A DNA stretch of 64,000 nucleotides, from contig JAKAFY010000005.1 of assembly GCA_021817785.1 (NCBI GenBank), positions 553 through 64,552 of the forward strand. Reading direction: 5' to 3'. Shown here in pieces: positions 1 through 64,000 of the stretch. A model generated the notes under the pieces. That model saw only the letters and a program-made list of their open reading frames with translations. It had not been told where the DNA came from and did not search any database. The number at the start of each line of letters is the position of its first letter. Position 1 is the stretch's first letter. The stretch comes from a bacterium (GTDB taxonomy: Bacteria; Patescibacteriota; Microgenomatia; UBA10105; UBA927). The translations under genes were made by a program, and so were the position numbers.

Positions 1-268
1 GCGTTTGATTTTTGAGGGGGACTTTCTACAGTACGAGAGGACCTAGAAGGACGGATCCCTGGTGTGTCTGTTGTCGCGCCGTATGGCCGGCACCGCAGAG
101 TAGCTAGATCCGGTTGGGATAAGCGCTGAAAGCATCTCAAGCGCCAAGCCCGCCCCGAGATGAAAAATCGTTATAGACCCGTTGTAGATGACAACGTACA
201 TAGGCAAGAAGTGTACGCGCTGTGAGGCGTTTAGCTTACTTGTACTAATCGGTCGAAGTTGTGGGGAA
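1..268 (+). rRNA. rrl: 23S rRNA, 3' terminal ~270 nt (5'-partial)
   Basis: Matches the conserved 23S 3' domain: ...gtacgagaggacc..., ...gataagcgctgaaagcatctcaagcg..., ...gtactaatcggtcgaag.... These are collinear with the E. coli 23S 3' end (helices 95-101). Confidence 0.85.
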
Positions 269-473
269 CAAAGGATGTCCCGAATGGGACTGCTGTTTCC
301 GCATAAAATGAAATGACACGTGACGGAGGAAATGTTCCCCCTTACGAGGCAATTACACATACTAGCAAGATGGCAAGAGAGTAAGATAGTTCATAGTGAA
401 GCAAAGCAATTAACTATGAACCATGAACTTTTCTTGCTATGAACCAGCGAGCTTTCAGCTCGCATCCTTGAGC

Positions 474-596
474 CTTTCGGTCTCTTTAGCGACATGGCAC
501 CACCCTTTCCCATTCCGAACAGGGAAGTGAAACATGTTAGCGCTGACAATACCTATTTCGCAAGGAATCGGGAAGATAGGTCGAGGCCGGGGGACT
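474..596 (+). rRNA. rrf: 5S rRNA
   Basis: Conserved 5S core ...ggcaccaccctttcccattccgaacagggaagtgaaac... aligns with the E. coli 5S region GGUCCCACCUGACCCCAUGCCGAACUCAGAAGUGAAAC. It is flanked by a complementary processing stem (atccttgag at 463-472 pairing with ctcaaggat at 595-603). The ends are approximate. Confidence 0.7.
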
Positions 597-753
597 CAAG
601 GATCCCTACGTCTATTGATAACCCTTGATTATCTATCCTATTAGTTTCATTAGGTCTTGGCCTTCGCTAAAGCTACGGCCGGTAAACCGGGGGACTCAAG
701 GATAGATTAGTTTATAGTAAGGCCAGTTCACAGAAAAACAAAAGAAACAATAT

Positions 754-781
754 ATCCCGTCAGTAATGGCGGGATTTTTTG
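754..781 (+). terminator. Rho-independent terminator ending the rRNA operon
   Basis: Palindrome atcccg...cgggat followed by TTTTTT (776-780). Confidence 0.6.
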
Positions 782-1143
782 TGGCTAACGAATGTATAAA
801 TACCATGCCACCGCGAACGAGATTGTTAAGACGAGGCTAACTCTACCAATGCTTATGTGGTTATTTGAAAACCAGAAGTGTTGATTTATTACATTCTGTT
901 TGTATATTTTGATAGTCGTTTTCATGGTATTGAATTTGTCGTCACATATTATTATCAAAATAAATTATCTCTTGTATGGCTATTTGAACATATTCAAAGT
1001 TCGAGTCAAGCGTATAAAATCGTTTGACCGGTTTGCAAATCAAGTCCCTAATAAACACAAAAACCACCCGGGGGGTGGTTAGGTACCATATAAATATTAT
1101 ACTCCTATGCTATTTTCTAAAATTTTTCTGATATAGTATCTCC

Positions 1144-2232
1144 ATGACATTGTACGATATCCCACAACTCCGTCTCGCAAATCAGAAGATTTCTTCTACA
1201 GCGTTTACTACGCCCGAGGAAGTGGTGTCATGGATGGGCGCCATGCAGGCACAGGATTATTTGATGAGTTTGTGGGCGGTGGGGCTGCGCACCAAAAATT
1301 GCACGGAAAAGGATGTAGAACAGGCGATAGCAAAGCGGAAAATCGTACGGACGTGGCCTATGCGTAGGACGCTGCACTTTGTAGCTGCCGAAGACGTCCA
1401 CTGGATGGTACGGCTCTCGAGCGAGCGGATCATCAAAACCTATGCTGCCCATATGCCGCAGTTAGGGTTGAGTGAAGAAGTTATTAGCAAGGCCAGGAAG
1501 ATAGTAATAAAAGCATTAGAGGGCGGAAAGTGTAAAACTCGTGACGAGATTTATCGATTATTTGGTGAAGAAAAAATCCCGACGGACCAAAGCAGGGGAA
1601 TCCACATCTTGTGGCGGTTGGGACAGGAGGCAGTCGTCTGTTTTGGCCCCCGGGAGGGAAAACAGCAGACATTTACGCTCCTTGACGAATGGGTACCCAA
1701 AAAGCGCCTTTTGGCGCGTGATGAAGCCATCGGTTCGGCCGTGCTGCGGTACTTTACCAGCCATGGACCAGCAACAATTGCTGATTTTTCCTGGTGGAGC
1801 GGGCTTACGATGACGGATGCCAAAAATGGCATCACATCTGTCAAATCCAAGCTGGTCGAAGAGGTTATTGACGGTACATCATACTGGACGGGAGTAAGTT
1901 TCGGTAAAGCGCCGAAAGCTGACGGCACCTATTTACTCCCGTCGTTTGACGAATATTTTATAAGCTACAAAGACCGCATAGCAGTTATCGATCCCAAGCA
2001 TATCCCGGAGGTGAATAGGGGTTTAAATGGCATGTTTAACCCAATTATCGTGGTCGACGGTCAGATTGTCGGTACCTGGAAGCGGGAGATACAACGGGAT
2101 GCATTGATTGTTTTTCCGCACTCGTTTACTTCGTTTTCCAATGCTGATCAAAACACAATTGCCACGAAAGTGCAGCATTACGGCGTATTTTTAGGTCGAA
2201 TAGATGGGGCAATTATGAAATCTAGAGTATAA
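1144..2232 (+). CDS. winged-helix DNA glycosylase-like protein (AlkZ/YcaQ, DUF1006-like)
   Basis: 362-aa ORF. The N-terminal MGAMQAQDY segment contains a Q-x-Q motif like the catalytic motif of AlkZ-family interstrand-crosslink glycosylases. Length and overall pattern recall the YcaQ/AlkZ (HTH_42) family. Recognised from memory, not searched. Confidence 0.45.
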   Translation: MTLYDIPQLRLANQKISSTAFTTPEEVVSWMGAMQAQDYLMSLWAVGLRTKNCTEKDVEQAIAKRKIVRTWPMRRTLHFVAAEDVHWMVRLSSERIIKTYAAHMPQLGLSEEVISKARKIVIKALEGGKCKTRDEIYRLFGEEKIPTDQSRGIHILWRLGQEAVVCFGPREGKQQTFTLLDEWVPKKRLLARDEAIGSAVLRYFTSHGPATIADFSWWSGLTMTDAKNGITSVKSKLVEEVIDGTSYWTGVSFGKAPKADGTYLLPSFDEYFISYKDRIAVIDPKHIPEVNRGLNGMFNPIIVVDGQIVGTWKREIQRDALIVFPHSFTSFSNADQNTIATKVQHYGVFLGRIDGAIMKSRV

Positions 2233-2253
2233 TACCGATCTAAAGAGGAATAT

Positions 2254-2721
2254 ATGAAGGAACAATCGACATATGCAGATCAGCTGATCACCAATGGTAT
2301 TCGACAAATGGGTAAGGGGATTGAAAGAACTATTTCATCCGAAATCAGAGTAGGAATTCCGAGTAGCATTATTGGGCTCGCAATAGGGGCGGGTGATAGT
2401 GCATGGCATAATAGAGATGTAATTCCAAGTATGGTTCGGGGAGGCGGCAGTGGAGCAGTGGTTGGAATAATAGCGGGTTGGGAATATGCAATGCAGGAGT
2501 ATAACGCCAATGCAGGATCTGAGGGTCTACCGCAGGCGGAATGGTATGATTGGCTGATAGCACATGTACTTATCGTCGGCATGTTGGTTACTAATAAAAG
2601 AAATGTGTCCAAACATGGCCTCATTGCGGAGACTGCGATTGTCGCCCAGGGCATCAACCCTATTACCGTGTCTGGCGCTCGGCACGTCATCGGAGGAACG
2701 ATAACGAAAATAATTGGATAA
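2254..2721 (+). CDS. hypothetical Gly-rich small membrane protein
   Basis: 155-aa ORF with a strong SD (aaagaggaa) 6 nt upstream of the ATG. Gly/Ala-rich hydrophobic segments (IIGLAIGAGDSAW, GGGSGAVVGIIAGW). Confidence 0.5.
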   Translation: MKEQSTYADQLITNGIRQMGKGIERTISSEIRVGIPSSIIGLAIGAGDSAWHNRDVIPSMVRGGGSGAVVGIIAGWEYAMQEYNANAGSEGLPQAEWYDWLIAHVLIVGMLVTNKRNVSKHGLIAETAIVAQGINPITVSGARHVIGGTITKIIG

Positions 2722-2725
2722 AATG

Positions 2726-2986
2726 TTATCTAAACCATCCTCTTTGTCTACCCAATTTTATCTCTTCTGCAATTACCTCGCCGCCTTTGTTTTCAGCTAT
2801 TACACTAAATAACTTAGTCAAGACCTCATTATCGGCAGAAGAAACATGAAATACAGAAAGTATAGCTAACCGTGCTTCTGCAGCAGTATGAGGATGTATG
2901 AAACCCTCGTTGCGTAATTCTCTTTTTGCATTTCTGAATGCCCGTTCCCCTTGAATGAGAGGAAAATGTATTTGTGCAAACTTCAT
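2726..2986 (-). CDS. hypothetical protein (86 aa)
   Basis: ORF with an ATG start, divergent from the downstream regulator gene. No recognisable motif. Confidence 0.35.
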   Translation of the reverse strand: MKFAQIHFPLIQGERAFRNAKRELRNEGFIHPHTAAEARLAILSVFHVSSADNEVLTKLFSVIAENKGGEVIAEEIKLGRQRGWFR

Positions 2987-3062
2987 ATCATCACCATCCT
3001 TTCATTATTTGATTGGACTATACAGACGGTGTATACTTATATGCAAATATCTGTTCGTTTAT

Positions 3063-3902
3063 ATGAACAAACAACTCATTTCAAGTCAATTGTCTCAATA
3101 CGGATTGGACGAGATTGAGGTTCAGATTTACCTTAATCTCCTTGGGGGAGGCGCCAAGACGCCACTTGACCTATCGCGTGAAACAAACATCAATCGGTCA
3201 AAGATTTATCGGTATCTGGACAGGTTGAAACTCAAACATCTGATTGAAGAGGCAGACAAGGGCCGGGGATTGAGGCTAAAAGCAGCAAGCCCGGACAGCC
3301 TCAAACTCTTACTTTTAGAGAAAGAGCAGCAGCTATCCAATCAAAAAGAAGTACTGCCGGAGCTTCTCAAAGAGTTGTCTCTATTGCCCGGTGGTATGCC
3401 GAGTGGGTTTGAGATAAAGCATTATCATGGCACAGAAGGATTAAAACAGATGCTTTGGAACCATTTGCGGGCAAAAAAGGAAATCCTGGTGTTTGGATAC
3501 GAAAACCGTAATAACATTGCCGGCAAAGCATTTGCGGAAACCATTCGCTATGAGCAGGTGGCACGAAAGATTACGAAAATCGAGATCGAAAACGCCACCG
3601 ATCAGGGAAATTATTGGTATACCAAAGTACCGAATTGGGGAAAATTTTACCGGTCCCGGTATATTCCACCCACCATTCTCGATATCCGGCAGTATCAGGT
3701 GGTGTTTAATGATACGCTTTCTATCTTAAGCTGGGCAGACGGCAACAAAATCGGCGTGGAGATTACCAACAAATCGTTTGCGGATATGTATCGACAGATA
3801 TTCTGGAAGTTTTGGGATATAGCGGAGGGATATATTGAGGAGGGGAGACGACTGGAGGCATCCAAGAAACAAAATCCTTCTGCAGCTTCTCGCCGGAGCT
3901 AG
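3063..3902 (+). CDS. TrmB-family (winged HTH) transcriptional regulator
   Basis: An internal ATG at 3063 gives MNKQLISSQLSQYGLDEIEVQIYLNLLGGGAKTPLDLSRETNINRSKIYRYLDRLKLKHLIEE, a typical TrmB N-terminal wHTH. The track ORF starts at 2955, but that N-terminus (MRGKCICANF...) looks non-native. Confidence 0.5.
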   Translation: MNKQLISSQLSQYGLDEIEVQIYLNLLGGGAKTPLDLSRETNINRSKIYRYLDRLKLKHLIEEADKGRGLRLKAASPDSLKLLLLEKEQQLSNQKEVLPELLKELSLLPGGMPSGFEIKHYHGTEGLKQMLWNHLRAKKEILVFGYENRNNIAGKAFAETIRYEQVARKITKIEIENATDQGNYWYTKVPNWGKFYRSRYIPPTILDIRQYQVVFNDTLSILSWADGNKIGVEITNKSFADMYRQIFWKFWDIAEGYIEEGRRLEASKKQNPSAASRRS

Positions 3903-3942
3903 CGGCCGAGCCTTGACGGATTTTCCCGCATGTTCTCACTAT

Positions 3943-5046
3943 TTATGCCATATCAGGAGTAGGTGTACCGAACGTATTACTGAGAAGCTCTAATTCATCC
4001 ACATCAACGGTTTTTGACACGGTTTTGGCACGGTTATACGCTGTAATGGTTTGATGTGCCGGAGATGAAGCTACCGGGTGACTTCGGAGATAGTCGCTAA
4101 ATGCTTTCGCCGTAGGAAATTCCTTTATCTGGTTAAATAATTTGACGTACCGCAATGTTGCACTGCGCAGCGGGCCCGGGATCATAGGCTGCGCCGTATG
4201 TGCCGGCAGGATATGAATAGGGTCTTTCAGAGAAAATAGGATAGAGGTGATGGAGGTATACAGTTGTTTGCTCATAGCCTCCTGATCGTTTCCGGGGCTT
4301 GTATGGCTTATGGCATCGACAAACAGCGTGTCACCGCTTATGAGAAACAATTCGTCAAACAATATGGATACGCTTTCCGGCGTATGCCCCGGGGTTTTGT
4401 AAAATGTGATACTTGCGCCGACGGCAAGCTTCGGGAGGCGCTCTTCCAGCACGTCAAACGGAAATTCTACCACGGACCCTTTTGGCAAAAGATACGGGGC
4501 AGACAGGTTTTTGGCAAGCAGACGCCCTCCTGACAGGTGATCCGTATGAATATGGGTATCTACGATGGCAACGGCGTTCCAGTGATGCGTTTTGAGAAAT
4601 GCCGTATAGGTTTCCGTGTGGTGCGACGGATCAATGATGATGACCGATGTGTTGTCCGGCAGGACGACAATATAGGATAAACATCCCTTTCCCAGACGTT
4701 TTACCTGATATAGAGTGAGTGAAGATCCACGTTCGGGTATCGGAACCACGTCGTACATCGCGTTCCATGCTTTGAGTCCGCCCTCCAATGCCACCGACGG
4801 AATTCCTTTGGCCGCCAATTGTCCCGCGGCCTTGCGCGAAACCGCACCATAGTTGCAAAAGGTGACCACAGAGGCGGCCTTGCGAAGCGACGATGCTTTG
4901 CGCGGGATGTCGAGCACCGGGATATTGATGCTCTCATAGAGCGATCCCCGGGCGTATTCTTCCGGCGTACGCACGTCAACAAGGGTAATGGGAGACTGGG
5001 ATTGTAACAGGGTAAAGAGGGATTGTGGGGTAATAACCTTCGCCAT
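3943..5046 (-). CDS. rhodanese domain / metallo-beta-lactamase-fold fusion protein (persulfide dioxygenase-like)
   Basis: The N-terminal rhodanese-like segment has an active-site Cys context (VVTFCNYGAVSRKAA). The MBL motif HxHxDH is present as THIHTDHLSG, plus a downstream His (KTPGHTPES). Confidence 0.7.
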   Translation of the reverse strand: MAKVITPQSLFTLLQSQSPITLVDVRTPEEYARGSLYESINIPVLDIPRKASSLRKAASVVTFCNYGAVSRKAAGQLAAKGIPSVALEGGLKAWNAMYDVVPIPERGSSLTLYQVKRLGKGCLSYIVVLPDNTSVIIIDPSHHTETYTAFLKTHHWNAVAIVDTHIHTDHLSGGRLLAKNLSAPYLLPKGSVVEFPFDVLEERLPKLAVGASITFYKTPGHTPESVSILFDELFLISGDTLFVDAISHTSPGNDQEAMSKQLYTSITSILFSLKDPIHILPAHTAQPMIPGPLRSATLRYVKLFNQIKEFPTAKAFSDYLRSHPVASSPAHQTITAYNRAKTVSKTVDVDELELLSNTFGTPTPDMA

Positions 5047-5124
5047 TCTGTATCTATTGTAGCACTACAACGCGATATCCGGCAAATTTATCCATTCAAT
5101 GCATAGCGTTATTCGTGTGCATCA

Positions 5125-5901
5125 TTGTCTACCATAAAACGATCATCTTATTGGCGTGCGAAAGAGGGTGTAATTTGTTACACTCTCTTTATGGGAGAAG
5201 GACAATCTATACGGGAAGTTGAACCAAATATGCCGCTTGCGGATGCAGTGACGGCGATATTTGAACGCAGGGCACACCATGGGGAACGTCATCTTATCCT
5301 GGAAACGTATCAAAAAAAGTTTGAAGAAATCCTAGAACATTTGCCAAAGGAAAAACGAAACACGACCGCGATACAACTGCAGCGACTGTCCGTCACCATA
5401 GGCGGATCGATTGCCGAGTACTCATCACGACTGTCGGATTTTGTCAGAAATATAGTCAATTGGCCAATGGTCGCGGCAGTCGAAGATTTTCCGAAAGATA
5501 AATATTATCAGATTGAATTAGCCCGGGCGCAGGCGTGGGGGGAGTTTGCTGTAAACACAACAAAAACGGCTACCGCGGAGCGTATGGCATATAGGGATCA
5601 TTTTCTTCCGAACGCGTTGGTCGGGGCGGGAACGCTTGGGTCACTTGGATTGGTTGGTGGTTTAGCAGCGGGAGCACTCGAGGGTGGGAAAGTGGGACTT
5701 CTCGGTGGTCTTCAGGGGGCAGCCATAGGTGCTGCGGTCGGTGCTGCGGTGGGAGGAGCCATAGGCGGAGCCTCATCCTTGGTGTTGCGGGTGAAAGATA
5801 TGTTTTTAGGTCCGCCCGCGGCATACTATCATCTGGGAGTCTGGGCGGGTTCTGTAGCCCCGTCATCGGGTTCATCCGGCATACCGTTGGGATCCGCATA
5901 A
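5125..5901 (+). CDS. hypothetical protein with C-terminal glycine-zipper membrane segment
   Basis: 258-aa ORF. The C-terminus GAGTLGSLGLVGGLAAGALEGGKVGLLGGLQGAAIGAAVGAAVGGAIGG is a GxxxG-type repeat. The start is uncertain; internal ATGs at 5188 and 5236 are possible. Confidence 0.4.
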   Translation: MSTIKRSSYWRAKEGVICYTLFMGEGQSIREVEPNMPLADAVTAIFERRAHHGERHLILETYQKKFEEILEHLPKEKRNTTAIQLQRLSVTIGGSIAEYSSRLSDFVRNIVNWPMVAAVEDFPKDKYYQIELARAQAWGEFAVNTTKTATAERMAYRDHFLPNALVGAGTLGSLGLVGGLAAGALEGGKVGLLGGLQGAAIGAAVGAAVGGAIGGASSLVLRVKDMFLGPPAAYYHLGVWAGSVAPSSGSSGIPLGSA

Positions 5902-5907
5902 ATATCT

Positions 5908-6246
5908 ATGGACGATTTTGATGTCAAAATAACACATATCCTTACGTTAATTGCTGAATCGTCGCTTTCTGATACGGAAAAAGCAGATATTTACGTGCAG
6001 CTCAATGTTGGGATGCGGCGTCTTGTATGGCCCATACTTCTGTCACATATTCCCCAATACGAGCTGGATGACATGATAAAAGACCCTAATACCATGACCA
6101 TGGAACGATATGTTACATGTATCCAATCCACACTTCAAAATCCCGCAACCCCCAAGGAAATCCATGATGAAATACTGGGCGCCCTGGGAGAAGTCGAGGC
6201 GTTGCTTGTAAAGCGACTTCCGAAGCCCCCTGCCCCTGCGTCTTGA
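5908..6246 (+). CDS. hypothetical protein (112 aa)
   Basis: Compact ORF immediately downstream of the previous gene. No recognisable motif. Confidence 0.4.
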   Translation: MDDFDVKITHILTLIAESSLSDTEKADIYVQLNVGMRRLVWPILLSHIPQYELDDMIKDPNTMTMERYVTCIQSTLQNPATPKEIHDEILGALGEVEALLVKRLPKPPAPAS

Positions 6247-6271
6247 GCAGAAGACAGAAACCGTGTATAAT
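6244..6271 (+). promoter_or_regulatory. sigma70-like promoter upstream of rpsA
   Basis: TTGAGC (6244-6249), a 16-nt spacer, then a perfect TATAAT (6266-6271), about 35 nt upstream of the rpsA start. Confidence 0.5.
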
Positions 6272-6305
6272 CCCCATATCCCTAAAGAAAGGCGGATATA
6301 CATGA

Positions 6306-7514
6306 ATGGCAAAAACAGCAAAAAGTGATGAGTCAGTAGTGCATAGTAAGAAAGAAGCAAAAGAGGAAGTAAAACCTCAGGAAGCGCCCAAAAAATCTTC
6401 ACCCACCTCCGCTTCAGCTACGGCGGGCAAGAAAGCAGCAACCTCGATGGAGGAATTGCTCAAAAGCTCCGGATACACGCTCAAAGGCATCAAAAAAGGC
6501 GATACCGTGACGGGAACAATCACCCGGATTGCGGCACGTGAGATCGCGCTCAATATCGGCGGCAAGACCGAAGGTGTGGTCATGGACCGCGAACTCGAAA
6601 CCTACAAAGATATGCTGTCTCACCTCAAGGTAGGAGATACCGTGATTTGCCAGGTGATCGTCGCAGAAAACGATCGCGGGCAGAGCGTTCTTTCCATCCG
6701 GAAATCCTTACTCGAAAAGCGATGGGAAAAATTGGTCGAGTTCCAAAAAGCAGGGGAGCCGGTCGATGTGGTGCTGCGCGAGCAGGTTCGCGGCGGAGTA
6801 TTGGTCGATTACGGCGGCATCCGTGGGTATATTCCATTGTCCCAGCTGGATGCAGCTCTTTCCAAACAACTCGATAAAGTATCCGGTCGCCGCATTAAAG
6901 CAAAAGTGATTGAAGTAGAATCCGCGGCCAACCGCCTGGTCTTTTCCCAGCGCGCGATTACCGAAGAAGCAGCGCTTTCCAAGCAAAAAGAGCTTCTGGA
7001 TGCGGTGAACGTAGATTCTACGGTAGAGGCGACGATTACCGGGGTGGCCCCATTTGGCGCATTTGCCAAATTTAGCGTCGAAAAGGATGGCGAAAAGCAC
7101 GATATAGAAGGACTCGTCCATATTTCCGAAATCGCATGGGAAAAAGTCGACGACCCGAACCAATACTTAAAGAGCGGCGATGCGTTAAAGGTCAAAGTGA
7201 TCGGCGTCGATGCGGCAACCGGCAAGGTGACGCTGTCGTTAAAACAGCTTCTGCCTGATCCGTGGGAGCATGTGATGGATCAGTTTGAAAAAGACAGCCA
7301 GGTCAAAGGGAAAGTCACCCGGACGACTCCGTACGGCATATTTGTCGAGCTGACCCCGGGCGTAGAAGGGTTGATCCATATATCTAAAGTCACTCCGGGA
7401 ACGGAGCCCAAAGCGGGGGACGAAATTACGTGTTTGGTCGAAGACGTGAAGCCGGATCAGCGGAAAATCAGCCTCTCTATGGCGCTTACCGAAAAACCCA
7501 TCGGCTATCGGTAA
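6306..7514 (+). CDS. rpsA: 30S ribosomal protein S1 (four S1 domains) with Lys-rich N-terminal extension
   Basis: Repeated S1 OB-fold pattern: GDTVTGTITRI..., GEPVDVVLREQVRGGVLVDYGGIRGYIPLSQL, EATITGVAPFGAFAKF..., VKGKVTRTTPYGIFVEL.... The N-terminal ~45 aa are K/E/A-rich. Confidence 0.85.
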   Translation: MAKTAKSDESVVHSKKEAKEEVKPQEAPKKSSPTSASATAGKKAATSMEELLKSSGYTLKGIKKGDTVTGTITRIAAREIALNIGGKTEGVVMDRELETYKDMLSHLKVGDTVICQVIVAENDRGQSVLSIRKSLLEKRWEKLVEFQKAGEPVDVVLREQVRGGVLVDYGGIRGYIPLSQLDAALSKQLDKVSGRRIKAKVIEVESAANRLVFSQRAITEEAALSKQKELLDAVNVDSTVEATITGVAPFGAFAKFSVEKDGEKHDIEGLVHISEIAWEKVDDPNQYLKSGDALKVKVIGVDAATGKVTLSLKQLLPDPWEHVMDQFEKDSQVKGKVTRTTPYGIFVELTPGVEGLIHISKVTPGTEPKAGDEITCLVEDVKPDQRKISLSMALTEKPIGYR

Positions 7515-7680
7515 GAGAGTTCGGGACGGCGCCTACGGTTCCTTCCCGACGATCCTCCTCTCAATGAGGCGCACCGACAGAAGTTCTTCTGTCGAAATCA
7601 GTGCGCAGGATTTTACATCTTCGATTTTTTCCGTTGTGGCCTGTCTTGACAGTAGGGGATTTGGCAGGTAGAATGGGTCT

Positions 7681-8352
7681 ATGGCAGGAGAAACGTCACC
7701 TAACTTAGGGTTTCGCGCACAGATCCGGGAACTTCTTTCCCGTGAATCAACGGTTCTTGTGCCGGTGACCGAAAAAAATCTTCCCCGGTTTGATGCAACC
7801 CTCACCGATTTAGATGCACGGTCCAAAGCGGATGACGGCATGCTCAACATCAATCTGAAACCGTCAGAAACGAATGCGGAATGGGTAGGTAACGTCAAAG
7901 CACTGTGGGTGTTTGGCCCCAAAGAAGCAAATCTGGCGTTGCCCGATCAGGCTACGGGATTTGTAAACGTTTATGAGCCGGAGCATATGGACAAGATAAA
8001 TACTATGCTTAGCGAAAACGGAAAACGTGCATATGATGCGGGCGCCGTTGTAGAATTCGCGTCCTATGCCAAGAATTTTCCAACGAATGTCGATGCTGAA
8101 GAAAGTGCGGTCAAACAGGCACTTGCTCATGTATTTATAGACGAGACGTTTAAAGATGTCCGTGCGGTATCGGTGTGGGTGACACACGAAAAGGACAATG
8201 TGCTTGATGTCAGGCAGGAAGAAGCTCTGAAAAAAATCGGCGCGATGAAACTTGGGTCTTTGCGATATGCGCCGGAAGAACAGGTCGACAGTACGGCGTT
8301 CATTATCCCCCGTAAGGCGTTTTTGGATAGACTGACTGCTCCACAAAAATAA
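7681..8352 (+). CDS. hypothetical protein (223 aa)
   Basis: ORF with a tagaat -10-like element upstream. No recognisable motif. Confidence 0.4.
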   Translation: MAGETSPNLGFRAQIRELLSRESTVLVPVTEKNLPRFDATLTDLDARSKADDGMLNINLKPSETNAEWVGNVKALWVFGPKEANLALPDQATGFVNVYEPEHMDKINTMLSENGKRAYDAGAVVEFASYAKNFPTNVDAEESAVKQALAHVFIDETFKDVRAVSVWVTHEKDNVLDVRQEEALKKIGAMKLGSLRYAPEEQVDSTAFIIPRKAFLDRLTAPQK

Positions 8353-8373
8353 TCATTGGTGTAGAATACCTCT

Positions 8374-9678
8374 ATGAAGCTTCGGTCATCGTATGTGTGC
8401 CAACAATGCGGGTATGAAACGGCAAGTTGGTATGGAAAATGTCCCAATTGCGATACATGGAATTCGTTGATCGAGACGGTCAAAGAGGTTGGAAAACAGC
8501 AAGAAAGCAAGACAGCAAGGCCAGAAGGAACTAAACCGCAGAAGTTGTCCGAGGTACGGCACATTGAGAAAAATCGATTAAAAAGTGGATTAGAAGAGTT
8601 TGATCGGGTGATGGGTGGGGGGATCGTACCGGGCTCCGTGACGCTTCTTGCTGGAGATCCTGGCATAGGGAAATCGACGCTCCTTCTTCACGTACTCGCG
8701 GCAGCCGGAGGGCTGTACGTATCCGGGGAAGAATCTGCAGAACAGGTAAAGCTGCGGGCAAAACGGCTGGGGGTAGATGGGAAAAATATCTCTATCCTTG
8801 CAGAAACTTCTGTTGAATCTATCGTAAGTACCCTAAGTACCCTAAGTGACCTAGGTAACTTAGTAATTGTTGACTCTATACAAACCTTGTCTTCAGATGA
8901 CCTGGATGGTATGGCAGGCTCCGTCGGGCAGATACGAAGAAGCGCCGAGGTACTCATACTGGCGGCCAAAACACATGGTATCCCGATTATCATCGTGGGA
9001 CATGTGACCAAAGAGGGTGCGATAGCGGGTCCCAAAGTGTTGGAACACATGGTGGATACCGTGCTGTATCTGGAAGGAGAGCGCTTTGCGAACGCGCGGA
9101 TACTCCGGACACTGAAAAACCGGTTCGGTGCCATAGAAGAAGTGGGCATTTTTGATATGAGCGATTCCGGGCTTAAGGAAGTATCCAATCCTTCCGCGCT
9201 TTTTCTTCAAGATCGGGTAAAAAATGTCCCCGGGTCTGTGGTGACCGTTATTCTGGAAGGAACGCGCCCGATGCTTGTCGAAATCCAGGCATTGGCGGTC
9301 CCCACCCAGCTTGCGATGCCCAGAAGAGTGGGTAACGGCGTGGACTATAACCGGTTACAGCTTCTGGTGGCTATCCTGCAAAAACGGCTGAACCTGCCGC
9401 TCGGAGGATATGATCTGTTCGTCAATGTATCCGGCGGGCTAAAAATTGCAGAACCCGCGGCAGATTTGGCGATTGCGCTTGCCATACTTTCCTCGTTTAA
9501 AAATAAAGCCATTGATCCCAAAACCGTCGTATTCGGAGAGGTGGGATTACTCGGTGAAACGCGCCGGATCGTATCCGAAGAACGCAGAATCAAAGAGGCA
9601 AAACGGTTAGGATTTAGTGCGGTATGTGCGCCGTCTAACACGCCATCCCTTTCCAAAGCCGCCCAGCTTGTGGCATAA
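8374..9678 (+). CDS. radA: DNA repair protein RadA/Sms
   Basis: N-terminal C4 zinc finger (CQQCGYETASWYGKCPNCDTWNS), Walker A (GDPGIGKST), the RadA-specific KNRFG motif (LKNRFGAIEE), and a C-terminal Lon-protease-like domain. Confidence 0.9.
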   Translation: MKLRSSYVCQQCGYETASWYGKCPNCDTWNSLIETVKEVGKQQESKTARPEGTKPQKLSEVRHIEKNRLKSGLEEFDRVMGGGIVPGSVTLLAGDPGIGKSTLLLHVLAAAGGLYVSGEESAEQVKLRAKRLGVDGKNISILAETSVESIVSTLSTLSDLGNLVIVDSIQTLSSDDLDGMAGSVGQIRRSAEVLILAAKTHGIPIIIVGHVTKEGAIAGPKVLEHMVDTVLYLEGERFANARILRTLKNRFGAIEEVGIFDMSDSGLKEVSNPSALFLQDRVKNVPGSVVTVILEGTRPMLVEIQALAVPTQLAMPRRVGNGVDYNRLQLLVAILQKRLNLPLGGYDLFVNVSGGLKIAEPAADLAIALAILSSFKNKAIDPKTVVFGEVGLLGETRRIVSEERRIKEAKRLGFSAVCAPSNTPSLSKAAQLVA

Positions 9679-9762
9679 CTATTTTTCAGCGAATCTTCAG
9701 CGCGCTCTATGGTATGCTTTGCATAGACCGTATTGCGGGGTATACTTATATCCCTCACGCAT

Positions 9763-10566
9763 ATGAAAAAAACCGTACCAAAATCATTGAAAGAAAAACA
9801 AGCGCCTCCGGCCGCTGGAAAAGAGCGTCCGACGATGGTAAAGCCGACGAATGCGTTTACCCAGGCGCTGGCCCGGGAGATCGTAAAAAATCTCACTGCT
9901 CTCAGTGAAATTACGTCACGGCCGTTTCACCGCCCTGCCTCACCTGAAACCAAGGAATCTATCGGCGATCACCCGACGCTTGTGGATACCAGTGTCCTCA
10001 TAGACGGCAGGATTTTGACGATCGTCAACAGCGGGTTTCTCACGGGCACGCTCATCATCCCGCAGTTTGTCTTGCAGGAGGTGCAGCATATCGCAGATGA
10101 TAGTGATCCGTTAAGGAGAGCGAAAGGCAGGCGAGCGCTTGATGTGATTAACAAGCTGAAAAGTCAGAAGGTAAACCCGTGGGCAAAAATGAAAGTAGTA
10201 TCGGAAGATCCCACCGATATAAAAGAGGTAGATAGCAAGCTGGTGGCGTTGGCTAAACGGTGGGATGGGGTGCTACTGACCGTTGATTTTAATCTTGCTC
10301 ATGTGTCACGTGCGCAGGGGGTGCGGGTGTTAAACGTCAATGATTTGGCGCAGGCCATGAAGGTGGCATTGGTGGCAGGAGAGGAATTTACGATCAAAAT
10401 TACCCATGAAGGCCGTGAACGGGAACAAGGCGTCGGGTATTTACCGGATGGCACGATGGTGATCGTAGAGAATGCCAAAGGCAGAGTAGGGGAGGAGCTG
10501 GCCGTGATGGTGACCAAAATCCATCAAACGCCCGCGGGCCAGCTGTTTTTTGCCCGGATGAAATGA
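9763..10566 (+). CDS. PIN/TRAM domain protein (YacL-like)
   Basis: PIN-like core (LVDTSVLIDGRILTIVNSGFLTGTLIIPQFVLQEVQHIADD) plus a C-terminal TRAM-like beta region (FTIKITHEGREREQGVGYLPDGTMVIVENAKGRVGEELAVMVTKIHQT). The probable start is the ATG at 9763 (MKKTVPK...) rather than the track's 9733. Confidence 0.7.
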   Translation: MKKTVPKSLKEKQAPPAAGKERPTMVKPTNAFTQALAREIVKNLTALSEITSRPFHRPASPETKESIGDHPTLVDTSVLIDGRILTIVNSGFLTGTLIIPQFVLQEVQHIADDSDPLRRAKGRRALDVINKLKSQKVNPWAKMKVVSEDPTDIKEVDSKLVALAKRWDGVLLTVDFNLAHVSRAQGVRVLNVNDLAQAMKVALVAGEEFTIKITHEGREREQGVGYLPDGTMVIVENAKGRVGEELAVMVTKIHQTPAGQLFFARMK

Positions 10567-10765
10567 TGCGGGACCTGTCACACGAAACAATCCCGCCAGT
10601 ACTCCTCTTCACCGAACTCCGTGTATTTGTTATAGCCTATTGATGGTGTCAGTCTCTTCTTACCTCTTTGTAGGTTCCAGTTATGTTCGTTCAGAGGTGC
10701 GTGCTGTCGGGAGCCCTTTTCGTGTGCCACCCGCTAAATAAGATGGTGCCGTCAAAGAAAATTTG

Positions 10766-10785
10766 TTATCCATAAGTTATCCACA
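10766..10785 (+). promoter_or_regulatory. two tandem DnaA-box-like 9-mers
   Basis: TTATCCATA (10766-10774) and a perfect TTATCCACA (10777-10785), spaced 11 bp apart, inside a ~1 kb AT-rich non-coding region. Confidence 0.35.
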
Positions 10786-10876
10786 AAGAATTGATAGATT
10801 TTATTTGGGGCTATAGAACAATGTTTTTCTCGATAAAATAATTATAAGATATGCCTTTGTACTACTAAAAATAATT

Positions 10877-11089
10877 ATGGGACTTGACAAAGAGTTTGAA
10901 AAGGAGTTTACTGAAATAGTGAATAAACTAGCTTTGGGTTTGGGATCCATACTAAAGGCCCTGGGAGTGGGCAAGAAAGCCAGGGTAAGCCCGTTTGAAC
11001 GGGAGAGACGTTCGTATGAAGCGGATGTCCGCAAGGAGTTTCTGAAGCTTAAAGAAAAGGGATTGAGTATACCGGTGTTTACGTTATGA
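10877..11089 (+). CDS. hypothetical small protein (70 aa)
   Basis: Short ORF in an AT-rich intergenic region with a weak RBS. Contains an LALGLGS segment that recurs in a downstream fragment. Confidence 0.25.
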   Translation: MGLDKEFEKEFTEIVNKLALGLGSILKALGVGKKARVSPFERERRSYEADVRKEFLKLKEKGLSIPVFTL

Positions 11090-11623
11090 GAGCAGGGTAT
11101 TCACGATCAGATAAAGCTATTGTGAATTGCTCATGCTACATTTGAAGGTTTACAAGGTTGCCAGATAATAAAAAAGCATCACTACCGCTAGCTTTGGGTT
11201 TGGGACCGGCTACGAATAGTAATGCCTTTTATATGTGGCACCATTCGCAATGGGCAAAAGGAATGATACCGAAAGCGAGAATACCAACGGTATGATTTCT
11301 TGTCAAATAAAATTGCGAGGCTAAATTTTGTCCCCCGGATTGTTACAATCAGTAAAAATCAACGAGCTTTTTTGTTTCCCTTTTTTGTGTCATTTTTTTC
11401 TCTATCAATTTTCATTGTCGGTAGTATTTGCGTGATTGACAATCGTATCTTTTTGGTGTTACTATCGCTGCGATTTCGATCTGAGGTATCATTTCTGGGG
11501 TATAAAAGTATTCTAAAGATTGAAGAGTAGTTTACTAAAACGTACTTTGTGTGGAGGATTGATAGTTGGGCAGGCTGTCAATCTTCCATAGAGAGTACGT
11601 TTTTTTGTGATATCATTTATGGC

Positions 11624-12229
11624 ATGGCAAAACCGATTGTCGTAGGATTTGATTTCGACGGAGTCGTGGCATATAACCCGGCGCGGCTTGCGCGGTACCC
11701 CATATCGTTTATCAAGCAGAACATACTGGGCATACACACGGTTTCTTTTTTTATTCCAAAAAACGGTATCGAGCGCGCCTTTTGGTCGCTGGCCCATGAG
11801 TCCAGTATGTTTCCTGCTTTGGGAGTCACGCATTTGCGGCATCTTGTATCTGAGGGCGTCATAGAGGCCCATTTGCTGACTTCCAGATTTGGATTTCTGG
11901 AGCCGAATCTTCGGAGATTTCTGCGTTTTTGGAACTTATCCAATGTATTTACCTCGGTAACGCTCAATACCCGCGAAGAACAACCGCATCTGTTTAAAGA
12001 ACGGATTATCCGGGCTAAGAAATTTGAATACTTCGTAGAAGATAATTGGGATATCGTATCCCATCTTGCCGCTAACCTGCCTCGCCGGCAGAAGGGGACC
12101 CGGTTAACGACGGTCCACTGGATCTACAACATATTTGACCGGAATCAGCCGTATCCTCATAAATATCCGTATCTGGAAAAATCACTGGAGCATATCGTGA
12201 CGGGCCGTACAATCAAAGCGACGCCGTAG
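11624..12229 (+). CDS. HAD-superfamily hydrolase-like protein
   Basis: An ATG at 11624 gives MAKPIVVGFDFDGVVAYNP, which is HAD motif I (DxDG[VT]). The track ORF begins at 11549 in the same frame. Confidence 0.5.
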   Translation: MAKPIVVGFDFDGVVAYNPARLARYPISFIKQNILGIHTVSFFIPKNGIERAFWSLAHESSMFPALGVTHLRHLVSEGVIEAHLLTSRFGFLEPNLRRFLRFWNLSNVFTSVTLNTREEQPHLFKERIIRAKKFEYFVEDNWDIVSHLAANLPRRQKGTRLTTVHWIYNIFDRNQPYPHKYPYLEKSLEHIVTGRTIKATP

Positions 12230-12235
12230 TAAGGT

Positions 12236-13366
12236 ATGAAGGTATTATTTACGATTACGTATTATCATCCGTATGTTTCCGGACTGACGATTGCCGCATC
12301 GCGGTTTGCCGAAGGATTGGTAAAAAAAGGACACCGGGTGACCATACTTGCCATGCGCCATGACAGGGCATTACGGATATCTGAAACGATACGCGGAGTC
12401 CGGGTTGTACGCGCAACACCCTGGATCCGAATGAGCAAGGGATTTCTTTCCTGGGATTGGATCCGCCAGTCATGGCGGCTGGTAGAAACCCATGATGTGA
12501 TCGTGGTGAATTTACCGCAGTTTGAAGGCATACTTCCCGCGCTGCTGGCCAAATGCATGGGGAAAAAGGTTATTGCCGTGTATCATTGTGAGGTCGTGTT
12601 GCCAAAAGGATTCGGGAACAGCATCATCCAATCGCTTCTGGAAATTTCCAACATGGGTTCACTCCTGCTTGCCGATCGGGTGGTGACCTATACCAAAGAT
12701 TACGCCAAACAGAGCAGATTATTACGACATATTTTTCCCAGACTTTCCTGTATTGTTCCTCCCGTTCTGCCGCTCCGCGCGCATCCCGTCATGCTTCGGA
12801 AATACAAAAAGATGATTGGGGAAGCGGATGCGGTCATAGGAATTGCCGCGCGGTTGTCTGCGGAAAAGGGGATGGAGTATCTTTTCAAAGCAATTCCACA
12901 GCTCAAATTAAAAACTTCAAATTACAAATTTAAAATTGCAGTGGCGGGTCCCATGGATCCGGTCGGAGAAGCATCATATAAGGAAAACATTATGTCATTG
13001 GTGAAACAGTACAAAAAACGCGTCGTATTTCTCGGCGAAATTTCTCCGCGTGAGATGGGATCATACTACCAATGCATCGATGTATTAGCAGTTCCGTCGG
13101 TAAATAGCACGGAAGCCTTTGGATTGGTCCAGGTGGAGGCGATGCTGTCCGGCGTACCGGTGGTCGCCAGCAACCTGCCCGGTGTGCGTGTGCCGATTAC
13201 AGAAACAGGCATGGGGATCGTAGTGCCACGTATGGATACCAATGCATTGGCCAGGGCAATCAATCTCGTGATAGCGCACAGAGAAGACTATATCCGGAGT
13301 CCGGAGGAGATACAAAAAATATTTTCTGCGGACACGTCGATAGAAGCATTTAGTACATTACTATAG
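12236..13366 (+). CDS. glycosyltransferase family 4 (GT-B, retaining)
   Basis: C-terminal E-x7-E-like motif EAFGLVQVEAMLSGVPVVAS and a GT4-type domain organisation. Confidence 0.75.
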   Translation: MKVLFTITYYHPYVSGLTIAASRFAEGLVKKGHRVTILAMRHDRALRISETIRGVRVVRATPWIRMSKGFLSWDWIRQSWRLVETHDVIVVNLPQFEGILPALLAKCMGKKVIAVYHCEVVLPKGFGNSIIQSLLEISNMGSLLLADRVVTYTKDYAKQSRLLRHIFPRLSCIVPPVLPLRAHPVMLRKYKKMIGEADAVIGIAARLSAEKGMEYLFKAIPQLKLKTSNYKFKIAVAGPMDPVGEASYKENIMSLVKQYKKRVVFLGEISPREMGSYYQCIDVLAVPSVNSTEAFGLVQVEAMLSGVPVVASNLPGVRVPITETGMGIVVPRMDTNALARAINLVIAHREDYIRSPEEIQKIFSADTSIEAFSTLL

Positions 13367-13542
13367 TTTCCGTGTTCTTTGTTTGCCCAAAGAACATGGA
13401 GGAAGAAAGGGCAGACGGGTGATTTTTTCAATTTTTCTACCGTCGCACGCTCGGGCGGAGCCTCCCTGCACGAAAGGCAGGGTTTCCGCACGTTCTTGCT
13501 CCGTAAGAAAAATTATGAAAAAATTTCAATCGGCATAATCAT

Positions 13543-14313
13543 ATGCAAGATACCAAAGACTATATTCGCATATATGCGAAAGCGAGGCCGGTATTTTTGT
13601 CCGTTTTGCGCGGCAAAGAAGCGGCACTTTATCAGCAATTTTTGCCGCTCAAACACCCGATATTGGACGTGGGGTGCGGGGACGGATTTTTTGCCAGTGT
13701 AACATTCGGAACAAAAAAAACTGACGTCGGATTAGATACGGAAGAAAGTAGGATCAGGGAAGCGGCAGCAACGGCGGCATATAAGAAGATTGTGACGTAT
13801 GACGGGTATACCATCCCGTTTCCCAACCGATCGTTTCAGACCGTCATCATAAATAGCGTATTGGAGCACGTGGATGATCTGCCGCGCGTCCTATCCGAAG
13901 TGAAACGGGTGCTCAAACCAAATGGCGTGTGTTATGCGACCGTTATGGCGGCCCCCTGGGAACGATACTTATTTGGGTCAAAAATTTTTGGAAACGGGTA
14001 TACGCGATGGATGAAGAAAAAGCAGGTGCACGTAAATTTATTGTCCTACGGAGAATGGAAACAGGCGTTTGTCCGGGCAGGCTTAACGCCTACCGCCACA
14101 CTGCCGTATCTAGGGCCCTCGGCAGGAGGATTGCTGGATATATTGCACTATGTGTCGCTGCCCAGTCTCATAAGTTATATGCTCACAAAACGTTGGGTGC
14201 TTTGGCCCGGCGGGACAGGCATATATCCGTACTCCCGGTTTGCATCTGCGATGGATGAACCTGTTTCGCGTGATGATGCAGGAGCACTTTTTTTTGTACT
14301 GAAGCGCACATAA
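13543..14313 (+). CDS. class I SAM-dependent methyltransferase
   Basis: Motif I ILDVGCGDGFF, motif post-II/III (VLKPNGVCY), and an acidic residue after beta2 (GLDTEES). Confidence 0.75.
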   Translation: MQDTKDYIRIYAKARPVFLSVLRGKEAALYQQFLPLKHPILDVGCGDGFFASVTFGTKKTDVGLDTEESRIREAAATAAYKKIVTYDGYTIPFPNRSFQTVIINSVLEHVDDLPRVLSEVKRVLKPNGVCYATVMAAPWERYLFGSKIFGNGYTRWMKKKQVHVNLLSYGEWKQAFVRAGLTPTATLPYLGPSAGGLLDILHYVSLPSLISYMLTKRWVLWPGGTGIYPYSRFASAMDEPVSRDDAGALFFVLKRT

Positions 14314-14317
14314 CGCT

Positions 14318-15823
14318 ATGAAGCGGTTACTTATTTTCTTCGGAGTATTTCTTATTTGCTTCGGCGTCGGGATGTATAAGCTGACGGCTATTCCCGGAGA
14401 TTGGTATGGGGATATTTCCATCGTCCATGAATATGTAGCTTCCATACTATCCGGCGGCTTTCCCTGGCAGTACATGACCTCTGCCGGGCCGTTGTATCAC
14501 TACCTCATCGCACCCACGGTATTGGTGTTTGGTCACCAGTACATCGTCTACAAAACCCTCTCCGTATGTGTCGGCATGATTGCGCTTACCGGAATGTTTT
14601 TGCTGGCTGCTGAGTTATTGGGATTCGAGTGGGGCATGGTGACGACATTGCTTGCCGGTACGTCGTTTTGGTGGTTGGCGTGGGAGCGGACCGGCAATTC
14701 ACAAATTCTTATCGTGGTACTTACGTCTTATACGATCTGGTGTGTGCTCAGATGGCGCACAACCGGCGCACTTCGTTTCGTCGTGTGGGGCACGATCCTG
14801 TCGTCCCTGGGGTTATTTTTGTATCCGCAGACGTGGGTGTTACCTCCGCTTTATGTATTATTGTTCATTCTATCGGGACGGCCACGGTCATATTGGGCAG
14901 GAGCATGGATGTTGATCATACTTTCTGTCGTTGCTGTGTCGTGGTATTTCGTTGTGCGAAATTCCGGCACTATATTTGCAGGAGGATACATCGGATCAAA
15001 ACTATGGCCTGTGTTTACGGTATCGCCCATAGTGATGCTGTCGAGATTTGCGCTATACGTATGGCGGACGGTCCTTATGCTCCATATCCGGGGAGATGGG
15101 GTATTCCGCGTTAATGTCCCCGGCAGTCCGCAGCTGGACGGTGTTTCCGGCGTGTTATTTCTTATCGGTATATGTTGGTGGATGAGGCGAAACCATACCA
15201 ACCTATTTCCCTTTCTTTGGATACCAATCATGGTGTTGATCCTGCCGTCAGTTTCCCCGGCGCTGCCTATCGCTGAAATACCCAATAGCGGCAGAACCAT
15301 CGGAATACTGCCGTTTGTTATGGTACTCGTAGGCAGCGGGGTGCGAGCGCTTTTTGAACGTGTGCCAAACGCATACCGCCGGTGGCGGACAATCGGAATA
15401 GGGATATTGCTTATCAGCGTCATCGGGCTGAATGGTTATAAATACTTTATCCAATACCCGCAGGGATTGCCGAACCACAATATCCCGACCGCCCGTTTGA
15501 TCGCGCAATTTGTAGATACGATACCACAGTCGGTTCCGGTCTATTGGTCAGATTGTTGTTGGGAAGACCATGGGCAGCCGGAGCCGAAAGCGGTGTATTA
15601 CCAATTACATACCACCTACGGAAGAAATAATTTGCTGGCAGCAGAAAACCTTGCGTGTCGCGATATTGAGAGGAAGCACGGTGCATACGTCATCGGTAGG
15701 CCTGATGTCACCTGGACGCAACCCATAGCTGCATGCGCAACGAACGGAATATTTACCCTGCATACGGATAGTGCGGGTAGGGATTTGTTTGGCTCGTACT
15801 ATTTGCCGAGCAGTGCGGAGTAG
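14318..15823 (+). CDS. polytopic membrane glycosyltransferase, GT39/GT83 (ArnT/PMT)-like, GT-C fold
   Basis: 501 aa with more than 10 hydrophobic helices. The N-terminal loop has the PLYHYL motif typical of ArnT-like enzymes. Confidence 0.55.
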   Translation: MKRLLIFFGVFLICFGVGMYKLTAIPGDWYGDISIVHEYVASILSGGFPWQYMTSAGPLYHYLIAPTVLVFGHQYIVYKTLSVCVGMIALTGMFLLAAELLGFEWGMVTTLLAGTSFWWLAWERTGNSQILIVVLTSYTIWCVLRWRTTGALRFVVWGTILSSLGLFLYPQTWVLPPLYVLLFILSGRPRSYWAGAWMLIILSVVAVSWYFVVRNSGTIFAGGYIGSKLWPVFTVSPIVMLSRFALYVWRTVLMLHIRGDGVFRVNVPGSPQLDGVSGVLFLIGICWWMRRNHTNLFPFLWIPIMVLILPSVSPALPIAEIPNSGRTIGILPFVMVLVGSGVRALFERVPNAYRRWRTIGIGILLISVIGLNGYKYFIQYPQGLPNHNIPTARLIAQFVDTIPQSVPVYWSDCCWEDHGQPEPKAVYYQLHTTYGRNNLLAAENLACRDIERKHGAYVIGRPDVTWTQPIAACATNGIFTLHTDSAGRDLFGSYYLPSSAE

Positions 15824-17583
15824 TCTGCCGTCGCAGTCTTTTTGAATATAAGCACTTTCGGGTGATCGTAGACGGTGAACGTTTCATCCGCTCCGTCATC
15901 CCTGATGGTGATTCCTGTTTTTCCACACGGGGTGAGCGGATCCGCTAAAAATCCGTAGGAAAAACCCGGGATGGTGATGCAGGTGGTAACATACGGCACG
16001 GGAATAAACGGCCGAGACGTAAATTGTGCAACGAGCGTAAATCCCAATGACCCGGAAAAAAGATCCTGATAGTACCGGTATGTCTGGGGATACCGGTTCC
16101 GAACGCGCCCCATAGCTCCATAGCCGCGGTTGCTTGAGAGGATAAGATAGTCCGCGCGTGAAAGAGTGTCTGTGATTTTGTTCCATTTGTCCAATGAGTC
16201 CGGGTCAAACACCGGCAAGGGCGGGGTGTGATAATCACTTGGTGAAAATCCATTGCGCGGGAACGGAAGCGGATCGTCCCAGGATTCCCATGTGATGGTA
16301 GCGTGTTTCGGAATATGCGTATATATCCAGGTATTTGCCGCAATCCGCGTCGTCGGCGTGGTGTAGATATGAAGATAGGCGATGGGCCATACGACGAACG
16401 ATATACAAAGGAACACCGCAACTAGGTAACGAAAGAGCCGGAGAGGTGTGGATTGCAAGAAAGAAGACAGCGTTATGCCGATAAGTACGGCAAATGCCGG
16501 GTAGATGGGCCAAAAATACCGCATGGGTTTAGCAAACTGGACTGCCTGATATGTTTCCAAAACGACTATCCACGCGAGTATGATGAGTGCGGGCGAGTTC
16601 CGCGATTTTTTCTGTATCGCCCGGTATCCCGCTGCAATCACGGCGATTGTCGATACTATCCCCATGGGAATACCCATACCCCAAACGAAAAGGTCCAGTA
16701 TCGGCTGCATTGGCTGCACGGTAATCCACTGCAGTCCCGGCGGGAACGTGGTAGTCGGAGAATCAAACGAGGCCAATTGACGCCAATTACCCACAACCAA
16801 CGGGTTTACTGTCCATCCCGTGAACAGATAGGGGTACACGATGCGAAGCGTAAGAAAAAAACTTACGGCGCATATGACGGCATCGATGAGAAGATGTTGC
16901 CGGCGTTTATCGGCAGAAGAAGATGTTTGTGTCCACGGGACTGCAATAACAAACGCCACGGCCACAAGAGGGAGTATGAGTGCGGCCGATGCCTTTGCTC
17001 CTACGGCAAGTGCAAGCATACATCCGGTCATGGCATCAAATTTCTGACGTATAATCCGCCAGATACCTATAGTCATAAAGAGCGTGACATAGGGGTCTAC
17101 TGTGAAAAAATGGGAGAGCTGGATGGGGAGGACCATGACGGCATAGCAGAAAGCGGCAAGAAGACCGGCGTACGGCGCGAGTTTTGAGAGACGGGTATCG
17201 AGAGAGGCAAGATAGCGGGCGATAAGAAATACCGTGACGATCGTCAGAAGATCCGCAATACCGGAGAGCGCTCGTCCTACGAGCGTGATGCCATCATACG
17301 TATCTTTACGGATGAGTGATGCGACAAACTTGGTAAGGTATATGGGATATGTGCCATACACAAAAAAAGAAAACCCGCGGTTTTGGGGATTGAGCGGCGA
17401 ATGACCGGTATCAAAATATTCTGCAATGGTTTTCGGCCACTCGATGCCGGTAGCCACCATGGTAAGAAACCGTTCGTCGGGATGGAGGTGGGCATTGTCG
17501 TCCCAATTCAAACCGGTAAACCGGAAGACGGCGCCGATGATTACGATCACACCCAACACGGTTATAGGAATATATTTTTTCAT
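15799..17583 (-). CDS. polytopic membrane glycosyltransferase, GT39/GT-C-like
   Basis: 594 aa. First loop HLHPDERFLTMVATGIEWP carries a DE motif as in PMT/ArnT first periplasmic loops. Multiple TM helices. Convergently overlaps the previous gene by 25 nt. Confidence 0.55.
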   Translation of the reverse strand: MKKYIPITVLGVIVIIGAVFRFTGLNWDDNAHLHPDERFLTMVATGIEWPKTIAEYFDTGHSPLNPQNRGFSFFVYGTYPIYLTKFVASLIRKDTYDGITLVGRALSGIADLLTIVTVFLIARYLASLDTRLSKLAPYAGLLAAFCYAVMVLPIQLSHFFTVDPYVTLFMTIGIWRIIRQKFDAMTGCMLALAVGAKASAALILPLVAVAFVIAVPWTQTSSSADKRRQHLLIDAVICAVSFFLTLRIVYPYLFTGWTVNPLVVGNWRQLASFDSPTTTFPPGLQWITVQPMQPILDLFVWGMGIPMGIVSTIAVIAAGYRAIQKKSRNSPALIILAWIVVLETYQAVQFAKPMRYFWPIYPAFAVLIGITLSSFLQSTPLRLFRYLVAVFLCISFVVWPIAYLHIYTTPTTRIAANTWIYTHIPKHATITWESWDDPLPFPRNGFSPSDYHTPPLPVFDPDSLDKWNKITDTLSRADYLILSSNRGYGAMGRVRNRYPQTYRYYQDLFSGSLGFTLVAQFTSRPFIPVPYVTTCITIPGFSYGFLADPLTPCGKTGITIRDDGADETFTVYDHPKVLIFKKTATADYSALLGK

Positions 17584-17586
17584 ACG

Positions 17587-19260
17587 TTAGTTATGGCTCT
17601 TGCACAGGGTGTCCCTGCTATAGAGTGTAAGGTGTGTGGCCTGATTCTCATAGATAGGAGGTAGAGAATTCCACAGCTGCCAATTCGGCGAAAGATACGC
17701 TTCCGGACGGGGATTCAATTCAATATAGGAAACGTTGTCTTGGGAAAGGAGCGCGCATAGCTCGGTTTTTGTCGGAGCCGAATATATGGCCCTAAGTTGC
17801 TGTTCGCGCGCAGACTGATCGTATCCGTACGACCACGTAAAATATGTATAACCGGAATATAACGCACGCCCGGCAATGGATGCGGGATGATAAAACCAGG
17901 TGGAATTGGCAATGACGGCGTCCGGCGGAGTGTGCCGGAGGATAAAACGCGCATCCTGATTAGCCGCAATGTCAGGGACTGCCCCCATGGTGTCGTTGAT
18001 AATAGGGAAAAGATCAATGAATCCTGATGCCGTGAGCATGCCGATAAGCACGATGCCCACAAAAATCTGCAGCGGTATGCGCCATTGTTTTCTGGGTATG
18101 GTACCCAATTGTCTCAGAACATATATGACGGCATAGGCAGAAAACATGTTGCCGATGATCAAAACAAAATTGAAGAATTTATGATTATTGATCATGTCCG
18201 GAGAAAACCGCAGAAGATTCGGAAGGATACATAGTACCAGCAGCGGACCCACGAATATGCGGCGGATGCGTTTTGGCGCAAGGATAAGCCCTACGGGGAT
18301 AAGGACAAGGTGAAGTCCTATGTTGTCTATCCAAAATTGAACGATGGATCGTGGATCCGTATGTGCGGCAAGGTAGCCGGGTTGCCATACGATATCCGAG
18401 CCGATGTGTGCCACCCGGGTAAGCAGTACCAGTGCCGGAAGGCTGAGAGTTCCCGCAATAAGAAGCGGCAAACGCGTTTCTTTGCGCGCTATGAATACCG
18501 AAGCGCAACACATAGCGAGGATGAGCGCCGCCGGATAATTAAAAAAGAGCAGTAAACTGGCAAGAACCGCAATCAGTATGCCATACCGCATCACATAATG
18601 AATCCGGGTTTTAATAGGCCGCAGCAGGAAAAAAAGTATCGTGAGAATGATGCCGTACGACAGGGCGAGATGCCGCTGGTTTGTGTAAATATTGAGGTTC
18701 CAAAATGCAGTAATGGTATTGCCGTCCCACGGGCCAAATGCCGGGAAACGGGAATTGGTGATAATGTCGGAAATCGTATGGGGATTCAGCGGATGTCCTG
18801 CAAAAAATCGGAGAAATGCCAGGGATCCGTTGAAAAGAAAAAAGAGAACGGAAAGAATAGCAACATAGTGATTCGTAAATAGCAAGAAAGTAAGAGAGTA
18901 GATCGTGCATATCAACAGGAAAAAGCCGAGTGCGCTGGGAAGATTTAATGCCCAGTCTATCCGAAGCCCAGCTTTTTCCAGAGCCCCAACAAGCGCGTAA
19001 AAGCCGAAATGATACCGTATGGGTTCTCCGGGGAAAAGGGGGGACTCTATCGGTTGGCCATGAAATAATCGAGTGAGATTGGGGCCGTAGGAAAATGAAC
19101 GGATCATCGGGATATGGGCACCAAAATCGCTCCAGGCTTTACCGGCAATCAGCATGCTCTGGGTGCGCGTGTCGTAGGAAAATGTGTGGAACATGAGGTA
19201 GAAGGAAAAGAGAAAGGCCGGTAACGCGAGCAAGATAGAAAGAAAGCAAATTCGTCTCAT
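17587..19260 (-). CDS. polytopic membrane protein, putative GT-C glycosyltransferase
   Basis: Many TM helices and a large C-terminal soluble domain. The probable start is Met-22 (MRRICFLSILLALPAFLF) at 19260, abutting the stop of the upstream gene at 19257-19259. The track ORF extends to 19323. Confidence 0.5.
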   Translation of the reverse strand: MRRICFLSILLALPAFLFSFYLMFHTFSYDTRTQSMLIAGKAWSDFGAHIPMIRSFSYGPNLTRLFHGQPIESPLFPGEPIRYHFGFYALVGALEKAGLRIDWALNLPSALGFFLLICTIYSLTFLLFTNHYVAILSVLFFLFNGSLAFLRFFAGHPLNPHTISDIITNSRFPAFGPWDGNTITAFWNLNIYTNQRHLALSYGIILTILFFLLRPIKTRIHYVMRYGILIAVLASLLLFFNYPAALILAMCCASVFIARKETRLPLLIAGTLSLPALVLLTRVAHIGSDIVWQPGYLAAHTDPRSIVQFWIDNIGLHLVLIPVGLILAPKRIRRIFVGPLLVLCILPNLLRFSPDMINNHKFFNFVLIIGNMFSAYAVIYVLRQLGTIPRKQWRIPLQIFVGIVLIGMLTASGFIDLFPIINDTMGAVPDIAANQDARFILRHTPPDAVIANSTWFYHPASIAGRALYSGYTYFTWSYGYDQSAREQQLRAIYSAPTKTELCALLSQDNVSYIELNPRPEAYLSPNWQLWNSLPPIYENQATHLTLYSRDTLCKSHN

Positions 19261-20567
19261 TGTAGTATTGTGCGTGCGGCGCGCATGCCCAGTTCTACCG
19301 CATAATTGGTTCCCCGGTCCCAAGGATAAATATAGTCCATATTCGCAAGGTATATACCGGGAAGCGGCGTGGCAATCGGCGGAATGTTTTGTGAGTAATG
19401 ACGTTCGTGCACCGGTTGGGCAAATGGGGCGACAAATAATTTTAAATTTTTAATTTTAAATTTTGAATCTGATGCAATGCGACGGATAAACGGCAAGAAT
19501 ATGGAGAGAAGTTCTTTTTCAGATAGAGATAGATATGGATGGTCCGGCGGGAGATAATTGCCAAAATACGTGAGATGATGGTTGCCATAGTGTTTCCTGT
19601 CCATGAAGTTGGTGTGGGCCACAGCGGCAAGAAACGGGAATGACCGGTCAGTGACGTTGAGCCAGTAGACATTTTTAAGTATGGGCCGATCCGTCTCGAG
19701 AATCAGCGTTTGTGCGGATAGGTGGGGAATAGAGCGCAGGGGTAGGGTATATGTATGAGGTAGTATGGGTAGAATAGCAGTAACGAGAGGTGTTGGTATG
19801 GTAAACAGAACTTTATCAAAAAGTTTTTTTGCCCCACTCCATGATACATAATACGTATTCCCTGATTCTCTTTGGACCGATGTGACAGTTTTTGAGGGGA
19901 GGATGTGTCCACCCTGATGCTTGATTTCCTGTGCTAGTGCAGTGATCAGTGTGTGGAATCCGCCCCGGATATAGCAAAGGCGTGGCGTTCGTTTTTTTAT
20001 TCTCGCCCAAAACCATGATGCGGCAACGCGCGGCGCATACGTACCGAATTTTCCATACAAAAGAGGTTCCCAAATTGTCTTATACGCATGATTTCCGCCT
20101 ATTGAAATCAATAATTGTTCAGCAGTTATCCCCTCGAGTGGCTGCCAATACGGATTGAGTTTGAGAAAGCCCAACAGCGCCGCAGTGCGCACCTTGTCTA
20201 GGAGCGATAACGTAGGAAATCGCAATAGCGAGGTTGGGCTATCTAAGGGGACGATTGGGACGCCATCCCCAAATTCAAAGCTTAGCTTTGAATTTGGGGG
20301 GAGGAGATTTGCAGTGATCGGCCGTTTTCTGATGAGGCGTTCCGAAAGCCCTAATTCTTCGAGGAGGGAAATGATGTAGCGATCATTGGTGAACAGATGA
20401 TGATACGCGCCTTCCATATGCCAGTCCCAATTCGGTTGCTTAAATCCATACGCTAATCCGCCCAGTGAGGATTCTTTTTCAAAAACCGTGACACGATGCC
20501 CCCGTTTTGTAAGCTCGTATGCGGCGGTCAATCCGGTCAATCCGCCGCCTATGACTGCAATGTCCAT
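19257..20567 (-). CDS. FAD/NAD(P)-binding oxidoreductase (amine oxidase / phytoene desaturase-like family)
   Basis: N-terminal Rossmann dinucleotide-binding motif MDIAVIGGGLTGLTAAYELTKRGHRVTVFEKESSLGG. Confidence 0.7.
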   Translation of the reverse strand: MDIAVIGGGLTGLTAAYELTKRGHRVTVFEKESSLGGLAYGFKQPNWDWHMEGAYHHLFTNDRYIISLLEELGLSERLIRKRPITANLLPPNSKLSFEFGDGVPIVPLDSPTSLLRFPTLSLLDKVRTAALLGFLKLNPYWQPLEGITAEQLLISIGGNHAYKTIWEPLLYGKFGTYAPRVAASWFWARIKKRTPRLCYIRGGFHTLITALAQEIKHQGGHILPSKTVTSVQRESGNTYYVSWSGAKKLFDKVLFTIPTPLVTAILPILPHTYTLPLRSIPHLSAQTLILETDRPILKNVYWLNVTDRSFPFLAAVAHTNFMDRKHYGNHHLTYFGNYLPPDHPYLSLSEKELLSIFLPFIRRIASDSKFKIKNLKLFVAPFAQPVHERHYSQNIPPIATPLPGIYLANMDYIYPWDRGTNYAVELGMRAARTILQ

Positions 20568-20669
20568 GGGTAAATTGTATCGTTTTGATGGACATGGTGC
20601 CAGAGAAGGGTTTTAAGGTATGCGATTTGTTGCATCCGTAATTGCGGTGAACGGATACTGATTGTATGA

Positions 20670-21272
20670 TTGTTCTCAAGTATGGAAACATCTGTCGTTG
20701 AACCGATACGGAATACATCGTCTATACCGCATTCTGTACGCGAGCGGATTATCGCGGTACATGATGCATATTTACATGTGTCGCCCATACGTGAGGATGC
20801 CGTACGGCTATTTCGGGATATTGCACCGATGATGCGGTCAGATCGCGGAAAAGCATGGGTGGAACGTATGAACGCGAACATAGAAACCTCTGCAAAAAAT
20901 GTTGAAGTCGCTGCCGCATCTGCCGATGTTGTGATCGGGGTCGTGGGCGCAGGACTGAGCATTAATCTGCTCCGGGCCATAAAGAATAATCGTTCTGCAT
21001 CTTCAGATATGGCAAAAGTAAATCATAGGAATAGGTCAGCCGCTGTTACAGGGCGCGTTACTCATACGGATTATTTTGTCGGCCGCGGCACTGCCGGAAT
21101 ATTGATCCTCGGCGGATCAATATTGCGTCCGGTCACAAGAATAACGGATTTTGCATTCCGACACGGGAAACCTGTTGCTGGGTATGTCGCGCGGATGGTG
21201 GATGCTATCCTGCTTCGTCAGGAACAAAAACGCGATGCAAAACAAATATTTGTGGGTCAGGGGAAAGCCTGA
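20670..21272 (+). CDS. hypothetical protein (200 aa)
   Basis: ORF divergent from the oxidoreductase gene. No clear motif. Confidence 0.35.
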   Translation: MFSSMETSVVEPIRNTSSIPHSVRERIIAVHDAYLHVSPIREDAVRLFRDIAPMMRSDRGKAWVERMNANIETSAKNVEVAAASADVVIGVVGAGLSINLLRAIKNNRSASSDMAKVNHRNRSAAVTGRVTHTDYFVGRGTAGILILGGSILRPVTRITDFAFRHGKPVAGYVARMVDAILLRQEQKRDAKQIFVGQGKA

Positions 21273-21290
21273 TATTCCGTCATTACTTTT

Positions 21291-23570
21291 ATGCCTGTTT
21301 CCGATTTTTGGATTGTTATGCGGTGGTGGGGGACACTGTTCCTTATTGGAGCTGCGGCATTTCCGCTGACGAGCCTTTTGTTTCCCCGATGGCATGATAA
21401 GGGATATCTCTTCAGTAAAGCGGTAGGCATGGCTATTGTGACCTGGATTGTGTTTATATCGGGTATGGCGCATATTGCGCCGTTTGCTAACATAACGATC
21501 TCGGTGGCGGTCAGTATCGTATTTTTTGGCGGCGCGCTTGGTCATATAACACAGAAGCCGAATATGCGCGATCGCAAACTTTTCGGCATCATCGTCGCGG
21601 AAGAAGTGTTTTTTTTCGCGGCACTCCTGTTTTGGTCGTGGGTGAAAGCGCATGAACCCAGTATCCGGGGGCTGGAAAAATTCATGGACTACGGATTTAT
21701 GAATTCCATCCTGCATTCCCGGTATTTCCCGCCGGTTGACATGTGGTATCCGCCGTATTCCATAAATTATTATTATTTCGGTCATCTGACGACGGCTGTC
21801 CTGACCCGGCTTTCGGGTTTGGATTTAGGATATACGTTTAACCTCATGCTGGCGACCATTTTTGCGTTGTGTCTCACCATGAGTTTTTCGATCGGGTATG
21901 CCGTCATCGGCATGATAAAAGGAATACGCGGGGCGGGGAAGGTCGTGGGGGCTATATTGACGGCATGGCTCGTAACACTCGCCGGCAATATGCAGACGAT
22001 TTATGCCTTTACCCGGGGGTATAGCGGAGATGCGGTACAACCTTTTTGGAAGCTGTTTTGGCCGTTGTCTGATGTGCTCTCCAAATATCCTGAAGGGCTT
22101 GCCCGGTACTGGTATGCCAATGCCACGCGGTTTATTCCCTATACCATCCACGAATTTCCGAGTTATTCGTTTGTCGTATCCGACGTCCATGGGCACGTGT
22201 TGTCTATTCCGTTTGTGCTTCTGGCGATTGCGCTGCTTATGACCTGTTTTGTCGGTGTCCGGGAAACAGTATCCAAACGCGTACGCTATGCCAGCGCGGA
22301 GTTCTGGAACGGGTCGCTTACGCCGTTTATGCTGCTGTTTTACGGTTTTCTGACGGGTATTCTGCTGATGACGAACGCATTGGACGGCCCGATATACCTT
22401 GGGTTATTCCTCATGCTGCTTCTGGTACTGTATCCGGGTGACTGGTCGGAACGTGACTATTGGGTAGCGTGGGGGAAGCGCGCAGGAATAGTACTTCTTG
22501 CTGCCGGCATCTCTAGTCTGCCGTTTCTTGCGCATTTTACGTCATTTGTAAACGGGGTCGCCATTGATTGTCCGCCGGCGCTGTTGGCAAACAGCCATAT
22601 CGGGCCGATTTTGTTTGAATCCGTTGAAAAATGCCAGAAATCCCCGCTGTGGATGATGTACTTGCTCTGGGGATTTTTTTGGTTTAACGGGATATGGCTT
22701 ATCGTTACCAGAAGCGTAGTGAAAAAATCAAAGGGAAAAATAACATTATCATGGCAATATATAGTGCATATATGGAACAATAATTTTACTCAGATAGAAA
22801 AAGTATTGGTGATCTGTTTTGTGTTCTCGACACTGCTTATCATTTTCCCCGAGTTTTTTTACTTTAAAGATATTTATCCCATGCATTTTAGGAGTAATAC
22901 CATGTTTAAACTGGGATACCAGGCATTTATCCTGTATTCCATACTGTCGGCATATGTCATCATCGACGCGCTGCGGACCGTGCGCACCACGCTTTCCGGC
23001 AAAATTTTTCTGGTATTGCTTATCCCGCAGTTATTTTTGGTTTCCATATATCCGTGGTTTTCCGTGCGCAGCTATTTCGGCGACCTGCGTACATATCAGG
23101 GAATATGGGGATTGCAGTGGCTTCAAACCGAGTACCCGGATAACTTTGCGGCGATAGAGTGGCTCAACAACGAGTGGCGAGTAGCGAGTAACGAGAAGAA
23201 AAGCTCGATACCCGACACCCGATACTCGAACTTGGTCGAGGCGGATGGAGACAGCTATACGGATTATGATCAGTTTTCGGTGTTTGCCGGAACTCCGACC
23301 GTCATCGGGTGGGCTGTGCACGAGTGGCTGTGGCGGGGGAGCTATGACGTCGTAGCTCCGCGCCGGGAGGATGTGCGGAAGATCTATGAATCCCAGGATA
23401 TCGGCGAAACGAGGATGCTGCTGGACCGTTACCGCGTACGGTATGTCATCGTCGGCACACTGGAACATCAGAAATACCCCGCCCTACAGGAGCAGAAGTT
23501 TGTGACCATGGGGCGCGAAGTATTCCGTCACGGGGAAACTGCGATATATGACGTCAGTAGGGCAAAGTAA
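21291..23570 (+). CDS. large polytopic membrane protein (DUF2298-like, putative GT-C glycosyltransferase)
   Basis: 759 aa. About 12-14 TM helices followed by a C-terminal soluble domain. The architecture resembles the DUF2298 family of CPR and archaea. Recognised from memory, not searched. Confidence 0.5.
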   Translation: MPVSDFWIVMRWWGTLFLIGAAAFPLTSLLFPRWHDKGYLFSKAVGMAIVTWIVFISGMAHIAPFANITISVAVSIVFFGGALGHITQKPNMRDRKLFGIIVAEEVFFFAALLFWSWVKAHEPSIRGLEKFMDYGFMNSILHSRYFPPVDMWYPPYSINYYYFGHLTTAVLTRLSGLDLGYTFNLMLATIFALCLTMSFSIGYAVIGMIKGIRGAGKVVGAILTAWLVTLAGNMQTIYAFTRGYSGDAVQPFWKLFWPLSDVLSKYPEGLARYWYANATRFIPYTIHEFPSYSFVVSDVHGHVLSIPFVLLAIALLMTCFVGVRETVSKRVRYASAEFWNGSLTPFMLLFYGFLTGILLMTNALDGPIYLGLFLMLLLVLYPGDWSERDYWVAWGKRAGIVLLAAGISSLPFLAHFTSFVNGVAIDCPPALLANSHIGPILFESVEKCQKSPLWMMYLLWGFFWFNGIWLIVTRSVVKKSKGKITLSWQYIVHIWNNNFTQIEKVLVICFVFSTLLIIFPEFFYFKDIYPMHFRSNTMFKLGYQAFILYSILSAYVIIDALRTVRTTLSGKIFLVLLIPQLFLVSIYPWFSVRSYFGDLRTYQGIWGLQWLQTEYPDNFAAIEWLNNEWRVASNEKKSSIPDTRYSNLVEADGDSYTDYDQFSVFAGTPTVIGWAVHEWLWRGSYDVVAPRREDVRKIYESQDIGETRMLLDRYRVRYVIVGTLEHQKYPALQEQKFVTMGREVFRHGETAIYDVSRAK

Positions 23571-23771
23571 TGCGTTTTTGACGGTACAGTAGGGCCTTAT
23601 ATACAATCGAGGTATTGACAATTGAGGAAGACTCTGATTAAATAGGGCAAGATTAATGAGTTCCCTCTGTAGCGTATTTGTTTTCCCTTGAATTTCTGAA
23701 AACAGAGAATTTGTGCAAACTTTCTTAATTTGACGTAACAAACCAACGAACGCAGCTTCTTTTATCATTGT

Positions 23772-25571
23772 ATGGCCTTTAAAGCATCACGGAAACCAAC
23801 AGCAAAAAAATCTCCCAGTACGGTTCGAGACGAATCGTCTGATGCTCCCCGCGGAAAGGCGGTAAAAACGGCAGCAAAAACAGCTGCAGAAGACGAGTTT
23901 GTACACGCGAAGCCGGAACCGGAGGCGACACCCAGTATCAGCATAGAAGATCTGGTGGGTGCTCCCCAACATGAGGTATCTGAGACCGTGCTTCCCGAAG
24001 AATCCATAGAACCAAAGCCACAATCCGCATCCAATGCCCCTGCGCCGTATGTGCGGGGACCCATAGCGGACAATCGTGCCCCACGGCAGGATTTCGGACG
24101 CGGGCCGTCTCCGCGGCTTGGTGGCTCCCGTCGCTTTGGCGGAAATACCCGGGGCGGATACGGACAGAACCGATCCGGAGACCGTTTCGGTTCCCAGGGC
24201 GGGTATCGGCGCGGCGGATCCGGTATGGACCGCGGCGGATGGCGGGATCGTCCGCAGAGCGACCGGTATGGCGCTCAAGGCGGATACGGCCGTGACACCT
24301 ATGGCGGTGAACCGCGGCGGGATTACAATGACCAGGGCTCCTCGCACGCATATATAGATCCTGCAGCTCCGGCAGGTTTTACCCAGGATATCAATGTCCC
24401 GACGGAAACCGTCCGCGGCGTTTTGGATACGATGCCGGAAGGGCACGGATTTTTGCGGCCCAAATATACGCCGAGCGATCGGGATGTCTATATCTCCCAA
24501 TCACAGATCCGACGGTTTTTACTGCGTAACGGCGATATGGTGGAGGGCCAGGCCCGGCCGCCCAAAGATAACGAGCGGTATTGGGGATTGCTGAAAGTCG
24601 AAAAAGTCAACGAACTGGCAGCAGAACTCATGGAGAAACGGCCCCGGTTCGAAGATCTGGTGCCGGTGTATCCGAATAAGCTCTTGCGTTTGGAGACGAC
24701 GGAAAACGTATTGTCTACCAGGATGATTGATTTGCTGGCGCCGATCGGATTCGGGCAGCGCGGACTGATCGTTTCCCCGCCGAAAGCCGGAAAAACGACC
24801 GTGCTCAAAGAGCTTGCCGCTGGCATCTCCGCAAATTATCCGGATGTACATCTTATGGCAGTGTTAATCGGCGAACGGCCGGAAGAAGTAACCGATATCA
24901 CGCGAAACGTAAAGGGCGAAGTCTATGCATCCAATTTTGACGAAGCGCCGGATCACCAGACCAGGGTGGCTGAAGTGGCATTAGACCGCGCGAAACGATT
25001 GATCGAAATGGGACATGACGTCGTCATATTGTTAGACTCTATTACCCGATTGGCACGCGCATACAATCTGGTCGTCAATCCTTCCGGCCGCACACTGACC
25101 GGCGGATTTGATCCGGCAGCGCTCTATCCTGCAAAAAAGTTTTTGGGAGCTGCCCGCTGTAATGAGCCATTCGTCACCCCCGAAGAAGAAGCTAAAAAAG
25201 CCGCCGGAGAAACACCGACGGTCAAACGGGTGACCGACGGCGGATCGCTTACCATCATCGGCACGGCGTTAGTCGAGACCGGCAGCAGAATGGATGATTT
25301 GATCTATGAGGAATTCAAAGGCACCGGTAACATGGAGCTGCATCTGTCCCGCGCATTGCAGGAACGGCGGATATTTCCGGCAATCGATGTCGCGAAATCC
25401 GGTACCCGGCATGACGAACTCCTGCTTGGCGAAGACAATATGAAAAAAGTAACGACCCTGCGGCATATGCTGGCATTATTATCCGACGAAGAGCGCACCA
25501 TGATGCTTATAGACCGGTTGAGTAAAACAAAAAATAACGCGGAGTTTATAGAAGGATTGGGAAAAGGGTAA
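23772..25571 (+). CDS. rho: transcription termination factor Rho with ~190-aa disordered K/A/E- and RGG-rich N-terminal extension
   Basis: CSD-like RNA-binding segment (GVLDTMPEGHGFLR), P-loop PPKAGKTT, and LLDSITRLARAYN, all diagnostic of Rho. Residues ~100-190 are RGG/YG repeats (RGGYGQNRSGDRFGSQGGYRRGGSGMDRGGWRDR...). Confidence 0.85.
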   Translation: MAFKASRKPTAKKSPSTVRDESSDAPRGKAVKTAAKTAAEDEFVHAKPEPEATPSISIEDLVGAPQHEVSETVLPEESIEPKPQSASNAPAPYVRGPIADNRAPRQDFGRGPSPRLGGSRRFGGNTRGGYGQNRSGDRFGSQGGYRRGGSGMDRGGWRDRPQSDRYGAQGGYGRDTYGGEPRRDYNDQGSSHAYIDPAAPAGFTQDINVPTETVRGVLDTMPEGHGFLRPKYTPSDRDVYISQSQIRRFLLRNGDMVEGQARPPKDNERYWGLLKVEKVNELAAELMEKRPRFEDLVPVYPNKLLRLETTENVLSTRMIDLLAPIGFGQRGLIVSPPKAGKTTVLKELAAGISANYPDVHLMAVLIGERPEEVTDITRNVKGEVYASNFDEAPDHQTRVAEVALDRAKRLIEMGHDVVILLDSITRLARAYNLVVNPSGRTLTGGFDPAALYPAKKFLGAARCNEPFVTPEEEAKKAAGETPTVKRVTDGGSLTIIGTALVETGSRMDDLIYEEFKGTGNMELHLSRALQERRIFPAIDVAKSGTRHDELLLGEDNMKKVTTLRHMLALLSDEERTMMLIDRLSKTKNNAEFIEGLGKG

Positions 25572-25581
25572 ACAAGAGAGC

Positions 25582-25678
25582 GTAGGAAGACCAGAGCTTA
25601 GGAAGACCAGAGCTTAGGAAGACCAGAGCTTAGGAAGACCAGAGCTTAGGAAGACCCAGGGTATCGTAAAAGGTCGGG
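25582..25678. repeat. 16-nt tandem repeat (ttaggaagaccagagc) x ~5.7
   Basis: Perfect head-to-tail copies at 25582, 25598, 25614, 25630 and 25646, with a degenerate sixth copy. They start 10 nt after the rho stop. Confidence 0.9.
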
Positions 25679-25819
25679 CGTTAGTACACTAAGCACCTAG
25701 TGAACGAAATACCATTTTCTTACCTCTCAACTCTCAACTTGAAACTCTAAACTCTCAGTTCTAAACTCTTTCCCTCACATTTGTAACTTCATTTTTCACG
25801 TGTTACCATACGGTATCTC

Positions 25820-26920
25820 ATGAGAAAATCGCTCCAGTTATTGCGTGACGATATCCTATTGTGGTGGGCCGGATGGTATAACTACGGCTCTAGAAGACTC
25901 CGGCGGTTCGGCGTGTGGTTTGAAACCAATAAAGACATATTGGTAGATATCCTGATGGCCAGGCGTGGCGGCTATCAACGGCCGTTCCTTCATTTTTCTC
26001 TCAGTGTTCTCGTGTTGACCGCCGTACTTGCTGCACCCATATTAGCCAATGCCTATCCGGGGCGGTCCACGGGAGTGCTTGCGGATTTTACCCCTCCGTC
26101 TGCCGTCGTATCTTCGCTGGATTTATCGGACTACGGCATTCAGACGCAGGTATCTGAGAAGCCAAGAGATCAAACGATAACATACGAGATACAAAGCGGA
26201 GATACCCTATCATCCATCGCGAAAAAATTTAATGTATCTGTTGATACCATAAAATGGGCAAATGATACAAAAAGCGATACTTTGACTGTAGGAGATTCAC
26301 TGAAGATTCCTCCGGTGACCGGTCTGGTCATAAAAGTGCAGGAAGGGGATACCATCTATTCCATCGCCAAAAAGTACCGCACGGATGCACAGAAAATATT
26401 GAACTTTCCGTTTAACGATTTTGCGGACCTAAACACCTTCGCGCTAAACGTCGGTCAGACCCTGATTGTCCCTGACGGCGTCATGCCCCAGGCGGCTCCG
26501 ATAAATTATCCGTCATCATATCTTGCGGCTGCGGTCGTGCAGGGCAAAGGACTGTTGTCCTGGCCGACGGTTGGCGTCATCACCCAATGTCCGATTTGGT
26601 ACCATATGGCGTTTGACATCGCCAATCCGTCCAGCCCGCCGATTATGGCTGCAGCAGACGGGACCGTGACGCTGGTCCAGTACCTGACGTATGATTACGG
26701 GCGCCACGTGGTCATAACCCATGATAACGGGTATCAGACGCTCTACGCCCATATGATAGAAATCTATGTCAAACCAGGAGAGCGGGTGACCCGGGGGCAG
26801 GTCATCGGCAAAATGGGTTCGACCGGACGGTCAACCGGTACGCATCTGCATTTTGAAGTGAGAAAAGACGGACGGATATTAAATCCCACGGGATTTTTCT
26901 CGACGCAGTGCGGAGGCTGA
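25820..26920 (+). CDS. LysM-domain M23 family peptidoglycan metalloendopeptidase
   Basis: N-terminal TM anchor; two LysM repeats (YEIQSGDTLSSIAKKFNVSVDTIKWAN and VQEGDTIYSIAKKYRTDAQKIL); C-terminal M23 signature (HxxxD ... GSTGRSTGTHLHFEV). Confidence 0.8.
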   Translation: MRKSLQLLRDDILLWWAGWYNYGSRRLRRFGVWFETNKDILVDILMARRGGYQRPFLHFSLSVLVLTAVLAAPILANAYPGRSTGVLADFTPPSAVVSSLDLSDYGIQTQVSEKPRDQTITYEIQSGDTLSSIAKKFNVSVDTIKWANDTKSDTLTVGDSLKIPPVTGLVIKVQEGDTIYSIAKKYRTDAQKILNFPFNDFADLNTFALNVGQTLIVPDGVMPQAAPINYPSSYLAAAVVQGKGLLSWPTVGVITQCPIWYHMAFDIANPSSPPIMAAADGTVTLVQYLTYDYGRHVVITHDNGYQTLYAHMIEIYVKPGERVTRGQVIGKMGSTGRSTGTHLHFEVRKDGRILNPTGFFSTQCGG

Positions 26921-27044
26921 TTTTTTGGTATAATTCCATAGTTGGGCCTGTAGCCCTGCCCGCAATGCTTCGCATAGCGATGCAGGCGGGTTAGTTGATA
27001 TATAGGTTCATACCTACTGTATTTGTGTTGATGAAGAAATTGTT

Positions 27045-27117
27045 GGGCCTGTAGCTTAGTTGGTAGAGCGCCGCATTCGCATTGCGGAGATCAGCGGTTC
27101 GACTCCGCTCAGGTCCA
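27045..27117 (+). tRNA. tRNA-Ala (anticodon CGC)
   Basis: Canonical cloverleaf folded by hand. Acceptor GGGCCUG/CAGGUCC with the G3:U70 Ala identity pair; anticodon loop UUCGCAU; T-loop UUCGACU. CCA is not encoded. Confidence 0.85.
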
Positions 27118-27187
27118 CAACATAATTTTTAATTTTAAATTTACAATTTTCAATGAAAATTAAAAAGTGAAAATTTCAAATTTAATG

Positions 27188-27258
27188 GGGCCTGTGGTAT
27201 ACCGGTAACACGTCGCTATGGCATAGCGAAATAAGGGGTCCGATTCCCCTCAGGTCCA
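27188..27258 (+). tRNA. tRNA-Ala (anticodon GGC), atypical
   Basis: Same acceptor stem with G3:U70. Anticodon stem UCGCU/AGCGA with loop AUGGCAU. It has a 4-nt variable region, one A:C mismatch in the D-stem, and T-loop UCCGAUU instead of UUCxAxU. CCA is not encoded. Confidence 0.55.
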
Positions 27259-27287
27259 CAAAAAAAGAAGCCCAAGGGCTTCTTTTT
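27259..27287. terminator. bidirectional intrinsic terminator
   Basis: GAAGCC-CAAG-GGCTTC hairpin flanked by an A-run (27259-27266) and a T-run (27283-27287). It serves both the tRNA pair (+) and the small minus-strand ORF ending at 27302. Confidence 0.6.
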
Positions 27288-27301
27288 ATCCTCACAACAC
27301 A

Positions 27302-27517
27302 CTACCGGGATGTCTGCACTCCGGCTACCACCGGCGTATTGGCCGCTGACTGCTGGTTCAGATATGTTCCGACAACCGCCCCTAATCCGAGCATGAGCGC
27401 GAACATAACAAGCAGCATCCAACTACGGACGACGACTAAATAACTTTCCTGAGGTTTCGCAGCACGTGAACTTTTTACCGCATGGTGTTTGTGGTGGACG
27501 ACATGTTTTCGTTTCAT
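27302..27517 (-). CDS. hypothetical small membrane protein (71 aa), His/Lys-rich N-terminus
   Basis: MKRKHVVHHKHHAVKSSRAAKPQES followed by one hydrophobic helix (LLVMFALMLGLGAVVGTYL). It ends at the bidirectional terminator. Confidence 0.4.
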   Translation of the reverse strand: MKRKHVVHHKHHAVKSSRAAKPQESYLVVVRSWMLLVMFALMLGLGAVVGTYLNQQSAANTPVVAGVQTSR

Positions 27518-28070
27518 AAAACCAGTTTGTCTAAATTTTTTTGTTTTGTCAATCCCTCAGTTTTTTTGACAGCAGAATACGGGTAATTTATTTCGCCAAT
27601 TATCCCGGGATGGGGGAAGGGTAAGGAATTCTTTACTGAAACAAAAACGTATAGGAAATGCGAATCAGGGATTTTGATGATATAGTTAGCATATGTTTGA
27701 AATGGTCATAAAAACACGTGTTTATGCGCACTTTTTAAAAAATAAAGAACCGATTGCTGAGCTGTACTGATATAGTCGGGGATAGTTGTGAAAACCGCTC
27801 CTTGACAGTGCTTACTAGATATCATCATAGTAATAATACTGCACCTGATGTATGGGGGTTTGGGGACACCGGGTGATTTGTCTTTGAGGCGTGTACTTAT
27901 CTACGATAAACAAAGCAAAGAATACAGTCAATACCCCTGCTTGCCCGCAAGACATTGAACTATCCTCTCATTTGTATCACTTCTTTATAGATCGATATAC
28001 AAATAAATTTCACAACCGTATCGAATCCACTGAAAACGGTTTCGCACAAATCCTGCCGCTCATCCTGCTT

Positions 28071-31000
28071 ATGGTGTTTGCGCTCTCAACGTTTCTGATC
28101 GTCTGGCGGGTGGGCCAGCAGCGGCAGACCGGGGATCTGCGGCAGTTTGCGACGGGAGACGTGTATCAGAATTGTGTCGGGTTAAGCGGACTAGACTTGA
28201 CGATCTGTCAGGAGACAGGCGTGCGGCCAACGCAGCCGCCATATATACCCCCACCAAGTCCGACTAATGCTCCACCAGCCGCAACAAAAACTCCTGATCA
28301 GATTTGTGCCGCACAACCGCAAAACCAACAGGATCAGTGTTATTTGAACCTACGCAAACCCACGGCGACCGCATATGTAGTGCCGCCGCATGTAACATTT
28401 CCCCCTACGCCCATACCAACGGATCGTGTGTGGTGTACGCTACGATGCAAAGGTGACGCGGGCTGCATTTCGGGATGCTCTCTGGGGTTACCATACAGCA
28501 CTCCTGTACCGACGGTTCCCACGAAAGTTCCGACTGTTGTAACCCTCGCTCCCATTCATTCGATTTCCGAGGGGATTGGAAACGGATGTTCTGATCCGAA
28601 ATTAACTGCAGATCAGAGGAGCAAATGTCTAGCTGCTGCAGTGGGCAATATTTCCGTTGCTCCTTCGCCGGTGAGCGGAAACTTCAGCAAATCCTGTCAA
28701 GCCTGTGTGAGTGTGCGCGGATCGGTTGGTGCATGCGCTAGTGCGTGCGGACTTACATCATCGGTGACTCCTGCGCCGTCTCTTATCGCGTCCGTTCCCA
28801 CGCTCAAGGTGACCCCGGCCCCACAGGTCGGAGCCAGGATAGGATTTGGAGTCGGTACAGGGGCATTTACTATTCCTATCGTCACTCAAGCATCAATTGT
28901 CAGCACTGTAATGAATTTGTGGAATCAATATATCAGTCATACTACACCAACGCCGGCTCCTGCTCCTTTAACAGCTACAGGGGGTAATTCGAATGTAAAC
29001 GCCTCTGCTGTGAAACCGACAACGCTCATCCCGGGGTCAGGATGCTCGATACTTCCGTGGGACAGCAATAACTGTAAAAATTGTCCGGGCGGCAAATGGC
29101 ATCCCGGGTGGACGGCATCCTGTGATGCAAACCCCGCGCCTCCGGCAAATCAAAATCTAAGTAACAACGCACCCTCGACCGTGCCGTCTCCTGCGTCCGA
29201 AATAGCACATCCGGTGAATCAATCGCCGGATAATCTGACTATCGTTCCGTCGACTGTTCCGCCGCCCGTTGTGACACCTATTGTCCCTACGGTTCCTCCG
29301 AATCCCGGAACATCGGTGACTCCTGCCGTTACCCCTATTATTACACCCATGCCTGGCGCTGGTCTGGCATGTTCGGGAAGTAATGTGACCGTGGGCAACG
29401 TTGCCGTCGGAGGACAAAAGTACGGTCCGAATGGCGATGTAACACGAAAATGTACATATGACCCAACAACGCACGAAACCGCATGGGTGGAGTGCCCGGG
29501 GTGCAAAGTGACCGTCGGCACGCCGGAAGTCATGGCTGCGTATAAGGCACAAAATGACGCATTTGATGCCCAACTCAATATGCTGACGCAAAACATACTG
29601 AATTGTATGTCGAGCGGCAAAGACCAGGTGACCTGTCAGGCGGAATATTTATACGGACTCGGAAAACAATCCCCGGCATATCTTGGCTTATTGCAGGATC
29701 AGATCTCTGTCCAGATAAAGACAAGCGAAGCGCAGGCCACCTATAACCAAAAAATGGAACAGCATGATTTGTGTATAGCACAGCATCAGGACAGTCCGAA
29801 CCAATGCCGCGGGTATGAACAGGCAGCGCTTATGGCGTTGCAACAGGTGGGATACGACACTACAGACGCAAAAACAATGGCAGCGCTCACAACCGCGTAC
29901 CAGACGTATATAGCTCAAAAGGCATCAAACCTATTCCTAAGTGCGGAGGTTGCATACGCCGGATGTGTGGCACAGCAAAAACAAGATGCCGGTATAAATT
30001 GTTCCCAGTATCAGAAGAACGCAACTGATGCGATGACGTATGGCGGCACGCCTACGGCAGAACAACGGGCCGCGAGATTGCTGCGATATAGTAACTATCA
30101 GAAAGCAACAGATATATGGAATACTCCGAATAGCGTGGTCTGTCCCACAGTAGATTGCGATCCAGAACAAAGAAAACAACAGCGTGTAGCCGCCCTTAAT
30201 ATGGATCCAAACGATGCGCAGTTGGCTCATGATAATTGGTTTGCAAATATTGCCTATAGTTTGCAATACGGCACCGTAGGAACTATCGAAAGGGTGGGGA
30301 AGATTCTGGCGACCAAGCCCTCGGATTGTAAAGATACCGCATCCTGTCTAGATGTTTTGAAAAATACGTTGACGGGTGAGCAGTATGCACAGGTAAAAAC
30401 GCGCGTGGATCAGTTAGCGCTCGCCGATATAAACAATGCGCCTGATACGACTGCACTCTCATTCGCAAAAGATCACAAGAATGACCCCATGTTTAAAAAT
30501 GTGGATACAAATGACATAAACGCCGTACGTTTGGCGATAGATAATTCATTGCCGCAAAATTTGCGACGGGCATCTCTGGCTCACCTAGCTCAGCCTGCGT
30601 CGAGCGGTGGTACAACTGCCGCGTCGACAGAAACACCGCTTGCTAAAGCATATGCGGCTTATCGAAATGATCTATCTCTTGACGCTTCTACACGAACACT
30701 ATTGGGAAAACCCTCTTCAGACCCATCGCTCACCGTCGCAGAAGCAAATTTTTATACGACGCAGCAGAATAATTTGAATACACTCTGTTCGCACGTAAGT
30801 GTTCAGGATTGTGCATTATATTCCGCACAATTTAAGGCAGGAACTATTGTTCCCTCCGATGCTGCCGCAGCGTACCAGAAATCTTCCCTAAGTTTTTCTT
30901 TCCGTATTCCGACATTTTTGACCACATCCCAATCAACAAAAAAAGTAGGCGCTGGAAAATCAGGGACAGTCACCGTGACGACTCCATTATCAAAGGTACA

Positions 31001-34000
31001 AACCGGATCTATCGATATCAATATTGCGCCTGTACAATGGATGGATTCTGCATTCAACTGGATCCAAAGGCAACAAATTGCCCTCACCCCGTTCCGTCCT
31101 GGAGACTATGCGCAAAAAAATACGGAAGCACAGTTGGTGTTACTCGCAACTGATCCCGCAAAGCAAAAGGCTGTATTTGCTGCACTAGATCAAACCGCTG
31201 ACTACCGCAAATTTGCAGCCTCGCTGCATGCGAGCAATGTAGATCCACATGAGGCGTACATTACCCAACAATTGACGAAATTTTATCAGAATGAAGGATA
31301 TTTACAGAATGCTGGAAAATTTGCGCCAACAACGGTTGATAACAGTAAGCAAGATTACGTCACATTGGTGATGCGGGGAGATGTGAACGTTTCGTCTGCT
31401 GTTTCGTCCATTGGGTTGGGGAAGATGGTTGGAGGCGTGTATGCAAATACGTTAACTGCGGTAGGTGATACCGTATTAAGTCCCATACTTAAACTGACCC
31501 ATCTTACTCCGACAATAAAGGTTGCAAATCTTGTAAGTGGCGGTGTGACACCCGAGGAAAATCAGACAGCAGATACGGTTGTTACCGCCTTGATAAGAAC
31601 GAATAGTGCTGCATGGGATGCGTATGTGCAGCAAAAATCCAAAGATCCGGAGTATCTCGCCTGGGCGCAGAATAATCCAAAAGATTCATCGATAGTCGCG
31701 TTTGCCAAATGGCAGTACGCGCAATCGCTGGCGCTTACCGAAAATATGAAAGCGGGCGGATATGAGTTATCGAGTGCTCAGGATCTATTTACCAAGAGTC
31801 CAACGTGGCTAACCGACGGGGTGCTTGCCGGAAAAATAAATATCGGGGACATCAAATCCATCCTTTCTGCCAGCCAGCAATCCGTGACGACCGATTTAAA
31901 CCGCAACCTGACAATACTCGAAACAAATAACACCAACCTTCCGACTTCTTCGTATCAAGCACGCCGTCAAGCTGCGTTTGCACAGTTGCAAACAAGTGTT
32001 CTGAATGCCCAGGCAGATGCATTGGTAAAGGTATATCAGGAATCGCAAAATACCCCGGAAGTACTGGCAGCCCTGCAATCTAAACTTACCGCGCAGCACA
32101 TCACGACAGACCCACTTGTCTATCAGCAGCAGCAATTGAAGGCGTACTTATTAAATCCCGATACGACGTTTTTATTGGGAAGCGGAGGCACCACAGTTGA
32201 TGTGGCAGGGATCATGGATGGAACGTACGATATGGCCGCTGCCAGCCGTGCATATAACGACCTCAATAAACGTCCGCTGGAATCGTTTGTTTTTGCCATT
32301 AATAAATTTGAAAAGGGCTCGTATTTACAAGGTCAACAGTTGTTGAGTGATCCAAATTCTTCCCTCTATGACAAAGGGAGAGCGGTTGTGATGATGACGG
32401 CAAAGCCTGTGGGCACGGTGTTAATGTTGGCCGCCCCTCCGTTGCGAGTTCTTCAAATCGGCGTGAATGCAGTGACCGCGGCAGATGTGCTTGCTATCGG
32501 CGGTGAGGCACTTGGATTTCAGATGACGGGCTCCAGCGCGGCGGATACGGCGGTAGCCTGTACATTGCGTCCTGGTATGGACGCAGCCGGATGCGCGACA
32601 AATTTTGGCATGATGGTATTTGCCGGATGGAGCACCCTTTCGTCTGTCAACGCCGTGAATTCCATAGCTGAAACGGCGATGATCAAAAGCGGACAAAATG
32701 TAGGATTTGTTGAGCGATTCATGAATTCAAACAAGCTCTTGTCTGGCTTGGTGCCTGACGGAGATAAAGCACTTATTCAGGCAGCGGCATTGCGAAATGG
32801 TGTGATACCGGCGACCGCAGACAATATCGCTGCGCTTGAATCTGCGGTTGCAAAGGCATATGCGCCGGTGGCGCACAATGCATTTGCGGAAGGAGCACGC
32901 AATGCATTAGGGACGGCGGTGTTTGGGTCTGCGGCAATTCAAGCATGTTCGCAGGAAGGCCTGAATGCAGATTGTCTTTCCCGGGCAAGTCTCGCATTTT
33001 TGTCGTTATCCCGGACGATCCTTCCTTCTCAAGTGGTTTCCAATACGAATGCACTCGCTGGGCAGACTGTCATGCGGGCAGATCAGCTCACTAATGCCGC
33101 CCTTGCAGGGCTTTCGTGTAGTGCGGCGGCGTTGGGTAAAGGAAGTCTGGATGACTGTATTACCACTGCCATGATGAGCGGGATGACGTTTGCCGGAGAA
33201 GCAGTCCAAAAGGCTCAATCCAGCTCAAACGGCCTCACGCTAAAAAATCCGTTTGCTGCCAAAGAGCTGGCAATAAAAGATTTGTCGTTGCTTGAAAATA
33301 TGAAGGCTACCGATCCGCCGATTATCATGGACGGAACACCGGTGAATTTTCTTGATCGTACGGTAGCGGCAGATTCTGTTCGCGCGCGCTTAGTGCAAGC
33401 GACGATCGAATCAAGAATCATTATCGCACAGGGAAGTGCTTTGGCGGCGGGATTTAAAACATTGCCCGCAGCAGATCAGACGATTGCGCAGCATGCGGCG
33501 GTGACAGCTGGGGATGCATGGAATAGTTTGTTTACGGATACCGGTGCGCTCCGCCCTGGAGTTGCGGATCAAGTTATGGGTGCGCGTCAGGCATTAACCA
33601 TTGCCTCATCCGAGTTAGCACGGGAAACTGCGTTACTTACCGATCCCCGAAACGGAGCGCAACAGGCGGTAGATCGGTTATTGGGGGTGAGAAGCAAAGA
33701 TGCTGCCGCATTGGCGGACTTTCATACCGCGCGTGAGGCATATCTTGAGCTTGCCCGATCCGCGGAATACGATCCGGCAACCGGAGTATTACGCAATGGA
33801 GAAACGTTGGCGATTGCCGAACAACGACTGGCCCGTGCGGGCGAGACGCTTTCGCTCGTAAACGCATCGCGTGGGGAGATATGGTATGCCACGCATCTTA
33901 ATCAAACCCGTGATGCGTTGGCAGTTATCAACCGTCAGATTGATATTGAAACGCTTCAACAGCAATTATTATTGGATCAAGCCAAACTTCCGGATGTGCG

Positions 34001-37000
34001 GCGGCTTGCCCGCGAACAGGCAGATGCTGCCCAGATACATCTTCGTACACTCGAACAGACAAATGCTTCCCCGGAGGTGCGCGCTATTGCACAGGAAGCG
34101 CTGCGTTTGGCAACCGAACGGCTGTCTGCGGCTGAAGACGTCGCAACGCATATCCAAAATCCTGCTGACATTGCGTTATACAGAACAGAACGCGCCAATG
34201 CCTTGAGCACATTACAAGCACGGGCAGAAACAATACAGGGAGAAATGACGCTGTTAGCCGCAGGACAGAAGGCGGCACAAACGTTTGGCGGCAGGCTGGC
34301 GATCGCAGTACTGGGTCTTCCTGATCAGCCGACCCCGTTTGCGGAATTGATTGGCAGAACTCCCGAGCAGATCGTACAAGCCCGGACCACGGCGATTACT
34401 GAAGTAGGCAAGCGGTCGCTTTCCAATATCGAAGATCTTGTTAATGAAACGATTGATGTGATGCGCGCTTCCAGTGATGGGACGATAACGCGGGAACGGG
34501 CGATAGAAATCGCCATGGATGAATTGTCTGCTACTGATGCGAAAGGAAATACAAAGATCTATACTGATGCGCTCGCTCAGGCCAAGGAAGCATTAATGAA
34601 GCAGGGGATCACCAATGAAACAACCCTTGCCCGGGAATCCATGCGCATAGCCAGAACTGTTGCGGATCAGTTTGTCGCAAACAATGAGGCTATCCGCGCC
34701 GCACTGGCAAAAGGAGAAAGCCCTGATGTCGCGTTTGCCATCAGGCAGAGTACGGCGAGTAAAGTATCGACTGCGATCGTAAATTTTATAGAACAAAATA
34801 CCGTCGGCCGCATAAAGGTATACCAGATCCGTCAGGAAAATAAGGCCATGCTCTCCCAGCTTCGGGTTGCGCTCAAAGCCGAATACAAACCTTTGGTAGA
34901 AAAATTGGCAAATATCAATAATGACCGGGGTGGCATATCACTGTCGCAGGAAACCAAACCCGGCGCGAATGATGCATTGATCGCTTATGATACGCATAAA
35001 AGTGTAAAGCCCGGAAAATTAGTCGTCGATGACATCAAACTGACGGATACCGGAAGAAAAGCAGGACTGACCGAAAAGGATGTCACCTTCCTCAAAGATA
35101 ACCTTCAATCGATCCAGGGCGTTCAGGGATATACCGCCCATACGGAGCAAGTGGATTATATCCTGGCGTTTTTGGAATCTCTGGGAGACGGAAACGCCCG
35201 CCGTATATACGGCGCCGTCATGGGACTCGGGAAAACCGATTTCGTCATGCCGGCAACCACATTACTTCAGGCACAACTATCGGATCAGACGCAGGTGATC
35301 GTATTTCCGGAAGACAAACTCATGAACCAATACCTGGGCGGGAACTCACAAAAAATGCTGGATTTGTTTAAAGCAAAAATTGATCCCAAGGGGGAGGGGT
35401 TGGTGCTGGTGGTAGATCCGTCCAAGCCGCCGTCCGCTGAAGCCATCGCCAAGGCAAAAGTGATCATTACCACGCGTGATATCGCGTTTCTTCTGGATGC
35501 AACCGATGCATCAGGGCTTGCGATGCGCGCCAAATGGCGCGGGGCGTTTATCCAGTCGGATGAGGGACACTGGACGCTCAATGCGACGGAAAGCTTCCGG
35601 ACGAGTTTTGGAAAACAAACACAGATCATGCAGACGGATTCCGGTAAGATGAAACGCGTAGCCATAGCCAGTGTCGAACAATTACAAAGCGTCAGAGAAC
35701 TGATTGATCTTGCGAAAACGGGAAAACTGACGGACGCCGAGGTCAGGCGGAACGCGGATAAAACAGGAAGTTTTACGGACCCGACTGAGCAGGAAATTCT
35801 CCGTGAGTGGTTGCAGAAGAAAAAGAACGCAGGGCAGCTGCCCCCAGCCTTAGAGGCGGCATTGCAGGCGGGTTCCGTTGCGGATATGCGGGCAAAGATA
35901 ACGGAATTTTTTGATACCAACGCGTCTGCCCGCACCGGTCCGTTGGGAGCGGAGATTTCTGTAATCGGCAAGCTTGCAGATTTGTTTGCTGCAACCCCCA
36001 AGGTAGAGTATGGGGCTGCGTCGTTTGATAGAAACGGTACGTTGGTTGATATGATTGCGCCGCTGGATATGACAAAGGCAACCGGCCGCATGTACCAGGG
36101 GGAATTGGAACAATTACTGTACAACACCATCGGCGCGGAGATCGTCGGAAAGAATATAGATCTCACTAATCTTGTGTCAAATAGCCAAAGCCGGGACATA
36201 AACTTCGGGCTGCTTATGTTGGAAGCCAGCGGGTTTGCTATCTACACCGGTACTCCGGAGCTTATAGCGCCTTTGTATAAAAGTGCATATGGCATTGATC
36301 TGACGCAGTATGGATTAAACGCACATGAGGTGGTAACCAAACAAATAAATACGGGACTGGCGTCACAACAATCTCAGGTGTTTCAATCAACCGACGATGC
36401 ACTGACAAACAGACTCCATAAAGGAGAGCCGGTCGCAATAGTAAATCTCCGTGATACGCTCTACCGCACGAATGAATCCGCGTTTGAGACGATACAGCGT
36501 CATCTCGATACGGGTGATCGGCTGTATGTTGCGAAAGCCGCCGGGGGATTTGAAGAATATGTCCGTCTTGCGGATGGCTCTATGCAGAGGGTAGCAGTGT
36601 ATACGGATAAAACCGGGATAAATGCGAGTATCGCTAACCATATAACAGAGCCGATTGTCGTAATGTATGAATTCGGGGCACATACGGGTGTAGACGTGAG
36701 TCTGCCCGACAATACTCGGGAACTGGTGTTGACGGACACGAACTCCCGCATCAATGAAACCGTGTTTGATCAGGGGGTCAAACGCGTACGTCCGGATACT
36801 GCGTTAGTTGATGTCGTGCATGTGGGTGGAGACGGGACAATTGAGTCGGTGTATAGACAGTTAGATGTTCAACAACGGCAGGACATGGCGCTTGCGGAAG
36901 TGCAATTTAAAGAGACGCTGCTTCGCAATTCCGTCGATCAATTATTGTCCCGCTTGAATGCCGTACAAACGACAACTGCAGGCGGTATCACCCAGGGAGT

Positions 37001-40000
37001 GGATTATGCGGCACGTCTGAAAGCGCTGCAAGATCAATGGCAGGTAACGAAAGATCTTTCCTACGATTTGTCGACGCATAATATATCCGCACAAGATAAA
37101 TTACAGCGAACACTGGATCAAGTGAAGTCGATGTATGGGGAAATCTACGCGTCCATACAAAGCGACGTAACACTACGTGCCGCTTTTGCCGTATCCGCCG
37201 GGGATACAAAAGATCTTGCAATTAATTTACAACCGGATCCGAAAGGAGTGCATAAGCTTTCAGCGGTGTCGTCGCTTGCGGATGTGGTAACGTATATCAA
37301 CAAAAGTACCGACCCCAAGGTTATTGCCGATGCGGGGGTGACGTTCACCGAACGGGGGCCGTCTGCTGAAGCGGTGACGGCAGATGCACGCAATGTGCAG
37401 CCGACCAACATCATCGCAGATGGCGACGCAATAACTGCTGAAACGATAGCCGCGGAAAACCAAGCCCGTCAGGATGCGTTGGCTAAAAATTCCGGCAACG
37501 GAAATAATCCGACGTTGCCGGGCTCCGGCCCACAGACCCCCGGCGGTAGCGGCCCTGTACAGCCCGGTGGTGCGGGAGGTGGGCCGGCAAATAATGGTGG
37601 CGGTGGTACGACAAACACTGGCGGTGGGGGCGGGACAACACAATCAAACGGTGGTGGTTCCACACAAAATACCGGCTCAGTCAATACTGGTTCGAATACA
37701 ACCGGTCCGACGACCGTGTCGCAGATGACGTCGCAAGCACGGCAGGCAGTCATACGCGCTGCTGTAGACACATCGGGTACACAACCCGTGGTGCGTGCAG
37801 GTATTTCTCCGCAGCAAACGCTTCAAGCACTCGCTGCTGCAACGATTGAGGCGCAAAATCTTCGGAATAATCCATTTTCCCGCATACGAATATTACCGAT
37901 TGCCCGAACACTTGAGAGGCAGGAACAAGCGGAACTTGCCTTGGCGGATGCGCTTCAAGGGCCGGTACAAGCGGCGATTGAACAGGAACTTGGGGTAACA
38001 CTTTCGGGAAGCGGATTGCCCGCCATCGCGTCTGCCCGGGATAGTGCCGTAAGTTATTTGGCGGCGCTTGCTATAGGAGATGCTGATGTCGCGCAATCCC
38101 ATCTGACCGATTTAAACAAAGCAATTGAAAATGTGGCTGCAGCACAAGGGTCGGCATATACAGGGAGGCAAACTGCGGACATAGCGCCGCATATTGTTGC
38201 TGCATTTCTGCCGCCATCTGCAGTGACAGCGAAACCCATAATTCAAACCATATCAGGGCAAATCAATACGAATACGGTATCAAATCCGTCGACATGGAGA
38301 GCCACCATAGGAATTATGTGGTCGGGGATCAAACACTACGGCTTTAACCCGAATCCATTAACGCTGTTTACGATATTCGGCAGCACAACAAATCGCTGGG
38401 ATGTATTGGGACAGGTGGGGGGGTGGATAATGTTCCGTATCGCCCCGCTCTTTGTACCCGGTGGTCAGTTTGTCGCCGTACCGCTTTTGGCGTATGACGG
38501 TGTCCGATTGATAACTTATCCGTTCCGTGCGTTGGCCCGATTTATATTCACGCGTCCGATGATTCGGGATATTGTAATTGGGAAGTCCGTCGCCCAATTA
38601 GCACTCCGATGGCATCTGAATCAGACAATGCTCAATATTTTGGCGGGGAGCCGGAACGGATTTTTTGAAAGCTATGTCAACGCCGTTCCCGGTTGGCCGA
38701 AAGGGACGACATTTTTCAAGGGATTGATTGGGACATTTACGTGGGCGAGTCGTTTTCAGGCAATGTGGGGATACGATGCATTCCGGTTATTGCGGCGGTA
38801 TACGCAGCAGATCAATCATATCGCTGATACCGATATGCCACTTCACCAACTGCCGGTGACCCAGCCGAATTATTGGGACACAAACGGATTCCTACTGGGG
38901 TTTGTCCCCCGGGCACTGGTGAATGCAACCCCACGGAATAATCTTTTTGGATATTTATTGACCCGATGGCTCGTACCCATCGTTATCACGTCTCTTGTAG
39001 CGCCTCTATTAATGTTGATACCGGTCGTAGGTCCGTACATTGCCGTCATGGTGGTTGCCATCATTATTTCCATGCCGCATTCATATGATTCCCATAGGTT
39101 GTGGCATGAGGGAGGATGGCAACATGCCGATATCTGGAATACAAAAAAAGGTCATATTACTCCATGGGCATCGTGGGGCGCGACCGTGACGATTACCGTG
39201 CCCGCGCCGCAACAGTTTTCGAAGGGAGTATTGGAAGCAGGACACACGTTGGTTCGCGGGGCAACGATAACGGTTACCCGTCGGGACGGAAGCGTGGAAA
39301 CCGCAATACTGGATACCGTATCCAATGATCGTATCGCAGCAAATAATTCCTGGACCATCCGGTCTGCTGCAGATAATTCCGTCATTGGCTGGGTAACACA
39401 AGGAGATATTACGGTAAATATGTCACCCGCCATAGCATCACAGCCCGTTGTCCCAATACCGTCAGGAGGTCTGAGCGCTGCTGATATCGACGCATTTGCG
39501 GAAGCGCTCACGGGTCCACAGGTTCAAACCTTGTTCCAGCGTGAAATCGCATTTCTCCCGTTAGGCTGTTCGGAGTGTACTGATTTCGTAAAACAGAGCA
39601 TAAATACACATCTTGCTGCTGCGCAGCAAAAGATTGTGGCTGGAGATCTGGCGGGTGCGATTGCTCAACTGGATCAAGCGCTTCATGAGATAGATATGCA
39701 TGTCAAAAATCACACCGGCGGTCCGGTAAATACGATGCTCTTTAATCTGGTGCGCTATGTTATATTGCGTCACCAGGCTGCGTTGTATACCGCTCTCGGT
39801 GATACAAAACATGCAGCCGATGTCATGGCAATAGCCCGTTCGTACCGCGTAAAAGCGCTTATTGAAATAGATACTAAAATCCATGCGTATAACGCAGGAG
39901 ATACGCGGTTTGAAGCGATCAATGACGCACTTTCGTACTATACCGCGCAACGGGAAAAAGATTTCAGTGACATTCTTTTGATGCAGGACGCAAACCAAGC

Positions 40001-43000
40001 TCAGCAAGCGCTTGATGATCTGACGGCGGAGATTTCAAACAGACCGACGAACCCGACCTTGTGGGATCGTGTTACGGCCATGGCTGCGCGGATTCTTGTC
40101 AAACAGCCGGATCCGCTTGCCGGATATGCCACTGAAATTGCGAATGCAAACGCACATATAGCTGCTCGTCGAAATCCTCCGGTACGTCACGAAGCCAGAG
40201 TGGGGGATACGTATCGGTTTGCCCCGAGCGCGTACCCAGCAAACGTCAACGCATTAACGGGTGCTTCCATCGGAGGAGACACGACAAGTAAAATTTTGAT
40301 TCCGGGCCTGGGTCTCGGACTCTATGCATCCTTTGACAATGGCCGTTGGCAATTACATCACCAAGATCGTTTTAAATCGGGCGTCTTTATAAATACAACA
40401 CCGGTCCCTGTAAATAAGCAAGGGCCATTATCCTCTGGTGATACGATCGTCATCGGGGACGTGCGGCTTGTGGTGACTATAGATAGCGACAATAGCCTGA
40501 TGATTCATATCGAACAGCTTGTTTCCGGCCAGCCGGCGCAACACCCGGTTGTTCATAAAAATGACACACAGCATTTTGCCGCAAACGATTTTACAACACC
40601 CGACCAGGTTGTGACGCTGGGAATCAATATCTACTCGACAATCCGGTTTGATCCTGGTCAGGCACCAAGTATCCAACCGCATCATGCGCATGTCTTCAGA
40701 AATTCCGGTTCATGGATTATTACATCTGCGGATACACAGGCTACCGGCACTATCCGACGACCTGATGGTTCTGAATATCCATTACAAGGTCTCACGGGAT
40801 TGCATGACGGCGACATCCTATACCTTGGAAGCGACGTCGTCATAACGGTGAACGTTGACCCGACAACTCATGACCTCACCTTACTTGAAACGACCATAGG
40901 CGATAGCGTCGAGGTGGCACGGAATAAGACAGAAGCGCGTGCGAAGCTTCAGGCGATTATTGATCTTGGAAAGAATCCTGCAGGCTACGACAACGCGAAA
41001 TTATCAGCGTATGTTTCCGATCTGCAGACGGTTGCCGATGGGCTTGCACAGGCGGATCAGGCCGTATTTGGCACAAATACCACCGCATTATCCGGACAGT
41101 TGCATCAGGCGGCGCTTGAGCTCGGGCAGCTTGTCGTCGGGTATCATACACGCGTGTACAACAACAACGCTCCGTTCTTTGATTTTAGCCGGGTGCAGCA
41201 GATGGAAGATGATGTGAATACCATTCCGGAGCTTACGAAGGAAGAAAAAGCGCAGGTGTGGGACGGTTTCGAAAAGACGGTGTATCGGGATTATATCGGA
41301 TCGGTGTACGGCTCGATTGCCGGGATGGAAACCGAAATGTATGGTTCTTCACACTCGCTCCCGCCGTCGGACCTCGATAGCATGTCTCTGGCGGATTTAC
41401 AGAGAGAAAAAACAATGGCGGAAGGGACTTTTGCGGTGACAAACGACGCATATAAAGAATTTTTACGGGATAAGAATCGTTTTGAAACGAATCGGAAAGC
41501 GATACAGGCAAAAGCCCGGGCAATGGCGGACGCAATGAACACGGCGTTTGCTAAAGGTCAGATGACGAAAAATATTCGTGTAGAAGTAAGCCAGGAAGGA
41601 ATAATTCAACTTATTCCAGCTGATAATAGCCCGCTATTAAGTCTTCGAATTGGACTAGACACTCCGCAGGAATATATATCAGATCAAAGAGATGATGGGG
41701 CGGTTCATATAATTTTAGGGACAACCGGATTATCGGTGGCACCAGCAATACTCAATATTGAGTCAAGAAATGTGGGGTCTGGTGTCGGAAATGAAGCGTT
41801 GTCGATCATAGAAACGGTTGTTAAACGTGCAGGATTCGGTGGGATGTTGGTGCAGGGGAATACATCAGTATTGTCGTTTGGTTTTTGGTCAACAAACGAA
41901 TATTGGGTGGCGGATACAAAGCAAAATTTGGATGAGTTGCAACGGTATAGCCGTGCACGTCAAATGTACAAAATATTCGGTAAAGCATTACCGAAGCCAA
42001 CACAAGAAGTATCACGACGTGAGCAGATTAATCGATTACAGGCACAAATCTTTGGATGGTTGGCGCTGGCTCGTAGTATTAATATGTCATCCGACGAATT
42101 ACGTACGAGCATGTCTCCGGATGATTTACAAAAGTTGGTAATTGGAAAGACCAATATCTATATCGCGGGAGCGCTGGTTCCCGACGGTCTGCCGTTGGCA
42201 TGGCAGGAGCCGATTATTCTAGCGCTCACCGATCTTGAAGCCGGCGTGCCGCCGCTGGGCATGTACGATACCTCTGTACGCGTCCTGAACCGTCCGGAGG
42301 TCCATAATGCGCTCATCCAGCTTATTGGAGCAATCAAAGCCCAAACCGATGGCGGCGGCGAATATCTGAAAGCACTTGGGGAGGCAATCGTTGCCGGCGC
42401 CAACAATCCGAAAGAGATGGCAAAATTGCTGAATAACCTTACTTCGTATTGGACTACCCCTGCGAAAATACTGAAAGACTCGTCGTTGCCCGGGCGGCAG
42501 CAATTTATCGACACCTATGGGCCCGTCATCGCCAAAGGCGAGTCAGGCAATCAGTTTGCGGATGCGCTCTATACACATTACAGTGCATTGAAAAGCGAAG
42601 AGCAGGATGCTCTCGCGGCGTTATTCGCGGATGATGGAACAATGCGTACGCCGGTTGCGCACGCAATACAAACGCTGAAGCCATCGTATGCCCAAAAACG
42701 AAGGGAAGATAGCCTGACGGTGGCTGCGCGCGACGCGTTGTTGCCGGAGATCAAAACGCTTCATGCGTTCACCTTTCTGTCCGACGATGAAATAAAGAAC
42801 GAGATACCGACGGACATCACGAATCAGGTGGTCGAGGGTGCGTACGTCATGGATACGAACGTGAGCGGGGAGTTAAGCGCGCTTGCGCCGCAGCAGCAGG
42901 CTGTGGTGCGCAACGGTTTCGATGTGCGCGCGGATATCGTACGCGACGCGTGGGCAAAAAGCGATATCAGCCCGTTCGGCGCACTTTTTGATACGAATGT

Positions 43001-46000
43001 GCTGTTTAGCTCCTTGGTGTCGCAAATAGCCGATCTGCACGAGGCAGATGCCGTCAGTCAGTTCCGTGCGGCACTGTCTGCATTCCCATCGGATTTGTAC
43101 GCATCGATGAGGGCACGGGATACCGTGAATAAACCGGATGCGTATCAAATACAAGCTGAAATACATGCGAAGTACGTCGCCGCGACAATACGGGGGAAAA
43201 TAAGTAGTTCGTTCCCGATGCAAGAGCAAAGATTGTTGGCGTTTTTGAACAACGGATTACTTGAAAACAACAATCATCCCCCGTTCCCCAATTTGGAATC
43301 GTTATTGAAGTATCTGCTGATCGGTGACGTGCCGTCGGATCAACAATTCGACGAAGCGTCATTACGGGAGCGCGTTGCCTCCATGGATACCGGAGTGACG
43401 GGCCCGCTTATGGATACGCTTGCCAAAGCGATACAACAGATGCTTCCTCTTCTTGACGGGATTGTTGCCCGTTCCGAGCCGCTGCCCGCCGTAAATATAG
43501 CGCCGGGTACGACCACCACGACGCATGTCGCGTTGCTCCGTGCGATGCATGACTATAACGACAATGCGCCGCGTTCGATGCGGTTTACGCCGGCATCCGA
43601 TTTTACCCTCCGGCCGATAGAAGATCAGGTGAACGAGTTTCTGACGTTTGTCGAAAACCGCACAGGTCAGTGGACGCGTCAAACCTCCCCACGGGAGGGG
43701 AAAGTGGGGGTAGCAAATACGTTTAATGGAATGACGTTCGCTGAAGGGAAGGCCCCGTTAATCATCGGCACGAGTAAATCGAATACGATTTGGTTTGATT
43801 CAGCCGTCGCAAAATCGGTAGCAGAGAAGCACGCGGAGATATATTTGGAACTTCATTCGGATAGTCCAAACAAGCTTTGGATTCGGGCTGTAAGCGACAC
43901 TACCCCGATTACCATTTTCGATCATCGTGGTGAGAAACTACGGACTCAATCTGGTGCTGTACTCGGAGATGGATATACGATACAACTCGGATCAGACGTT
44001 GTACTTTCCGTAAAATATGACAATTATTCATATCAGTTCACTCTCACCCCGACGAAAGTAGGGGAGGCGATTACTGCGGATGCCCTTGACCAACTGCTTG
44101 CCAAATTGATCCCCGGGTATGACACGCAGAAGCTGCCGCCGGAACAGGTTACGGCGATCCGTAAGGCCGTCTACGGCTTGGTACCGGCAGGAGCCGCAGC
44201 AGAAAGCCTGGATGCCGCGCTCAAACAGCCCGCGGTGCAGGAATTCTTAACCACACTGCAGACGAATATCAATGCGCTGACCAAAGCGCAGCTTCCCAAT
44301 GTGCAGGCGATTATCGGTAATGTCCAGACGGACTATCAGACCGTCCTTGCCCGTCTACCGATATTTATCCGAGTGTTGGGGTCTGTAAATATTGCGGATG
44401 TGAACAATGTGACTATTGCACTGACTTCTATGAACGCTGCCATACAGGTTGCGGAAACAAATCCACAATTATCTGCTTTAGCGGTGGCATCGTCGGACCG
44501 GAACAGTTTTGTGGAGGATCAATCGGTCATAAATTTGCTTCGGGGAATCATTTTGAATGCCTTTGGTACCCACGCTATCATCGTTTCAGAGCTATCTCCG
44601 GATACGTATAGCTCTCTTGTTACCTCGCTAGGGGAATATGTTTGGTCACTTGCGGTTAAAACGCCATCTCTTGATGGATTTTGGGATGCTGATAGAGGTG
44701 CAATCCTTATACAAAAAGCATTAGACGAAAAAGATAATCGGACACCAGTATTACCGGAATTTGTTGAGCTCACCAATCAGGCAGTTGGATCAGATAAAGT
44801 GCTTTATATGGAAGTATATGCGGAAGAAATTTTGACGAATCGCGAAATTTTGTATTTTTTGGATTTGGCACGAACCAGAATCCTCGCACAGCAACAAAAA
44901 TTAGAAAAGTATAACGCAGATTGGAGACGCCTACAGCTTGCCGCAGAGCAGGATCCAGCTATCAAAATTGGCAAAGAATTAGAAAAATTATATCCGTTAG
45001 AGTCGAACGCTCTCATGATGCAGTCAGCGGGTGGATCACTTCAGCTTGACGAAGCCAATAGGGCTATTTCGTATATCACCGGCGTACCGATTGAAGAGGT
45101 GCAAAAAGGGAATTACCCAAAGGGTACAAAGCCGGATTTGACGCCGGAGGTGATACGTTCACGGCTCGTTGCTCACGGCGATTATGATCATGTTTTGAGT
45201 GAAACTGAAATAGGAAGACTGATGATAGCCGAGGATGAGAAAGATCATTACGATATCATGCGTACCCGTACACCGAGGTTTGCGCCGGTTGGCGGTACAT
45301 TAGATCAAAATCCGCTGGTAAATTTGCTGTTTGGACTCACCGGCAAACGGTACCGTATCCCCGCGGATAATGCGGCACTGACGGAGGAGGATGTCGTCGT
45401 CGCATTCGAGCGGAATTACGATTTTCTCGTGCAGGATTACGCTCTTCCGACACTCATTTCATCAAGTGGAAAGCCGGATGTATATTTCAATGCGCTGATG
45501 GTGGTCGCGCAAGAGAACGGAGTAGAAGTAAAACTTGTTTCCGACCCCTCGAATCCTCAACCGCAGGCCCGGGGTCTGTTCCATGGCACGCCAACAAATA
45601 AAACGATCTATATTCCGACATTGGATAGTAATTCCAACAGGGAATTAGCGCATGAATTGGTCCATGCGCTGCAGTTTATTAAACATCCCGGCATGTCCAG
45701 ACTCATGCGCGAATTTGAGGCATATCTGATATCGGATTATCCGAAAAATAGAGTACCAAAAGTCGGATATCTGAGGAAATTTTTGCAGATTATTGCGGAC
45801 ACTGTCGGTCCAACATATGTTGCCGTAGGACAGCCGATTCCGTGGGAATTTCAGCCGGTTGATGTTTCCAATAGTGCACCGGAGGGATCGGATATATCGA
45901 CGCCAGTTGCTCTTGACCAACTACTTGCAAAGCTGATTCCGGGGTATGACAAACTGAAGAAAGATCAACAGACTGCGGTTCGGAAAACGATATATGGGCT

Positions 46001-49000
46001 CGTTCCGGGAATTAGTTTTGGAGAAAACATAGATGATGCATTGCAGCAACCCGCGGTGCAGGAATTCTTAACCACGCTGCAGACAAATATAGGCGCATTG
46101 ACCAAAGCACAGCTTCCGAACGTGCAGGAGATCATCGGCAATGTCCAGACGGACTATCAGACCGTCCTTGCCCGTCTGCCGATTTACGCCCTGGTAATGA
46201 GTTCGGCGAATGTGACGGATGTCCCGAAAGCCCTTATTGCGGCACAGAAAGCGATCGATGAAGTCGAGCATAGCCCACATCTTTCCGTTGGAGCGCAAAC
46301 CGCGGCGAGCGCCAGCGTGTTTACAGACGATATGAAATTTTCAGTGACGGAGAATGTAATGCGTGCATCTCTTGGATCTCAAGGGTATACGGGGACAGCA
46401 GAAGATATTGCATTGATACATCAGCAGTATGGTATCTCAGACGACGAGTTGAATACGCTGATAACCGCTTTGTGGACGTATGTATGGAATAGAGAGAGTC
46501 GAGAAATCCAAATTCGTGATCAGTTGAATAGCATCCTTTCGGATGCCAGTCCGGAATTTAAGGCATTACCTGAATTTGAACGCGACGACATTATCGAAGC
46601 ACTGCGTATTTCTTACCCCGATAATACAACACTTGCCGCGGTCGCGACTGATTTTTCCGAATCCGGCAAACGGGCGAAAGAGTTGCATGCGTTAGTGACC
46701 TTGTTGGCACAAAAGACGTCGATAAACGATTATGTGTTAACCAGTATTATGTTGCATACGCCTCAAAATCCGGAAACATGGAGCACGTTGTACGATACAT
46801 CGATAAAGGTCAGCGCACTCCTAGAACAGGTTTCGGAATCCAATAGACAGGACCAGTCGAAACAAGCGTATCAAGTATTATTGCAGGCGATCAAATTGAT
46901 CGGGAATGATCAGACAGTCTGGTCAGTGATGCAGCGTGAAGCCGATCGTTTTATAAACGTCATCGCTATTTTAGCTGCAAAGCGTTCGGGGGGCATTACT
47001 CCCAAAGATGCACAAGCGCTGTATACTGCTCTGCGTATTCCGGTCGCGCAAAAAACGAAATATGATGGTTTATTAAATAAATCGGATTTGTCAGTACTGG
47101 GCGCTCCTGAAGCGGATTCGAAGTGGGCGGCATTTGATGCATTAGCGGTTGTGTACTTCCGCAAGGTTCCCGAAGCTCCATCCGAAGACCCACGTGTGCA
47201 GGAAATTCGCGGGCTATATGGAAGATTTGTACGATCATTATCGACGGTGCAGGGAGTGTACGTGATAAAAATGTCCAGTGAATGGGCAGCTGTTTTAAGT
47301 CTTTTGAAAGGCGGGTCTATTGTTTATGTTCCGAACGGAGCGTTGGATACAAAGTTTGAGCCGAAGGCTGTTGTCGATGCCGCAACGTTCCAATCCGGAA
47401 TTCGTGAAGCGGTGGATTACATGAATTTTCCTTCCAAAGAAGCGTATGCGAGAGCAAAAATAACCGTATGGATATTGGACAAAATGTTGTCCGTGGAGCA
47501 GTATTATGCGTCGAAGAATACGTTGAGTGTGCTGCAACAAAAAAGCGGAGAACTTGGCCAGATTGATCAACAAATAAGTGCGTTGTTGCGGACCGATCTT
47601 AGCTCTGGCACGACGCAGGAATCTTTGCAGCAGATATATGCCGCCTTGTACGCACTTCTGCCGGCAGATAGTGGTTTTCCGGCCGATGATACGAGTGAAA
47701 TAGACGCATTAATAAGCAGCATAAATACTTTTGGACAACCGAAAGAAGTCCGTCAGGTTGTCACTCATCTTGCGACAACATTCGGCATTCCGGATGAACA
47801 GATCAAACAGGTTGTCGATCAGGTGGTGGCTAATCTTAAGGATTCCACGGCTGCCGGTACGGTTCCGGCCTGGAAAGCGATAGAGGATGCGCTGAATGCA
47901 AAGCCGAAGTTTGCGAAAGACGTTTTACCGCTTATAAAGAATCAATTCGCAGCGCTTCAGAAGGCGCAAGCGGACGTATCCCGAATACAGGCGTTACTCA
48001 CTATCTACGCCCGGACGCTCATCTCCATCCCGCTCGGGAAGATAGCTGAAGCGCCAACGGTCTTATCGCAGGAACAGAAAGCGATTGCAGCGCTGGAAGA
48101 ATCAAGTTCCGGGTGGGTGTCGGATGCGACGACTATCGATGAATTCCTCGCGGACAATACACGTACCGGTACCACCAACGAAGTCCGCATTCAAACAGGC
48201 CTCAAAGATACCAAGATTCTCCAGCCGAAAGATGACAAAACCCCGAATGCGTTCGGCATAAGTCTCACAAATTACACGCGTATCGTTTCCGATATAGGGC
48301 AGTATTTGTGGAAGAAGGGGGAGGATGTCCGCACGAAAGCGATTCTTGCGATGGTAGAACCATATGATGCCCAGCGCGATGCGTCATACATCTCACGAAT
48401 CGAACAAGCGGCAAAAACGAACGGATTGCAGATTAAAGTAGTTGGATATATAGCAAAAGGAGCGCAAGGATATGTTTATTTAGTGCAACTATTAAATGCA
48501 AAACAAGTCAACATACCCGAATATGTAGCAGCTAAAGCCGACGATTTGGCACAAAAGCTAGGTGTAAATGATGCGCCGCATGAGTATGAGCTTGCCGGAA
48601 AATTACGGCAGGCAGAACAAACCGGCGAATTCGACATCAGCGACCCCTCGAAATTATATACAGTTGATCCATATGCAGTTGACGCAAAGAATAAAGTGCT
48701 ATTTGAGGAGCTGGTTCTAACGCAAAAATGGGATGATGAAAGTCAAGACGCGAAGATTTCCCGCGCAATGCAATTTGGTCATCGTACGTATTTAGTTCGT
48801 CAAGCTGGTTTCTATAATCAGGATAAGATCGGTGATTATCTGGCGGATATTAACAATAAACTTCATTTCTTTGATTCATCTTCGTATGGTACAAATCCGA
48901 AACTAGCGTTAGATGCAAATAGCCGGTTTATTACGCGCATTGTTGAAGCGCTCTATCCCGCCTCCGGTGCGACCGTAGAAAACATTTTTAGCGCACAATT

Positions 49001-52000
49001 CACAAATGATACCAATAGGTTAAATGTATTGTTGCAATCCCGACTTTTTGTTTCTCTACCGAAGATTATTCAGTACAACATACTTCTATTACTCGGAAAA
49101 ATATCAAGCAACTCGGGTCAGAATCTAAATAGTGCCGCAGCATTTAAAGAATTATTACTGGACATGCTTTCAGTTACGGCGAATAACCACATAGACAGTA
49201 AATTCATACCTGCTGAGTTGCATGGTGAATATCAGCAACAAGCGATCATTCACCGATTTTCTCGATTCGATAATGAAAATATTCTTGGTATGGCTGGAAT
49301 CACGATTGAGCAGGGGGCAAATGCGGAAGATAAATTATTAATATCGAATATCGTTCAAAGCCCTTCGCTTAATTTGATCTATTCATGGCATGATTTTAAT
49401 GTTGGAGTACCATACGAAAAATATTATGCTGGAATATTTATCAATCTGACGACACAAGAAAAAATAGATCACATTATTGGACTTGATCTTTCGCAATTTG
49501 ATCTGTCTCCAGAGGATTATGCTGTCATGCGCGTCATCCAATGGCACGCACAATATGTGAGGTATGGGTTTATGATGACTGGTCATCCTGATGTGAATAA
49601 TGCTTCAGCGATGAATCCATCGGAAAGCGCAGTGGCGCAACAACTCCGCACGTACGGCGTCATTAAAGTTCTTAAAAAGATGGGATCTCGAATGGAATTA
49701 GAGGCTGCACAAGGCCACCAACAGGCGGTTGATAAAGAATTATTGCCCTCCATGCGGGCATTCCAGGATGCCTTCGTTCAAAATATTTTTGGAGGGGATA
49801 AGCGCAAATTGAATAAACAGGATTTTCCGCTTACGCCCGAGCAGGTGAAGAAGGATATCGATAGTTATGTGCCAAACACAGCCAATACCGTTTCTACCCA
49901 ACTTACCGCGCTTATTTCCGATGCCACGCCGCTTAAAACCGATGAGCAGAAGGCGCAGATCAAAGCCGTGGTGGATGCGACTCTTGCCGAAATGGATGCC
50001 GTCACATTGCCCCAGGATATCTCGGCCCTGAAACCGGCAATCAGTGTGATCTACGGCGACGGCACGTCTTTGGTTCAACTTCCGGATTTCCTGAAACGCT
50101 TGCCGGTATTCATCCGTGAGCTTGTAGCAGCAACTCCTAAAGAGATGGAAAAATTATTGATCGGAACCAATACTGCAGTCACCGCGATGAAAAATTTTCC
50201 GATTGGTTTTAATAACCCGGCCGGAACGACAGAGGATGCATTCGTCAAAGACGTAAAGAATCGAACGTTTGTCCGGGATATGCTGGTAGACGGACATCTG
50301 TATCCTGCAAATTATTCCGGCATACCGATTACAGATGCCATTATTGAGCAAATACATACAGATTATGGCCTCACATCAACAGAATTCGACGGCGTTGTAA
50401 CGGCGATTCTTCACTATCTCTACACACCGACGGAGGAGGGTGGAACGGAAAGTATTCTTGGCGCGTCGCTTATTAGTCAATTTGGTATTACGGCTGATGC
50501 GGATAAACAAGCTGTTCAGAACTCTTTACGTGATGGCCTTACCGGCGTGACGCTTTCCGGGCCATTGGTTACTGCACTTTCGGATCCAAAGAGTGCGCCG
50601 TCTCAATTTACCGGAACAGTTATCAAAGAGCTTCGTGCAGACGGCGCCACAGCCCCGGCTATATCACGCATTTTGCCCACGATATTGTGGGTCTACGATC
50701 ATGCGGCCGCCGACAAAAAGCCGCTCGTGGCAACTACCCTGATCCCAAAAATTAATGAGGTTGATGCCGCAAACGCGATTATGTGGAAAACGTTTGTGGA
50801 TGGAAACGCAACCGAGCAGTATTTCATTGATACAGGAAGTGTTGTGGTAGGTACGTCCTTTGACACGGTTCTATCTTCGTTATTGCCCGATCAGGCGGCA
50901 GATGCACACTCAAAAGTGGTAAACGCCTATTTGCGGTACGCTCGGATCAAACACGGATCACGGGTGACGACGGAATTACAGTCATTTTTGGGTTATGTAA
51001 CACAACCGGAACATGTCCCGATGCCGCCCACCGCTCCCCAGGTATTTAAAGATATGCAAAAAACGGTGGAGGAATCCCCGTCACAAACAACAGCATATGA
51101 AGTGCAGGCAATAAACCAGCTTGCTTCGTTATACCGGACTGACCTGACGGTGAAGCGTACAGGTGGCGCGGAGGGGAAAGCACCTATGGTAGAAGTAAAC
51201 GGGAAGGAGCTTCTTCCGATTGCCGGACATATGTATCGGTACATTTATAAGCTTGATGATACACATGTGTTGAAGTTTGATATGGGAGGGCAAAATGAGA
51301 GTGAATTGGAACTAGAGGCACTAAATGATAATGTCCGGGCCGTATCCCCGATACTCGGATGGGGGATTGCATCGGATGGTTCGGTATTTCTTATAGAAGA
51401 ATATAGCGATGTCGTGATAAGTCAGTCTGACAATACCCAGCTTCGTGGTGATATACAGGGAATTATTGAATTATGGAATAGTGCGTACGTGAACAGTTCC
51501 GTAGCAGAACAGCAGGCCTTTTTGCATGAATATGGATTGCAAAGCGCAGATGAAATCAATCAGCTCGAGCAGATTGTGAAGGTAGACGAACAGATACATC
51601 TTGATGATTTTGCCATGGCTTCCCAAAATAAGCCTGAATCCGGGCAAATCGGACGCGGGCGGATAAGCCATAGATTGCAGCTCATAGATTTCGGACAAAA
51701 TAGCGTTCGGTCAGGCTATGCTCCCTATCTGCGGAGCTTCACCCATCTCCAGGAGATAGTGGACAAAATTGTAGCGGACAGAAAATCCGGCTCCGTCGGC
51801 GGGGAGGTCTCTGCGTTGGCGACACAGGCGTGGGATGCAAAAAACGAAGCGTGGGTAGATGCTGCCATAGAAGCTCTATCGCATGAAGGGTTTACCGACT
51901 GGAACGGGCTTCTTGTCTCATATTTTAGAGCGTATCGTGGTCCCAAAGATGAAATGCTGACTCCAAAACAGGTGGAGGATGCAGTAAATCATTACGAGCC

Positions 52001-55000
52001 TACATTTTTAATCTCCATACTCCTGAAGGCGGATCGAAATCAGGAAGTGGTTGACCCGCTATTTGCCGATCTAACGCGACAGATACGACTCTTACTCCCG
52101 TTTGATAAAGAGCCTGATGTACAACTTGCTACCATGCGCATGGTTCTTACGATTCTTCATGGAATCAAAGCCGGGGCGTTTCCGGCAGAGACGCTTGTGC
52201 GGTTTATCGGTGAAGCGGACGCCAATGTAAGTGGCGCATTCCGTGTGTTTGCATCATCCATCAAACAGCCTTCCGTACAGAACGTATTCATGCAGATGTC
52301 TGATGTAGTGGATGAGGCAAGTTCATTCCAGGATGAAATCACCATGCAAATGGCCATGTTATTTGAAATTGTTCGGTCAGGGGATATAGCGCATCTGCCC
52401 AAAGTGGCCACTACATTGCCCTCTGTATTGCAAAAATATCAGACGCGCACAGCAGGAGTGCCCATCGGTGATAACGCAGTAGGCTATGGCGCTGCCATGA
52501 CAAAAATACACACCCAGTTTGGACCAGATACTTTGAGGATGCGGGATGCGTCGCTTGAAATCATGCTCGTTCAAACCAATGAAAAGAAAGAGCGATTGGA
52601 AAACATTATCGATGACATGATCCGCGAATTGGGAGTACAGTCGAATAACCCATCGCAGCGGAAGCGGTATCAGCAGTTGTTCGTGAATATTTTGAGTTTT
52701 ATGTCGAGAAGTGATCAGCGAGCTACAAACCGTTTGAGCGCGAAAATAGCGCACGAAGTTGAGTTGCTTGACCATGCGTTAAACGATACAGTCGAGTCGC
52801 AAAAGATACTTGCGGAGATCGCAGTAGATGCGAAACCATTGCTTCCAACATTGTTTGCTACTCCTGCAGGAAGATCAGAAGTACGGGAAGCAGTGATACA
52901 ACAAACGGTTGATACAGTATTGCGCCGAAGGCTTCCGCTTGCCGCGTCGGATGATGAGGCAACGAAAAAAAATCCAACATATCCCCGATATACATCTGCG
53001 TTGAGAGAGTGGCACAACGCCGCATTGTTGTATATAGAGCATCAACATGGGGCTCCATCAGAAGCTATCGCAGTGCTACATGCGTTTCGGGATGCGGCGC
53101 ATGCAAATATCACAAATCCTCGGGATCGAGCACTTCGATTGATTCGGGAAGCGTATACAAAACGAAATAGTGACCCGGTCATATCTAGTGCCTTGACGCC
53201 GAAAGAACAGGATTTGTTGTTTGGTCATTATCTTTATTATTTATTTAACCAACAGGATCGTATCGCACAGTTCCCGACACTCGATAACGTAATAGGCAGA
53301 GATAATCTGGCGTTTGTGGGGAGTGTACGGAGAGATGATACTACCCAAGCAAACGCATTGGCTGCCAAACTCAAAACATCGCCTCTATTGTTGCAGCTTG
53401 ATAAAGATTTGGGCCCGATCGTCGCGGAATTGCAGGCAATAAAAAGTGCCGACACGACGTCGATATATGCCAACATAAAGTTTGGAATGGAGCAGCACTT
53501 TTCCATGACGGAGCGGTATGACCTCATTGTAAACCTGCTTGATTCGGATCAAGCGATATTTGATACGGCGATCAAATGGTTTACCGATAAAGGATTTGCT
53601 CATGTGAAGGAAGATTTCGGGACATGGGATGGCGGTGGAAGTAGTACGACAAACGCATCAGGTCATTTGGCACAGAATGCTGCTCCGGCGGCAAATGATA
53701 TCAACGCGCAAATTGCGAAGTTTGTGGGTGATATACAGGCCGCAGGGTACCCCGCAAACTATCCCGTGGTACTAAATGGAGTAGTACAGGATAAGTCCGT
53801 TGTTTTGAAGATTGATGTTTCTCGATTACAAGCTCAGCTAGAAAAGATAAGTACGGCGGCCAATCAAAGCTTTGATATTACGATTTCGTTAGGGAATGCT
53901 GAGGTGCTATTTGGAAGTATTGCTCGGTCAGGCGGCGTTACACGAATCAATCCCTACGATCGAAGTGGCGCGCGTACGATATCAAATGTAAGATTCGTGC
54001 TCCGACAACATATACAGTCTTTAGATCTTGCTCTTCGTGATAAGGCGAATGTGGATTTAGCTGTACTCAATAAGGTTTTATACGGTTTTCTTAGTAGTCA
54101 GACCGGCCCGACGGTGACGTTGACGCAGGACCAAGTTCTCCAGCTTATCGATGCCATGCGAAGCGAAATGAATCTTCAGGATGTGCCGGGACCTGTTAAA
54201 TTCGCCCTCGGAGCAGTCGGAATAAACGACAAAAGCATGGCGGCGATGACGATTGAGCCGAAGTTTTCAAACGGTATATGGAGTGTCGCAATACAGTTGG
54301 CAAAATTTAGCTTTACCGCTGAAATTCATACGAGCCAGACATCCGATCAGGGGTTTGAGATAGCGGGCTTACCCGGCGCGCTCACGCGTTTTGTGACGCC
54401 GGCAGAGATGATGCGAAGCATAAACAAACGACTGGCCAGGCACGGCGTTTCACGTCCCATTTCAAAACTTGATATTCAAAAGGATGGGAGTATCGTCGCC
54501 ACGTTTGAAGGGCAACAATCACAGATCCCTCGAGCACAGGGACAAGTACGGACCGGATTTGCCATATCGCTTGGCGTGGCTGCAGCGTATATCCTCAAAA
54601 TTCCGGTTGTGTTGACGGCGGCACACGCGGTACAGTCCATACTTATCGCTGCTGGGCATATCACTATTCCGATTTATTCATGGTTCCCGGATATGCAGCA
54701 TCAGATTTCCGCACTGTTCCAACCAGTGACGCTCCAATACGCTCTTTCTCTCGTAGGTATATCGGGAGCACGACCAGCTCCGTCGAAGGTTCCTGACATA
54801 CTCTCCGGTCCGACGCATACGATGTCTATGGCGGATAAACGCCAGATGCTTTCGCTTATCCCGCAGGGATTCCTCCAGGCGATCGTGACGCAGGTGTTGC
54901 GGAAACCGGGAGCGACATTTGCCAATTTCCGTGCCACGGTAGATCGGTATCGCTTTGTGACCGTGATGTTTGATGACCATCGCCCTGGGTTTGCCGCGTT

Positions 55001-58000
55001 GCAGCAGAACGTTGCCAAAGGAAAAATCGATGCTGCGGTGCTTCGGCAGTTCCGTATGATTTTGACGGAGCGCATCCTGAATGCCTTTATGGCGCATACC
55101 GGCAATATGATGATGACGCCAAAGACACCGTTGTATCAGTACGTGTTTATTTCAATGGCACAAAATCGTTCGACATTTTTACGGTCACTTCGGGAGTTTA
55201 TCGAAAGTAATGCCGCGGGAGAGGTGATCCAGCAGACGCTGAGAGAATATAAGCTCGATGGAATACTTCCGTACCGCAGGACCGGCGATTATCTTGGATT
55301 TTTCGTCGGCGGTGATCCTACGCAACCGCTCGTTCTTGAGAATGTCGACGGTAAACTTGTACAACATACACCATCGAGCCCTGATATTTCGGATACGGTG
55401 AATGCGGCACCTCTCGGAGTAGAAATCGAACAGGCAATTTCTATGGATCCAATCACTCTTCGGGCGTGGCAGGATACGGATTCATTGCCGATTTATATCG
55501 TAAATGCGCCGCAGGGACCAGGCGTCGTATCGGTCATATCAGATAAAAAAGGCGGCATTCCGATCTCCGTACGGCCGCTTGCCGTACAGGATATCATCGG
55601 ACCAGACGAACCAGCCCCCATAGTAACCGTAGCATCATTAACCGGGGATGAGATAGCCACGTTAAGTTCCCTTGCTCCGGATACGTATATCACACTTACG
55701 GATCTTGGCGCACATTTATCGCGGGCCGACCTGGATCGTATGGCCCGTGGGGAAACGATATATCTCCATGGCGCTTTGCACTCAGTCGTCCAGATGTCCC
55801 AGGAGATGAAAGAAGAAGGAGGGGTAGTCCATCAGGTTACCGCCGTGGATCTATCGCCGTTTAGTCTCATAAGTAAAGTGTTAAGTAATCTCCCGGATGC
55901 GGTGAACCTTCAGTCCGGATTCCAGGATGTATTGTCGTACTGGTACAAGCTGGTTGTTGCAGAATTTCGGAGTGTGGGACTTCATGCAGGACTCTTTGGT
56001 GGGGATGGTATGCAGGCGATCGGTAAACTTGATTCGCTTGACCAGTTGGTCGCGTATATGGATTTTGAGAAGTTGTTTGAGCAGGCACTTCGTGACGCAA
56101 AAGACGGCAAGATTTCTCCAAACGCTGCGGCCGCGGCGGCGGTGATTTTGGATCCGAAAAACGGTATCGCCGGTAACATCCTTGTGAAGGTCGGCTTCGT
56201 CCAAACTGAGGGAACACTGCGGATACTGCAAGGCAGTACGGAGTTTATTTTTGATGAAAACCCCGACGATATTTTGGCGACGAGGAAAAAGTTCCAGCCA
56301 GTGGCAGGGGAGAGCTACGACTCGATCGTCGCGCTGAATGCAGCGGCAGCAAAAGATATACAGGAGCGCTTTGGTAACAAATTTGCTTCCCGTGGATTAA
56401 AGATCATCCAGCAGGGGCAGAATTATTTCCTGGTGCGTCAGAAAGAAGCACAAAAAATAACAGTAAGTGAGACGCCCGTGGTTATCCCGCAACGACATGC
56501 TTCGTGGTGGCAACGAATTATGGATCAGGGGAGGCGTGTGATTGGAGGCGTGTGGAATTTCATAAAGACGGAAGCGCTTCGTTTTGCGGTAAGTAGTGAA
56601 AAGGGAAGATTGGTGATATCCGTACCGGGATCATCGAAGCTTCCGAAGGGGTTTGAGAATCTGAAAACGGTGGAAAATCGAATACATCAGACTGCCCCGG
56701 CGTCGTATCGCGCAACGATTGATGCACATTGGACGGAAATCATGACAGCGATTTTTAGCGAGGAAAAACGCTATAGAAACGGGGATGACAGGGGACTAAT
56801 AAACGCCATCAAAAATGCGTTATGGAAATTTACCGATAGCAAAGACGACACAGAAACAGTACAGTTTTTGGCGAATGTCGTACAGGATTACCGTGGTCAG
56901 ACCGTCGGATCATCACAAACACAAACAAAACAATCAGCGCCCCAAGCTGTCAAAGCACAGCCGCAAGCTTCTACGACGTTGGCTAAGCCAATCGTGACGA
57001 TAAGGAATATCGGGCGTAAATATATGCCCAATAAACTTGCGGGTAAATACCATCACGATAATCAGGACGCTGTTCCCGAGAGCGTTAAATGGCATGGAAA
57101 TTTATTTCAACTAGCGGCAGACGGCGTGACACGTGACGAAAACGGGGGCATATCCAAAGAGAGTGGTGTGATTGCATCACAGGCTGTGCGATGGCTTCAT
57201 AATGAGTTGCTCTATCTTTCCGACTCCACGGCAAATATCTTCGCAAAAATTAAACGAGTGCTTGATGACGCGAATGCAAACATGTTGTATAGACCGGCTG
57301 GTGCGCTTGCAACGGTCGCATTTACGTATGTCGATAGCTCTAATGGCGCTGTGTACGGCGCACAGGTGGGGGACGCCACGTCGTATGCCATATCGCTCGA
57401 CACCAATGAAATATATCTTCTGACGGATACGAAAGTCCTCAAAAAGGGAAAGCCGTATGACGGACAGCGCGTGTATTCAGTCTTAAAAGACGGTCAAACA
57501 CTGTCATCGGTACAAGGAGATGAAGTTGAGTCGGCATTTGGCGATAATTCTGTTCTAACAAGCATCCGGAAGAATACATTGCCTTTTGGCAAATATGTCA
57601 TCATTACCGGTTCGGATCAGGTAACGAAACTTCTGGAGCCCTATCTGGTGAAGCGATCTGTTCCGAATAGCGACCTTCAGCGTTTTGAGGCGACGGGAAA
57701 GCTCAAAGATGAGCTCTATTCATTCCTTCGAATATTACCGGGAGCCAAAAAAACAATTCTGGATATATTGAGCGAATTCCAGGACGCAACCGGCTCGCAA
57801 GATGACCTAAGTGTGACGGCTGATGAAGTAGAGATACGCATGCCGTCTGCTTCGTCTACTCTGCGTTATGGTTTTGATGTACAGATGCCGCAGCTTCAGG
57901 AAGCGTATCCAGAAACGGTGAAATGGTGGAAGGATCGGATAGCCGCAGTTCGGAATTTTGTATCCCACGCCTGGAACACCTGGGGCTACTCGCCGCGGGT

Positions 58001-61000
58001 AGTGGCGCTCGGGGAGGATCTCGATGCTGCGCGAAAGACCTATGCCAAGAAGACGATTGTCGATGCGATGGTGGGCGAGGTGCGGATTGACGGCGATATG
58101 CTGTATGCGTCGGGATTCCGTCCGACAAACGGGTTGTACGGCACGACGGATACGCCGGTTCTCTGGATGATCAAACTGACCCCAAGTCAGCAGAAGTTGT
58201 TTTCCGGATTAAGCCAGGAAGAGCGCCATACGAGAGTCGTCCAGATGATACATAATGCTACCGAAGTGATCGTCGACCAGCATGGGTTCCAAGCCGACCG
58301 GCGTGTGTTTGCCGAGCCCATGCAGCACATCATGGCGCCATATGGAGTAGCCGGCATCAATCAGGTTGCGGTCGCGCCTACCTTGGGTGGCGGGGAGGGG
58401 AGCTTCTCCGGGAAAACATCATATCTCTATGAAACCATGAAAGCCCAGTTTGCTGATTTTTTCACCGGGCTTGCAGGCGTCGTAAATGTAGATGGTGTGC
58501 GATTTCGGTTTATCGGCCACTCGACCGGCGCGGATATCGTCGCGTCACTTCTCCATGACCGGCCGAATTACGTGAAACCCGGCACCGATTTCCTCCTCGT
58601 GTCGCCGTATGTCGAGACGTTTGAAAAACAGATCATTGCGTTTCATTACGCGCCGAACGACGTAGTGTGGGGACCCCTGTATCAGTTTGTGAATACACGG
58701 TATGAAAACGTCTTTGTGTCCGCGTTTCAGCGTTTTCTCATCGTTGCTGCACGGTTGACCGGGCTTGACCGCATCATCATAGACACGCGGTTAAGTGGTT
58801 TGGCGGGTGATCCGGCTGTTGCCGACGCCGCAAGTGTGCATGGCATATATCAGCAGGCGATCGAAGCTGCGATGCGTTGGTATAACGACGTCCTCACACA
58901 GAAGCCGAAGCTCGTATTGGATCAAACTGTGGAGGAGTTGCGAGCCCGAGGTGTCGAGATTACTACTGTTGCATCGTTTGACGGCGGAGATCATATCGTC
59001 AATCAACAAGAGACAGAATTTTTTGCCGAGGAACACAATATACCGATGAAGAATTTTCCCAACAGCGGCCACTATCTTCGTTCAGAAGACTGGCAGGTAC
59101 TCGGGGATGCGTACAATCATAGTAGCGACATACAGGAATACGTCGTGAAGACGCTCCTGACAACGGCAAAAGACGTAACTGTTGCACAGTGGGAAGTCGG
59201 GGATAAAAGTCTCCTCCAAAAATGCGCGGCAAACGGGTGTACGACCGTGGCTGCGGTCAACGCTCTTCCCAACGGGCGCGATTTCCAACCGGAGCTCGTG
59301 TTTGGACATCGGGATGCGGTGTCTAAAGATGGGTATGTATTTGTTGCCCGCGTCATGATACTCGGAAAACCGTATGTCATCGATTTTATGGCCGAGCCGG
59401 GGAAAGTGGTTATATTGCCGTGGGATATGTACCAGAAGATGTATGCATTTACGCCCTACGAGTCCCCAGATCTCGTCCCGTCGTTCGGCTTCCCAGTAGA
59501 TCAAGAAGCAGATCTCGCCCGAAAGTTTTGGCCGGAACTGAAGTCACGGCACACGTTGAGTCTGACGACTCTTACGTCGCTTGATCCCAATGTCACAGCG
59601 GCAAAGGCCATGACGTTTGAACAAGGAGTGAAAGTGTGGTTTGCCGCGGCAGTCGCAGACACCGAAACACCACTGATACAGGAAGAAGTCCAACCTTCAC
59701 AATCAGATTGGATTGCAGCCCTTGAAGAGCCGGAATGTTGGGCGATGGCGCCGGTCGCGTATGCACAAGGCCCGAGTGGGGGAGGAAAGCCATGTTCTGT
59801 ACAGGTCCGCGCGGCGTTGAAAGCGCTCCCGGCGCTTGGCATCGGATCGGTCGTAAACGTGTGGCACTACAGTAAGCAGTTTGTGGGGTGGGCCGGTCAG
59901 CTGTGGCAGGGGATATTTCGATTGTTATCGCAGAATGATGGTGGGTATGCAGCTCCGATAAATCAGATAAAAGCTGTTACAGGTGTCATACGTAGTGTAG
60001 GCACGACAGGTGCAATGCACTCTGCGCTCGATCAGGTGTCGCAAATTATTGATCCCATAGAGCGGGAATTTCCGTTTCCGAACGAAGAGATAAAACAGTA
60101 TACAGACGCGGATTACCGAAGTATGTTCGGAGGCACTCGAAAGCAATTTATCGCTGCATTTAATGATTTAACACAAACTCTTTTGAGAGTAGCACGTACC
60201 GATTCCAATGAAGAAGTGCGGCGAAGATCGACCATTATTCTTTCGTCAATGCAGCAAGTGCGTTATACGTTTGGTATGACGGCTCAGACATATACGCGGT
60301 ATAACTTTGATGAGTGGTACGGGGCGCTTGATAACGATATGCTTCGGTTGTTGCGTTTACTTACTGGATTGTGGGTAACCCGCGGTCAGGAAAAGGTTCT
60401 TGCCCAGAAAATGCTTACAGATCACGAAGTGCTCCGAAAAAAATATAATCTTCCCGCTGATGATCTCTACGAACTCAATCCCACAGAATATGCAAATAGT
60501 CTTGAGTCACTCAGGCAGAAGTATGATATATCGGTTACATCAATGCGGGAGCGTGATTTTAACGCAATTTTTACACCTGGAGATGAAGAACACGCTGCGG
60601 GTGGAGCGACGTTACCCAATGGATCAATAGTTCTAAAAGACCGCATCATGAATACGTGGAGGACGGATCCTACGAGTATGCATCTTTATGAACATGAATT
60701 GATTCACGCGATTCAAAAGAAACTTTATCCGGGATTGTCTCATGAAGAGCAAGAATACGAGGCATATGTCGCAGAAAGGTATTTAATTCATGAATTACAA
60801 CTAAGTCAAGATAAGGGGCTTGAGTTGTTTATGCGCGGTTTCCAGACATCAATTATTGCGCTATACGCGAGGCAAGGAAAAACGCCACCATGGGCTTCTA
60901 TTATTATTCCAAGGGATATTGAGTTTTTGGAGCCTGAACAAATGTTAAAAGATATAGAAGCGGAATTCCCTTCTCAACGATATCAATTTGACCGGCCGAA

Positions 61001-64000
61001 TTTGCCTGAACTTCAAGTTATTAATGAACAAACAATGGCCCGATGGGACGCGTTTTTGCAGCGCCTTCGCTCTCTGTGGCAGGGGATGAGGCTAGGAGAA
61101 ACACAGACGAGCACGGTAAAAGTAGATATTCAGAGTCCAGTAAGCGCATTATCAGCAAGTGTTTTTAGTTTGGCGAGGCTTACTACTGTTCCTTCTGATG
61201 CGACGCTATTGGCGAGTCCAAACTTTTTATCAACATTTCGTAACGATATACAAATAGAAGGATGGCCAGGAGATAGCTGGAAAGAAGCATTACGTCGGAC
61301 ATTGGCGCCGACGCGGTATAGAAATATACCATCCACACAATTGCCAGACTCACTTATTACTTATACATTACGTTCCTACGGAAGAGCAGATTTTGTTATA
61401 CCAACAGCGCCTCTCATTGATGAAAAAGGTATTCAGTTTCCTGTAATTCAACGGAAAGGGATCGGAGCGGCTCAAGGTAATATACAAATTTCCTCAGATG
61501 CATTTGGTGCCCCCGTGGAGAAACGACAGGACGTAACAACATACGGATTTACTGGTCAAATGTCATTTCAAGAGGATGCTCAAGTAACAAAGGAATGGGA
61601 AGACGTCGGGATGCGAGTCCGCAAGCCAATCGCGGCATTCGATTTAAATCAGGTATTTGCTCGATCGGTTACATCAGGGAAGGGAAGTGGAGCTTTGACT
61701 CCGGAATTGTTACAAAAAGAGGGGTTTGATATATACGGAAATCCTGTTATTGCGCTTTGGGCGAGACGGAATCCATATACCTTTCAGGATTTTATAGGAT
61801 TGACTGATGATATGCGTCGGCTTCCATCGCACCCGACTCAGCTTTCCAAAGACGCCCTCAGAGAGCGTTTGGATCAGTTTTTGCAAATCCAGGCATCATT
61901 TTTGCAATATGATTCTGATCCTGAAGCACGGAGGATTGCCTCATTACTGGCTCGGGGAAATGGAAGCGGACTTAACGAATGGATGAAATGGTTATCATCT
62001 AGATACGGAGAGCAGGAAGGGAACAAAGTTCTCCATGGGTTGGTTGATGGCGAACAACATCGTCAAAACAGAGATTTTGGAGTAGAGTATACCGATTTAG
62101 CTGATTTAGCACATCACAACTACGGATCATACGAACAAGCTCCGCGGATGGAGCAGGCCGAATTGGCGAAAGAGGTCATGTTTACATATTTGCCTATCGT
62201 AGAAGTGCAGGTCGCATTTAATCTAGCAAACAATAAACCATGGGATACAGATTTGGATACGGTAAACTCAAATTTTTTCCGCAACTTTTTTGCAGTGATC
62301 GATACTAAACCCGATGTGGCTAAAAGTGTCTCTCAATATTTTAAATTAGAGCCTATGTCTGAGTACATCGGGGGGAGTGGTCTGTACGGCATAAGTGATA
62401 GCTATTTTGTAAACGATTCGACACCTCCGGTTGTTGTAGGTGTGCCATTGAATATTGTGAGCGCTTTAGAGGAGAAATTGTATATGCAAACTATAACAAT
62501 AAATACGCTCAATTCTCTCAAAATACTGCCCTCCGAGTTTCTAACTAGAGTGTTATATAAGTCAATTTATGCGATATTTTCTATTGGCACGCATGGTTAT
62601 ATAGGGGTGATCCGTTTAGCTGATAGATTCCAATCGCAGAGTGGGAATATAGGACAAAAGTTATATAGTGCGTTTTTTCCGAATGGGAGGAATAGATACA
62701 CAGCGGATGCAAGACGGTATATACAAACATTAGGATCAACGCAGGCAGTCATTCGATTTGTCGTCGCCTCTCTTTCATCTTCAGATAACAATCAATTTAC
62801 AAACATGCCGTACAGGGCTATAGAATCTAACTTTCAGTATCTATTAGCAGTTAACGTTCGTGAACAATTGCATATACCAGAAGATAGTTATGACTCATAC
62901 CCCATTGCTGCCGAGGTTATGCGACTTACTGGAATTAATACACTCATAAATCAAATATACGAAGCGATTCCAGAACAAAGACCTGTTATTTTACGCGCCT
63001 GGCAACATGCATCTCAAGATCCTTGGTGGCAACCAGCCGTAGTCGGAGCAGAACGATTCTGGCAGAGTATTTTGAATTCAATAAACGATCAGTCATTACG
63101 GAGCACAAATAAACAAGTGATGGCAGTCGGGGAAATGACCGACCGTATCTTCGGCTTTTTCCGCTCTCTGTGGCAGGGGATAGTAAACCATTTCATGCCG
63201 GAACAGCAAGCCCCGTTTACCCAAAGAAGACCGCAATTTGTAAAACAATTGATTGAACAACAATATGCCATTGTTGTACGTCCTCCAGTGTTTGGTATAC
63301 ATAAATATCCACTTGAAGGGAAACCGCAATATCAGTTCAAACATTTTACGAGTACCGATGTTATCAAGTTAAAGCTTCAAGATGCCTCTGGTATTGTGAA
63401 AATTACGGATTTAGGTACTGCAGATGCTTCATTTTTATACGAAACATCTCGCGTCTGGAAAGATCGCGTGTTTGTAACAGGAATTTCTGCCTATAATTAT
63501 TCTCCAGTAGGCTTGCCGTCTCGTAATACACGGTATATAAGTGGCGAAGAAGCACAAATGGAGACGCTTTCCCAGCGCAATACGATAGCACACGGATCGC
63601 AAGACGTTATATTTGCTAAAAATACATTAAATTATGCCGTCGATCCACTGGGCACATTGTCTGAACTGTTTGAATTATTGAAACCAGGAGGTTTTATCGT
63701 TGTTGATAATTCATTTCCACCGACTACTATTTCCGGTCTTACTTCACAGCAGTATGGCGGCATGATCGCGTGGATGAATATGCACGGATATCGTATAGTT
63801 TCAAATTGGTCTTATGATCCTGTAAGCCGAACCAATCAAGTTAATAGTTTTATACTCCGAAAAACAACAGAGCAACCCCACTTGTCTTGGCCGCTCCAGT
63901 ATGGGCAACAGAGATTGGCACCTAATTCTTCAGTATCTATTTCATATGTCATTGATCCAAATATTCCGATTTTGCATAGTCAATCGATCTTTGATGGGAT
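28071..64000 (+). CDS. giant multidomain protein, N-terminal >=11,976 codons (3'-partial; ORF runs off the window)
   Basis: Frame (position mod 3 = 0) is open from the TGA at 27885-27887 to position 64000. The first ATG is at 28071 (MVFALSTFLIVW...). In-frame alternative starts are GTG 27891 and TTG 27972. Frame continuity was checked by hand at 35280, 45900, 52140, 60000 and 63960. No + strand frame-0 ORF appears in the supplied track, which is consistent with a single unterminated ORF. All minus-strand ORFs across these 36 kb are short. The domain-like motifs are listed separately in the findings. Confidence 0.85.
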   Translation, partial: MVFALSTFLIVWRVGQQRQTGDLRQFATGDVYQNCVGLSGLDLTICQETGVRPTQPPYIPPPSPTNAPPAATKTPDQICAAQPQNQQDQCYLNLRKPTATAYVVPPHVTFPPTPIPTDRVWCTLRCKGDAGCISGCSLGLPYSTPVPTVPTKVPTVVTLAPIHSISEGIGNGCSDPKLTADQRSKCLAAAVGNISVAPSPVSGNFSKSCQACVSVRGSVGACASACGLTSSVTPAPSLIASVPTLKVTPAPQVGARIGFGVGTGAFTIPIVTQASIVSTVMNLWNQYISHTTPTPAPAPLTATGGNSNVNASAVKPTTLIPGSGCSILPWDSNNCKNCPGGKWHPGWTASCDANPAPPANQNLSNNAPSTVPSPASEIAHPVNQSPDNLTIVPSTVPPPVVTPIVPTVPPNPGTSVTPAVTPIITPMPGAGLACSGSNVTVGNVAVGGQKYGPNGDVTRKCTYDPTTHETAWVECPGCKVTVGTPEVMAAYKAQNDAFDAQLNMLTQNILNCMSSGKDQVTCQAEYLYGLGKQSPAYLGLLQDQISVQIKTSEAQATYNQKMEQHDLCIAQHQDSPNQCRGYEQAALMALQQVGYDTTDAKTMAALTTAYQTYIAQKASNLFLSAEVAYAGCVAQQKQDAGINCSQYQKNATDAMTYGGTPTAEQRAARLLRYSNYQKATDIWNTPNSVVCPTVDCDPEQRKQQRVAALNMDPNDAQLAHDNWFANIAYSLQYGTVGTIERVGKILATKPSDCKDTASCLDVLKNTLTGEQYAQVKTRVDQLALADINNAPDTTALSFAKDHKNDPMFKNVDTNDINAVRLAIDNSLPQNLRRASLAHLAQPASSGGTTAASTETPLAKAYAAYRNDLSLDASTRTLLGKPSSDPSLTVAEANFYTTQQNNLNTLCSHVSVQDCALYSAQFKAGTIVPSDAAAAYQKSSLSFSFRIPTFLTTSQSTKKVGAGKSGTVTVTTPLSKVQTGSIDINIAPVQWMDSAFNWIQRQQIALTPFRPGDYAQKNTEAQLVLLATDPAKQKAVFAALDQTADYRKFAASLHASNVDPHEAYITQQLTKFYQNEGYLQNAGKFAPTTVDNSKQDYVTLVMRGDVNVSSAVSSIGLGKMVGGVYANTLTAVGDTVLSPILKLTHLTPTIKVANLVSGGVTPEENQTADTVVTALIRTNSAAWDAYVQQKSKDPEYLAWAQNNPKDSSIVAFAKWQYAQSLALTENMKAGGYELSSAQDLFTKSPTWLTDGVLAGKINIGDIKSILSASQQSVTTDLNRNLTILETNNTNLPTSSYQARRQAAFAQLQTSVLNAQADALVKVYQESQNTPEVLAALQSKLTAQHITTDPLVYQQQQLKAYLLNPDTTFLLGSGGTTVDVAGIMDGTYDMAAASRAYNDLNKRPLESFVFAINKFEKGSYLQGQQLLSDPNSSLYDKGRAVVMMTAKPVGTVLMLAAPPLRVLQIGVNAVTAADVLAIGGEALGFQMTGSSAADTAVACTLRPGMDAAGCATNFGMMVFAGWSTLSSVNAVNSIAETAMIKSGQNVGFVERFMNSNKLLSGLVPDGDKALIQAAALRNGVIPATADNIAALESAVAKAYAPVAHNAFAEGARNALGTAVFGSAAIQACSQEGLNADCLSRASLAFLSLSRTILPSQVVSNTNALAGQTVMRADQLTNAALAGLSCSAAALGKGSLDDCITTAMMSGMTFAGEAVQKAQSSSNGLTLKNPFAAKELAIKDLSLLENMKATDPPIIMDGTPVNFLDRTVAADSVRARLVQATIESRIIIAQGSALAAGFKTLPAADQTIAQHAAVTAGDAWNSLFTDTGALRPGVADQVMGARQALTIASSELARETALLTDPRNGAQQAVDRLLGVRSKDAAALADFHTAREAYLELARSAEYDPATGVLRNGETLAIAEQRLARAGETLSLVNASRGEIWYATHLNQTRDALAVINRQIDIETLQQQLLLDQAKLPDVRRLAREQADAAQIHLRTLEQTNASPEVRAIAQEALRLATERLSAAEDVATHIQNPADIALYRTERANALSTLQARAETIQGEMTLLAAGQKAAQTFGGRLAIAVLGLPDQPTPFAELIGRTPEQIVQARTTAITEVGKRSLSNIEDLVNETIDVMRASSDGTITRERAIEIAMDELSATDAKGNTKIYTDALAQAKEALMKQGITNETTLARESMRIARTVADQFVANNEAIRAALAKGESPDVAFAIRQSTASKVSTAIVNFIEQNTVGRIKVYQIRQENKAMLSQLRVALKAEYKPLVEKLANINNDRGGISLSQETKPGANDALIAYDTHKSVKPGKLVVDDIKLTDTGRKAGLTEKDVTFLKDNLQSIQGVQGYTAHTEQVDYILAFLESLGDGNARRIYGAVMGLGKTDFVMPATTLLQAQLSDQTQVIVFPEDKLMNQYLGGNSQKMLDLFKAKIDPKGEGLVLVVDPSKPPSAEAIAKAKVIITTRDIAFLLDATDASGLAMRAKWRGAFIQSDEGHWTLNATESFRTSFGKQTQIMQTDSGKMKRVAIASVEQLQSVRELIDLAKTGKLTDAEVRRNADKTGSFTDPTEQEILREWLQKKKNAGQLPPALEAALQAGSVADMRAKITEFFDTNASARTGPLGAEISVIGKLADLFAATPKVEYGAASFDRNGTLVDMIAPLDMTKATGRMYQGELEQLLYNTIGAEIVGKNIDLTNLVSNSQSRDINFGLLMLEASGFAIYTGTPELIAPLYKSAYGIDLTQYGLNAHEVVTKQINTGLASQQSQVFQSTDDALTNRLHKGEPVAIVNLRDTLYRTNESAFETIQRHLDTGDRLYVAKAAGGFEEYVRLADGSMQRVAVYTDKTGINASIANHITEPIVVMYEFGAHTGVDVSLPDNTRELVLTDTNSRINETVFDQGVKRVRPDTALVDVVHVGGDGTIESVYRQLDVQQRQDMALAEVQFKETLLRNSVDQLLSRLNAVQTTTAGGITQGVDYAARLKALQDQWQVTKDLSYDLSTHNISAQDKLQRTLDQVKSMYGEIYASIQSDVTLRAAFAVSAGDTKDLAINLQPDPKGVHKLSAVSSLADVVTYINKSTDPKVIADAGVTFTERGPSAEAVTADARNVQPTNIIADGDAITAETIAAENQARQDALAKNSGNGNNPTLPGSGPQTPGGSGPVQPGGAGGGPANNGGGGTTNTGGGGGTTQSNGGGSTQNTGSVNTGSNTTGPTTVSQMTSQARQAVIRAAVDTSGTQPVVRAGISPQQTLQALAAATIEAQNLRNNPFSRIRILPIARTLERQEQAELALADALQGPVQAAIEQELGVTLSGSGLPAIASARDSAVSYLAALAIGDADVAQSHLTDLNKAIENVAAAQGSAYTGRQTADIAPHIVAAFLPPSAVTAKPIIQTISGQINTNTVSNPSTWRATIGIMWSGIKHYGFNPNPLTLFTIFGSTTNRWDVLGQVGGWIMFRIAPLFVPGGQFVAVPLLAYDGVRLITYPFRALARFIFTRPMIRDIVIGKSVAQLALRWHLNQTMLNILAGSRNGFFESYVNAVPGWPKGTTFFKGLIGTFTWASRFQAMWGYDAFRLLRRYTQQINHIADTDMPLHQLPVTQPNYWDTNGFLLGFVPRALVNATPRNNLFGYLLTRWLVPIVITSLVAPLLMLIPVVGPYIAVMVVAIIISMPHSYDSHRLWHEGGWQHADIWNTKKGHITPWASWGATVTITVPAPQQFSKGVLEAGHTLVRGATITVTRRDGSVETAILDTVSNDRIAANNSWTIRSAADNSVIGWVTQGDITVNMSPAIASQPVVPIPSGGLSAADIDAFAEALTGPQVQTLFQREIAFLPLGCSECTDFVKQSINTHLAAAQQKIVAGDLAGAIAQLDQALHEIDMHVKNHTGGPVNTMLFNLVRYVILRHQAALYTALGDTKHAADVMAIARSYRVKALIEIDTKIHAYNAGDTRFEAINDALSYYTAQREKDFSDILLMQDANQAQQALDDLTAEISNRPTNPTLWDRVTAMAARILVKQPDPLAGYATEIANANAHIAARRNPPVRHEARVGDTYRFAPSAYPANVNALTGASIGGDTTSKILIPGLGLGLYASFDNGRWQLHHQDRFKSGVFINTTPVPVNKQGPLSSGDTIVIGDVRLVVTIDSDNSLMIHIEQLVSGQPAQHPVVHKNDTQHFAANDFTTPDQVVTLGINIYSTIRFDPGQAPSIQPHHAHVFRNSGSWIITSADTQATGTIRRPDGSEYPLQGLTGLHDGDILYLGSDVVITVNVDPTTHDLTLLETTIGDSVEVARNKTEARAKLQAIIDLGKNPAGYDNAKLSAYVSDLQTVADGLAQADQAVFGTNTTALSGQLHQAALELGQLVVGYHTRVYNNNAPFFDFSRVQQMEDDVNTIPELTKEEKAQVWDGFEKTVYRDYIGSVYGSIAGMETEMYGSSHSLPPSDLDSMSLADLQREKTMAEGTFAVTNDAYKEFLRDKNRFETNRKAIQAKARAMADAMNTAFAKGQMTKNIRVEVSQEGIIQLIPADNSPLLSLRIGLDTPQEYISDQRDDGAVHIILGTTGLSVAPAILNIESRNVGSGVGNEALSIIETVVKRAGFGGMLVQGNTSVLSFGFWSTNEYWVADTKQNLDELQRYSRARQMYKIFGKALPKPTQEVSRREQINRLQAQIFGWLALARSINMSSDELRTSMSPDDLQKLVIGKTNIYIAGALVPDGLPLAWQEPIILALTDLEAGVPPLGMYDTSVRVLNRPEVHNALIQLIGAIKAQTDGGGEYLKALGEAIVAGANNPKEMAKLLNNLTSYWTTPAKILKDSSLPGRQQFIDTYGPVIAKGESGNQFADALYTHYSALKSEEQDALAALFADDGTMRTPVAHAIQTLKPSYAQKRREDSLTVAARDALLPEIKTLHAFTFLSDDEIKNEIPTDITNQVVEGAYVMDTNVSGELSALAPQQQAVVRNGFDVRADIVRDAWAKSDISPFGALFDTNVLFSSLVSQIADLHEADAVSQFRAALSAFPSDLYASMRARDTVNKPDAYQIQAEIHAKYVAATIRGKISSSFPMQEQRLLAFLNNGLLENNNHPPFPNLESLLKYLLIGDVPSDQQFDEASLRERVASMDTGVTGPLMDTLAKAIQQMLPLLDGIVARSEPLPAVNIAPGTTTTTHVALLRAMHDYNDNAPRSMRFTPASDFTLRPIEDQVNEFLTFVENRTGQWTRQTSPREGKVGVANTFNGMTFAEGKAPLIIGTSKSNTIWFDSAVAKSVAEKHAEIYLELHSDSPNKLWIRAVSDTTPITIFDHRGEKLRTQSGAVLGDGYTIQLGSDVVLSVKYDNYSYQFTLTPTKVGEAITADALDQLLAKLIPGYDTQKLPPEQVTAIRKAVYGLVPAGAAAESLDAALKQPAVQEFLTTLQTNINALTKAQLPNVQAIIGNVQTDYQTVLARLPIFIRVLGSVNIADVNNVTIALTSMNAAIQVAETNPQLSALAVASSDRNSFVEDQSVINLLRGIILNAFGTHAIIVSELSPDTYSSLVTSLGEYVWSLAVKTPSLDGFWDADRGAILIQKALDEKDNRTPVLPEFVELTNQAVGSDKVLYMEVYAEEILTNREILYFLDLARTRILAQQQKLEKYNADWRRLQLAAEQDPAIKIGKELEKLYPLESNALMMQSAGGSLQLDEANRAISYITGVPIEEVQKGNYPKGTKPDLTPEVIRSRLVAHGDYDHVLSETEIGRLMIAEDEKDHYDIMRTRTPRFAPVGGTLDQNPLVNLLFGLTGKRYRIPADNAALTEEDVVVAFERNYDFLVQDYALPTLISSSGKPDVYFNALMVVAQENGVEVKLVSDPSNPQPQARGLFHGTPTNKTIYIPTLDSNSNRELAHELVHALQFIKHPGMSRLMREFEAYLISDYPKNRVPKVGYLRKFLQIIADTVGPTYVAVGQPIPWEFQPVDVSNSAPEGSDISTPVALDQLLAKLIPGYDKLKKDQQTAVRKTIYGLVPGISFGENIDDALQQPAVQEFLTTLQTNIGALTKAQLPNVQEIIGNVQTDYQTVLARLPIYALVMSSANVTDVPKALIAAQKAIDEVEHSPHLSVGAQTAASASVFTDDMKFSVTENVMRASLGSQGYTGTAEDIALIHQQYGISDDELNTLITALWTYVWNRESREIQIRDQLNSILSDASPEFKALPEFERDDIIEALRISYPDNTTLAAVATDFSESGKRAKELHALVTLLAQKTSINDYVLTSIMLHTPQNPETWSTLYDTSIKVSALLEQVSESNRQDQSKQAYQVLLQAIKLIGNDQTVWSVMQREADRFINVIAILAAKRSGGITPKDAQALYTALRIPVAQKTKYDGLLNKSDLSVLGAPEADSKWAAFDALAVVYFRKVPEAPSEDPRVQEIRGLYGRFVRSLSTVQGVYVIKMSSEWAAVLSLLKGGSIVYVPNGALDTKFEPKAVVDAATFQSGIREAVDYMNFPSKEAYARAKITVWILDKMLSVEQYYASKNTLSVLQQKSGELGQIDQQISALLRTDLSSGTTQESLQQIYAALYALLPADSGFPADDTSEIDALISSINTFGQPKEVRQVVTHLATTFGIPDEQIKQVVDQVVANLKDSTAAGTVPAWKAIEDALNAKPKFAKDVLPLIKNQFAALQKAQADVSRIQALLTIYARTLISIPLGKIAEAPTVLSQEQKAIAALEESSSGWVSDATTIDEFLADNTRTGTTNEVRIQTGLKDTKILQPKDDKTPNAFGISLTNYTRIVSDIGQYLWKKGEDVRTKAILAMVEPYDAQRDASYISRIEQAAKTNGLQIKVVGYIAKGAQGYVYLVQLLNAKQVNIPEYVAAKADDLAQKLGVNDAPHEYELAGKLRQAEQTGEFDISDPSKLYTVDPYAVDAKNKVLFEELVLTQKWDDESQDAKISRAMQFGHRTYLVRQAGFYNQDKIGDYLADINNKLHFFDSSSYGTNPKLALDANSRFITRIVEALYPASGATVENIFSAQFTNDTNRLNVLLQSRLFVSLPKIIQYNILLLLGKISSNSGQNLNSAAAFKELLLDMLSVTANNHIDSKFIPAELHGEYQQQAIIHRFSRFDNENILGMAGITIEQGANAEDKLLISNIVQSPSLNLIYSWHDFNVGVPYEKYYAGIFINLTTQEKIDHIIGLDLSQFDLSPEDYAVMRVIQWHAQYVRYGFMMTGHPDVNNASAMNPSESAVAQQLRTYGVIKVLKKMGSRMELEAAQGHQQAVDKELLPSMRAFQDAFVQNIFGGDKRKLNKQDFPLTPEQVKKDIDSYVPNTANTVSTQLTALISDATPLKTDEQKAQIKAVVDATLAEMDAVTLPQDISALKPAISVIYGDGTSLVQLPDFLKRLPVFIRELVAATPKEMEKLLIGTNTAVTAMKNFPIGFNNPAGTTEDAFVKDVKNRTFVRDMLVDGHLYPANYSGIPITDAIIEQIHTDYGLTSTEFDGVVTAILHYLYTPTEEGGTESILGASLISQFGITADADKQAVQNSLRDGLTGVTLSGPLVTALSDPKSAPSQFTGTVIKELRADGATAPAISRILPTILWVYDHAAADKKPLVATTLIPKINEVDAANAIMWKTFVDGNATEQYFIDTGSVVVGTSFDTVLSSLLPDQAADAHSKVVNAYLRYARIKHGSRVTTELQSFLGYVTQPEHVPMPPTAPQVFKDMQKTVEESPSQTTAYEVQAINQLASLYRTDLTVKRTGGAEGKAPMVEVNGKELLPIAGHMYRYIYKLDDTHVLKFDMGGQNESELELEALNDNVRAVSPILGWGIASDGSVFLIEEYSDVVISQSDNTQLRGDIQGIIELWNSAYVNSSVAEQQAFLHEYGLQSADEINQLEQIVKVDEQIHLDDFAMASQNKPESGQIGRGRISHRLQLIDFGQNSVRSGYAPYLRSFTHLQEIVDKIVADRKSGSVGGEVSALATQAWDAKNEAWVDAAIEALSHEGFTDWNGLLVSYFRAYRGPKDEMLTPKQVEDAVNHYEPTFLISILLKADRNQEVVDPLFADLTRQIRLLLPFDKEPDVQLATMRMVLTILHGIKAGAFPAETLVRFIGEADANVSGAFRVFASSIKQPSVQNVFMQMSDVVDEASSFQDEITMQMAMLFEIVRSGDIAHLPKVATTLPSVLQKYQTRTAGVPIGDNAVGYGAAMTKIHTQFGPDTLRMRDASLEIMLVQTNEKKERLENIIDDMIRELGVQSNNPSQRKRYQQLFVNILSFMSRSDQRATNRLSAKIAHEVELLDHALNDTVESQKILAEIAVDAKPLLPTLFATPAGRSEVREAVIQQTVDTVLRRRLPLAASDDEATKKNPTYPRYTSALREWHNAALLYIEHQHGAPSEAIAVLHAFRDAAHANITNPRDRALRLIREAYTKRNSDPVISSALTPKEQDLLFGHYLYYLFNQQDRIAQFPTLDNVIGRDNLAFVGSVRRDDTTQANALAAKLKTSPLLLQLDKDLGPIVAELQAIKSADTTSIYANIKFGMEQHFSMTERYDLIVNLLDSDQAIFDTAIKWFTDKGFAHVKEDFGTWDGGGSSTTNASGHLAQNAAPAANDINAQIAKFVGDIQAAGYPANYPVVLNGVVQDKSVVLKIDVSRLQAQLEKISTAANQSFDITISLGNAEVLFGSIARSGGVTRINPYDRSGARTISNVRFVLRQHIQSLDLALRDKANVDLAVLNKVLYGFLSSQTGPTVTLTQDQVLQLIDAMRSEMNLQDVPGPVKFALGAVGINDKSMAAMTIEPKFSNGIWSVAIQLAKFSFTAEIHTSQTSDQGFEIAGLPGALTRFVTPAEMMRSINKRLARHGVSRPISKLDIQKDGSIVATFEGQQSQIPRAQGQVRTGFAISLGVAAAYILKIPVVLTAAHAVQSILIAAGHITIPIYSWFPDMQHQISALFQPVTLQYALSLVGISGARPAPSKVPDILSGPTHTMSMADKRQMLSLIPQGFLQAIVTQVLRKPGATFANFRATVDRYRFVTVMFDDHRPGFAALQQNVAKGKIDAAVLRQFRMILTERILNAFMAHTGNMMMTPKTPLYQYVFISMAQNRSTFLRSLREFIESNAAGEVIQQTLREYKLDGILPYRRTGDYLGFFVGGDPTQPLVLENVDGKLVQHTPSSPDISDTVNAAPLGVEIEQAISMDPITLRAWQDTDSLPIYIVNAPQGPGVVSVISDKKGGIPISVRPLAVQDIIGPDEPAPIVTVASLTGDEIATLSSLAPDTYITLTDLGAHLSRADLDRMARGETIYLHGALHSVVQMSQEMKEEGGVVHQVTAVDLSPFSLISKVLSNLPDAVNLQSGFQDVLSYWYKLVVAEFRSVGLHAGLFGGDGMQAIGKLDSLDQLVAYMDFEKLFEQALRDAKDGKISPNAAAAAAVILDPKNGIAGNILVKVGFVQTEGTLRILQGSTEFIFDENPDDILATRKKFQPVAGESYDSIVALNAAAAKDIQERFGNKFASRGLKIIQQGQNYFLVRQKEAQKITVSETPVVIPQRHASWWQRIMDQGRRVIGGVWNFIKTEALRFAVSSEKGRLVISVPGSSKLPKGFENLKTVENRIHQTAPASYRATIDAHWTEIMTAIFSEEKRYRNGDDRGLINAIKNALWKFTDSKDDTETVQFLANVVQDYRGQTVGSSQTQTKQSAPQAVKAQPQASTTLAKPIVTIRNIGRKYMPNKLAGKYHHDNQDAVPESVKWHGNLFQLAADGVTRDENGGISKESGVIASQAVRWLHNELLYLSDSTANIFAKIKRVLDDANANMLYRPAGALATVAFTYVDSSNGAVYGAQVGDATSYAISLDTNEIYLLTDTKVLKKGKPYDGQRVYSVLKDGQTLSSVQGDEVESAFGDNSVLTSIRKNTLPFGKYVIITGSDQVTKLLEPYLVKRSVPNSDLQRFEATGKLKDELYSFLRILPGAKKTILDILSEFQDATGSQDDLSVTADEVEIRMPSASSTLRYGFDVQMPQLQEAYPETVKWWKDRIAAVRNFVSHAWNTWGYSPRVVALGEDLDAARKTYAKKTIVDAMVGEVRIDGDMLYASGFRPTNGLYGTTDTPVLWMIKLTPSQQKLFSGLSQEERHTRVVQMIHNATEVIVDQHGFQADRRVFAEPMQHIMAPYGVAGINQVAVAPTLGGGEGSFSGKTSYLYETMKAQFADFFTGLAGVVNVDGVRFRFIGHSTGADIVASLLHDRPNYVKPGTDFLLVSPYVETFEKQIIAFHYAPNDVVWGPLYQFVNTRYENVFVSAFQRFLIVAARLTGLDRIIIDTRLSGLAGDPAVADAASVHGIYQQAIEAAMRWYNDVLTQKPKLVLDQTVEELRARGVEITTVASFDGGDHIVNQQETEFFAEEHNIPMKNFPNSGHYLRSEDWQVLGDAYNHSSDIQEYVVKTLLTTAKDVTVAQWEVGDKSLLQKCAANGCTTVAAVNALPNGRDFQPELVFGHRDAVSKDGYVFVARVMILGKPYVIDFMAEPGKVVILPWDMYQKMYAFTPYESPDLVPSFGFPVDQEADLARKFWPELKSRHTLSLTTLTSLDPNVTAAKAMTFEQGVKVWFAAAVADTETPLIQEEVQPSQSDWIAALEEPECWAMAPVAYAQGPSGGGKPCSVQVRAALKALPALGIGSVVNVWHYSKQFVGWAGQLWQGIFRLLSQNDGGYAAPINQIKAVTGVIRSVGTTGAMHSALDQVSQIIDPIEREFPFPNEEIKQYTDADYRSMFGGTRKQFIAAFNDLTQTLLRVARTDSNEEVRRRSTIILSSMQQVRYTFGMTAQTYTRYNFDEWYGALDNDMLRLLRLLTGLWVTRGQEKVLAQKMLTDHEVLRKKYNLPADDLYELNPTEYANSLESLRQKYDISVTSMRERDFNAIFTPGDEEHAAGGATLPNGSIVLKDRIMNTWRTDPTSMHLYEHELIHAIQKKLYPGLSHEEQEYEAYVAERYLIHELQLSQDKGLELFMRGFQTSIIALYARQGKTPPWASIIIPRDIEFLEPEQMLKDIEAEFPSQRYQFDRPNLPELQVINEQTMARWDAFLQRLRSLWQGMRLGETQTSTVKVDIQSPVSALSASVFSLARLTTVPSDATLLASPNFLSTFRNDIQIEGWPGDSWKEALRRTLAPTRYRNIPSTQLPDSLITYTLRSYGRADFVIPTAPLIDEKGIQFPVIQRKGIGAAQGNIQISSDAFGAPVEKRQDVTTYGFTGQMSFQEDAQVTKEWEDVGMRVRKPIAAFDLNQVFARSVTSGKGSGALTPELLQKEGFDIYGNPVIALWARRNPYTFQDFIGLTDDMRRLPSHPTQLSKDALRERLDQFLQIQASFLQYDSDPEARRIASLLARGNGSGLNEWMKWLSSRYGEQEGNKVLHGLVDGEQHRQNRDFGVEYTDLADLAHHNYGSYEQAPRMEQAELAKEVMFTYLPIVEVQVAFNLANNKPWDTDLDTVNSNFFRNFFAVIDTKPDVAKSVSQYFKLEPMSEYIGGSGLYGISDSYFVNDSTPPVVVGVPLNIVSALEEKLYMQTITINTLNSLKILPSEFLTRVLYKSIYAIFSIGTHGYIGVIRLADRFQSQSGNIGQKLYSAFFPNGRNRYTADARRYIQTLGSTQAVIRFVVASLSSSDNNQFTNMPYRAIESNFQYLLAVNVREQLHIPEDSYDSYPIAAEVMRLTGINTLINQIYEAIPEQRPVILRAWQHASQDPWWQPAVVGAERFWQSILNSINDQSLRSTNKQVMAVGEMTDRIFGFFRSLWQGIVNHFMPEQQAPFTQRRPQFVKQLIEQQYAIVVRPPVFGIHKYPLEGKPQYQFKHFTSTDVIKLKLQDASGIVKITDLGTADASFLYETSRVWKDRVFVTGISAYNYSPVGLPSRNTRYISGEEAQMETLSQRNTIAHGSQDVIFAKNTLNYAVDPLGTLSELFELLKPGGFIVVDNSFPPTTISGLTSQQYGGMIAWMNMHGYRIVSNWSYDPVSRTNQVNSFILRKTTEQPHLSWPLQYGQQRLAPNSSVSISYVIDPNIPILHSQSIFDG
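44082..44366 (+). repeat. intragenic duplicated module, copy 1 (~285 bp)
   Basis: Encodes ALDQLLAKLIPGYDTQKL...AVQEFLTTLQTNINALTKAQLPNVQAIIGNVQTDYQTVLARLPIF. The core 44233-44366 is about 90% nt-identical to 46051-46190. Confidence 0.85.
45909..46190 (+). repeat. intragenic duplicated module, copy 2 (~282 bp)
   Basis: Encodes ALDQLLAKLIPGYDKLKK...AVQEFLTTLQTNIGALTKAQLPNVQEIIGNVQTDYQTVLARLPIY. It includes the 25/25 identical run ccgcggtgcaggaattcttaaccac. Confidence 0.85.

Follow-up and report, generated by a model that had tools for sequence, protein, structure and literature searches.

A chromosomal gene of about 13,100 codons in Candidatus Gottesmanbacteria, with an ATPase module that appears SecA-like at the fold level

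The window (the whole 64,000-nt stretch of DNA analysed here) ends inside a very large gene on the + strand. The gene and the features immediately upstream of it are as follows:
25820..26920 (+): gene with two LysM domains and a peptidase M23 domain, the conserved upstream neighbour (Pfam M23 1e-32, LysM 3e-23)
27302..27517 (-): conserved ORF of 71 aa with one TM segment, transcribed divergently from the giant gene; gene callers also report it in orthologous loci
27802..27837 (+): promoter of the giant gene, with -35 TTGACA at 27802-27807, a spacer of 17-18 nt and then the block TCATCATAGTAATAAT
27842..27877 (+): conserved 5' leader, with box 1 CACCUGAUG at 27842-27850 and box 2 GGUUUGGGGACACCGGGUGAU at 27857-27877
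27891..64000 (+): giant coding sequence, ~92% of the gene, running past the window edge

The order of the locus in orthologous genomes is DUF2298–Rho–LysM/M23–tRNA–giant gene, and the LysM/M23 gene occupies the same position in 5 of 5 orthologous loci. The 71-aa ORF is 74-83% identical among orthologous loci; in the Logan locus its slot is filled by a 98-aa gene on the minus strand. The first-pass annotation had named a LysM/M23 hydrolase and a glycosylation cluster as the immediate neighbours of the giant gene, and both are present, but Rho and two tRNA-Ala genes also intervene between the glycosylation cluster and the gene. No sec genes were found within the 64-kb window. A "tmRNA" called by ARAGORN at 26944-27118 was rejected, as its span overlaps that of tRNA-Ala and Rfam does not support it.

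A single frame without stop codons from 27888 to the window edge, with the other five frames broken, had been reported on first reading, and six-frame stop counts and codon usage both agree with this description. The frame is directly preceded by a TGA stop at 27885-27887 and contains 0 stops in 12,037 codons (36,113 nt). Over the same span the remaining five frames carry 362-642 stops each, and the longest other stop-free run in the whole window is 2,295 nt. From base composition, the probability of meeting no stop between 27888 and 64000 is ~1e-279. Codon usage in the giant frame, and in that frame only, follows that of 13 upstream genes (r 0.45-0.77 in 12 of 12 windows of 3 kb); the correlation in the off-frames is at most 0.15. 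The gene continues beyond the window, as had also been proposed: its stop is predicted near coordinate 67265, ~3.3 kb beyond the edge, which would give a gene of ~39.4 kb and a protein of ~13,124 aa (~1.4 MDa). In an independent ENA assembly (ERZ27237541, contig k141_2559337, 99.97% identical to the window over the 11.3 kb compared) the gene is complete at 13,064 aa, as called from ATG 28071. The frame is also open to the contig ends, for 11,621 and 5,952 aa, in two NCBI MAG contigs.

An artefact is hardly credible as an explanation, be it chimerism in the assembly, a frame open by chance, a pseudogene in decay or a set of genes fused by sequencing errors. The sequence is known from metagenome assemblies, and the evidence is at assembly level, but the artefact reading is effectively refuted already by the vanishing chance probability, by the in-frame codon usage along the entire span, by the same open frame in three independent assemblies (an assembly check had been proposed on first reading), and by complete orthologues of 13.6-15.7k aa in four other genomes (JGI, Logan and NCBI assemblies among them). 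These orthologues, of 13,555, 15,708, 14,528 and 14,187 aa, all lie downstream of DUF2298-Rho-LysM/M23, and among the species-representative loci that were fetched, 16 have long open frames at that position. Full orthologues lie, for example, on GCA_023245335.1 contig JAHFKK010000001.1, JGI 3300014198 Ga0181608_100048 and JGI 3300013771 Ga0119904_10000075. The orthologous gene takes up ~3.3% of a contig of ~1.2 Mb. The relatives of the window's Rho are Gottesmanbacteria, and the locus holds one intact chromosomal gene of Candidatus Gottesmanbacteria (Patescibacteria/CPR) encoding ~13,100 aa. A prophage or mobile-element gene was ruled out, since the locus is chromosomal and syntenic beside Rho, rRNA and tRNA genes. 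The description of such genes as extremely rare proved overstated: proteins of at least 10,000 aa have been reported in thousands from metagenomes, mainly from Omnitrophota (10.1101/2023.11.21.568195; 10.64898/2026.06.07.730766). In the literature we found none of that size described for Gottesmanbacteria or Microgenomates.

The start of the gene is placed upstream of ATG 28071, because that codon cuts the first transmembrane segment (TM1) and because protein homology reaches further upstream; ATG 28071 was rejected on these grounds. TTG 27972 was rejected as well, the same position being CTG in half of the orthologues. The probable start is GTG 27891, 60 codons upstream of ATG 28071, and in all orthologues checked a start codon lies 26-30 codons upstream of an HFFID motif. 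The promoter scores 10/12 in a consensus scan. Alignment A4, with 15 orthologous upstream regions, shows no variation in TTGACA or in CATAGTA, the core of the second block, and conservation of at least 90% at most other positions of that block. In the leader, boxes 1 and 2 are predicted to form a helix, with an insert between them whose length varies (alignment A4), and RNAalifold on 13 leaders gave a 9-bp helix with one compensatory pair; no Rfam family matched there. A coding uORF was ruled out for the leader, where stops break the reading at differing places among orthologues.

The N-terminal part of the protein, up to the end of its ATPase module, can be divided as follows:
27891..28049 (+): tail at the N-terminus (frame aa 2-54) that contains HFFID(C/R)Y; probably cytoplasmic, judging from the topology of the family
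28050..28106 (+): TM1, a signal-anchor, frame aa 55-73, ILPLILLMVFALSTFLIVW (Kyte-Doolittle 2.63)
28113..32378 (+): putative ectodomain, aa 76-1497, with Pro/Thr-rich linkers, 34 cysteines in close pairs and helical segments
32382..32498 (+): second hydrophobic stretch, candidate TM2, aa 1499-1537 (Kyte-Doolittle ~1.5)
32505..33257 (+): conserved helical module with Cys pairs 1558/1569, 1687/1696 and 1744/1757
33285..35027 (+): long A/Q/L/E/R-rich region, aa 1800-2380, presumably helical or coiled-coil from the character of the sequence
35028..37457 (+): SecA-like SF2 ATPase module, aa 2381-3190, with its motifs, a ~210-aa insertion and a long helix
35223-35237 (+): Walker A GLGKT, within the ATPase module
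35559-35570 (+): Walker B DEGH, within the ATPase module

The HFFID(C/R)Y motif is conserved in the Gottesmanbacteria orthologues that share this N-terminus (16 examined) and was not found in L015, L018 and L011. An N-terminal transmembrane segment is also present in the relatives P0001, P0004, P0005, P0006 and P0011, and in all relatives an ectodomain lies between TM1 and the second hydrophobic stretch. The ectodomain is ~29-31% identical to those of the orthologues and has no Pfam or PDB sequence match. At the homologous TM2 position, eight relatives have a hydropathy of at least 1.6 over 21-43 aa, always ~900 aa upstream of Walker A. The six cysteines of the helical module are all invariant in 15 orthologues (alignment A2), and a local HMM finds the module in P0001, P0003, P0005, P0007 and P0013; a profile search gave no Pfam or PDB match, and an AF2 model (alignment A3) was unusable at pLDDT 41. 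The region of aa 1800-2380 is homologous to that of the orthologues and of P0001, P0002, P0007 and P0009. Membrane-spanning segments had been announced on first reading, and by Kyte-Doolittle hydropathy there are four TM-like regions, amounting to about 4-7 helices: aa 55-73, the weaker ~1499-1537, 3686-3729 and 8891-8930.

The ATPase module consists of a pair of RecA-like NBDs in which the Walker A, Walker B and arginine-finger motifs are present. Its elements follow in the order GLGKT, DEGH, the ~210-aa insertion, TGTPE, GAHTGVD, QGxxRxR and the long helix, and the invariants of the family are the K of GxGKT, the DE, TGTPE, GAHTGVD and QGxxRxR. An AF2 model of the module reached pLDDT 76, and in a Foldseek search with this model the 13 best matches were all SecA or SecA2, over the whole chain, at E 6e-14 for SecA versus 7e-8 for helicases. 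Pfam SecA_DEAD (PF07517) has no match at E up to 0.5 in the window protein or in nine family members, and ResIII/DEAD matches found in family members are sub-threshold in the window protein, so that the similarity to SecA appears to be visible only at the fold level. The likenesses to SecA and SecA2 include the Walker A GxGKT, Walker B DExx, the TGT-type motif III, Gxx(T)GxD and QGxxRxR, a large insertion that separates motif II from motif III, at the place of the PPXD in SecA, and, in the predicted model, a long helix after the second RecA domain. The insertion (A1 residues ~190-400) contains a beta-hairpin in the model. Alignment to Escherichia coli SecA by hhalign gave a single match, at E 0.04 and a probability of 1.3%, in the SecA-specific return from PPXD to NBD1; it aligns the end of the insertion with the end of the PPXD. 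The modelled helix is 45 residues long (605-649) and is followed by helical bundles, among which no two-helix finger was recognised.

Downstream of the ATPase, the ~9,000-residue tail has these features:
37485..37757 (+): low-complexity G/T/N/S-rich linker, aa ~3200-3290, as read from the translation
38205..39074 (+): Trp/Phe/Gly-rich membrane-associated region, aa 3440-3685, plus hairpin (Kyte-Doolittle 2.62)
40155..40922 (+): two FHA-like modules, aa 4090-4345 (Pfam FHA, PF00498, 27.8 bits versus a cut-off of 20.7)
43758..44135 (+): a further FHA-like module, the third, at aa 5291-5416 and paralogous to aa 4242-4372 (internal BLASTP E 2e-8)
44082..44648 (+): duplicated helical module, copy 1, aa 5399-5587 (internal BLASTP)
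45414..45884 (+): HExxH module 1, aa 5843-5999, with HELVH at aa 5922 (paralogue pair, BLASTP E 8e-6)
45909-46490 (+): duplicated helical module, copy 2, aa 6008-6201 (50% identical to copy 1, E 1e-49)
50004-50423 (+): duplicated helical module, copy 3, aa 7373-7512 (~24% identical to copy 2, E 2e-5)
54558..54677 (+): hydrophobic segment, aa 8891-8930, 1-2 TM helices (Kyte-Doolittle 2.08)
60420-60938 (+): HExxH paralogue, aa 10845-11017, with HELIH at aa 10936 (internal BLASTP)
63408..63710 (+): class-I SAM methyltransferase-like segment, aa ~11841-11941 (four related Pfam families, E 2e-4 to 2e-3)

The hydrophobic hairpin (aa 3686-3729, nt 38943-39074) closes the Trp/Phe/Gly-rich region, and aa 3501-4000 contain 15 Trp. 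By eye, a motif ILAGSR(N/D)G is common to the giant protein and P0001.

The catalytic-looking motifs noted on first reading fared unequally. The FHA assignment stands, passing the Pfam cut-off, and a canonical FHA domain (E 1.5e-12) occupies the equivalent position after the motor in P0001; the third FHA-like module is not detected by Pfam itself. Secretion machines, EssC, YscD and TagH for example, repeatedly place FHA modules next to membrane segments and an ATPase. The methyltransferase is marginal, with Methyltransf_11 at 21.1 against a cut-off of 21.2 and Methyltransf_31, _12 and _23 below their cut-offs. The P-loop and DEGH turned out to belong to the SF2 ATPase with its SecA-like predicted fold. 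The HExxH, PP2C-like, GxSxG and kinase-like readings found no HMM or PDB sequence support, and segments for a Zn metallopeptidase, PP2C, alpha/beta hydrolase and kinase gave no Pfam match at E up to 5 except noise. The HExxH motif occurs exactly twice in 12,037 aa, at aa 5922 and aa 10936, and a putative metallopeptidase role for the two modules is read from this motif; no HMM supports it. Pfam searches on fifteen 1,000-aa tiles and ten motif segments yielded FHA, the marginal methyltransferase and sub-threshold ResIII/DEAD, and NCBIfam, PADLOC, PDB phmmer and PDB profile searches with alignments A1 and A2 found essentially nothing on the giant protein, more than 95% of which is without a match to known families. 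A megasynthase of the NRPS/PKS type, which size alone might suggest, has a probability close to negligible and is refuted by the same searches: C/A/T or KS/AT/ACP domains (condensation, adenylation, KS, AT and carrier-protein domains), normally easily detected, are absent in Pfam and NCBIfam, and there is no modular repetition.

As had been claimed, the product is not low-complexity filler. Its composition is ordinary (A 10.6, L 9.1, T 7.3 and Q 6.0%), and TRF found no tandem repeats inside the gene. Internal duplications were likewise borne out by self-BLASTP; there are four, dispersed and weak, one of which pairs aa 4242-4411 with 5291-5451. This bears on a possible role as a classical giant surface adhesin or fibre (SiiE, Ebh, LapA or Vampirococcus-like), whose length would span the distance to a partner cell. 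The N-terminal anchor, the Pro/Thr/Cys-rich extracellular region and the cell-wall and glycosylation genes in the neighbourhood would all suit an adhesin, and the giant proteins of CPR predators have been read in this way (PMC8080830). Repetitive adhesins (SiiE, Ebh, LapA/BapA and the 36,806-aa protein of Chlorobium chlorochromatii) resemble the Gottesmanbacteria protein in size and in a probable partial surface location, but they consist of tens to hundreds of tandem repeats, whereas this gene has none at the DNA level. Moreover, Pfam detects no Ig, cadherin, beta-helix, dockerin or lectin-type domains, and an ATPase with intact catalytic motifs is present. An adhesin of the classical kind is therefore very unlikely.

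The distribution of cysteine divides the protein sharply. Of its 47 cysteines, 41 fall within aa 96-1757, in close pairs, while aa 1801-12037 contain 6 (0.059% versus 0.80% in 15 neighbouring ORFs, P = 9e-28); ten relatives have the same split into a Cys-paired and a Cys-poor part. Autotransporter passengers, T1SS substrates and the exported proteins of monoderm bacteria typically have few cysteines other than closely paired ones.

The giant protein is also set apart by its rate of change. It is 29-32% identical between orthologues, compared with 50-85% for eight neighbouring genes, and thus diverges 2-2.5 times faster than all its neighbours. HMMER with the motor region gave only 17 matches in 1.84 billion representatives, all of them large proteins and none longer than 6,637 aa, and homology to these 17 family members is confined to aa ~1467-3190, with nothing downstream. 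The family is very small and very divergent, and its layout is a conserved N-terminal core of ~3,200-3,600 aa with a C-terminal array behind it that is free of repeats and specific to each lineage. When single chunks of the protein were used for pattern scans of the genome and metagenome collections, no relatives came up. A word-indexed homologue search with the last 1,200 aa and with aa 1050-2100 returned nothing, the giant protein itself included; because HMMER found relatives, this empty result is best read as a weakness of the index with proteins so large and divergent, and not as absence.

The main alternative to an exported protein is a cytoplasmic, membrane-tethered mega-scaffold, with only the N-terminal ~1,500 aa outside. 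Such a scaffold would fuse FHA, phosphatase/kinase-like and methyltransferase modules, and its ATPase would be a remodelling or nucleic-acid motor rather than a translocase. It would leave unexplained why cysteine is almost wholly excluded from 10,000 aa throughout the family, why divergence exceeds that of all neighbouring genes and why Foldseek prefers SecA to helicases, and we consider it rather unlikely, though the most probable of the alternatives.

A second alternative is delivery of multiple effectors in the manner of MARTX toxins, in which the core would penetrate the host envelope and the motor would feed an enzyme array into the cytoplasm of the host, a source of ATP and SAM. The two HExxH modules would split the array into separate effectors. 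Polymorphic toxins are laid out in the same way, as a conserved core plus a hypervariable tail particular to the lineage, the portion of such toxins that is translocated contains little cysteine, and the cysteine exclusion seen here is compatible with delivery, as is the kb-scale GC mosaic along the tail (0.41-0.55) with module exchange. The apparently exported region contains enzyme-like motifs of cofactor-dependent kinds, and the tails of relatives differ, P0001, for example, having FHA plus GGDEF. On the other side, toxin, immunity, pore-forming and autoprocessing domains were not detected in any library, the HExxH, PP2C and kinase readings are motifs only, and no immunity gene was seen within the window, which ends inside the giant gene. 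The likeness to MARTX and polymorphic toxins is a functional analogy only, since the Gottesmanbacteria protein is without RTX-type repeats, a cysteine protease domain, Rhs/YD, LXG or known toxin domains. We also know of no translocation route from CPR bacteria into a host, which counts against delivery, and this alternative seems quite unlikely.

The reading that we favour, with a probability of roughly 45%, is a surface-displayed, self-exporting host-interface protein driven by a SecA-type motor. A surface or cell-cell role had been suggested from the neighbouring genes; it is plausible, and the Pro/Thr-rich ectodomain with paired cysteines, the cysteine exclusion and the fast divergence lend it indirect support. 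In the favoured model a short cytoplasmic tail and TM1 would lead into a disulfide-stabilised, Pro/Thr-rich ectodomain of ~1,400 aa, and the second hydrophobic segment would return the chain to the cytoplasm. Next would come a helical stalk and the SF2 ATPase, built like SecA and with intact Walker A/B and arginine-finger motifs, then hairpins associated with the membrane, and finally some 9,000 residues in which FHA modules and enzyme-like motifs are found. The ectodomain would be shown on the cell surface, perhaps glycosylated by the PMT/GT-C-type enzymes always located upstream and perhaps aided in its passage through the cell wall by the adjacent LysM/M23 hydrolase. The built-in motor would spend ATP on threading parts of the nearly cysteine-free downstream chain, in unfolded form, across a membrane, and the entire protein would act as a rapidly evolving interface with the host cell. 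If so, the gene would be to CPR bacteria what the giant genes with SecA domains are to Omnitrophota that live as predators or episymbionts.

A bolder conjecture, which we regard as improbable, makes the protein a self-propelled effector-injection device of an episymbiotic CPR bacterium. Its disulfide-rich N-terminal core would engage the host envelope, and the SecA-like motor, acting in cis, would thread the unfolded, Cys-free chain of divergent enzymes (~10,000 aa) into the host. FHA-guided phospho-signalling modules, the methyltransferase and the hydrolases would then leave the 0.2-um cell for the host, the chain would be cut into separate effectors by the two HExxH modules, and lineages would swap tail modules in an arms race with their hosts. 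If true, this would be a principle of protein delivery distinct from the known types of secretion system.

CPR bacteria account for much of the diversity of bacteria; their genomes measure ~1 Mb, and they probably live in attachment to other cells. As a whole candidate class, Gottesmanbacteria keep a gene of 13,000-16,000 codons (~3% of the genome) at a fixed locus, with a conserved promoter and leader and a fast-diverging sequence, and the retention of so costly a gene argues for a central function, probably one that faces the host. The orthologue set is compact and syntenic and therefore lends itself to comparison, and the family-wide split into paired-Cys and nearly Cys-free parts provides a simple, testable prediction of which parts cross the membrane. 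Because more than 95% of the protein resembles no known family, it may also hold a large reservoir of undescribed folds.

Giant membrane proteins have been described in other episymbionts, including Vampirococcus lugosii, with proteins of up to 4,163 aa (PMC8080830), and the Nanohaloarchaeota, with long ORFs (cited in PMC10066038). There too, tiny host-dependent cells put a large share of a small genome into very long membrane or surface proteins with a presumed part in host contact, but these are at most a third as long and have recognisable WD40, PKD, integrin and fibronectin domains, whereas the Gottesmanbacteria protein has none of these interaction domains and does have a motor ATPase.

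The closest parallels are with the large and giant genes of Omnitrophota ("Archaeovorin" and dockerin types). The giant proteins of that phylum combine TM regions with divergent SecA_DEAD domains, and self-export has been proposed for them (West-Roberts et al. 2023, 10.1101/2023.11.21.568195); peptides of the giant ORF of V. archaeovorus are up threefold in attached cells (Seymour et al. 2023, PMC10066038). Both groups have an ultra-small bacterial host with a reduced genome, and in both one ORF exceeds 10,000 aa, is poorly conserved in sequence and offers few domains that can be annotated. They also share membrane anchoring with an embedded SecA-like ATPase, scattered segments of putative methyltransferase, peptidase and phosphatase type, and cell-wall-related genes nearby. 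The theme of a giant gene with a built-in SecA-like motor would thus extend from Omnitrophota to an unrelated ultra-small phylum, which suggests either convergence or an ancient shared solution. The differences are nonetheless considerable. The Gottesmanbacteria gene belongs to another phylum (Patescibacteria) and is strictly syntenic beside Rho, and for its protein no sequence homologues were found outside the 17-member family, with Pfam SecA_DEAD undetectable. By hydropathy it has about 4-7 TM helices, whereas proteins of 10 kAA or more reportedly average ~22, and it lacks dockerin, glycoside hydrolase and C39 domains. Its predicted ATPase module apparently contains a long scaffold-like helix that is reportedly missing in Omnitrophota. 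Finally, at 13-16k aa the Gottesmanbacteria proteins fall in the "large" class (at least 10,000 aa) and not in the "giant" class (at least 30,000 aa).

The + strand frame that follows a TGA stop at 27885-27887 runs from 27888 to the window edge with no stop in 12,037 codons (36,113 nt), and the chance of a frame this long, judged from base composition, is about 1e-279. No other stop-free stretch in the window, whatever the frame, exceeds 2,295 nt, and the other five frames contain 362-642 stops each across the span of the giant gene. When codon usage was compared with that of 13 upstream genes in twelve consecutive 3-kb windows, r was 0.45-0.77 in the giant frame and at most 0.15 off-frame. 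The single uninterrupted frame proposed by the first-pass annotation is thus borne out by stop count, chance and in-frame codon usage in all 12 windows, as is its description of the other frames as stop-rich. The annotation was also correct that the product is not low-complexity filler, since amino acid composition is ordinary and Tandem Repeats Finder detected no repeat array within the gene. The idea that the gene encodes a classical repetitive adhesin is disfavoured or refuted, and seems quite improbable.

Exact matches to the adjacent LysM/M23 and Rho proteins led to the same locus in independent assemblies. The giant gene is internal to a 73.6-kb ENA contig (ERZ27237541, k141_2559337), where it is called at 13,064 aa with its stop about 3.3 kb beyond the window, as expected from the claim that the gene continues past the edge. 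The frame is also open to the contig end in NCBI GCA_027424485.1 (11,621 aa; 52-kb contig) and GCA_021842445.1 (5,952 aa). The latter is 100% identical to the window across 21.1 kb, and the ENA contig shows 3 mismatches and no indels in the 11.3 kb compared. An artefact, disfavoured or refuted, is very hard to credit.

The ENA gene call begins at ATG 28071 (window coordinate) and ends near 67265, and this start is probably wrong. It would truncate the first of the hydrophobic helices (aa 55-73), the orthologues are already similar in protein sequence upstream of it, from about frame residue 15, and in every orthologue checked a GTG, TTG or ATG precedes the conserved HFFID motif by 26-30 codons. 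Together these features indicate that the true start is GTG 27891, 60 codons upstream of the ENA call, giving a protein of about 13,124 aa and about 1.4 MDa. GTG or TTG starts appear to be the rule for the giant gene across the clade. Domain searches cover 12,037 aa, the last ~1,090 aa lying outside the window.

The gene lies in the following setting:

Window start: end of the 23S rRNA gene, then 5S rRNA
After the rRNA genes, in order: ribosomal protein S1, RadA, glycosyltransferases, PMT_2-type membrane glycosyltransferase
Continuing: two large membrane proteins, amine oxidase, DUF2298, Rho, LysM/M23 peptidase, two tRNA-Ala, giant ORF
25577-25656: perfect 16-nt tandem repeat, AGAGCTTAGGAAGACC x5, between Rho and LysM/M23
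27302-27517, - strand: 71-aa ORF divergent from the giant gene; single TM helix, N-terminus basic and rich in His/Lys

The rRNA and housekeeping gene context places the locus on the chromosome. Among 185,579 species genomes, the closest Rho proteins are from Candidatus Gottesmanbacteria and other Microgenomates/Patescibacteria MAGs. A long open frame, running off the fetched DNA, was found about 2 kb downstream of Rho in 16 of 80 species-representative loci obtained through Rho, and 13 of these frames have protein homology to window aa ~15-2190. Four Rho orthologues on long contigs led to complete orthologues of the giant gene: one of 13,555 aa in GCA_023245335.1, occupying about 3.3% of its 1.218-Mb contig, and three more of 15,708, 14,528 and 14,187 aa. 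All four occupy the slot DUF2298-Rho-LysM/M23-giant, and no Pfam match is on record for any of them. Identity between the window and three orthologous loci is 50-85% for eight neighbouring genes, whereas for the giant protein it is only 29-32%, rising to 38-47% in the short N-terminal anchor and nowhere else (Gottesmanbacteria orthologues being readable for the first ~2,700 aa at most). The giant gene has thus kept its position and size while evolving unusually fast. It is intact and conserved, and it has its own promoter.

That promoter begins at 27802, with an invariant TTGACA, a spacer of 17-18 nt and then the block TCATCATAGTAATAAT, in which the core CATAGTA does not vary. The leader carries box1 CACCUGAUG (27842-27850) and box2, ...CAYCGGGUGAU (27857-27877), in which CAYCGGGUG can pair with box1 in a 9-bp helix. 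The helix encloses an insert of 0-45 nt, itself a hairpin in five orthologues, and shows one compensatory pair (GC-to-AU); the leader matched no Rfam family. GGUGAU within box2 complements the 3' tail of the 16S rRNA, so a ribosome-binding element might be hidden by the helix. The divergent 71-aa ORF is 74-83% identical in the orthologous loci, where it is called as a gene, and its product could act together with the giant protein or regulate it. An ARAGORN tmRNA prediction at 26944-27118 overlaps tRNA-Ala(CGC) and looks like a false positive, since Rfam gives the tRNA alone.

The block at 14318-23570 contains PMT_2/PMT-like membrane glycosyltransferases, two membrane proteins of about 580 aa with no counterpart in Pfam, a flavin amine oxidase and DUF2298. 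It is directly upstream in all orthologous loci, and this synteny suggests a functional link to the giant gene, for example in glycosylating a Pro/Thr-rich ectodomain.

The protein contains an ATPase module. In an alignment of window aa 2381-3190 with eight relatives, the motifs GxGKT, DE, TGTPE-type, GAHTGVD and QGxxRxR are conserved and their key residues invariant. Pfam assigned ResIII to five of the nine members, DEAD to one (E 2e-10) and SecA_DEAD to none. An AlphaFold2 model from the alignment (pLDDT 76, pTM 0.76) was compared with the PDB by Foldseek; ranks 1-13 were all SecA or SecA2, aligned over the whole chain (E 5.6e-14 to 6.5e-8), followed by the helicases MDA5, XPD and DinG. Profile comparison with E. 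coli SecA (a query checked against PDB 6s0k, 1,844 bits) gave one weak, collinear match (E 0.04, probability 1.3%). This match pairs the family's ATGRxYxSxxEQLLYNxxGAxI...YTGTPE block with a SecA segment that ends in GMTGTA and corresponds to the end of PPXD and the return into NBD1. Sequence models do not identify the motor as SecA; from the predicted structure, it is probably an SF2 ATPase with SecA-like architecture.

A HMMER search with aa 2330-3130 against 1.84 billion representative proteins gave 17 matches in all, 12 of them at E < 1e-30, and no ordinary helicase or SecA was among them. Apart from the short fragments P0008 and P0010, those 12 are large proteins (1,427-6,637 aa). BLASTP similarity to the relatives is confined to aa ~1467-3190, and phmmer with aa 3150-12037 in 300-aa pieces found nothing at E < 0.05 among the relatives and the N-terminal parts of orthologues. 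The family therefore has a conserved N-terminal core of ~3,200-3,600 aa plus lineage-specific tails. After the motor, the relative P0001 and the window protein both carry an ILAGSR[ND]G motif (by eye) and an FHA domain, and the P0001 tail has FHA (E 1.5e-12) and GGDEF. No Pfam match was found in the whole of P0005 or in the tail of P0011. Among the relatives P0001-P0013, P0005 is a complete protein of 4,647 aa and some fragments exceed 6,600 aa. Read by eye, the tails differ widely and suggest GGDEF, HD, metallophosphatase, histidine-kinase-like ATPase and ParB-like modules, almost none Pfam-detected.

The membrane-spanning segments that the first-pass annotation described were recovered by hydropathy as three strong segments and one weaker:

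aa 55-73 (TM1): KD 2.63
aa 1499-1537 (TM2, weaker): KD 1.5
aa 3686-3729: KD 2.62
aa 8891-8930: KD 2.08

At a threshold of 1.6, six segments were observed versus about 20 in shuffled sequence, and the protein is therefore mostly soluble in character. Eight relatives have one N-terminal TM and a 21-43-aa hydrophobic stretch lying some 900 aa upstream of Walker A, with nothing comparably hydrophobic afterwards. From hydropathy alone, and with TM2 weak here, we infer the order N-in, TM1, ectodomain, TM2, rest inside, the only topology that would keep the ATPase cytoplasmic.

Cysteines are sharply partitioned. Of 47 in total, 41 fall in aa 96-1757, nearly all closely paired, and the remaining 10,237 aa, which include the motor, contain six, also paired (0.059% versus 0.80% in 15 neighbouring ORFs; binomial P = 9e-28). 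The split recurs in ten relatives, with 0.6-3.4% before Walker A and 0-0.26% after. The paired cysteines and Pro/Thr-rich linkers mark aa 76-1497 as a putatively extracellular, disulfide-bonded region. Polypeptides that cross membranes in an unfolded state (autotransporter passengers, T1SS substrates, monoderm exported proteins) are characteristically poor in cysteine, a signature that the remainder of the protein shares. In an alignment of 15 orthologues, six cysteines are invariant within a conserved stretch, aa 1050-1850; profile searches with that alignment gave no match, and the AF2 model of the stretch is poor (pLDDT 41). The three invariant pairs (1558-1757), if disulfides, sit on the side modelled as cytoplasmic.

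Modules proposed for the tail are as follows:

aa 4090-4345: FHA, two copies (Pfam, above its own cut-off)
aa 5291-5416: FHA-like third copy (paralogue by internal similarity)
aa ~9700-9995: PP2C-like motif series (by eye)
aa ~10211: GHSTG, nucleophile-elbow-like (by eye)
aa ~11841-11941: class-I methyltransferase (Pfam, marginal)
Tail: two mutually paralogous HExxH modules (the only HExxH motifs in the sequence)
Tail: kinase-like motifs (by eye)

The catalytic-looking motifs of the first-pass annotation fared unevenly: FHA passes its cut-off and the methyltransferase is marginal, but the HExxH, PP2C-like, GHSTG and kinase-like motifs found no HMM or PDB support and are therefore by-eye readings. 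The internal duplications were real, in that the third FHA copy and the two HExxH modules are paralogues. A product of NRPS/PKS type is disfavoured or refuted, and can practically be dismissed.

The product combines an anchor, a cysteine-rich region, an SF2 ATPase with intact catalytic motifs and SecA-like predicted architecture, FHA and a cysteine-excluded tail. The preferred model is a surface-displayed, self-translocating, host-contacting giant protein, to which we give a probability of roughly 45%. The ectodomain would be displayed on the cell surface, and the PMT/GT-C-type enzymes, whose genes are syntenic throughout the orthologous loci, may glycosylate it; the LysM/M23 hydrolase may help wall passage or attack the partner's wall. 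The motor, held at the membrane by TM2 and downstream hairpins, would drive translocation of parts of its own giant chain, and the whole protein would mediate host-cell contact and exploitation. The main rival, a membrane-tethered cytoplasmic scaffold, agrees with the intracellular nature of those domains that can be recognised but accounts for neither the cysteine exclusion nor the divergence rate, and we regard it as doubtful. Enzyme-like modules that need ATP or SAM would be useless outside a cell unless delivered into another cell. A MARTX-like multi-effector injector is rather improbable.

The surface-displayed, self-translocating model mirrors that suggested for giant proteins of Omnitrophota, which have TM regions and divergent SecA_DEAD domains and for which self-export was proposed (10.1101/2023.11.21.568195). 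A giant ORF of V. archaeovorus yielded peptides enriched in attached cells (PMC10066038). The likeness to the Omnitrophota giants is that a very large membrane protein, hard to annotate and with a predicted SecA-like motor, is encoded by an ultra-small symbiont, but the Gottesmanbacteria gene is in a different phylum. Unlike described giants, it has few predicted TM helices, no adhesion or carbohydrate-active domains, a strictly syntenic locus and a clear family-wide cysteine partition, and it has no sequence link to described giant families. The supposed extreme rarity of such genes no longer holds, as a 2026 survey counted 3,650 proteins of at least 10,000 aa, concentrated in Omnitrophota (10.64898/2026.06.07.730766). 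In the scheme of West-Roberts et al., "large" applies above 10,000 aa and "giant" from 30,000 aa upwards; CPR is not named among the phyla they list as rich in such genes (10.1101/2023.11.21.568195). Described giant proteins of CPR bacteria reach only about 4,200 aa (PMC8080830), and full-text literature searches found no link of Gottesmanbacteria or Microgenomates to giant genes.

Several smaller features of the stretch were also recorded. Rho (23772-25571; 599 aa) has an N-terminal extension of about 200 aa that is far less conserved than the core, and many of its relatives align only from residue ~160-210 on. The ENA assembly, from the same population, is 32 nt shorter at the AGAGCTTAGGAAGACC repeat; copy number is thus polymorphic, with three copies there and five in the window. 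A 954-nt stop-free stretch antisense to the SecA-like region (35285-36241, - strand) was not considered a gene because, at the low stop density of that antisense frame, about this length is expected by chance. In a 1-kb profile of 27888-64000, GC changes block by block on a kb scale between 0.41 and 0.55, for example 0.41 at 48.9-49.9 kb and 0.53-0.55 at 57.9-59.9 kb, and the last 4 kb of the window has GC 0.41-0.44, GC3 0.35 and a weaker codon-usage match. These blocks may reflect modules that differ in origin or age.

What the first reader, a model, noticed from the sequence alone, without database searches (positions are those of the whole stretch)
35220..35570. SNF2/SF2-helicase-like ATPase motifs I and II embedded in the giant protein
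The translation gives ...IYGAVMGLGKTDFVMPATTLLQAQ... (35220-35237 encodes MGLGKT). The SNF2-family motif I consensus is DEMGLGKT(L/I)Q. 113 residues downstream is ...AFIQSDEGHWTLNATES... (DEGH at 35559-35570), matching motif II (DEAH/DEGH, then a basic or hydrophobic residue and N). The 113-aa spacing is typical of the RecA-like domain 1 of SF2 translocases. A chromatin-remodeller-type ATPase module inside a giant, apparently envelope-associated protein is unexpected.
Basis: partly seen in the sequence, partly recalled or inferred. Interest (0 to 1): 0.6.

Follow-up and report, generated by a model that had tools for sequence, protein, structure and literature searches.

The report
SecA-like ATPase inside giant protein
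The two motifs are real and belong to a conserved ATP-burning motor built into a 13,064-residue bacterial membrane protein. Its predicted shape matches the protein-export motor SecA, not a chromatin remodeller, so it probably helps move protein across the membrane.

Summary
MGLGKT (35220-35237) and DEGH (35559-35570) lie 113 residues apart in one open frame that starts near 28071 and runs off the window. The full gene is 13,064 aa on its source contig.

The motifs are not chance. They are the only Walker A and only DE[AG]H in 11,976 aa. They are invariant in 19 relatives of 25-40% identity, together with a Q motif and motifs Ia, Ib, III (YTGTPE), V and VI.

The window sequence itself matches no Pfam, NCBIfam, PADLOC or PDB entry. 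A relative passes Pfam's DEAD cut-off, and six of ten relatives hit ResIII. This makes it a real SF2 ATPase with two RecA-like lobes.

The SNF2 reading fails. No relative hits SNF2, and a 204-residue domain sits between motifs II and III. An AlphaFold model (pLDDT 78.7) matches SecA best (Foldseek E 1.9e-13, TM 0.56), with no SNF2 among the 50 best hits.

Sequence similarity to SecA stays at noise level, so SecA membership is not shown.

Divergent SecA-like domains in giant proteins of Omnitrophota were already described in a 2023 preprint. This is a more divergent variant whose relatives are mostly in Patescibacteria (CPR) genomes. [quoted passage not shown]
28071..64000 (+). Giant ORF that carries the module. 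Only part is visible: it runs off the window, and the full gene is called as 13,064 aa on the source contig.
   Evidence: There are no stops from 27888 to 64000. The gene call of 13,064 aa is on ENA ERZ27237541 k141_2559337. The true start is probably upstream, at TTG 27972 or GTG 27891, because the called ATG lies inside the N-terminal hydrophobic helix.
28050..28106 (+). N-terminal hydrophobic membrane anchor (ILPLILLMVFALSTFLIVW).
   Evidence: Kyte-Doolittle mean is 2.63 over 19 residues. Relatives have an equivalent N-terminal helix.
35139..37358 (+). The whole conserved ATPase module, from the Q motif to the end of the conserved C-terminal helical extension (ATG-numbered aa 2357-3096).
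   Evidence: It is the only block shared by BLAST with the 16 relatives found among 1.84 billion representative proteins.
35139..35159 (+). Q-motif-like element (HTEQVDY) with invariant Q2360.
   Evidence: Q2360 is invariant in 19 sequences. It lies 28 residues before the P-loop lysine.
35214..35237 (+). Motif I / Walker A, AVMGLGKT.
   Evidence: A2382, G2385, G2387, K2388 and T2389 are invariant.
35292..35333 (+). Motif Ia-like strand and helix, QVIVFPEDKLMNQY.
   Evidence: Family consensus is QFVVFPExKLMKQW, and Q2408 is invariant.
35457..35489 (+). Motif Ib-like element, KVIITTRDIAF.
   Evidence: Family consensus is AKxIVTTRDxAF.
35550..35582 (+). Motif II / Walker B, IQSDEGHWTLN.
   Evidence: D2497, E2498 and T2502 are invariant. 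The fourth position varies between H and D among relatives.
35592..36203 (+). A 204-residue domain inserted into lobe 1 between motifs II and III, at the position of the SecA preprotein cross-linking domain (PPXD). It is entered and left by long beta strands.
   Evidence: The AlphaFold model has strands at 165-175 and 359-368 flanking a helix-rich domain whose pLDDT is mostly 78-96. The best fold matches are SecA.
36081..36143 (+). Conserved signature at the end of the insert, TGRMYQGELEQLLYNTIGAEI.
   Evidence: G2672, R2673, E2680, Y2684, N2685 and G2688 are invariant. hhalign places it on SecA [20 protein letters not shown], in register with motif III, at P about 0.01.
36240..36260 (+). Motif III, IYTGTPE.
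   Evidence: It is the only TGTP in the ORF. Family consensus is YTGTPE. hhalign aligns it to SecA MTGTA.
36300..36839 (+). Second RecA-like lobe.
   Evidence: The AlphaFold model shows alternating strands and helices at residues 401-580.
36666..36698 (+). Motif V-like element, YEFGAHTGVDV.
   Evidence: G2869, A2870, G2873, V2874 and D2875 are invariant.
36765..36797 (+). Motif VI-like element, FDQGVKRVRPD, carrying the arginines.
   Evidence: Q2901, R2905 and R2907 are invariant.
36840..37358 (+). Long helix after lobe 2 (contains EVQFKETLLRNSVD) plus a conserved helical extension ending at VTFTERG.
   Evidence: The model has a helix at 581-619. Conservation of the extension is shown. F2946, E2948 and S2954 are invariant.

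Best explanation
The motifs belong to an active SF2 ATPase of about 740 residues whose architecture is that of the SecA protein-translocation motor. It has two RecA-like lobes. A roughly 200-residue domain is inserted on a two-stranded stem between motifs II and III, where SecA carries its preprotein cross-linking domain. A long helix follows lobe 2.

The module is built into a 13,064-aa, membrane-anchored, otherwise unannotatable protein. Its relatives come mostly from Patescibacteria (CPR) genomes.

Most likely it binds and hydrolyses ATP in the cytoplasm and uses the lobe and insert movements to push polypeptide across the membrane. The substrate is probably segments of the giant protein itself, such as its cysteine-pair-rich N-terminal region, or partner proteins.

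Shown: the motifs, their conservation, the SF2 homology and the SecA-like predicted fold. Inferred: that the substrate is polypeptide, that the protein exports itself, and that the module is cytoplasmic.
For: - The motifs are present and unique in the ORF.
- Only 16 relatives exist among 1.84 billion representative proteins, the complete ones inside very large proteins (the rest are short fragments). The ATPase block is the only part they share. Nine genomic relatives all sit in ORFs that run off their loci, up to more than 5,000 aa visible.
- All catalytic positions are invariant in 19 sequences at 25-40% identity: the Q motif, GKT, DE, motif V GxxGVD and motif VI QxxxRxR.
- Relative P0012 passes Pfam DEAD (39.2 bits, cut-off 26) over motifs I-II. 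It matches the window module at E 2.3e-32. ResIII is hit by 6 of 10 members.
- The AlphaFold model from the family alignment has pLDDT 78.7 and pTM 0.67.
- Foldseek against the PDB ranks SecA and SecA2 at positions 1-7. SecY-engaged SecA 6itc_A scores E 1.9e-13 with TM 0.56 over 674 columns. MDA5, RIG-I, DinG and XPB score TM 0.30-0.40.
- hhalign against E. coli SecA gives a colinear 306-column alignment through motif I, motif II, the end of the insert and motif III.
- A 2023 preprint reports divergent SecA DEAD plus preprotein-binding domains in most giant Omnitrophota proteins and proposes self-export.
- The context is envelope-related. There is an N-terminal anchor, and 34 of 47 cysteines are closely spaced, mostly as pairs, in aa 95-974 (GTG numbering). 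A LysM-M23 peptidase lies upstream here and in relative L002. MurJ-PilN-PilO lies upstream in four other relatives.
Against: - No sequence method links the module specifically to SecA. The window sequence has no Pfam, NCBIfam, PADLOC or PDB hit.
- Profile searches of the PDB with the whole module and with the insert-to-motif-III part find no SecA.
- hhalign P values are only 0.01-0.12. The score of 25.2 just exceeds the best of 40 column shuffles, which was 24.9.
- The SecA likeness therefore rests on one AlphaFold model built from 10 sequences.
- The wing domain and two-helix finger of SecA were not modelled.
- Topology is unresolved. The only hydrophobic segment between the cysteine-rich region and the ATPase is weak (Kyte-Doolittle about 1.5), and three more cysteine pairs follow it. 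Several relatives show no strong hydrophobic segment downstream of the module.
- Nothing here excludes a nucleic-acid substrate.
Confidence: 0.6

Rival explanations
1. It is a nucleic-acid-dependent SF2 helicase or translocase, either SNF2-like as the first reader proposed or ResIII/DEAD-like as in the polyvalent proteins of mobile elements. It would act on DNA or RNA, perhaps together with the methyltransferase-like region near the C-terminus.
For: - The Pfam families that members hit are the generic helicase families DEAD and ResIII.
- Local motif wording resembles SNF2: GLGKT, DEGH..N and TGTPE.
- RIG-I-like helicases, DinG, XPB and Hna also match the model at E 1e-10 to 1e-6.
- hhalign against RapA gives P 0.03-0.12, not clearly worse than SecA.
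- A weak SAM-methyltransferase match lies at about aa 11,840.
Against: - No SNF2 or Helicase_C Pfam hit appears in any of 10 members at E <= 10.
- Domain spacing is opposite to SNF2, with the large insert between motifs II and III rather than between III and IV.
- No SNF2 structure is in the top 50, and helicase matches have much lower TM than SecA (0.30-0.40 against 0.56).
- The host protein is a membrane-anchored giant protein next to envelope genes.
- The methyltransferase match is below Pfam's cut-off and lies 9,000 residues away.
Confidence: 0.2
2. It is an SF2 ATPase with a SecA-like shape that has been recruited for another mechanical task. Examples would be remodelling or extending the giant protein, or powering attachment to or attack on a host cell, without moving polypeptide through a membrane channel.
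For: - It is extremely divergent from SecA at sequence level.
- The insert is larger than the SecA preprotein cross-linking domain (204 aa against about 157 aa, the latter from established knowledge of E. coli SecA) and mostly helical.
- No clear membrane segments flank the module in several relatives.
- Thousands of downstream residues have no cysteines and no known domains.
Against: No positive evidence points to any particular alternative task. The closest structural analogue and the published precedent both point to translocation.
Confidence: 0.17
3. The motifs are chance matches, or the remains of a dead ATPase inside a low-information giant ORF.
For: The window sequence alone gives no significant hit in Pfam, NCBIfam, PHROGs, PADLOC or the PDB. 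The single-sequence AlphaFold model was poor, with pLDDT 37.6.
Against: The motifs are unique and correctly spaced. Every catalytic residue is invariant across 19 sequences of 25-40% identity. Relatives give significant DEAD and ResIII hits. The model built from the alignment is confident and has the SF2 fold.
Confidence: 0.02

Closest known systems
SecA, and the accessory SecA2, the ATPase motor of the bacterial Sec protein-export pathway
   Same: It has a two-lobe DEAD-type motor with a Q motif and motifs I, Ia, Ib, II, III, V and VI. A large domain is inserted on a beta stem between motif II and motif III (TGTP here, TGTA in SecA). A long helix follows lobe 2. SecA is the best fold match, at E 1.9e-13 and TM 0.56 to SecY-bound SecA. 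The weak sequence alignment is colinear and includes GRxY...EQ..YN..G..I against [20 protein letters not shown].
   Different: No significant sequence similarity exists: no PF07517, PF01043, PF07516 or NCBIfam SecA hit, and PDB profile searches are negative. The insert is about 50 residues longer and more helical. The wing domain, two-helix finger and zinc-binding tail are not shown. The module is a segment of a 13,064-aa membrane protein rather than a free 800-950-aa protein.
Divergent SecA_DEAD plus SecA preprotein-binding domains inside giant proteins of Omnitrophota and some Actinobacteriota (West-Roberts et al. 2023, bioRxiv 10.1101/2023.11.21.568195; also a PF07517 cluster in bioRxiv 10.64898/2026.06.07.730766)
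   Same: A SecA-type motor is embedded in a giant, membrane-associated, mostly unannotated protein. No recognisable scaffold or wing domain is present. The neighbours are envelope or pilus genes. Self-export is the proposed role.
   Different: Those domains are detectable with the Pfam SecA models, and this one is not. The identifiable relatives of this family are Patescibacteria (Gottesmanbacteria, Beckwithbacteria, Paceibacterota), not Omnitrophota. A direct sequence comparison with the Omnitrophota domains could not be made here.
SNF2-family ATPases, such as bacterial RapA
   Same: It shares the SF2 fold and similar local wording of motif I (GLGKT), motif II (DEGH..N) and motif III (TGTPE).
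   Different: No SNF2 profile hit is found. The insert is in a different place, between motifs II and III and not between III and IV. Lobe 2 is compact. No SNF2 structure is among the 50 best fold matches. hhalign to RapA gives P 0.03-0.12.
The 2,947-aa hypothetical protein of Legionella geestiana plasmid NZ_CP041715.1, which contains a SecA-like region
   Same: It is another case of a SecA-type motor embedded in a very large uncharacterised protein.
   Different: That region is clearly SecA by sequence, with hhalign probability 99.9% and E 4.9e-31 against a SecA profile. It shows no detectable similarity to the present family (P 0.29).

Membership tests
Superfamily 2 (SF2) helicase-like ATPases | Walker A / motif I of the form AxxGxGK[ST] | tested here: met
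   AVMGLGKT lies at 35214-35237. It is invariant in 19 relatives.
Superfamily 2 (SF2) helicase-like ATPases | Walker B / motif II of the form DExx, about 100 residues after motif I | tested here: met
   DEGH lies 113 residues downstream, and D and E are invariant.
Superfamily 2 (SF2) helicase-like ATPases | A second RecA-like lobe with motifs V and VI that carry arginines | tested here: met
   YEFGAHTGVD and QGxxRxR are conserved. The model shows two alpha/beta lobes, with 185 fold matches at E <= 0.001 and the top 50 all SF2.
Superfamily 2 (SF2) helicase-like ATPases | A significant profile match to an SF2 family model | tested here: met
   The window sequence alone gives only ResIII at E 0.097. 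Relative P0012, which matches the window at E 2.3e-32, gives DEAD at 39.2 bits (cut-off 26) and ResIII at 23.8 bits (cut-off 22.5). ResIII is hit in 6 of 10 members. Membership is therefore by transitivity.
SNF2 family | A match to the SNF2 N-terminal domain profile (PF00176) and to Helicase_C | tested here: not met
   Neither family is listed for any of 10 members at E <= 10 or for the window sequence.
SNF2 family | Motif III close to motif II, with long helical insertions between motifs III and IV | tested here: not met
   There are 226 residues between DEGH and TGTP, and only about 60 residues between motif III and the first strand of lobe 2. The SNF2 layout itself is taken from established knowledge.
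SNF2 family | Closest structures are SNF2 ATPases | tested here: not met
   No SNF2 entry is among the 50 best Foldseek matches.
SecA family | A DEAD-type motor of two nucleotide-binding lobes | tested here: met
SecA family | A preprotein cross-linking domain inserted in lobe 1 between motifs II and III on a two-stranded stem | tested here: inconclusive
   A 204-aa domain is inserted at exactly that point, with long strands at both ends. The whole-chain fold match to SecA has TM 0.56. However, there is no PF01043 hit, hhalign reaches only P 0.01-0.12, and no per-domain superposition could be made.
SecA family | A significant match to SecA sequence profiles (PF07517, NCBIfam SecA) or to SecA chains in the PDB | tested here: not met
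   Searches find none.
SecA family | Helical scaffold domain, helical wing domain and two-helix finger after lobe 2 | tested here: inconclusive
   A long helix follows lobe 2, at 581-619 in the model. About 150 more conserved, apparently helical residues follow. These were outside the model, and there is no PF07516 hit.
SecA family | A free-standing soluble or peripheral protein of about 800-950 aa that docks on SecYEG | tested here: not met
   The module is residues about 2357-3096 of a 13,064-aa protein. Docking on SecYEG cannot be tested with these tools.
SecA-like domains of giant proteins (West-Roberts et al. 2023) | A SecA-type motor embedded in a giant protein with membrane segments | tested here: met
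.
SecA-like domains of giant proteins (West-Roberts et al. 2023) | Recognised by the Pfam SecA_DEAD and SecA preprotein-binding models, and clustering with the Omnitrophota giant-protein clade | tested here: not met
   There are no Pfam SecA hits.

The most novel reading that the evidence does not exclude
The module represents a separate, previously unrecognised lineage of SecA-type motors. It exists only as a built-in segment of the giant proteins of Patescibacteria. It works in cis as a self-contained export engine, which lets bacteria with very small genomes put surface proteins of more than 10,000 residues across their membrane. The insert would be an enlarged, helix-rich version of the preprotein clamp adapted to this one substrate.
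Probability: 0.3. Interest if true: 0.65.

Novelty: new variant of a known kind. Interest (0 to 1): 0.45.

Why it matters
How bacteria make, fold and export proteins of more than 10,000 residues is an open question. The only conserved, recognisable engine in this protein family is this ATPase. If it is a built-in SecA-type motor, giant surface proteins carry their own export machine.

The finding would extend the 2023 observation in Omnitrophota to the symbiotic, small-genome Patescibacteria. It would also add a family so divergent that standard annotation sees nothing in 13,064 residues.

It gives concrete, testable residues (K2388, D2497/E2498, R2905/R2907) and a module of about 740 residues that could be expressed on its own.

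Tried and rejected
- Direct profile scans of the window sequence found nothing significant: Pfam, NCBIfam, PHROGs and PADLOC.
- phmmer of the module against the PDB and of all 11,976 visible residues found nothing.
- The word-indexed homologue search found nothing, either with the single sequence or with the family alignment.
- The single-sequence AlphaFold model was unusable, with pLDDT 37.6.
- Profile searches of the PDB found no SecA or other helicase, both with the whole-module alignment and with the insert-to-motif-III sub-alignment.
- A search with E. coli SecA, meant to build a diverse profile, returned only sequences at least 89% identical. I built an 11-sequence SecA/SecA2 profile from plasmid records instead.
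- hhalign of the family against that profile gave P 0.08-0.12. The score was 25.2 against shuffles with mean 17.9, SD 2.9 and maximum 24.9. This is suggestive but not significant.
- hhalign against single E. coli sequences did not separate the families. P values were 0.011-0.013 for SecA, 0.03-0.12 for RapA, 0.014-0.029 for DinG (12-15 columns only), 0.07-0.10 for DeaD and 0.09-0.16 for HsdR.
- The Legionella giant protein did not bridge SecA and this family.
- The organism name could not be obtained.
- I rejected the SNF2 reading, chance motifs and a dead ATPase, for the reasons given under the rival explanations.
- Self-BLAST shows no internal repeats in the giant protein.
Full report
**Observation**

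The bases at 35220-35237 read ATG GGA CTC GGG AAA ACC (MGLGKT). Those at 35559-35570 read GAT GAG GGA CAC (DEGH). Both lie in one frame that is open from the stop at 27885 to the end of the window. The first ATG is at 28071, which gives at least 11,976 residues.

The same gene is called as 13,064 aa on a 73.6-kb ENA contig, with no Pfam hit on record. It also occurs in NCBI assembly GCA_021842445.1.

**Chance**

- The ORF contains exactly one [AG]xxxxGK[ST] (0.8 expected).
- It contains exactly one DE[AG]H (0.09 expected in the ORF, about 0.001 in the 120 residues after the P-loop).
- It contains exactly one TGTP.

**Relatives**

The window sequence alone matches nothing. This holds for Pfam, NCBIfam, PHROGs and PADLOC, for PDB sequences and for the word-indexed protein search.

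An exhaustive phmmer scan of 1.84 billion representative proteins found only 16 relatives. The complete ones are very large proteins (up to 6,637 aa), and the rest are short fragments. They share 27-40% identity with the window over about 650 residues. BLAST shows that this block, roughly aa 2265-3120, is the only part the giant proteins share.

Nine further copies were found in species-representative genomes. All sit in ORFs that run off the fetched loci, with up to more than 5,000 aa visible. The informative record titles are Candidatus Gottesmanbacteria, Beckwithbacteria and Paceibacterota.

**Motifs**

The family alignments show conserved blocks at the canonical SF2 positions:

- a Q motif (DQ)
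- motif I, GALPGxGKTD
- motif Ia, QFVVFPExKLMxQ
- motif Ib, AKxIVTTRDxAF
- motif II, DEx[HD]WTxN
- motif III, YTGTPE, which follows a variable-length insert
- motif V, YEFGAHTGVDT
- motif VI, TTFxQGxNRxR
- the block EVQFKETLLRNSVD after lobe 2

Thirty-six positions are invariant in 19 sequences. They include Q2360, A2382, G2385, G2387, K2388, T2389, D2497, E2498, P2729, G2873, V2874, D2875, Q2901, R2905 and R2907. Such conservation at 25-40% identity argues for an active ATPase.

**SF2 membership**

When each family member is scanned separately, six of ten hit Pfam ResIII and two hit DEAD. Relative P0012 scores 39.2 bits on DEAD (cut-off 26) and 23.8 bits on ResIII (cut-off 22.5), across motifs I-II. 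P0012 matches the window module at E 2.3e-32. The window module is therefore an SF2 ATPase by transitive homology.

**Structure**

AlphaFold2 with the ten-sequence alignment gave a usable model, with mean pLDDT 78.7 and pTM 0.67. The single-sequence model was useless. The model shows:

- lobe 1 (residues 14-164)
- a long strand (165-175) leading into a helix-rich domain, and a long strand (359-368) leading back to lobe 1 and motif III (383-386)
- a compact lobe 2 (about 401-580)
- a long helix (581-619)

Foldseek against the PDB gave 185 matches at E <= 0.001. Ranks 1-7 are SecA or SecA2:

- 6itc_A, SecA engaged with SecY: E 1.9e-13, TM 0.56 over 674 columns
- 5eul_A: TM 0.55
- C. difficile SecA2: E 2.2e-10

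MDA5, LGP2, RIG-I, DinG, XPB and Hna follow with TM 0.30-0.40. No SNF2 protein is in the top 50.

**Sequence comparison with SecA**

hhalign of the family against E. coli SecA gives a colinear 306-column alignment at E 0.015. It passes through four landmarks:

- motif I
- motif II (DEGHWTLN..SFG on DEVDSILIDEARTPLIISG)
- the end of the insert (TGRxYQSxAEQLLYNTVGAxI on [21 protein letters not shown])
- motif III (YTGTPE on MTGTAD)

This is not significant on its own. Against an 11-sequence SecA/SecA2 profile, P is 0.08-0.12 and the score is 25.2. Forty column shuffles gave mean 17.9, SD 2.9 and maximum 24.9.

Single-sequence controls gave P values of 0.011-0.013 for SecA, 0.03-0.12 for RapA, 0.07-0.10 for DeaD, 0.09-0.16 for HsdR and 0.014-0.029 for DinG. 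The DinG alignments cover only 12-15 columns.

Profile searches of the PDB with the whole module or with the insert-to-motif-III part do not retrieve SecA.

The SecA likeness is therefore architectural and structural. It is not demonstrable by sequence, and I do not file the module as a member of the SecA family.

**Against SNF2**

- No SNF2 or Helicase_C hit appears in any member at E <= 10.
- The large insert lies between motifs II and III, and the gap between motif III and lobe 2 is short. This is the reverse of SNF2.
- The fourth residue of motif II varies among relatives (H or D), so DEGH is not diagnostic.

**Context**

The window is bacterial chromosome. It carries, in order:

- the end of 23S rRNA and a 5S rRNA
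- glycosyltransferase, methyltransferase and DUF2298 genes
- Rho
- a LysM-M23 peptidase
- two tRNA-Ala genes
- the giant gene

The giant protein has an N-terminal hydrophobic anchor. The called ATG start cuts that helix, so the real start is probably TTG 27972 or GTG 27891.

Thirty-four of its 47 cysteines are closely spaced, mostly as pairs, in aa 95-974. Three more pairs lie at 1557-1756. There are none from 1757 to 3892, a stretch that includes the ATPase (GTG numbering). Relatives show the same pattern.

A weakly hydrophobic Ala/Gly/Pro-rich segment lies about 900 residues before the P-loop in the window and in most relatives. Its status as a membrane span is unclear. I therefore infer a cytoplasmic position for the ATPase from its need for ATP, not from a topology prediction.

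Relative L002 also has a LysM-M23 gene upstream. Four other relatives have MurJ, PilN, PilO and an Fn3/Ig protein upstream.

**Literature**

West-Roberts et al. (bioRxiv 10.1101/2023.11.21.568195) report that most giant Omnitrophota proteins, and some from Actinobacteriota, carry divergent SecA DEAD and SecA preprotein-binding domains without the scaffold and wing domains. They suggest that these domains export the giant protein itself. A 2026 preprint finds a 20-protein PF07517 architecture cluster among long Omnitrophota proteins. I found no report of such a module in giant proteins of Patescibacteria.

**Verdict**

The general SF2 reading is right, and the SNF2 or chromatin-remodeller reading is wrong.

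The best explanation is a very divergent SecA-type motor built into a giant envelope-associated protein, most likely moving polypeptide. I put confidence at about 0.6 for the mechanism and about 0.95 for an active SF2 ATPase.

It is a new variant of a kind already described in a preprint, so I rate its interest as moderate.

Noticed in passing
window 27891-28106: The gene callers' ATG start at 28071 falls in the middle of the N-terminal hydrophobic helix (ILPLILL-M-VFALSTFLIVW). Relatives have 10-20 residues before the equivalent helix. The true start is therefore probably TTG 27972 or GTG 27891.
   Followed up: partly
window 28170-33160 (GTG-numbered aa 95-1756): 40 of the 47 cysteines of the visible protein lie here, mostly in closely spaced pairs. 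There are none in aa 1757-3892 and none in aa 4622-8889. The same layout recurs in relatives: many pairs, then a weakly hydrophobic Ala/Gly/Pro-rich segment, then one to three further pairs (three in most). The membrane topology this implies is unresolved.
   Followed up: partly
window 28071-63998: The giant protein has no internal repeats (self-BLAST at E < 1e-6 finds none). It has no significant Pfam or PDB sequence match anywhere in 11,976 residues apart from the ATPase module.
   Followed up: yes
window about 63410-63710: A weak SAM-dependent methyltransferase match (Methyltransf_31/11/12/23, best E 4e-4, about 20 bits, below cut-off) lies near residue 11,840 of the giant protein. The window ends soon after it.
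   Followed up: no
window about 37520-37715: A glycine-rich, low-complexity linker (GGSGPVQPGGAGGGPANNGGGGTTNTGGGGG...) lies about 55 residues after the conserved ATPase module ends, and marks its C-terminal boundary region.
   Followed up: no
window 38940-39070 and about 54560: Strong hydrophobic segments lie downstream of the module. One is a pair at GTG-numbered aa 3685-3726 (Kyte-Doolittle up to 2.62), and one is at aa 8890 (2.08). Several relatives show no such segments downstream.
   Followed up: partly
window 35285-36199, minus strand: A 304-aa antisense ORF overlaps the ATPase module. The plus-strand frame is the one conserved at protein level in relatives, so this is most likely a shadow ORF.
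   Followed up: partly
window 23772-25571: The Rho termination factor is 599 aa long. Its RNA-binding domain starts only at residue about 213, so it has a long N-terminal extension.
   Followed up: no
window 26944-27259: Two tRNA-Ala genes (anticodons CGC and GGC) lie between the LysM-M23 peptidase gene and the giant gene. ARAGORN's tmRNA call at 26944-27118 overlaps the first tRNA and looks like a false positive.
   Followed up: no
window 1-592: The window starts with the 3' end of a 23S rRNA gene, followed by a 5S rRNA gene.
   Followed up: no
L021 (Legionella geestiana plasmid NZ_CP041715.1, CDS 453-9296): A 2,947-aa 'hypothetical protein' contains a clear SecA-like region (hhalign 99.9%, E 4.9e-31 against a SecA/SecA2 profile). 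It is another SecA-type motor embedded in a very large protein and is unrelated in sequence to the present family.
   Followed up: partly
L004, L005, L006, L008 (first about 4.7 kb of each): In four related loci the giant gene follows directly after MurJ, PilN, PilO, a small membrane protein and a roughly 600-aa protein with Fn3/Ig-like domains. In L002, as in the window, it follows a LysM-M23 peptidase gene.
   Followed up: partly
L001, L004, L006, L007 record titles: Several genome records that carry this Patescibacteria-type giant gene are titled 'uncultured Gammaproteobacteria' or 'Pseudomonadales'. This may reflect mislabelled or contaminated metagenome bins.
   Followed up: no

Follow-up and report, generated by a model that had tools for sequence, protein, structure and literature searches.

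Divergent FHA-fold modules with a probable phospho-independent docking role in a giant membrane-anchored protein of Gottesmanbacteria

The cytoplasmic domain of YscD/EscD (PF16697, Yop-YscD_cpl) is a phosphothreonine-blind FHA domain that forms part of a membrane machine. In Rad53 FHA1, a case of canonical phosphothreonine recognition, Asn107 is the neighbour of Thr106. Thr106 itself contacts the phosphate, together with Arg70 and Ser85 (PMC2615620), and the N-terminal tandem FHA of EssC, a membrane protein of type VIIb secretion, has the FHA fold without the canonical residues of phosphothreonine recognition (PMC4925161). Giant bacterial proteins with transmembrane segments and a divergent SecA-DEAD helicase have been described by West-Roberts et al. 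(2023; 10.1101/2023.11.21.568195), in a text that does not mention FHA and that uses 'Candidate Phyla Radiation' once and 'CPR' twice, nowhere but in its introduction and its list of references. The three FHA-like segments studied here are set against these systems below.

The window, as we call the whole stretch of 64,000 nucleotides that was analysed, carries a stop-free ORF that runs on the + strand, as do all features given below, from position 27888 past 63998 and leaves the window at its end, with at least 12,037 codons (27891..63998 if counted from its likely start, GTG 27891). In at least three independent assemblies a single gene of 13,064 aa is called in a Candidatus Gottesmanbacteria genome, starting at ATG 28071; several assemblies have it intact over its full 39 kb, and a fragment from an independent ENA assembly (P0001) corresponds to aa 4657-10125 of the ORF with one mismatch. 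The assignment of the organism to Gottesmanbacteria (CPR) comes from Rho, at 75-86% identity; the host is an ultra-small bacterium with a tiny genome. Almost none of the protein can be annotated by HMMs.

Some landmarks can nonetheless be placed along it. A hydrophobic N-terminal anchor (aa 55-73, 28050..28106, Kyte-Doolittle peak 2.63) is followed by a region rich in cysteine pairs and in Pro/Thr, presumably extracytoplasmic: the 47 cysteines are concentrated towards the N-terminus, with 41 between aa 19 and 1757 (40 between aa 96 and 1757), as closely spaced pairs. P-loop/DEAD-like helicase motifs (GLGKT ... SDEGH, aa ~2419-2561, 35142..35570) match Pfam ResIII at E 0.095, and in the relative L081 the same order of motifs gives 28.6 bits for DEAD and 24.2 bits for ResIII, both past the cut-off. 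About 400 aa upstream of the first FHA-like segment, a strong hydrophobic hairpin (aa 3685-3727, 38940..39068, Kyte-Doolittle peaks 1.7-2.6) closes a membrane-associated cluster (aa ~3480-3740) whose region is conserved in the relatives L081-L088. The FHA-like modules belong to an almost cysteine-free section of ~5,150 aa, whose only cysteines are residues 3894 and 3897 and which ends at a second strong hydrophobic stretch in the hydropathy profile (aa 8889-8933, 54552..54686), with room for two helices. From hydropathy and cysteine distribution alone, we infer that this section would be on the cytoplasmic side.

The three segments share the reading frame of nt 27888, as parts of the single ORF and not as three separate genes, and the peptides that a first-pass annotation had quoted for them were found in that frame, on the + strand and at the positions it gave. 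Its reading of the segments as three FHA domains holds up in segments 2 and 3, less well in segment 1. Among 24,736 Pfam families, FHA (PF00498) comes out first with every one of the segments, but each taken alone scores below the gathering cut-off of 20.7 bits. Segment 2 (aa 4236-4325, 40593..40862) reaches 14.6 bits (E 0.046) and segment 3 (aa 5285-5380, 43740..44027) 19.7 bits (E 0.0012, model positions 2-67). Against canonical FHA domains, hhalign gives 86% (E 5e-6) and 93% (E 3e-7) for these two, respectively, and a canonical-FHA profile run over the 12,037 aa finds exactly both of them (aa 4260-4317 and aa 5289-5370). The assignment of segments 2 and 3 to the FHA fold and family is supported, and the resemblance goes beyond chance. 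For segment 1 (aa 4127-4198, 40266..40481; 16.7 bits, E 0.01) the match covers model positions 29-67 only (nt 40338-40457), that is, the C-terminal half with its GD-x-I-x-IG hairpin, which is the only recognisable part; hhalign against canonical domains gives 4.6% (E 0.009), and a profile of segments 2 and 3 does not recover it. Scored together in the chunk aa 4001-5000, segments 1 and 2 rise above the cut-off (22.7 bits, E 1.4e-4). An FHA assignment of segment 1 is plausible, and it is a marginal unit, probably either partial or strongly degenerate.

Segments 2 and 3 are paralogous, and the similarity extends beyond the FHA-like part: aa 4242-4411 and 5291-5451 share 29% identity over ~170 aa (blastp E 2e-8), including a helical extension that continues segment 2 up to aa 4411 (40863..41120) and another that continues segment 3 up to aa 5451 (44028..44240), which makes this a duplicated FHA-plus-helices module. 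The distal part of the latter extension occurs again at aa 6008-6106. In the AF2 model of the segment 3 module, of medium confidence (pLDDT 60.3), the FHA-like part is all-beta, with nine strands, and four helices come after it; its top PDB matches in Foldseek are the FHA domains of KIF1A, kanadaptin and CHK2, with probabilities of 0.95-0.99, E-values of 0.04-0.08 and TM-scores of 0.24-0.38. The model of segments 1 and 2 gave no FHA match in the structure search, at low confidence (pLDDT 44.7), and helices are predicted, also at low confidence, at matching positions of the segment 2 extension. The low to medium confidence of both models is due to the fact that no deep alignment could be built. 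Neither of the outcomes named in the first-pass annotation as speaking against it, lack of an FHA HMM match and a fold other than a beta-sandwich, was what we obtained.

Related giant ORFs of Gottesmanbacteria, which align with this one from aa 2-22 onward and have its N-terminal region in common, bear canonical FHA domains of 51-55 bits in Pfam (50.6 in L081 and 54.8 in L083) with the full GR / SRxH / SxNGT signature; the one in L083 matches the solved FHA domains ArnA (5a8i) and Rv0020c (3po8) at E 1e-6 to 1e-5, and contains the same GDILYLG heptapeptide as segment 2. A profile built from the window segments alone finds the L083 domain (26.6 bits), and the two profiles, window-only and canonical, align at 95.5% in hhalign (E 1.6e-8). 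The Yop-YscD family, which had been proposed as a further check, has no match in the window segments even at E<=10; the canonical domains of the relatives match PF16697 weakly (E 0.005-0.035). For the region of the modules itself, no close orthologue was found: 1.84 billion representative proteins yielded nothing but fragments, and none is detectable in those parts of the related giant ORFs that could be seen.

What the segments have lost is the set of residues that would hold a phosphate, so that the label of phosphothreonine-binding given at first pass is not supported: each segment has other residues at the phosphate-contacting positions, and it is the related giant proteins that keep the usual ones in their canonical FHA domains. 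In the alignment, segment 2 has GI for GR, Q for the serine of SxxH and A-T-G-T for T/S-N-G-T, and segment 3 has GT, A and D-T-T-P at the same places, with only the structural His kept in both. The H-A-x-[IV] motif announced for all three segments is found in segments 2 (HHAHV) and 3 (KHAEI) and not in segment 1, and the key Asn of the supposed S/T-x-N/T-G-T-like turn is mutated in both segments 2 and 3. The modules have retained the Gly of the GR loop, the His of His-Ala, the hydrophobic strands and the L-x-x-GD-x-[IL]-x-LG hairpin. Such substitutions do not by themselves prove that phosphopeptide binding is lost, as other side chains could take over. With the usual grip on phosphothreonine gone, segments 2 and 3 probably serve for docking or as scaffold parts and not as phospho-sensors.

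Our preferred reading, to which we give a probability of roughly 0.6, is that of divergent FHA-fold modules for phospho-independent docking or scaffolding in a giant membrane-anchored protein. Divergent FHA-fold beta-sandwiches, set between two membrane-spanning clusters of a ~13,100-aa protein with DEAD-like helicase motifs, would be formed by segments 2 and 3 and, in truncated form, probably by segment 1; the modules are homologous to the canonical FHA domains of the related proteins. Because the phosphate-holding Arg, Ser and Thr/Asn have been replaced while the fold-determining residues remain, protein-protein docking or scaffolding would be the most likely function, possibly along with oligomerisation in which the helical segment behind each module takes part. 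The first-pass annotation had instead imagined phosphothreonine-binding modules that form, with kinase-like motifs downstream, a self-contained phospho-signalling unit, taken here as one for Ser/Thr with working FHA modules and with phosphatase-like parts as well. The FHA homology that it called upon is real, and the fully canonical FHA domains of the related proteins make phospho-recognition a probable part of the biology of the family; one relative has a weak SpoIIE/PP2C match (E 0.039), Ser/Thr phosphatase domains are reported from other bacterial giant proteins (10.1101/2023.11.21.568195), and motifs reminiscent by eye of a kinase (aa ~7770-7960; VLKF, HLDD...N, IDFGQ) and of PP2C (aa ~9720-9990) are present. 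However, at E<=1 these pieces match none of the kinases or phosphatases in Pfam, they match no PDB sequence, such families were detected in none of the 1000-aa chunks of the protein, and no kinase or PP2C gene was found in the 27 kb upstream of the ORF; a kinase could lie in the ~1,090 C-terminal residues beyond the window end or in the rest of the genome, outside our view. With all phosphate contacts substituted in segments 2 and 3 and segment 1 barely recognisable, we consider a signalling unit rather improbable.

The same substitutions could mean that the modules are decaying relics of canonical ancestral FHA domains, subject to neutral drift within a mosaic region that evolves fast, binding nothing and acting at most as spacers. 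Segment 1 does resemble a half-eroded copy, functional residues have been lost, and the lack of orthologues points to a very fast turnover. Yet segments 2 and 3, at 29-31% identity, both maintain the fold pattern (Gly, TIxFD, His-Ala, W-I, LxDGxxxxLGSDVV and a V-x-V-D end) in an uninterrupted frame, which argues for selection on the fold, and the gene is intact across assemblies, so we regard decay as a minor possibility. An FHA-like pattern arisen by chance, in so long a protein with its unknown folds, would fit with single-segment Pfam scores under the curated cut-off, with PDB sequence searches in which neither segment 3 nor a three-segment profile found an FHA chain, and with the unmatched model of segments 1 and 2. 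It is very improbable, segment 1 possibly apart: FHA leads a field of 24,736 models for each of the three segments and heads the Foldseek list for segment 3, and for segments 2 and 3 chance is largely refuted by the reciprocal profile matches with the canonical domains of homologous giant proteins, which fall exactly on them, and by the hhalign E-value.

A docking or scaffolding role would resemble that of the phosphothreonine-blind FHA of EssC and YscD, or of the CC1-FHA of KIF1A, rather than phosphothreonine sensing. With canonical FHA domains (PF00498; Rv0020c/FhaA of M. tuberculosis, Sulfolobus ArnA, L081 and L083) the modules share the family by profile-profile comparison, length, strand pattern, GR-loop Gly, His-Ala of SxxH-A and the GD hairpin; they differ in the replaced Arg, Ser and Thr/Asn, in six residues that segment 3 has inserted in its beta4-beta5 region and in single-domain Pfam scores (15-20 against 50-55 bits). 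Like the EssC tandem, they lack phosphothreonine-recognition residues, are arranged in tandem (segments 1 and 2) and belong to a large membrane-embedded, ATPase-containing protein, and the structural or docking role presumed for EssC and YscD would be shared; unlike those, they are not N-terminal, have no FtsK-type ATPase and stand in an unrelated architecture. The CC1-FHA tandem of KIF1A (4ejq, 4egx) and the FHA of kanadaptin (4h87), the best structural matches of segment 3, are likewise joined to helical or coiled-coil segments, but they are eukaryotic, at 10-15% identity, and the likeness is one of fold only, on a model of pLDDT 60. Compared with the giant proteins of West-Roberts et al. 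(2023), ours has no SecA_DEAD HMM match and no detected adhesion or carbohydrate-degrading domains, and the phylum differs, CPR/Gottesmanbacteria being absent from those that the text singles out for an abundance of such genes. It shares with them a length above 10,000 aa, several hydrophobic membrane segments, a DEAD-like P-loop region, near-complete resistance to HMM annotation and an ultra-small bacterial host. What is noteworthy about the modules is their setting in an almost unannotatable giant CPR protein.

All the FHA-like peptides read at window positions 40280-44040 fall, by three-frame translation, in the frame of nucleotide 27888 on the + strand, and a stop-to-stop scan shows this to be a single open frame of 12,037 codons running from 27888 to the window end. 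They are thus parts of one giant gene of ~13,064-13,124 codons (~39 kb, + strand, window 27888-63998 and onward past the window end), of which the window covers the first 12,037 codons, all but the last ~1,090. More than 10,000 residues encoded in one uninterrupted gene is the size of the large or giant bacterial proteins. The gene is present as one 13,064-residue product in ENA ERZ27237541, ENA ERZ27237554 and NCBI GCA_027341155.1, and in a version shortened to 5,952 residues in GCA_021842445.1; a fragment on another ENA contig equals aa 4657-10125 of the protein (numbered along the frame) with 1 mismatch, and an identical upstream M23-peptidase protein is found on 46-107 kb contigs of 4 assemblies. 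Such whole-gene calls and the matching fragment indicate that the giant gene is real and reproducibly assembled. We could rule out that the segments are separate small genes, since 36 kb go by without an in-frame stop and other assemblies have the gene in one piece, and we could equally discard an alternative genetic code as the reason why the frame is absent from the ORF listing of 40280-44040: it runs off the window and is hence unlisted. No Pfam match is recorded for the 13,064-residue product in the gene-position collection. For scale, related MAG contigs measure ~1.0-1.2 Mb, against the ~39 kb taken up by this one gene.

The first-pass annotation had read three FHA-like segments by eye in this region, and profile homology bears this out for two of them. 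FHA (PF00498) is the top Pfam family for all three segments, each time below its curated gathering score of 20.7 bits: 16.7 bits (E 0.01, model positions 29-67 only) for the first (aa 4127-4198, window 40266-40481), 14.6 bits (E 0.046) for the second (aa 4236-4325, window 40593-40862) and 19.7 bits (E 0.0012, almost the full model) for the third (aa 5285-5380, window 43740-44027). The chunk aa 4001-5000, holding the first two segments jointly, reaches 22.7 bits (E 1.4e-4) and exceeds the cut-off. Profile-to-profile comparison is more telling. With hhalign, an alignment of the window segments alone matches canonical FHA domains at 95.5% (E 1.6e-8); taken singly, the third segment does so at 93%, the second at 86%, and the first at 4.6%, with its C-terminal hairpin alone aligning. 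Reciprocally, by hmmsearch, a profile from the three window segments alone finds the FHA domain in the giant ORF of a relative (locus L083, 26.6 bits), and a canonical-only profile picks aa 4260-4317 and 5289-5370 out of the 12,037-residue protein, whereas a profile of the second and third segments does not detect the first. Comparing the protein with itself pairs aa 4242-4411 with aa 5291-5451 as paralogues (29% identity, E 2e-8), so that the second and third segments are two copies of one module, a beta domain followed by ~80 helical residues. With significant homology to genuine FHA domains at the level of profiles, the second and third segments belong to the FHA family, and the first can be no more than an incomplete or eroded copy. 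A chance resemblance would chiefly concern the first segment; for the modules at large, with reciprocal profile matches in both directions, it is very improbable. Searches of PDB sequences with the third segment and with the three-segment profile returned no FHA chain.

Structure prediction, which was given window sequences only, may point the same way for the third module. Its AF2 model (pLDDT 60.3) has nine strands followed by four helices, where an 11-strand sandwich had been anticipated, and its top PDB matches in Foldseek are the FHA domains of KIF1A, kanadaptin and CHK2 (probability 0.95-0.99, with E only 0.04-0.08 and TM-scores of 0.24-0.38). The single-sequence AF2 model of the first two segments (aa 4110-4420, pLDDT 44.7) gave no FHA in Foldseek; it is too poor for its matches to SOD, DnaK and DDB1 to have any meaning, and we dismissed them. 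The protein searches yielded no homologues from which a deep alignment could be given to the predictor. Database searches with the FHA region, the N-terminal region and the N-terminal alignment that includes relatives returned nothing, through a word index that may miss very long proteins; the index returned nothing even for the relatives' own sequences, though the 13,064-residue product is on record elsewhere, and its empty results for this protein call for caution. Back-translated pattern scans of genome and metagenome contigs for the FHA region also gave nothing, and phmmer with aa 4190-5389 against 1.84 billion representatives retrieved, apart from a piece of the protein itself, just three short fragments covering aa ~4540-4880.

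The claim of phosphothreonine binding finds no support in the residues of the pocket. Rad53 FHA1 grips the phosphate through Arg70, Ser85 and Thr106 (PMC2615620). The canonical domains of two relatives, L081 and L083, keep GR, S-R-x-H and S-x-N-G-T in our alignments. At the same positions, among which we count Asn107, the neighbour of Thr106 in Rad53, the second segment reads G-I, Q-P-H-H and Q-A-T-G-T (Ile, Gln and Ala-Thr) and the third G-T, A-E-K-H and S-D-T-T-P (Thr, Ala and Asp-Thr), while the first has G-G (Gly) at the Arg position and is unalignable at the others. The conserved phosphate contacts of a phosphothreonine reader are therefore replaced in the second and third segments, which retain of the pocket signature the equivalent of His88, a structural histidine, alone. 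The hydrophobic and Gly/Asp positions that define the fold survive in both, and GDILYLG is identical between the second segment and the L083 domain.

This combination of kept fold-defining positions and a lost pocket is what we would expect if the modules served for docking or scaffolding independently of phosphorylation, perhaps forming oligomers together with the helices that follow them, a reading to which we give a probability of about 0.6. Were they instead drifting relics, the loss of the pocket would be equally natural, and the eroded state of the first segment would fit; the survival of the fold-defining positions in two paralogous copies would be harder to understand, and we regard this as unlikely. 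Working phospho-readers, as originally proposed, would be in keeping with the intact pockets of the canonical domains in relatives, yet they would have to hold phosphate with Ile, Gln, Thr or Ala in place of the known contacts, which makes this alternative rather unlikely too. Docking by phospho-independent modules remains our preferred reading.

Nor did we recover the partners that were to make of these modules, with kinase-like motifs further downstream, a self-contained phospho-signalling unit. Pkinase, PP2C and SpoIIE match no 1000-aa chunk of the giant protein at E<=0.1, and none of the three was detected among the upstream genes in the window. By eye, five stretches (51200-51770, 48375-48917, 56985-57872, 58335-59147 and 59145-59567) carry putative kinase-like (VLKF / HLDD...N / IDFGQ) and PP2C-like (ADGV...GG, VGDA, DDLSV) motifs, as well as a putative alpha/beta-hydrolase (GHSTG) and a transglutaminase-like pattern (C...H...D). 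The kinase-like and PP2C-like pieces have no kinase or PP2C match in Pfam at E<=1 and none among PDB sequences, the transglutaminase-like piece has no match to the corresponding Pfam family at E<=1, and the hydrolase-like piece has sub-threshold serine-hydrolase matches only (E 0.13-0.15); three of the by-eye pieces queried against PDB sequences gave nothing relevant. We set aside the kinase, PP2C, hydrolase, zincin and transglutaminase-like motifs as by-eye impressions without HMM or PDB support. Because no kinase or PP2C domain was detected, the signalling unit is unsupported by sequence within the upstream genes and the visible protein, that is, up to its final ~1,090 residues.

The rest of the giant protein (all on the + strand) gives these modules a context. 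A hydropathy peak marks a hydrophobic N-terminal anchor at aa 55-73, and next comes a Pro/Thr-rich region (window 28173-33160, aa 96-1757) that gathers 40 of the 47 cysteines of the whole protein in close pairs, such as 96/107, 140/151, 270/273/283/287, 1558/1569, 1687/1696 and 1744/1757; a 41st cysteine lies at aa 19, which leaves six for the other ~10,300 residues. Six cysteines of the region are invariant across relatives. The pairing and the invariance suggest a disulfide-bonded ectodomain and, beyond it, a long body in the cytoplasm. Motifs of the P-loop and DEAD-like kinds (GLGKT ... SDEGH; window 35142-35570, aa ~2419-2561) reach Pfam ResIII at E 0.095, and in L081 the same motif order scores above both cut-offs (DEAD 28.6 bits, ResIII 24.2 bits); no match to the SecA_DEAD HMM was obtained for the giant protein. 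A Gly/Asn/Thr-rich low-complexity linker (GNGNNPTLPGSGPQTPGGSGPVQPGGAGGGPANNGGGGTTNTGGGGGTTQSNGGGS...; window 37488-37700, aa ~3201-3270) leads from the helicase-bearing part to a conserved membrane-associated cluster, which by hydropathy closes with a hydrophobic hairpin at aa 3685-3727. The FHA-like modules sit between this hairpin and a second hydrophobic stretch (aa 8889-8933, hydropathy), a section with two cysteines (aa 3894 and 3897). We infer a cytoplasmic location for it, since FHA domains, DEAD-like ATPases and methyltransferases all work in the cytoplasm; the class-I SAM methyltransferase motif (LKPGGFIVVDN; window 63585-63710, aa ~11900-11941) is weak, with Methyltransf_11 at 21.1 bits (cut-off 21.2) and Methyltransf_31 at E 1.8e-4. 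Straight after the third FHA-like segment comes the first copy of a recent internal duplication (window 44082-44384 versus 45909-46205, aa 5399-5499 versus 6008-6106; 75% protein and 72% DNA identity). The duplication carries the motif 'ALDQLLAKLIPGYD ... QPAVQEFLTTLQTNI.ALTKAQLPNVQ.IIGNVQTDYQTVLARLPI' and has a more distant third copy at aa ~7373-7512. Two paralogous HExxH modules (window 45624-45884 and 60666-60938, aa 5913-5999 and 10927-11017; 29% identity, E ~3e-5) have motifs, HELVHALQ and HELIHAIQ, that look zincin-like by eye, and they have no Pfam match.

The window is chromosomal, with a 23S rRNA end, a 5S rRNA and two tRNA-Ala genes, and the genes upstream of the giant one encode an S1-domain protein, a RadA-like protein, Rho, glycosyltransferases and an M23/LysM peptidase. 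ARAGORN calls a tmRNA at 26944-27118, overlapping tRNA-Ala(CGC) at 27045-27118; the call is probably an artefact, as Rfam at gathering threshold finds just the two tRNAs there. Rho is 75-86% identical to that of Candidatus Gottesmanbacteria MAGs (Candidate Phyla Radiation, CPR; Microgenomates), and in many related MAGs a giant ORF lies a short way downstream of rho, as it does here, with similar ORFs on metagenome contigs. These relatives, reached solely via Rho and, for the metagenome loci, via the N-terminal alignment, share 28-33% identity with the window protein over the first ~2,200 residues and the membrane cluster (aa ~3340-3780) only. Most of their loci end just before the FHA region or have no collinear one. 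Canonical FHA domains occur in L081 (ORF aa 4807-4878, 50.6 bits) and in L083 (ORF aa 4255-4326, 54.8 bits), the latter matching the solved structures of ArnA (5a8i) and Rv0020c (3po8), and outside the FHA core we found no similarity between the window modules and these FHA-bearing regions. In other relatives HopA1 (PF17914), a family of type III effectors, scores above its cut-off of 22.7 bits (L082 ~20005-20287, 26.9 bits; L086 ~19607-20149, 24.0 bits). Given this lack of similarity outside the FHA core and the other modules found in relatives, the distal part of the family is, as far as its sequences tell, a fast-changing mosaic. The distal parts of the relatives resemble shifting arrays of effector-like modules, and a weak match to SpoIIE/PP2C (E 0.039) turns up in L087. 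In Gottesmanbacteria RIFCSPLOWO2_01_FULL_43_11b, an ORF of >2,798 residues (L022, 12726-21119) occupies the same position after rho and shows no tblastn similarity to the window protein at E<=1e-3. The locus would then be conserved, and the giant gene in it possibly replaced or diverged in the extreme.

The main interest lies, in our opinion, in the host protein and in the contrast of canonical and degenerate FHA domains inside one CPR giant-protein family. These modules are one of very few handles on a protein of ~13,000 residues that is without detectable homologue over most of its length. The contrast between relatives and the window genome is a natural experiment in how reader domains turn into scaffolds, and modules of the type of the second and third segments are defined, expressible pieces of 100 residues with which to start the biochemistry of CPR giant proteins. 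It is tempting to go further and imagine a family, peculiar to CPR, of giant mosaic proteins that span the membrane and bear a helicase, and whose genes keep the same place across Gottesmanbacteria, behind rho, the gene for an M23 peptidase and the tRNA-Ala genes. Its distal array of FHA, HopA1-like, HExxH, transglutaminase-like, hydrolase and methyltransferase modules would be rapidly reshuffled, and these interaction or effector-like modules would serve episymbiotic contact with a host cell. FHA would switch between phospho-dependent docking (L081, L083) and phospho-independent docking (the window genome) as a lineage-specific re-targeting of host or self partners. Taken as a whole, this picture is speculative and we hold it to be quite unlikely.

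FHA domains that lack a phosphothreonine pocket are no novelty, EssC and YscD being known examples, and in this respect the FHA call is correct and ordinary. The tandem N-terminal FHA domains of EssC do not bind phosphothreonine, and the substitutions seen in our second and third segments, with the histidine kept, follow the EssC pattern (PMC4925161). The likeness to EssC-N and Yop-YscD_cpl is functional only: the Yop-YscD HMM (PF16697), by which the segments might also have been recognised, matches none of them at E<=10, no secretion-ATPase domain is present in the 1000-aa chunks of the giant protein, and EssC-N and YscD sit at the cytoplasmic N-terminus of a secretion membrane component, whereas the window segments are found ~4,100-5,400 residues in. 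A parallel for the whole protein comes from the large and giant bacterial proteins with transmembrane regions and a divergent SecA-DEAD helicase (West-Roberts et al., 2023, 10.1101/2023.11.21.568195), a study that, in its text, neither lists CPR with the phyla rich in such genes nor mentions FHA. Our giant protein is like them in its more than 10,000 residues and in having little else that is recognisable, and it would also resemble them in its putative transmembrane segments, read from hydropathy peaks, and in a candidate DEAD-like helicase that is weak here (ResIII E 0.095).

Follow-up and report, generated by a model that had tools for sequence, protein, structure and literature searches.

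An old domain duplication with a younger, most likely gene-converted core inside a giant gene of Candidatus Gottesmanbacteria

The window analysed here, a stretch of 64,000 nucleotides from a Candidatus Gottesmanbacteria (CPR) genome, holds 36 kb of a giant orphan gene of 39 kb (Table 1). In public contigs, its open reading frame (ORF) is called from the ATG at 28071 and yields a product of 13,064 aa; the GTG at the 5' end of the frame listed in Table 1 is probably the true start, since the sequence already resembles that of relatives from ORF aa 4-23 onward. The gene adjoins rho in related genomes, a position that is kept across the Gottesmanbacteria, and it evolves fast, with 27-32% identity where Rho retains about 60-86%. 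Going by relatives with contigs of 1.0-1.2 Mb, the genome is about 1 Mb in size, and the giant gene would occupy about 4% of it. The encoded protein is almost devoid of Pfam matches, with marginal hits to FHA and methyltransferase domains only, and our literature searches on giant genes in Gottesmanbacteria found none. Peaks in a crude hydrophobicity estimate, located at aa 55-73, 3690-3728 and 8891-8909, suggest that the part of the protein bearing the repeated modules described below is extracellular.

Table 1. Positions of the giant ORF and of the modules, blocks and neighbouring segments within it (window coordinates).
Feature	Position (nt)	Strand	ORF aa or codons	Remarks
Giant ORF	27891-64000	+		open from 27888; runs past the window edge
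FHA-like segment	43758-44072	+	aa 5291-5395	directly upstream of c1
Module copy c1	44073-44651	+	aa 5396-5588	
Block 1 (ALDQLLAKLIPGYD), c1	44082-44123	+		partner 45909-45950 in c2; 14/14 residues identical
Homogenised core, c1	44226-44363	+	codons 5447-5492	88% DNA identity to c2 partner; holds the 26- and 38-nt runs
HExxH module 1 (putative zincin)	45414-45884	+	aa 5843-5999	HELVHALQ at nt 45651; in the c1-c2 spacer
Module copy c2	45897-46502	+	aa 6004-6205	55% identical to c1
Homogenised core, c2	46047-46184	+	codons 6054-6099	partner of 44226-44363
Module copy c3	47688-48323	+	aa 6601-6812	24% identical to c2
Module copy c4	49818-50432	+	aa 7311-7515	27% identical to c2
HExxH module 2	60420-60938	+	aa 10845-11017	HELIHAIQ at nt 60693; 25% identical to module 1

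An earlier note on this DNA had described the segments 44082-44366 and 45909-46190 as two copies of a 94-aa module of about 285 bp. Both segments indeed lie in the same frame of one ORF and encode the peptide reported there, and chance is excluded as the source of their similarity: BLASTP aligns the proteins of the two copies, c1 and c2, with E = 2e-53 over about 190 aa. The duplicated unit is larger than had been thought, about 200 aa with 50-55% amino acid identity between c1 and c2, and its copies number four instead of two; a profile built on c1 and c2 picks up c3 and c4. These four paralogous copies, among which c1 and c2 are the closest pair, occupy the central part of the protein, with 597-710 residues from one start to the next. 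The similarity of c1 and c2 is collinear within a single frame (spacings of 1827 and 1821 nt, both multiples of 3), which makes them an intragenic paralogous domain repeat. The spacers between the modules, each 400-500 aa long, have no mutual similarity; a tandem arrangement in units of about 600 aa is therefore not demonstrable and was set aside.

The AlphaFold2 model of c2 (pLDDT 82.6, pTM 0.82) is all-alpha with 12 helices. A Foldseek comparison of this model with the PDB returned nothing under E = 0.7, and a profile search of the PDB sequences with the module was empty. Copies c1 to c4 are thus predicted to represent a new, all-helical domain that spans about 200 aa and has no fold match in the PDB, and we infer that this domain is a structural or binding scaffold set among unrelated inserts, one of them a putative HExxH zincin.

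This insert lies in the c1-c2 spacer, where its HELVHALQ motif is followed by P-G-M-S and E-F-E-A-Y, and copy c2 follows it directly, from about 45897 onward, as the earlier note had said. The HExxH pattern and a conserved E-x-E-A-Y are common to three sequences: modules 1 and 2 and P0003, a small HExxH protein of 143 aa (35% identity). The module has no Pfam match, a profile of the HExxH alignment found nothing among the PDB sequences, and the AlphaFold2 model is unreliable (pLDDT 42). Its HELVHALQ motif and the downstream conserved E-x-E-A-Y liken module 1 to minimal gluzincin-like HExxH zincins, a motif-only likeness; we accordingly describe it as a putative small zincin whose peptidase activity is surmised from the motif. 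The FHA-like segment on the other side of c1 shares 31% identity with aa 4242-4341 (nt 40611-40910). The Pfam FHA model (PF00498), whose gathering threshold is 20.7 bits, gave marginal scores of 20.9 bits (the segment upstream of c1) and 22.7 bits; FHA went unreported when pieces of 5000 aa were scanned.

Searches for relatives of this region returned little. P0001 is the same gene on a separate 22.2-kb ENA contig, P0003 is the small HExxH protein mentioned above, P0002 was discarded as a spurious match to a repeat protein, and L086 is a 33% match of doubtful value, located on a contig with translations of GC-rich appearance. No orthologue of the module region from another species was found in the GTDB species genomes and the JGI metagenome contigs, nor in 5.8 billion protein clusters and, with HMMER, in 1.84 billion representative proteins. 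The protein-cluster search, for which an 810-aa region and the four-copy alignment served as queries, missed P0001 despite its presence in the collection; negative cluster searches on very long proteins therefore carry little weight. Profiles of the module and of the HExxH segment had no match in the sequence of 85 loci, which covers only about the first 2,700 aa of related giant ORFs.

At the DNA level, the identity of the two segments amounts to 207/279 (74%, with 9 gap columns) and not to the approximately 90% given in the earlier note. This identity is a mosaic, with 83% in the first 42 nt, 52% in the middle 96 nt and 88% in the last 138 nt. The exact runs of identical DNA measure 26 and 38 nt, the latter being the longest. 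RecA-type recombination needs roughly 25-30 nt of identity in E. coli, a length that both runs reach. The two cores that contain these runs are spaced by 1821 nt, with the reading frame kept. A direct-repeat search of positions 27888-64000 found the c1/c2 pair as the sole long repeat (D1: 201 nt, 79%). As this is the only sizeable DNA repeat in 36 kb, recent repeat expansion does not explain the size of the gene. The recognisable internal repeats (four helical modules, two HExxH modules, and two or more FHA-like segments) make up an estimated tenth, roughly, of the protein. The idea that the giant gene grew through its repeats consequently retains the existence of some repeats in its favour, but their small share of the protein and the dissimilar spacers lend it little strength.

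The age of the duplication can be judged from the silent sites. For this purpose, we counted the identical residues of c1 and c2 that use the same codon and compared the counts with the expectation at saturation. In the core (tested as codons 5446-5493 of c1, 48 codons), 31 of 44 residues share their codon versus 15.8 expected (P = 5e-6), whereas the middle block (5/16 versus 5.8 expected), the tail (8/27 versus 9.0) and all non-core codons of the module taken together (20/58 versus 20.1) are at saturation. The core differs from the rest of the module (Fisher, P = 6e-4) and also when compared solely with the N-terminal part, where the alignment is reliable (P = 0.009), and the longest same-codon run comprises 12 positions (permutation P = 0.005). 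The NG86 method gives a dS of 0.70 and a dN of 0.05 for the core; we put its dS at about 0.6-0.7, with wide errors as only 48 codons are involved. By the same method, the N-terminal part is saturated (dS undefined) and the tail has a dS of 3.5. Over the first 96 aligned codons, 32 synonymous codon differences stand against 21 replacements, so that the predominance of silent differences reported earlier is roughly right.

Block 1 provides an internal control for selection at the protein level without homogenisation at the DNA level. Its silent sites are randomised (7/15 residues with the same codon versus 5.4 expected; tested block aa 5396-5412), and full amino acid conservation in the giant gene consequently does not alone preserve silent sites.

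The saturation of synonymous sites over the greater part of the module shows the c1/c2 duplication to be old. The earlier note had regarded it as recent; the internal duplication of the module stands, its recency does not. In c3 and c4, the region corresponding to the core is the least conserved part of the module and carries indels, and a family-wide constraint is therefore no explanation for the identity of the c1 and c2 cores. The local excess of silent-site identity over the flanking homologous sequence is that expected of a gene-conversion tract, and low synonymous divergence over the entire unit, the hallmark of a recent duplication, was not found. We favour, with moderate confidence, an old duplication in which the core of about 140 bp is younger, most likely as a result of intragenic gene conversion. 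In such a course of events, an ancestral module would have been duplicated long ago to give c1 and c2, whose silent sites have since become saturated. Within them, a stretch of some 140 bp (46-48 codons) would have a much younger DNA ancestry, owed to ectopic, intragenic gene conversion between the two copies in one or several short events, and purifying selection would subsequently have acted on the core peptide, as the low dN relative to dS suggests.

One observation that speaks against conversion is a stable hairpin of 54 nt, formed in both copies by the 3' end of the core, with energies of -17.7 and -18.2 kcal/mol. It raises the possibility of an old duplication without conversion, in which the cores have stayed alike because the nucleic acid itself is constrained, for example by a hairpin in the mRNA or DNA, or by a pausing signal or binding site that the two copies share. 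The hairpin folds better than shuffled sequences (z = -3.45 and -3.19; 0/200 shuffles fold as well), and its stem differs between the copies at two positions only, both of them silent and together preserving the base pair (U-A to C-G). Yet, among the 54-nt windows of the gene it merely ranks in the top 3-6% (top 2-4% when corrected for GC), and the single compensatory pair was recognised post hoc, with a chance probability that we put at roughly 0.03-0.15. Neither the 26-nt run nor the 5' half of the core is part of the hairpin. RNA structure over the entire core was rejected in view of this unremarkable rank and of the whole 144-nt core of copy 2, which is not unusually structured (z = +0.6). 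An overlapping ORF was likewise discarded, as none of the other frames stays open through the two cores. Taken together, we regard a nucleic-acid constraint as unlikely, while ranking it ahead of the explanations that follow.

A recent duplication of a module of roughly 285 bp, whose divergent middle and tail would result from fast change after the duplication, could account for the high DNA identity of the core and its exact runs. It would have to do so with silent sites that are fully randomised at identical residues in the N-terminal part, the middle and the tail, and rapid protein change cannot randomise synonymous sites at unchanged residues. Moreover, dS is saturated in the flanks and is still about 0.6-0.7 in the core, and the unit is about 200 aa long and not 94 aa. 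We consequently hold a recent origin to be quite improbable.

Still less credence can be given to an assembly artefact, that is, a mis-joined or chimeric repeat in which the copies or the 1.8-kb spacer would be unreal. In its favour, a contig from the same strain (JAKBZM010000004.1 of GCA_021842445.1) stops at window position ~45928, 20 nt into copy 2. The assembly hazard that had been attributed to this span was overstated, however: the copies are 74% identical, and both reads and the final k-mers of an assembly are usually longer than their longest exact match of 38 nt. The frame remains uninterrupted from c1 through the spacer to the end of c2, and mis-assembly cannot yield the diverged copies c3 and c4. 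P0001, which carries a strain difference (one amino acid elsewhere), encodes an identical c1-spacer-c2 protein sequence, so that the arrangement is reproduced in an independent assembly at the protein level, a support that consists in the agreement of contigs. On a 73.6-kb ENA contig, the 13,064-aa product attests to an uninterrupted gene, whose length is uncheckable against the window.

DGRs are common in CPR bacteria, and repeats of ~140 bp with about 88% identity, a few kb apart in a possible CPR surface protein, might recall a template/variable repeat pair of such an element; this reading was rejected as having next to no probability, as Pfam scans of the giant gene and the upstream ORFs of at least 150 aa found no reverse transcriptase domain, the core mismatches are symmetric and transition-rich instead of adenine-specific (15 transitions and 6 transversions among 21, with 7 differing A's in each copy), and both copies are coding, in frame and differ mostly synonymously in the core.

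One may further speculate that the core identity is kept on purpose, as two identical helical surfaces of 46 residues, and that recombination between c1 and c2 serves as a switch. We view this idea as improbable. The giant protein would need the same helical surface twice, for instance to bind two copies of one partner, and in-frame recombination between the cores across 1821 nt would delete or duplicate the HExxH cassette. This would result in strain-level variation of modules in a host-interaction protein, in which case the contig that stops 20 nt into c2 would reflect a genuine structural polymorphism. Taken by itself, the repeat is an ordinary outcome of domain duplication and local homogenisation, and it leaves the giant size of the gene unexplained. 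It suggests that intragenic recombination has been at work in a giant gene of a CPR bacterium, and it draws attention to this host gene, which is of greater interest than the repeat for understanding the biology of CPR episymbionts.

The repeats of streptococcal Rib/alpha-C proteins and the Ig-like repeats of giant adhesins undergo concerted evolution via intragenic recombination or gene conversion; they are tandem, numerous and near-identical over whole units. The modules studied here resemble them as paralogous domains in one ORF whose DNA similarity goes beyond what protein-level selection would preserve, and whose in-frame spacing would permit recombination without breaking the frame. They differ in that the four copies are dispersed among unrelated spacers of 400-500 aa, and that only two of them are involved in a homogenisation that extends over 46-48 codons, with a dS of about 0.6-0.7 there.

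Giant genes have been described in Omnitrophota and other bacteria (West-Roberts et al., 2023; bioRxiv 10.1101/2023.11.21.568195), and the searched text of that preprint makes no mention of giant genes in Gottesmanbacteria. Judged by the descriptions given there, the protein studied here is set apart from those giants by its lack of HEAT, TPR and dockerin domains and by its CPR genome. It is akin to them in its size of >10,000 aa, its origin from an uncultivated bacterium, its several hydrophobic segments and its long unannotated stretches, and, as far as the same descriptions go, in a possible role in cell-cell interaction.

Both spans of the repeat, 44082-44366 and 45909-46190, share a reading frame within a single ORF, open from 27888 to the window end (>12,037 codons), and encode the peptide quoted in an earlier note, which had described them as a recent duplication of a ~285-bp, 94-aa module with about 90% nucleotide identity. 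The repeat is real, yet that description does not fit it: a domain was duplicated long ago, and its core was probably converted locally. Aligned as DNA, the two spans are identical at 207 of 279 positions (74%, with 9 gap columns), and this identity forms a mosaic of 83% over the first 42 nt, 52% over the middle 96 nt and 88% over the last 138 nt, so that the figure of about 90% applies to the last third only. The exact runs shared by the first two module copies, c1 and c2, are 26 and 38 nt long. Protein similarity is not confined to ~94 residues either, as BLASTP aligns ~190 aa (aa 5401-5587 vs 6010-6201 of the giant ORF; 50% identity, E = 2e-53); a global protein alignment of c1 with c2 gives 55% identity. 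When the DNA from 27888 to 64000 was compared with itself, c1/c2 was the sole sizeable direct repeat (201 nt, 79%, spacing 1821), all others being of just 20-25 nt, which is chance level.

The duplication is old. Codons were compared wherever the c1 and c2 residues are identical, with the giant gene's own codon usage providing the expectation at saturation, and outside a 48-codon core the counts match that expectation (see the table). In the core the excess of same codons is pronounced (P = 5e-6, simulation), and the rate differs both from that in the rest of the module (P = 6e-4, Fisher) and from that in the reliably aligned N-terminal part alone (P = 0.009, Fisher); the longest run of same codons is 12 (P = 0.005, permutation). 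Nei-Gojobori estimates agree with this view: dS is undefined through saturation in the N-terminal part, 3.5 in the tail, and 0.70 in the core, where dN is 0.05. Younger DNA ancestry is thus limited to a tract of ~140 bp that is itself not recent.

Features of the repeat region in the giant ORF, with same-codon counts for c1 vs c2
Feature	Residues (aa)	Window position	Strand	Same codon	Expected at saturation	Remark
Block 1 region	5396-5412	44082-44123 vs 45909-45950 (block 1)		7/15	5.4	contains ALDQLLAKLIPGYD, 14/14 identical
Module middle				5/16	5.8	
48-codon core	5446-5493 vs 6053-6100	44226-44363 vs 46047-46184 (codons 5447-5492 vs 6054-6099)		31/44	15.8	
Module tail				8/27	9.0	
Everything outside core				20/58	20.1	
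c1	5396-5588		+			profile
c2	6004-6205		+			profile
c3	6601-6812		+			profile; 24% identical to c2
c4	7311-7515		+			profile; 27% identical to c2
HExxH module 1	5843-5999	45651-45665 (motif)	+			HELVHALQ
HExxH module 2	10845-11017	60693-60707 (motif)	+			HELIHAIQ

Simple purifying selection on the core is disfavoured as the source of its similarity, because in block 1 the protein is fully conserved while its silent sites are randomised, and because in c3 and c4 no other part is as poorly conserved as the core, which carries indels there. Together with the old flanks and the younger core, these two points make gene conversion within the gene, over a short tract shared by c1 and c2, our preferred explanation; purifying selection would then have followed. 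A constraint from nucleic-acid structure is a minor rival. At its 3' end the core has 54 nt that fold into a stable hairpin in both copies (44311-44364 and 46132-46185; z about -3.3), and where its stem differs, two synonymous changes compensate each other and exchange one U-A for a C-G pair; however, this hairpin ranks just within the top 3-6% of same-size windows in the giant gene and is not exceptional, and the whole core of copy 2 is not unusually structured. An overlapping gene finds no alternative reading frame open over both cores, and a DGR is rejected, as Pfam scans of the giant gene and of the ORFs of at least 150 aa upstream of it found no reverse-transcriptase domain in the window and the mismatches (15 transitions, 6 transversions) are ordinary and symmetric.

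A profile of c1 and c2 finds two further, more diverged copies, making four in total; their limits after one iteration are those in the table, with successive starts 609, 597 and 710 residues apart; the 400-500-aa spacers show no similarity when compared with each other. This arrangement of the modules among unrelated inserts suggests a putative scaffold or binding domain. AlphaFold2, supplied with an alignment of the four copies only, yields a confident all-alpha model of the module with 12 helices (pLDDT 82.6, pTM 0.82; 54 to 83 across all five models) in which the most confident helices hold the core, and Foldseek against the PDB returned nothing below E = 0.7.

Other internal similarities are few. 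Residues 4242-4341 and 5291-5395 are 31% identical, the latter segment (43758-44072), directly upstream of c1, having a marginal Pfam FHA match just over the cut-off; a second such match, also just over the cut-off, lies further upstream at ~aa 4152-4190 (40350-40470). Copy 2 begins just after HExxH module 1, as the earlier note had stated. The two HExxH modules are 25% identical, their motifs are the only ones among the 12,037 aa inside the window, and they have in common with P0003, a small 143-aa HExxH protein, the pattern HEL-x-HA-x-Q ... P-G-x-S ... E-x-EAY; judged from this pattern, the three may constitute a putative, undescribed small zincin family. By our estimate, recognisable repeats make up about one tenth of the protein, and recent repeat expansion, proposed as a route of growth, consequently does not account for the size of the gene.

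With exact matches of at most 38 nt and such moderate overall identity, the suspected assembly hazard is weak for assemblers. The same gene occurs on a separate 22.2-kb ENA contig, whose product P0001 is the sole strong match among 1.84 billion representative proteins; it spans aa 4657-10125 at 99.98% identity with one internal K/N difference, and reproduces c1, spacer and c2 exactly at the protein level. Its gene call begins with M at a codon that reads Gln in the window (CAG, 41853) and stops at aa 10125 (58262), where the window ORF runs on; at both ends that assembly hence differs from the window through a variant, frameshift or chimera. An NCBI MAG contig of the same strain, JAKBZM010000004.1 (GCA_021842445.1), matches the window at 100% identity for 21 kb and terminates at ~45928, 20 nt inside c2; this end point may be fortuitous or may mark a structural variant between strains at the module boundary.

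The host gene belongs to a Candidatus Gottesmanbacteria genome and occupies 27891-64000 and beyond; a 73.6-kb ENA contig encodes its 13,064-aa product (39 kb). The window is chromosomal, opening with 23S and 5S rRNA genes, after which come housekeeping genes; the giant gene is immediately preceded by rho, a LysM-M23 peptidase gene and two tRNA-Ala genes. An ARAGORN tmRNA call at 26944-27118, overlapping tRNA-Ala(CGC), is probably false, since Rfam gives a tRNA only. Just downstream of rho (~25585-25655) lies a 16-nt tandem repeat (CAGAGCTTAGGAAGAC) that differs by 32 nt (two units) between the window and an ENA contig (L001), and at 15799-19323 (-) two neighbouring ORFs (594 and 578 aa) without Pfam match stand beside an amine-oxidase-like gene. 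Over >12,000 aa, the sole Pfam matches are the marginal FHA hits and weak SAM-dependent methyltransferase matches at ~63400-63700 (aa ~11,840-11,940), the latter all under cut-offs, and aa 5001-10000 have no match among PDB sequences. Crude hydropathy marks aa 55-73, 3690-3728 and 8891-8909 as candidate membrane segments; if these are real, they would put c1-c4 on the extracellular side and the methyltransferase-like end within the cell.

Rho is 60-86% identical to that of the closest MAGs, mostly labelled Candidatus Gottesmanbacteria or Patescibacteria, and in at least 15 of these loci a giant ORF follows rho and the M23 peptidase gene and runs off the fetched region. In most of them the N-terminal ~2,000 aa are 27-32% identical to ours, and the giant gene is thus a fast-evolving one whose position is kept within the lineage. 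The repeat is ordinary in itself, and what stands out more is the gene around it, a giant orphan in a CPR bacterium.
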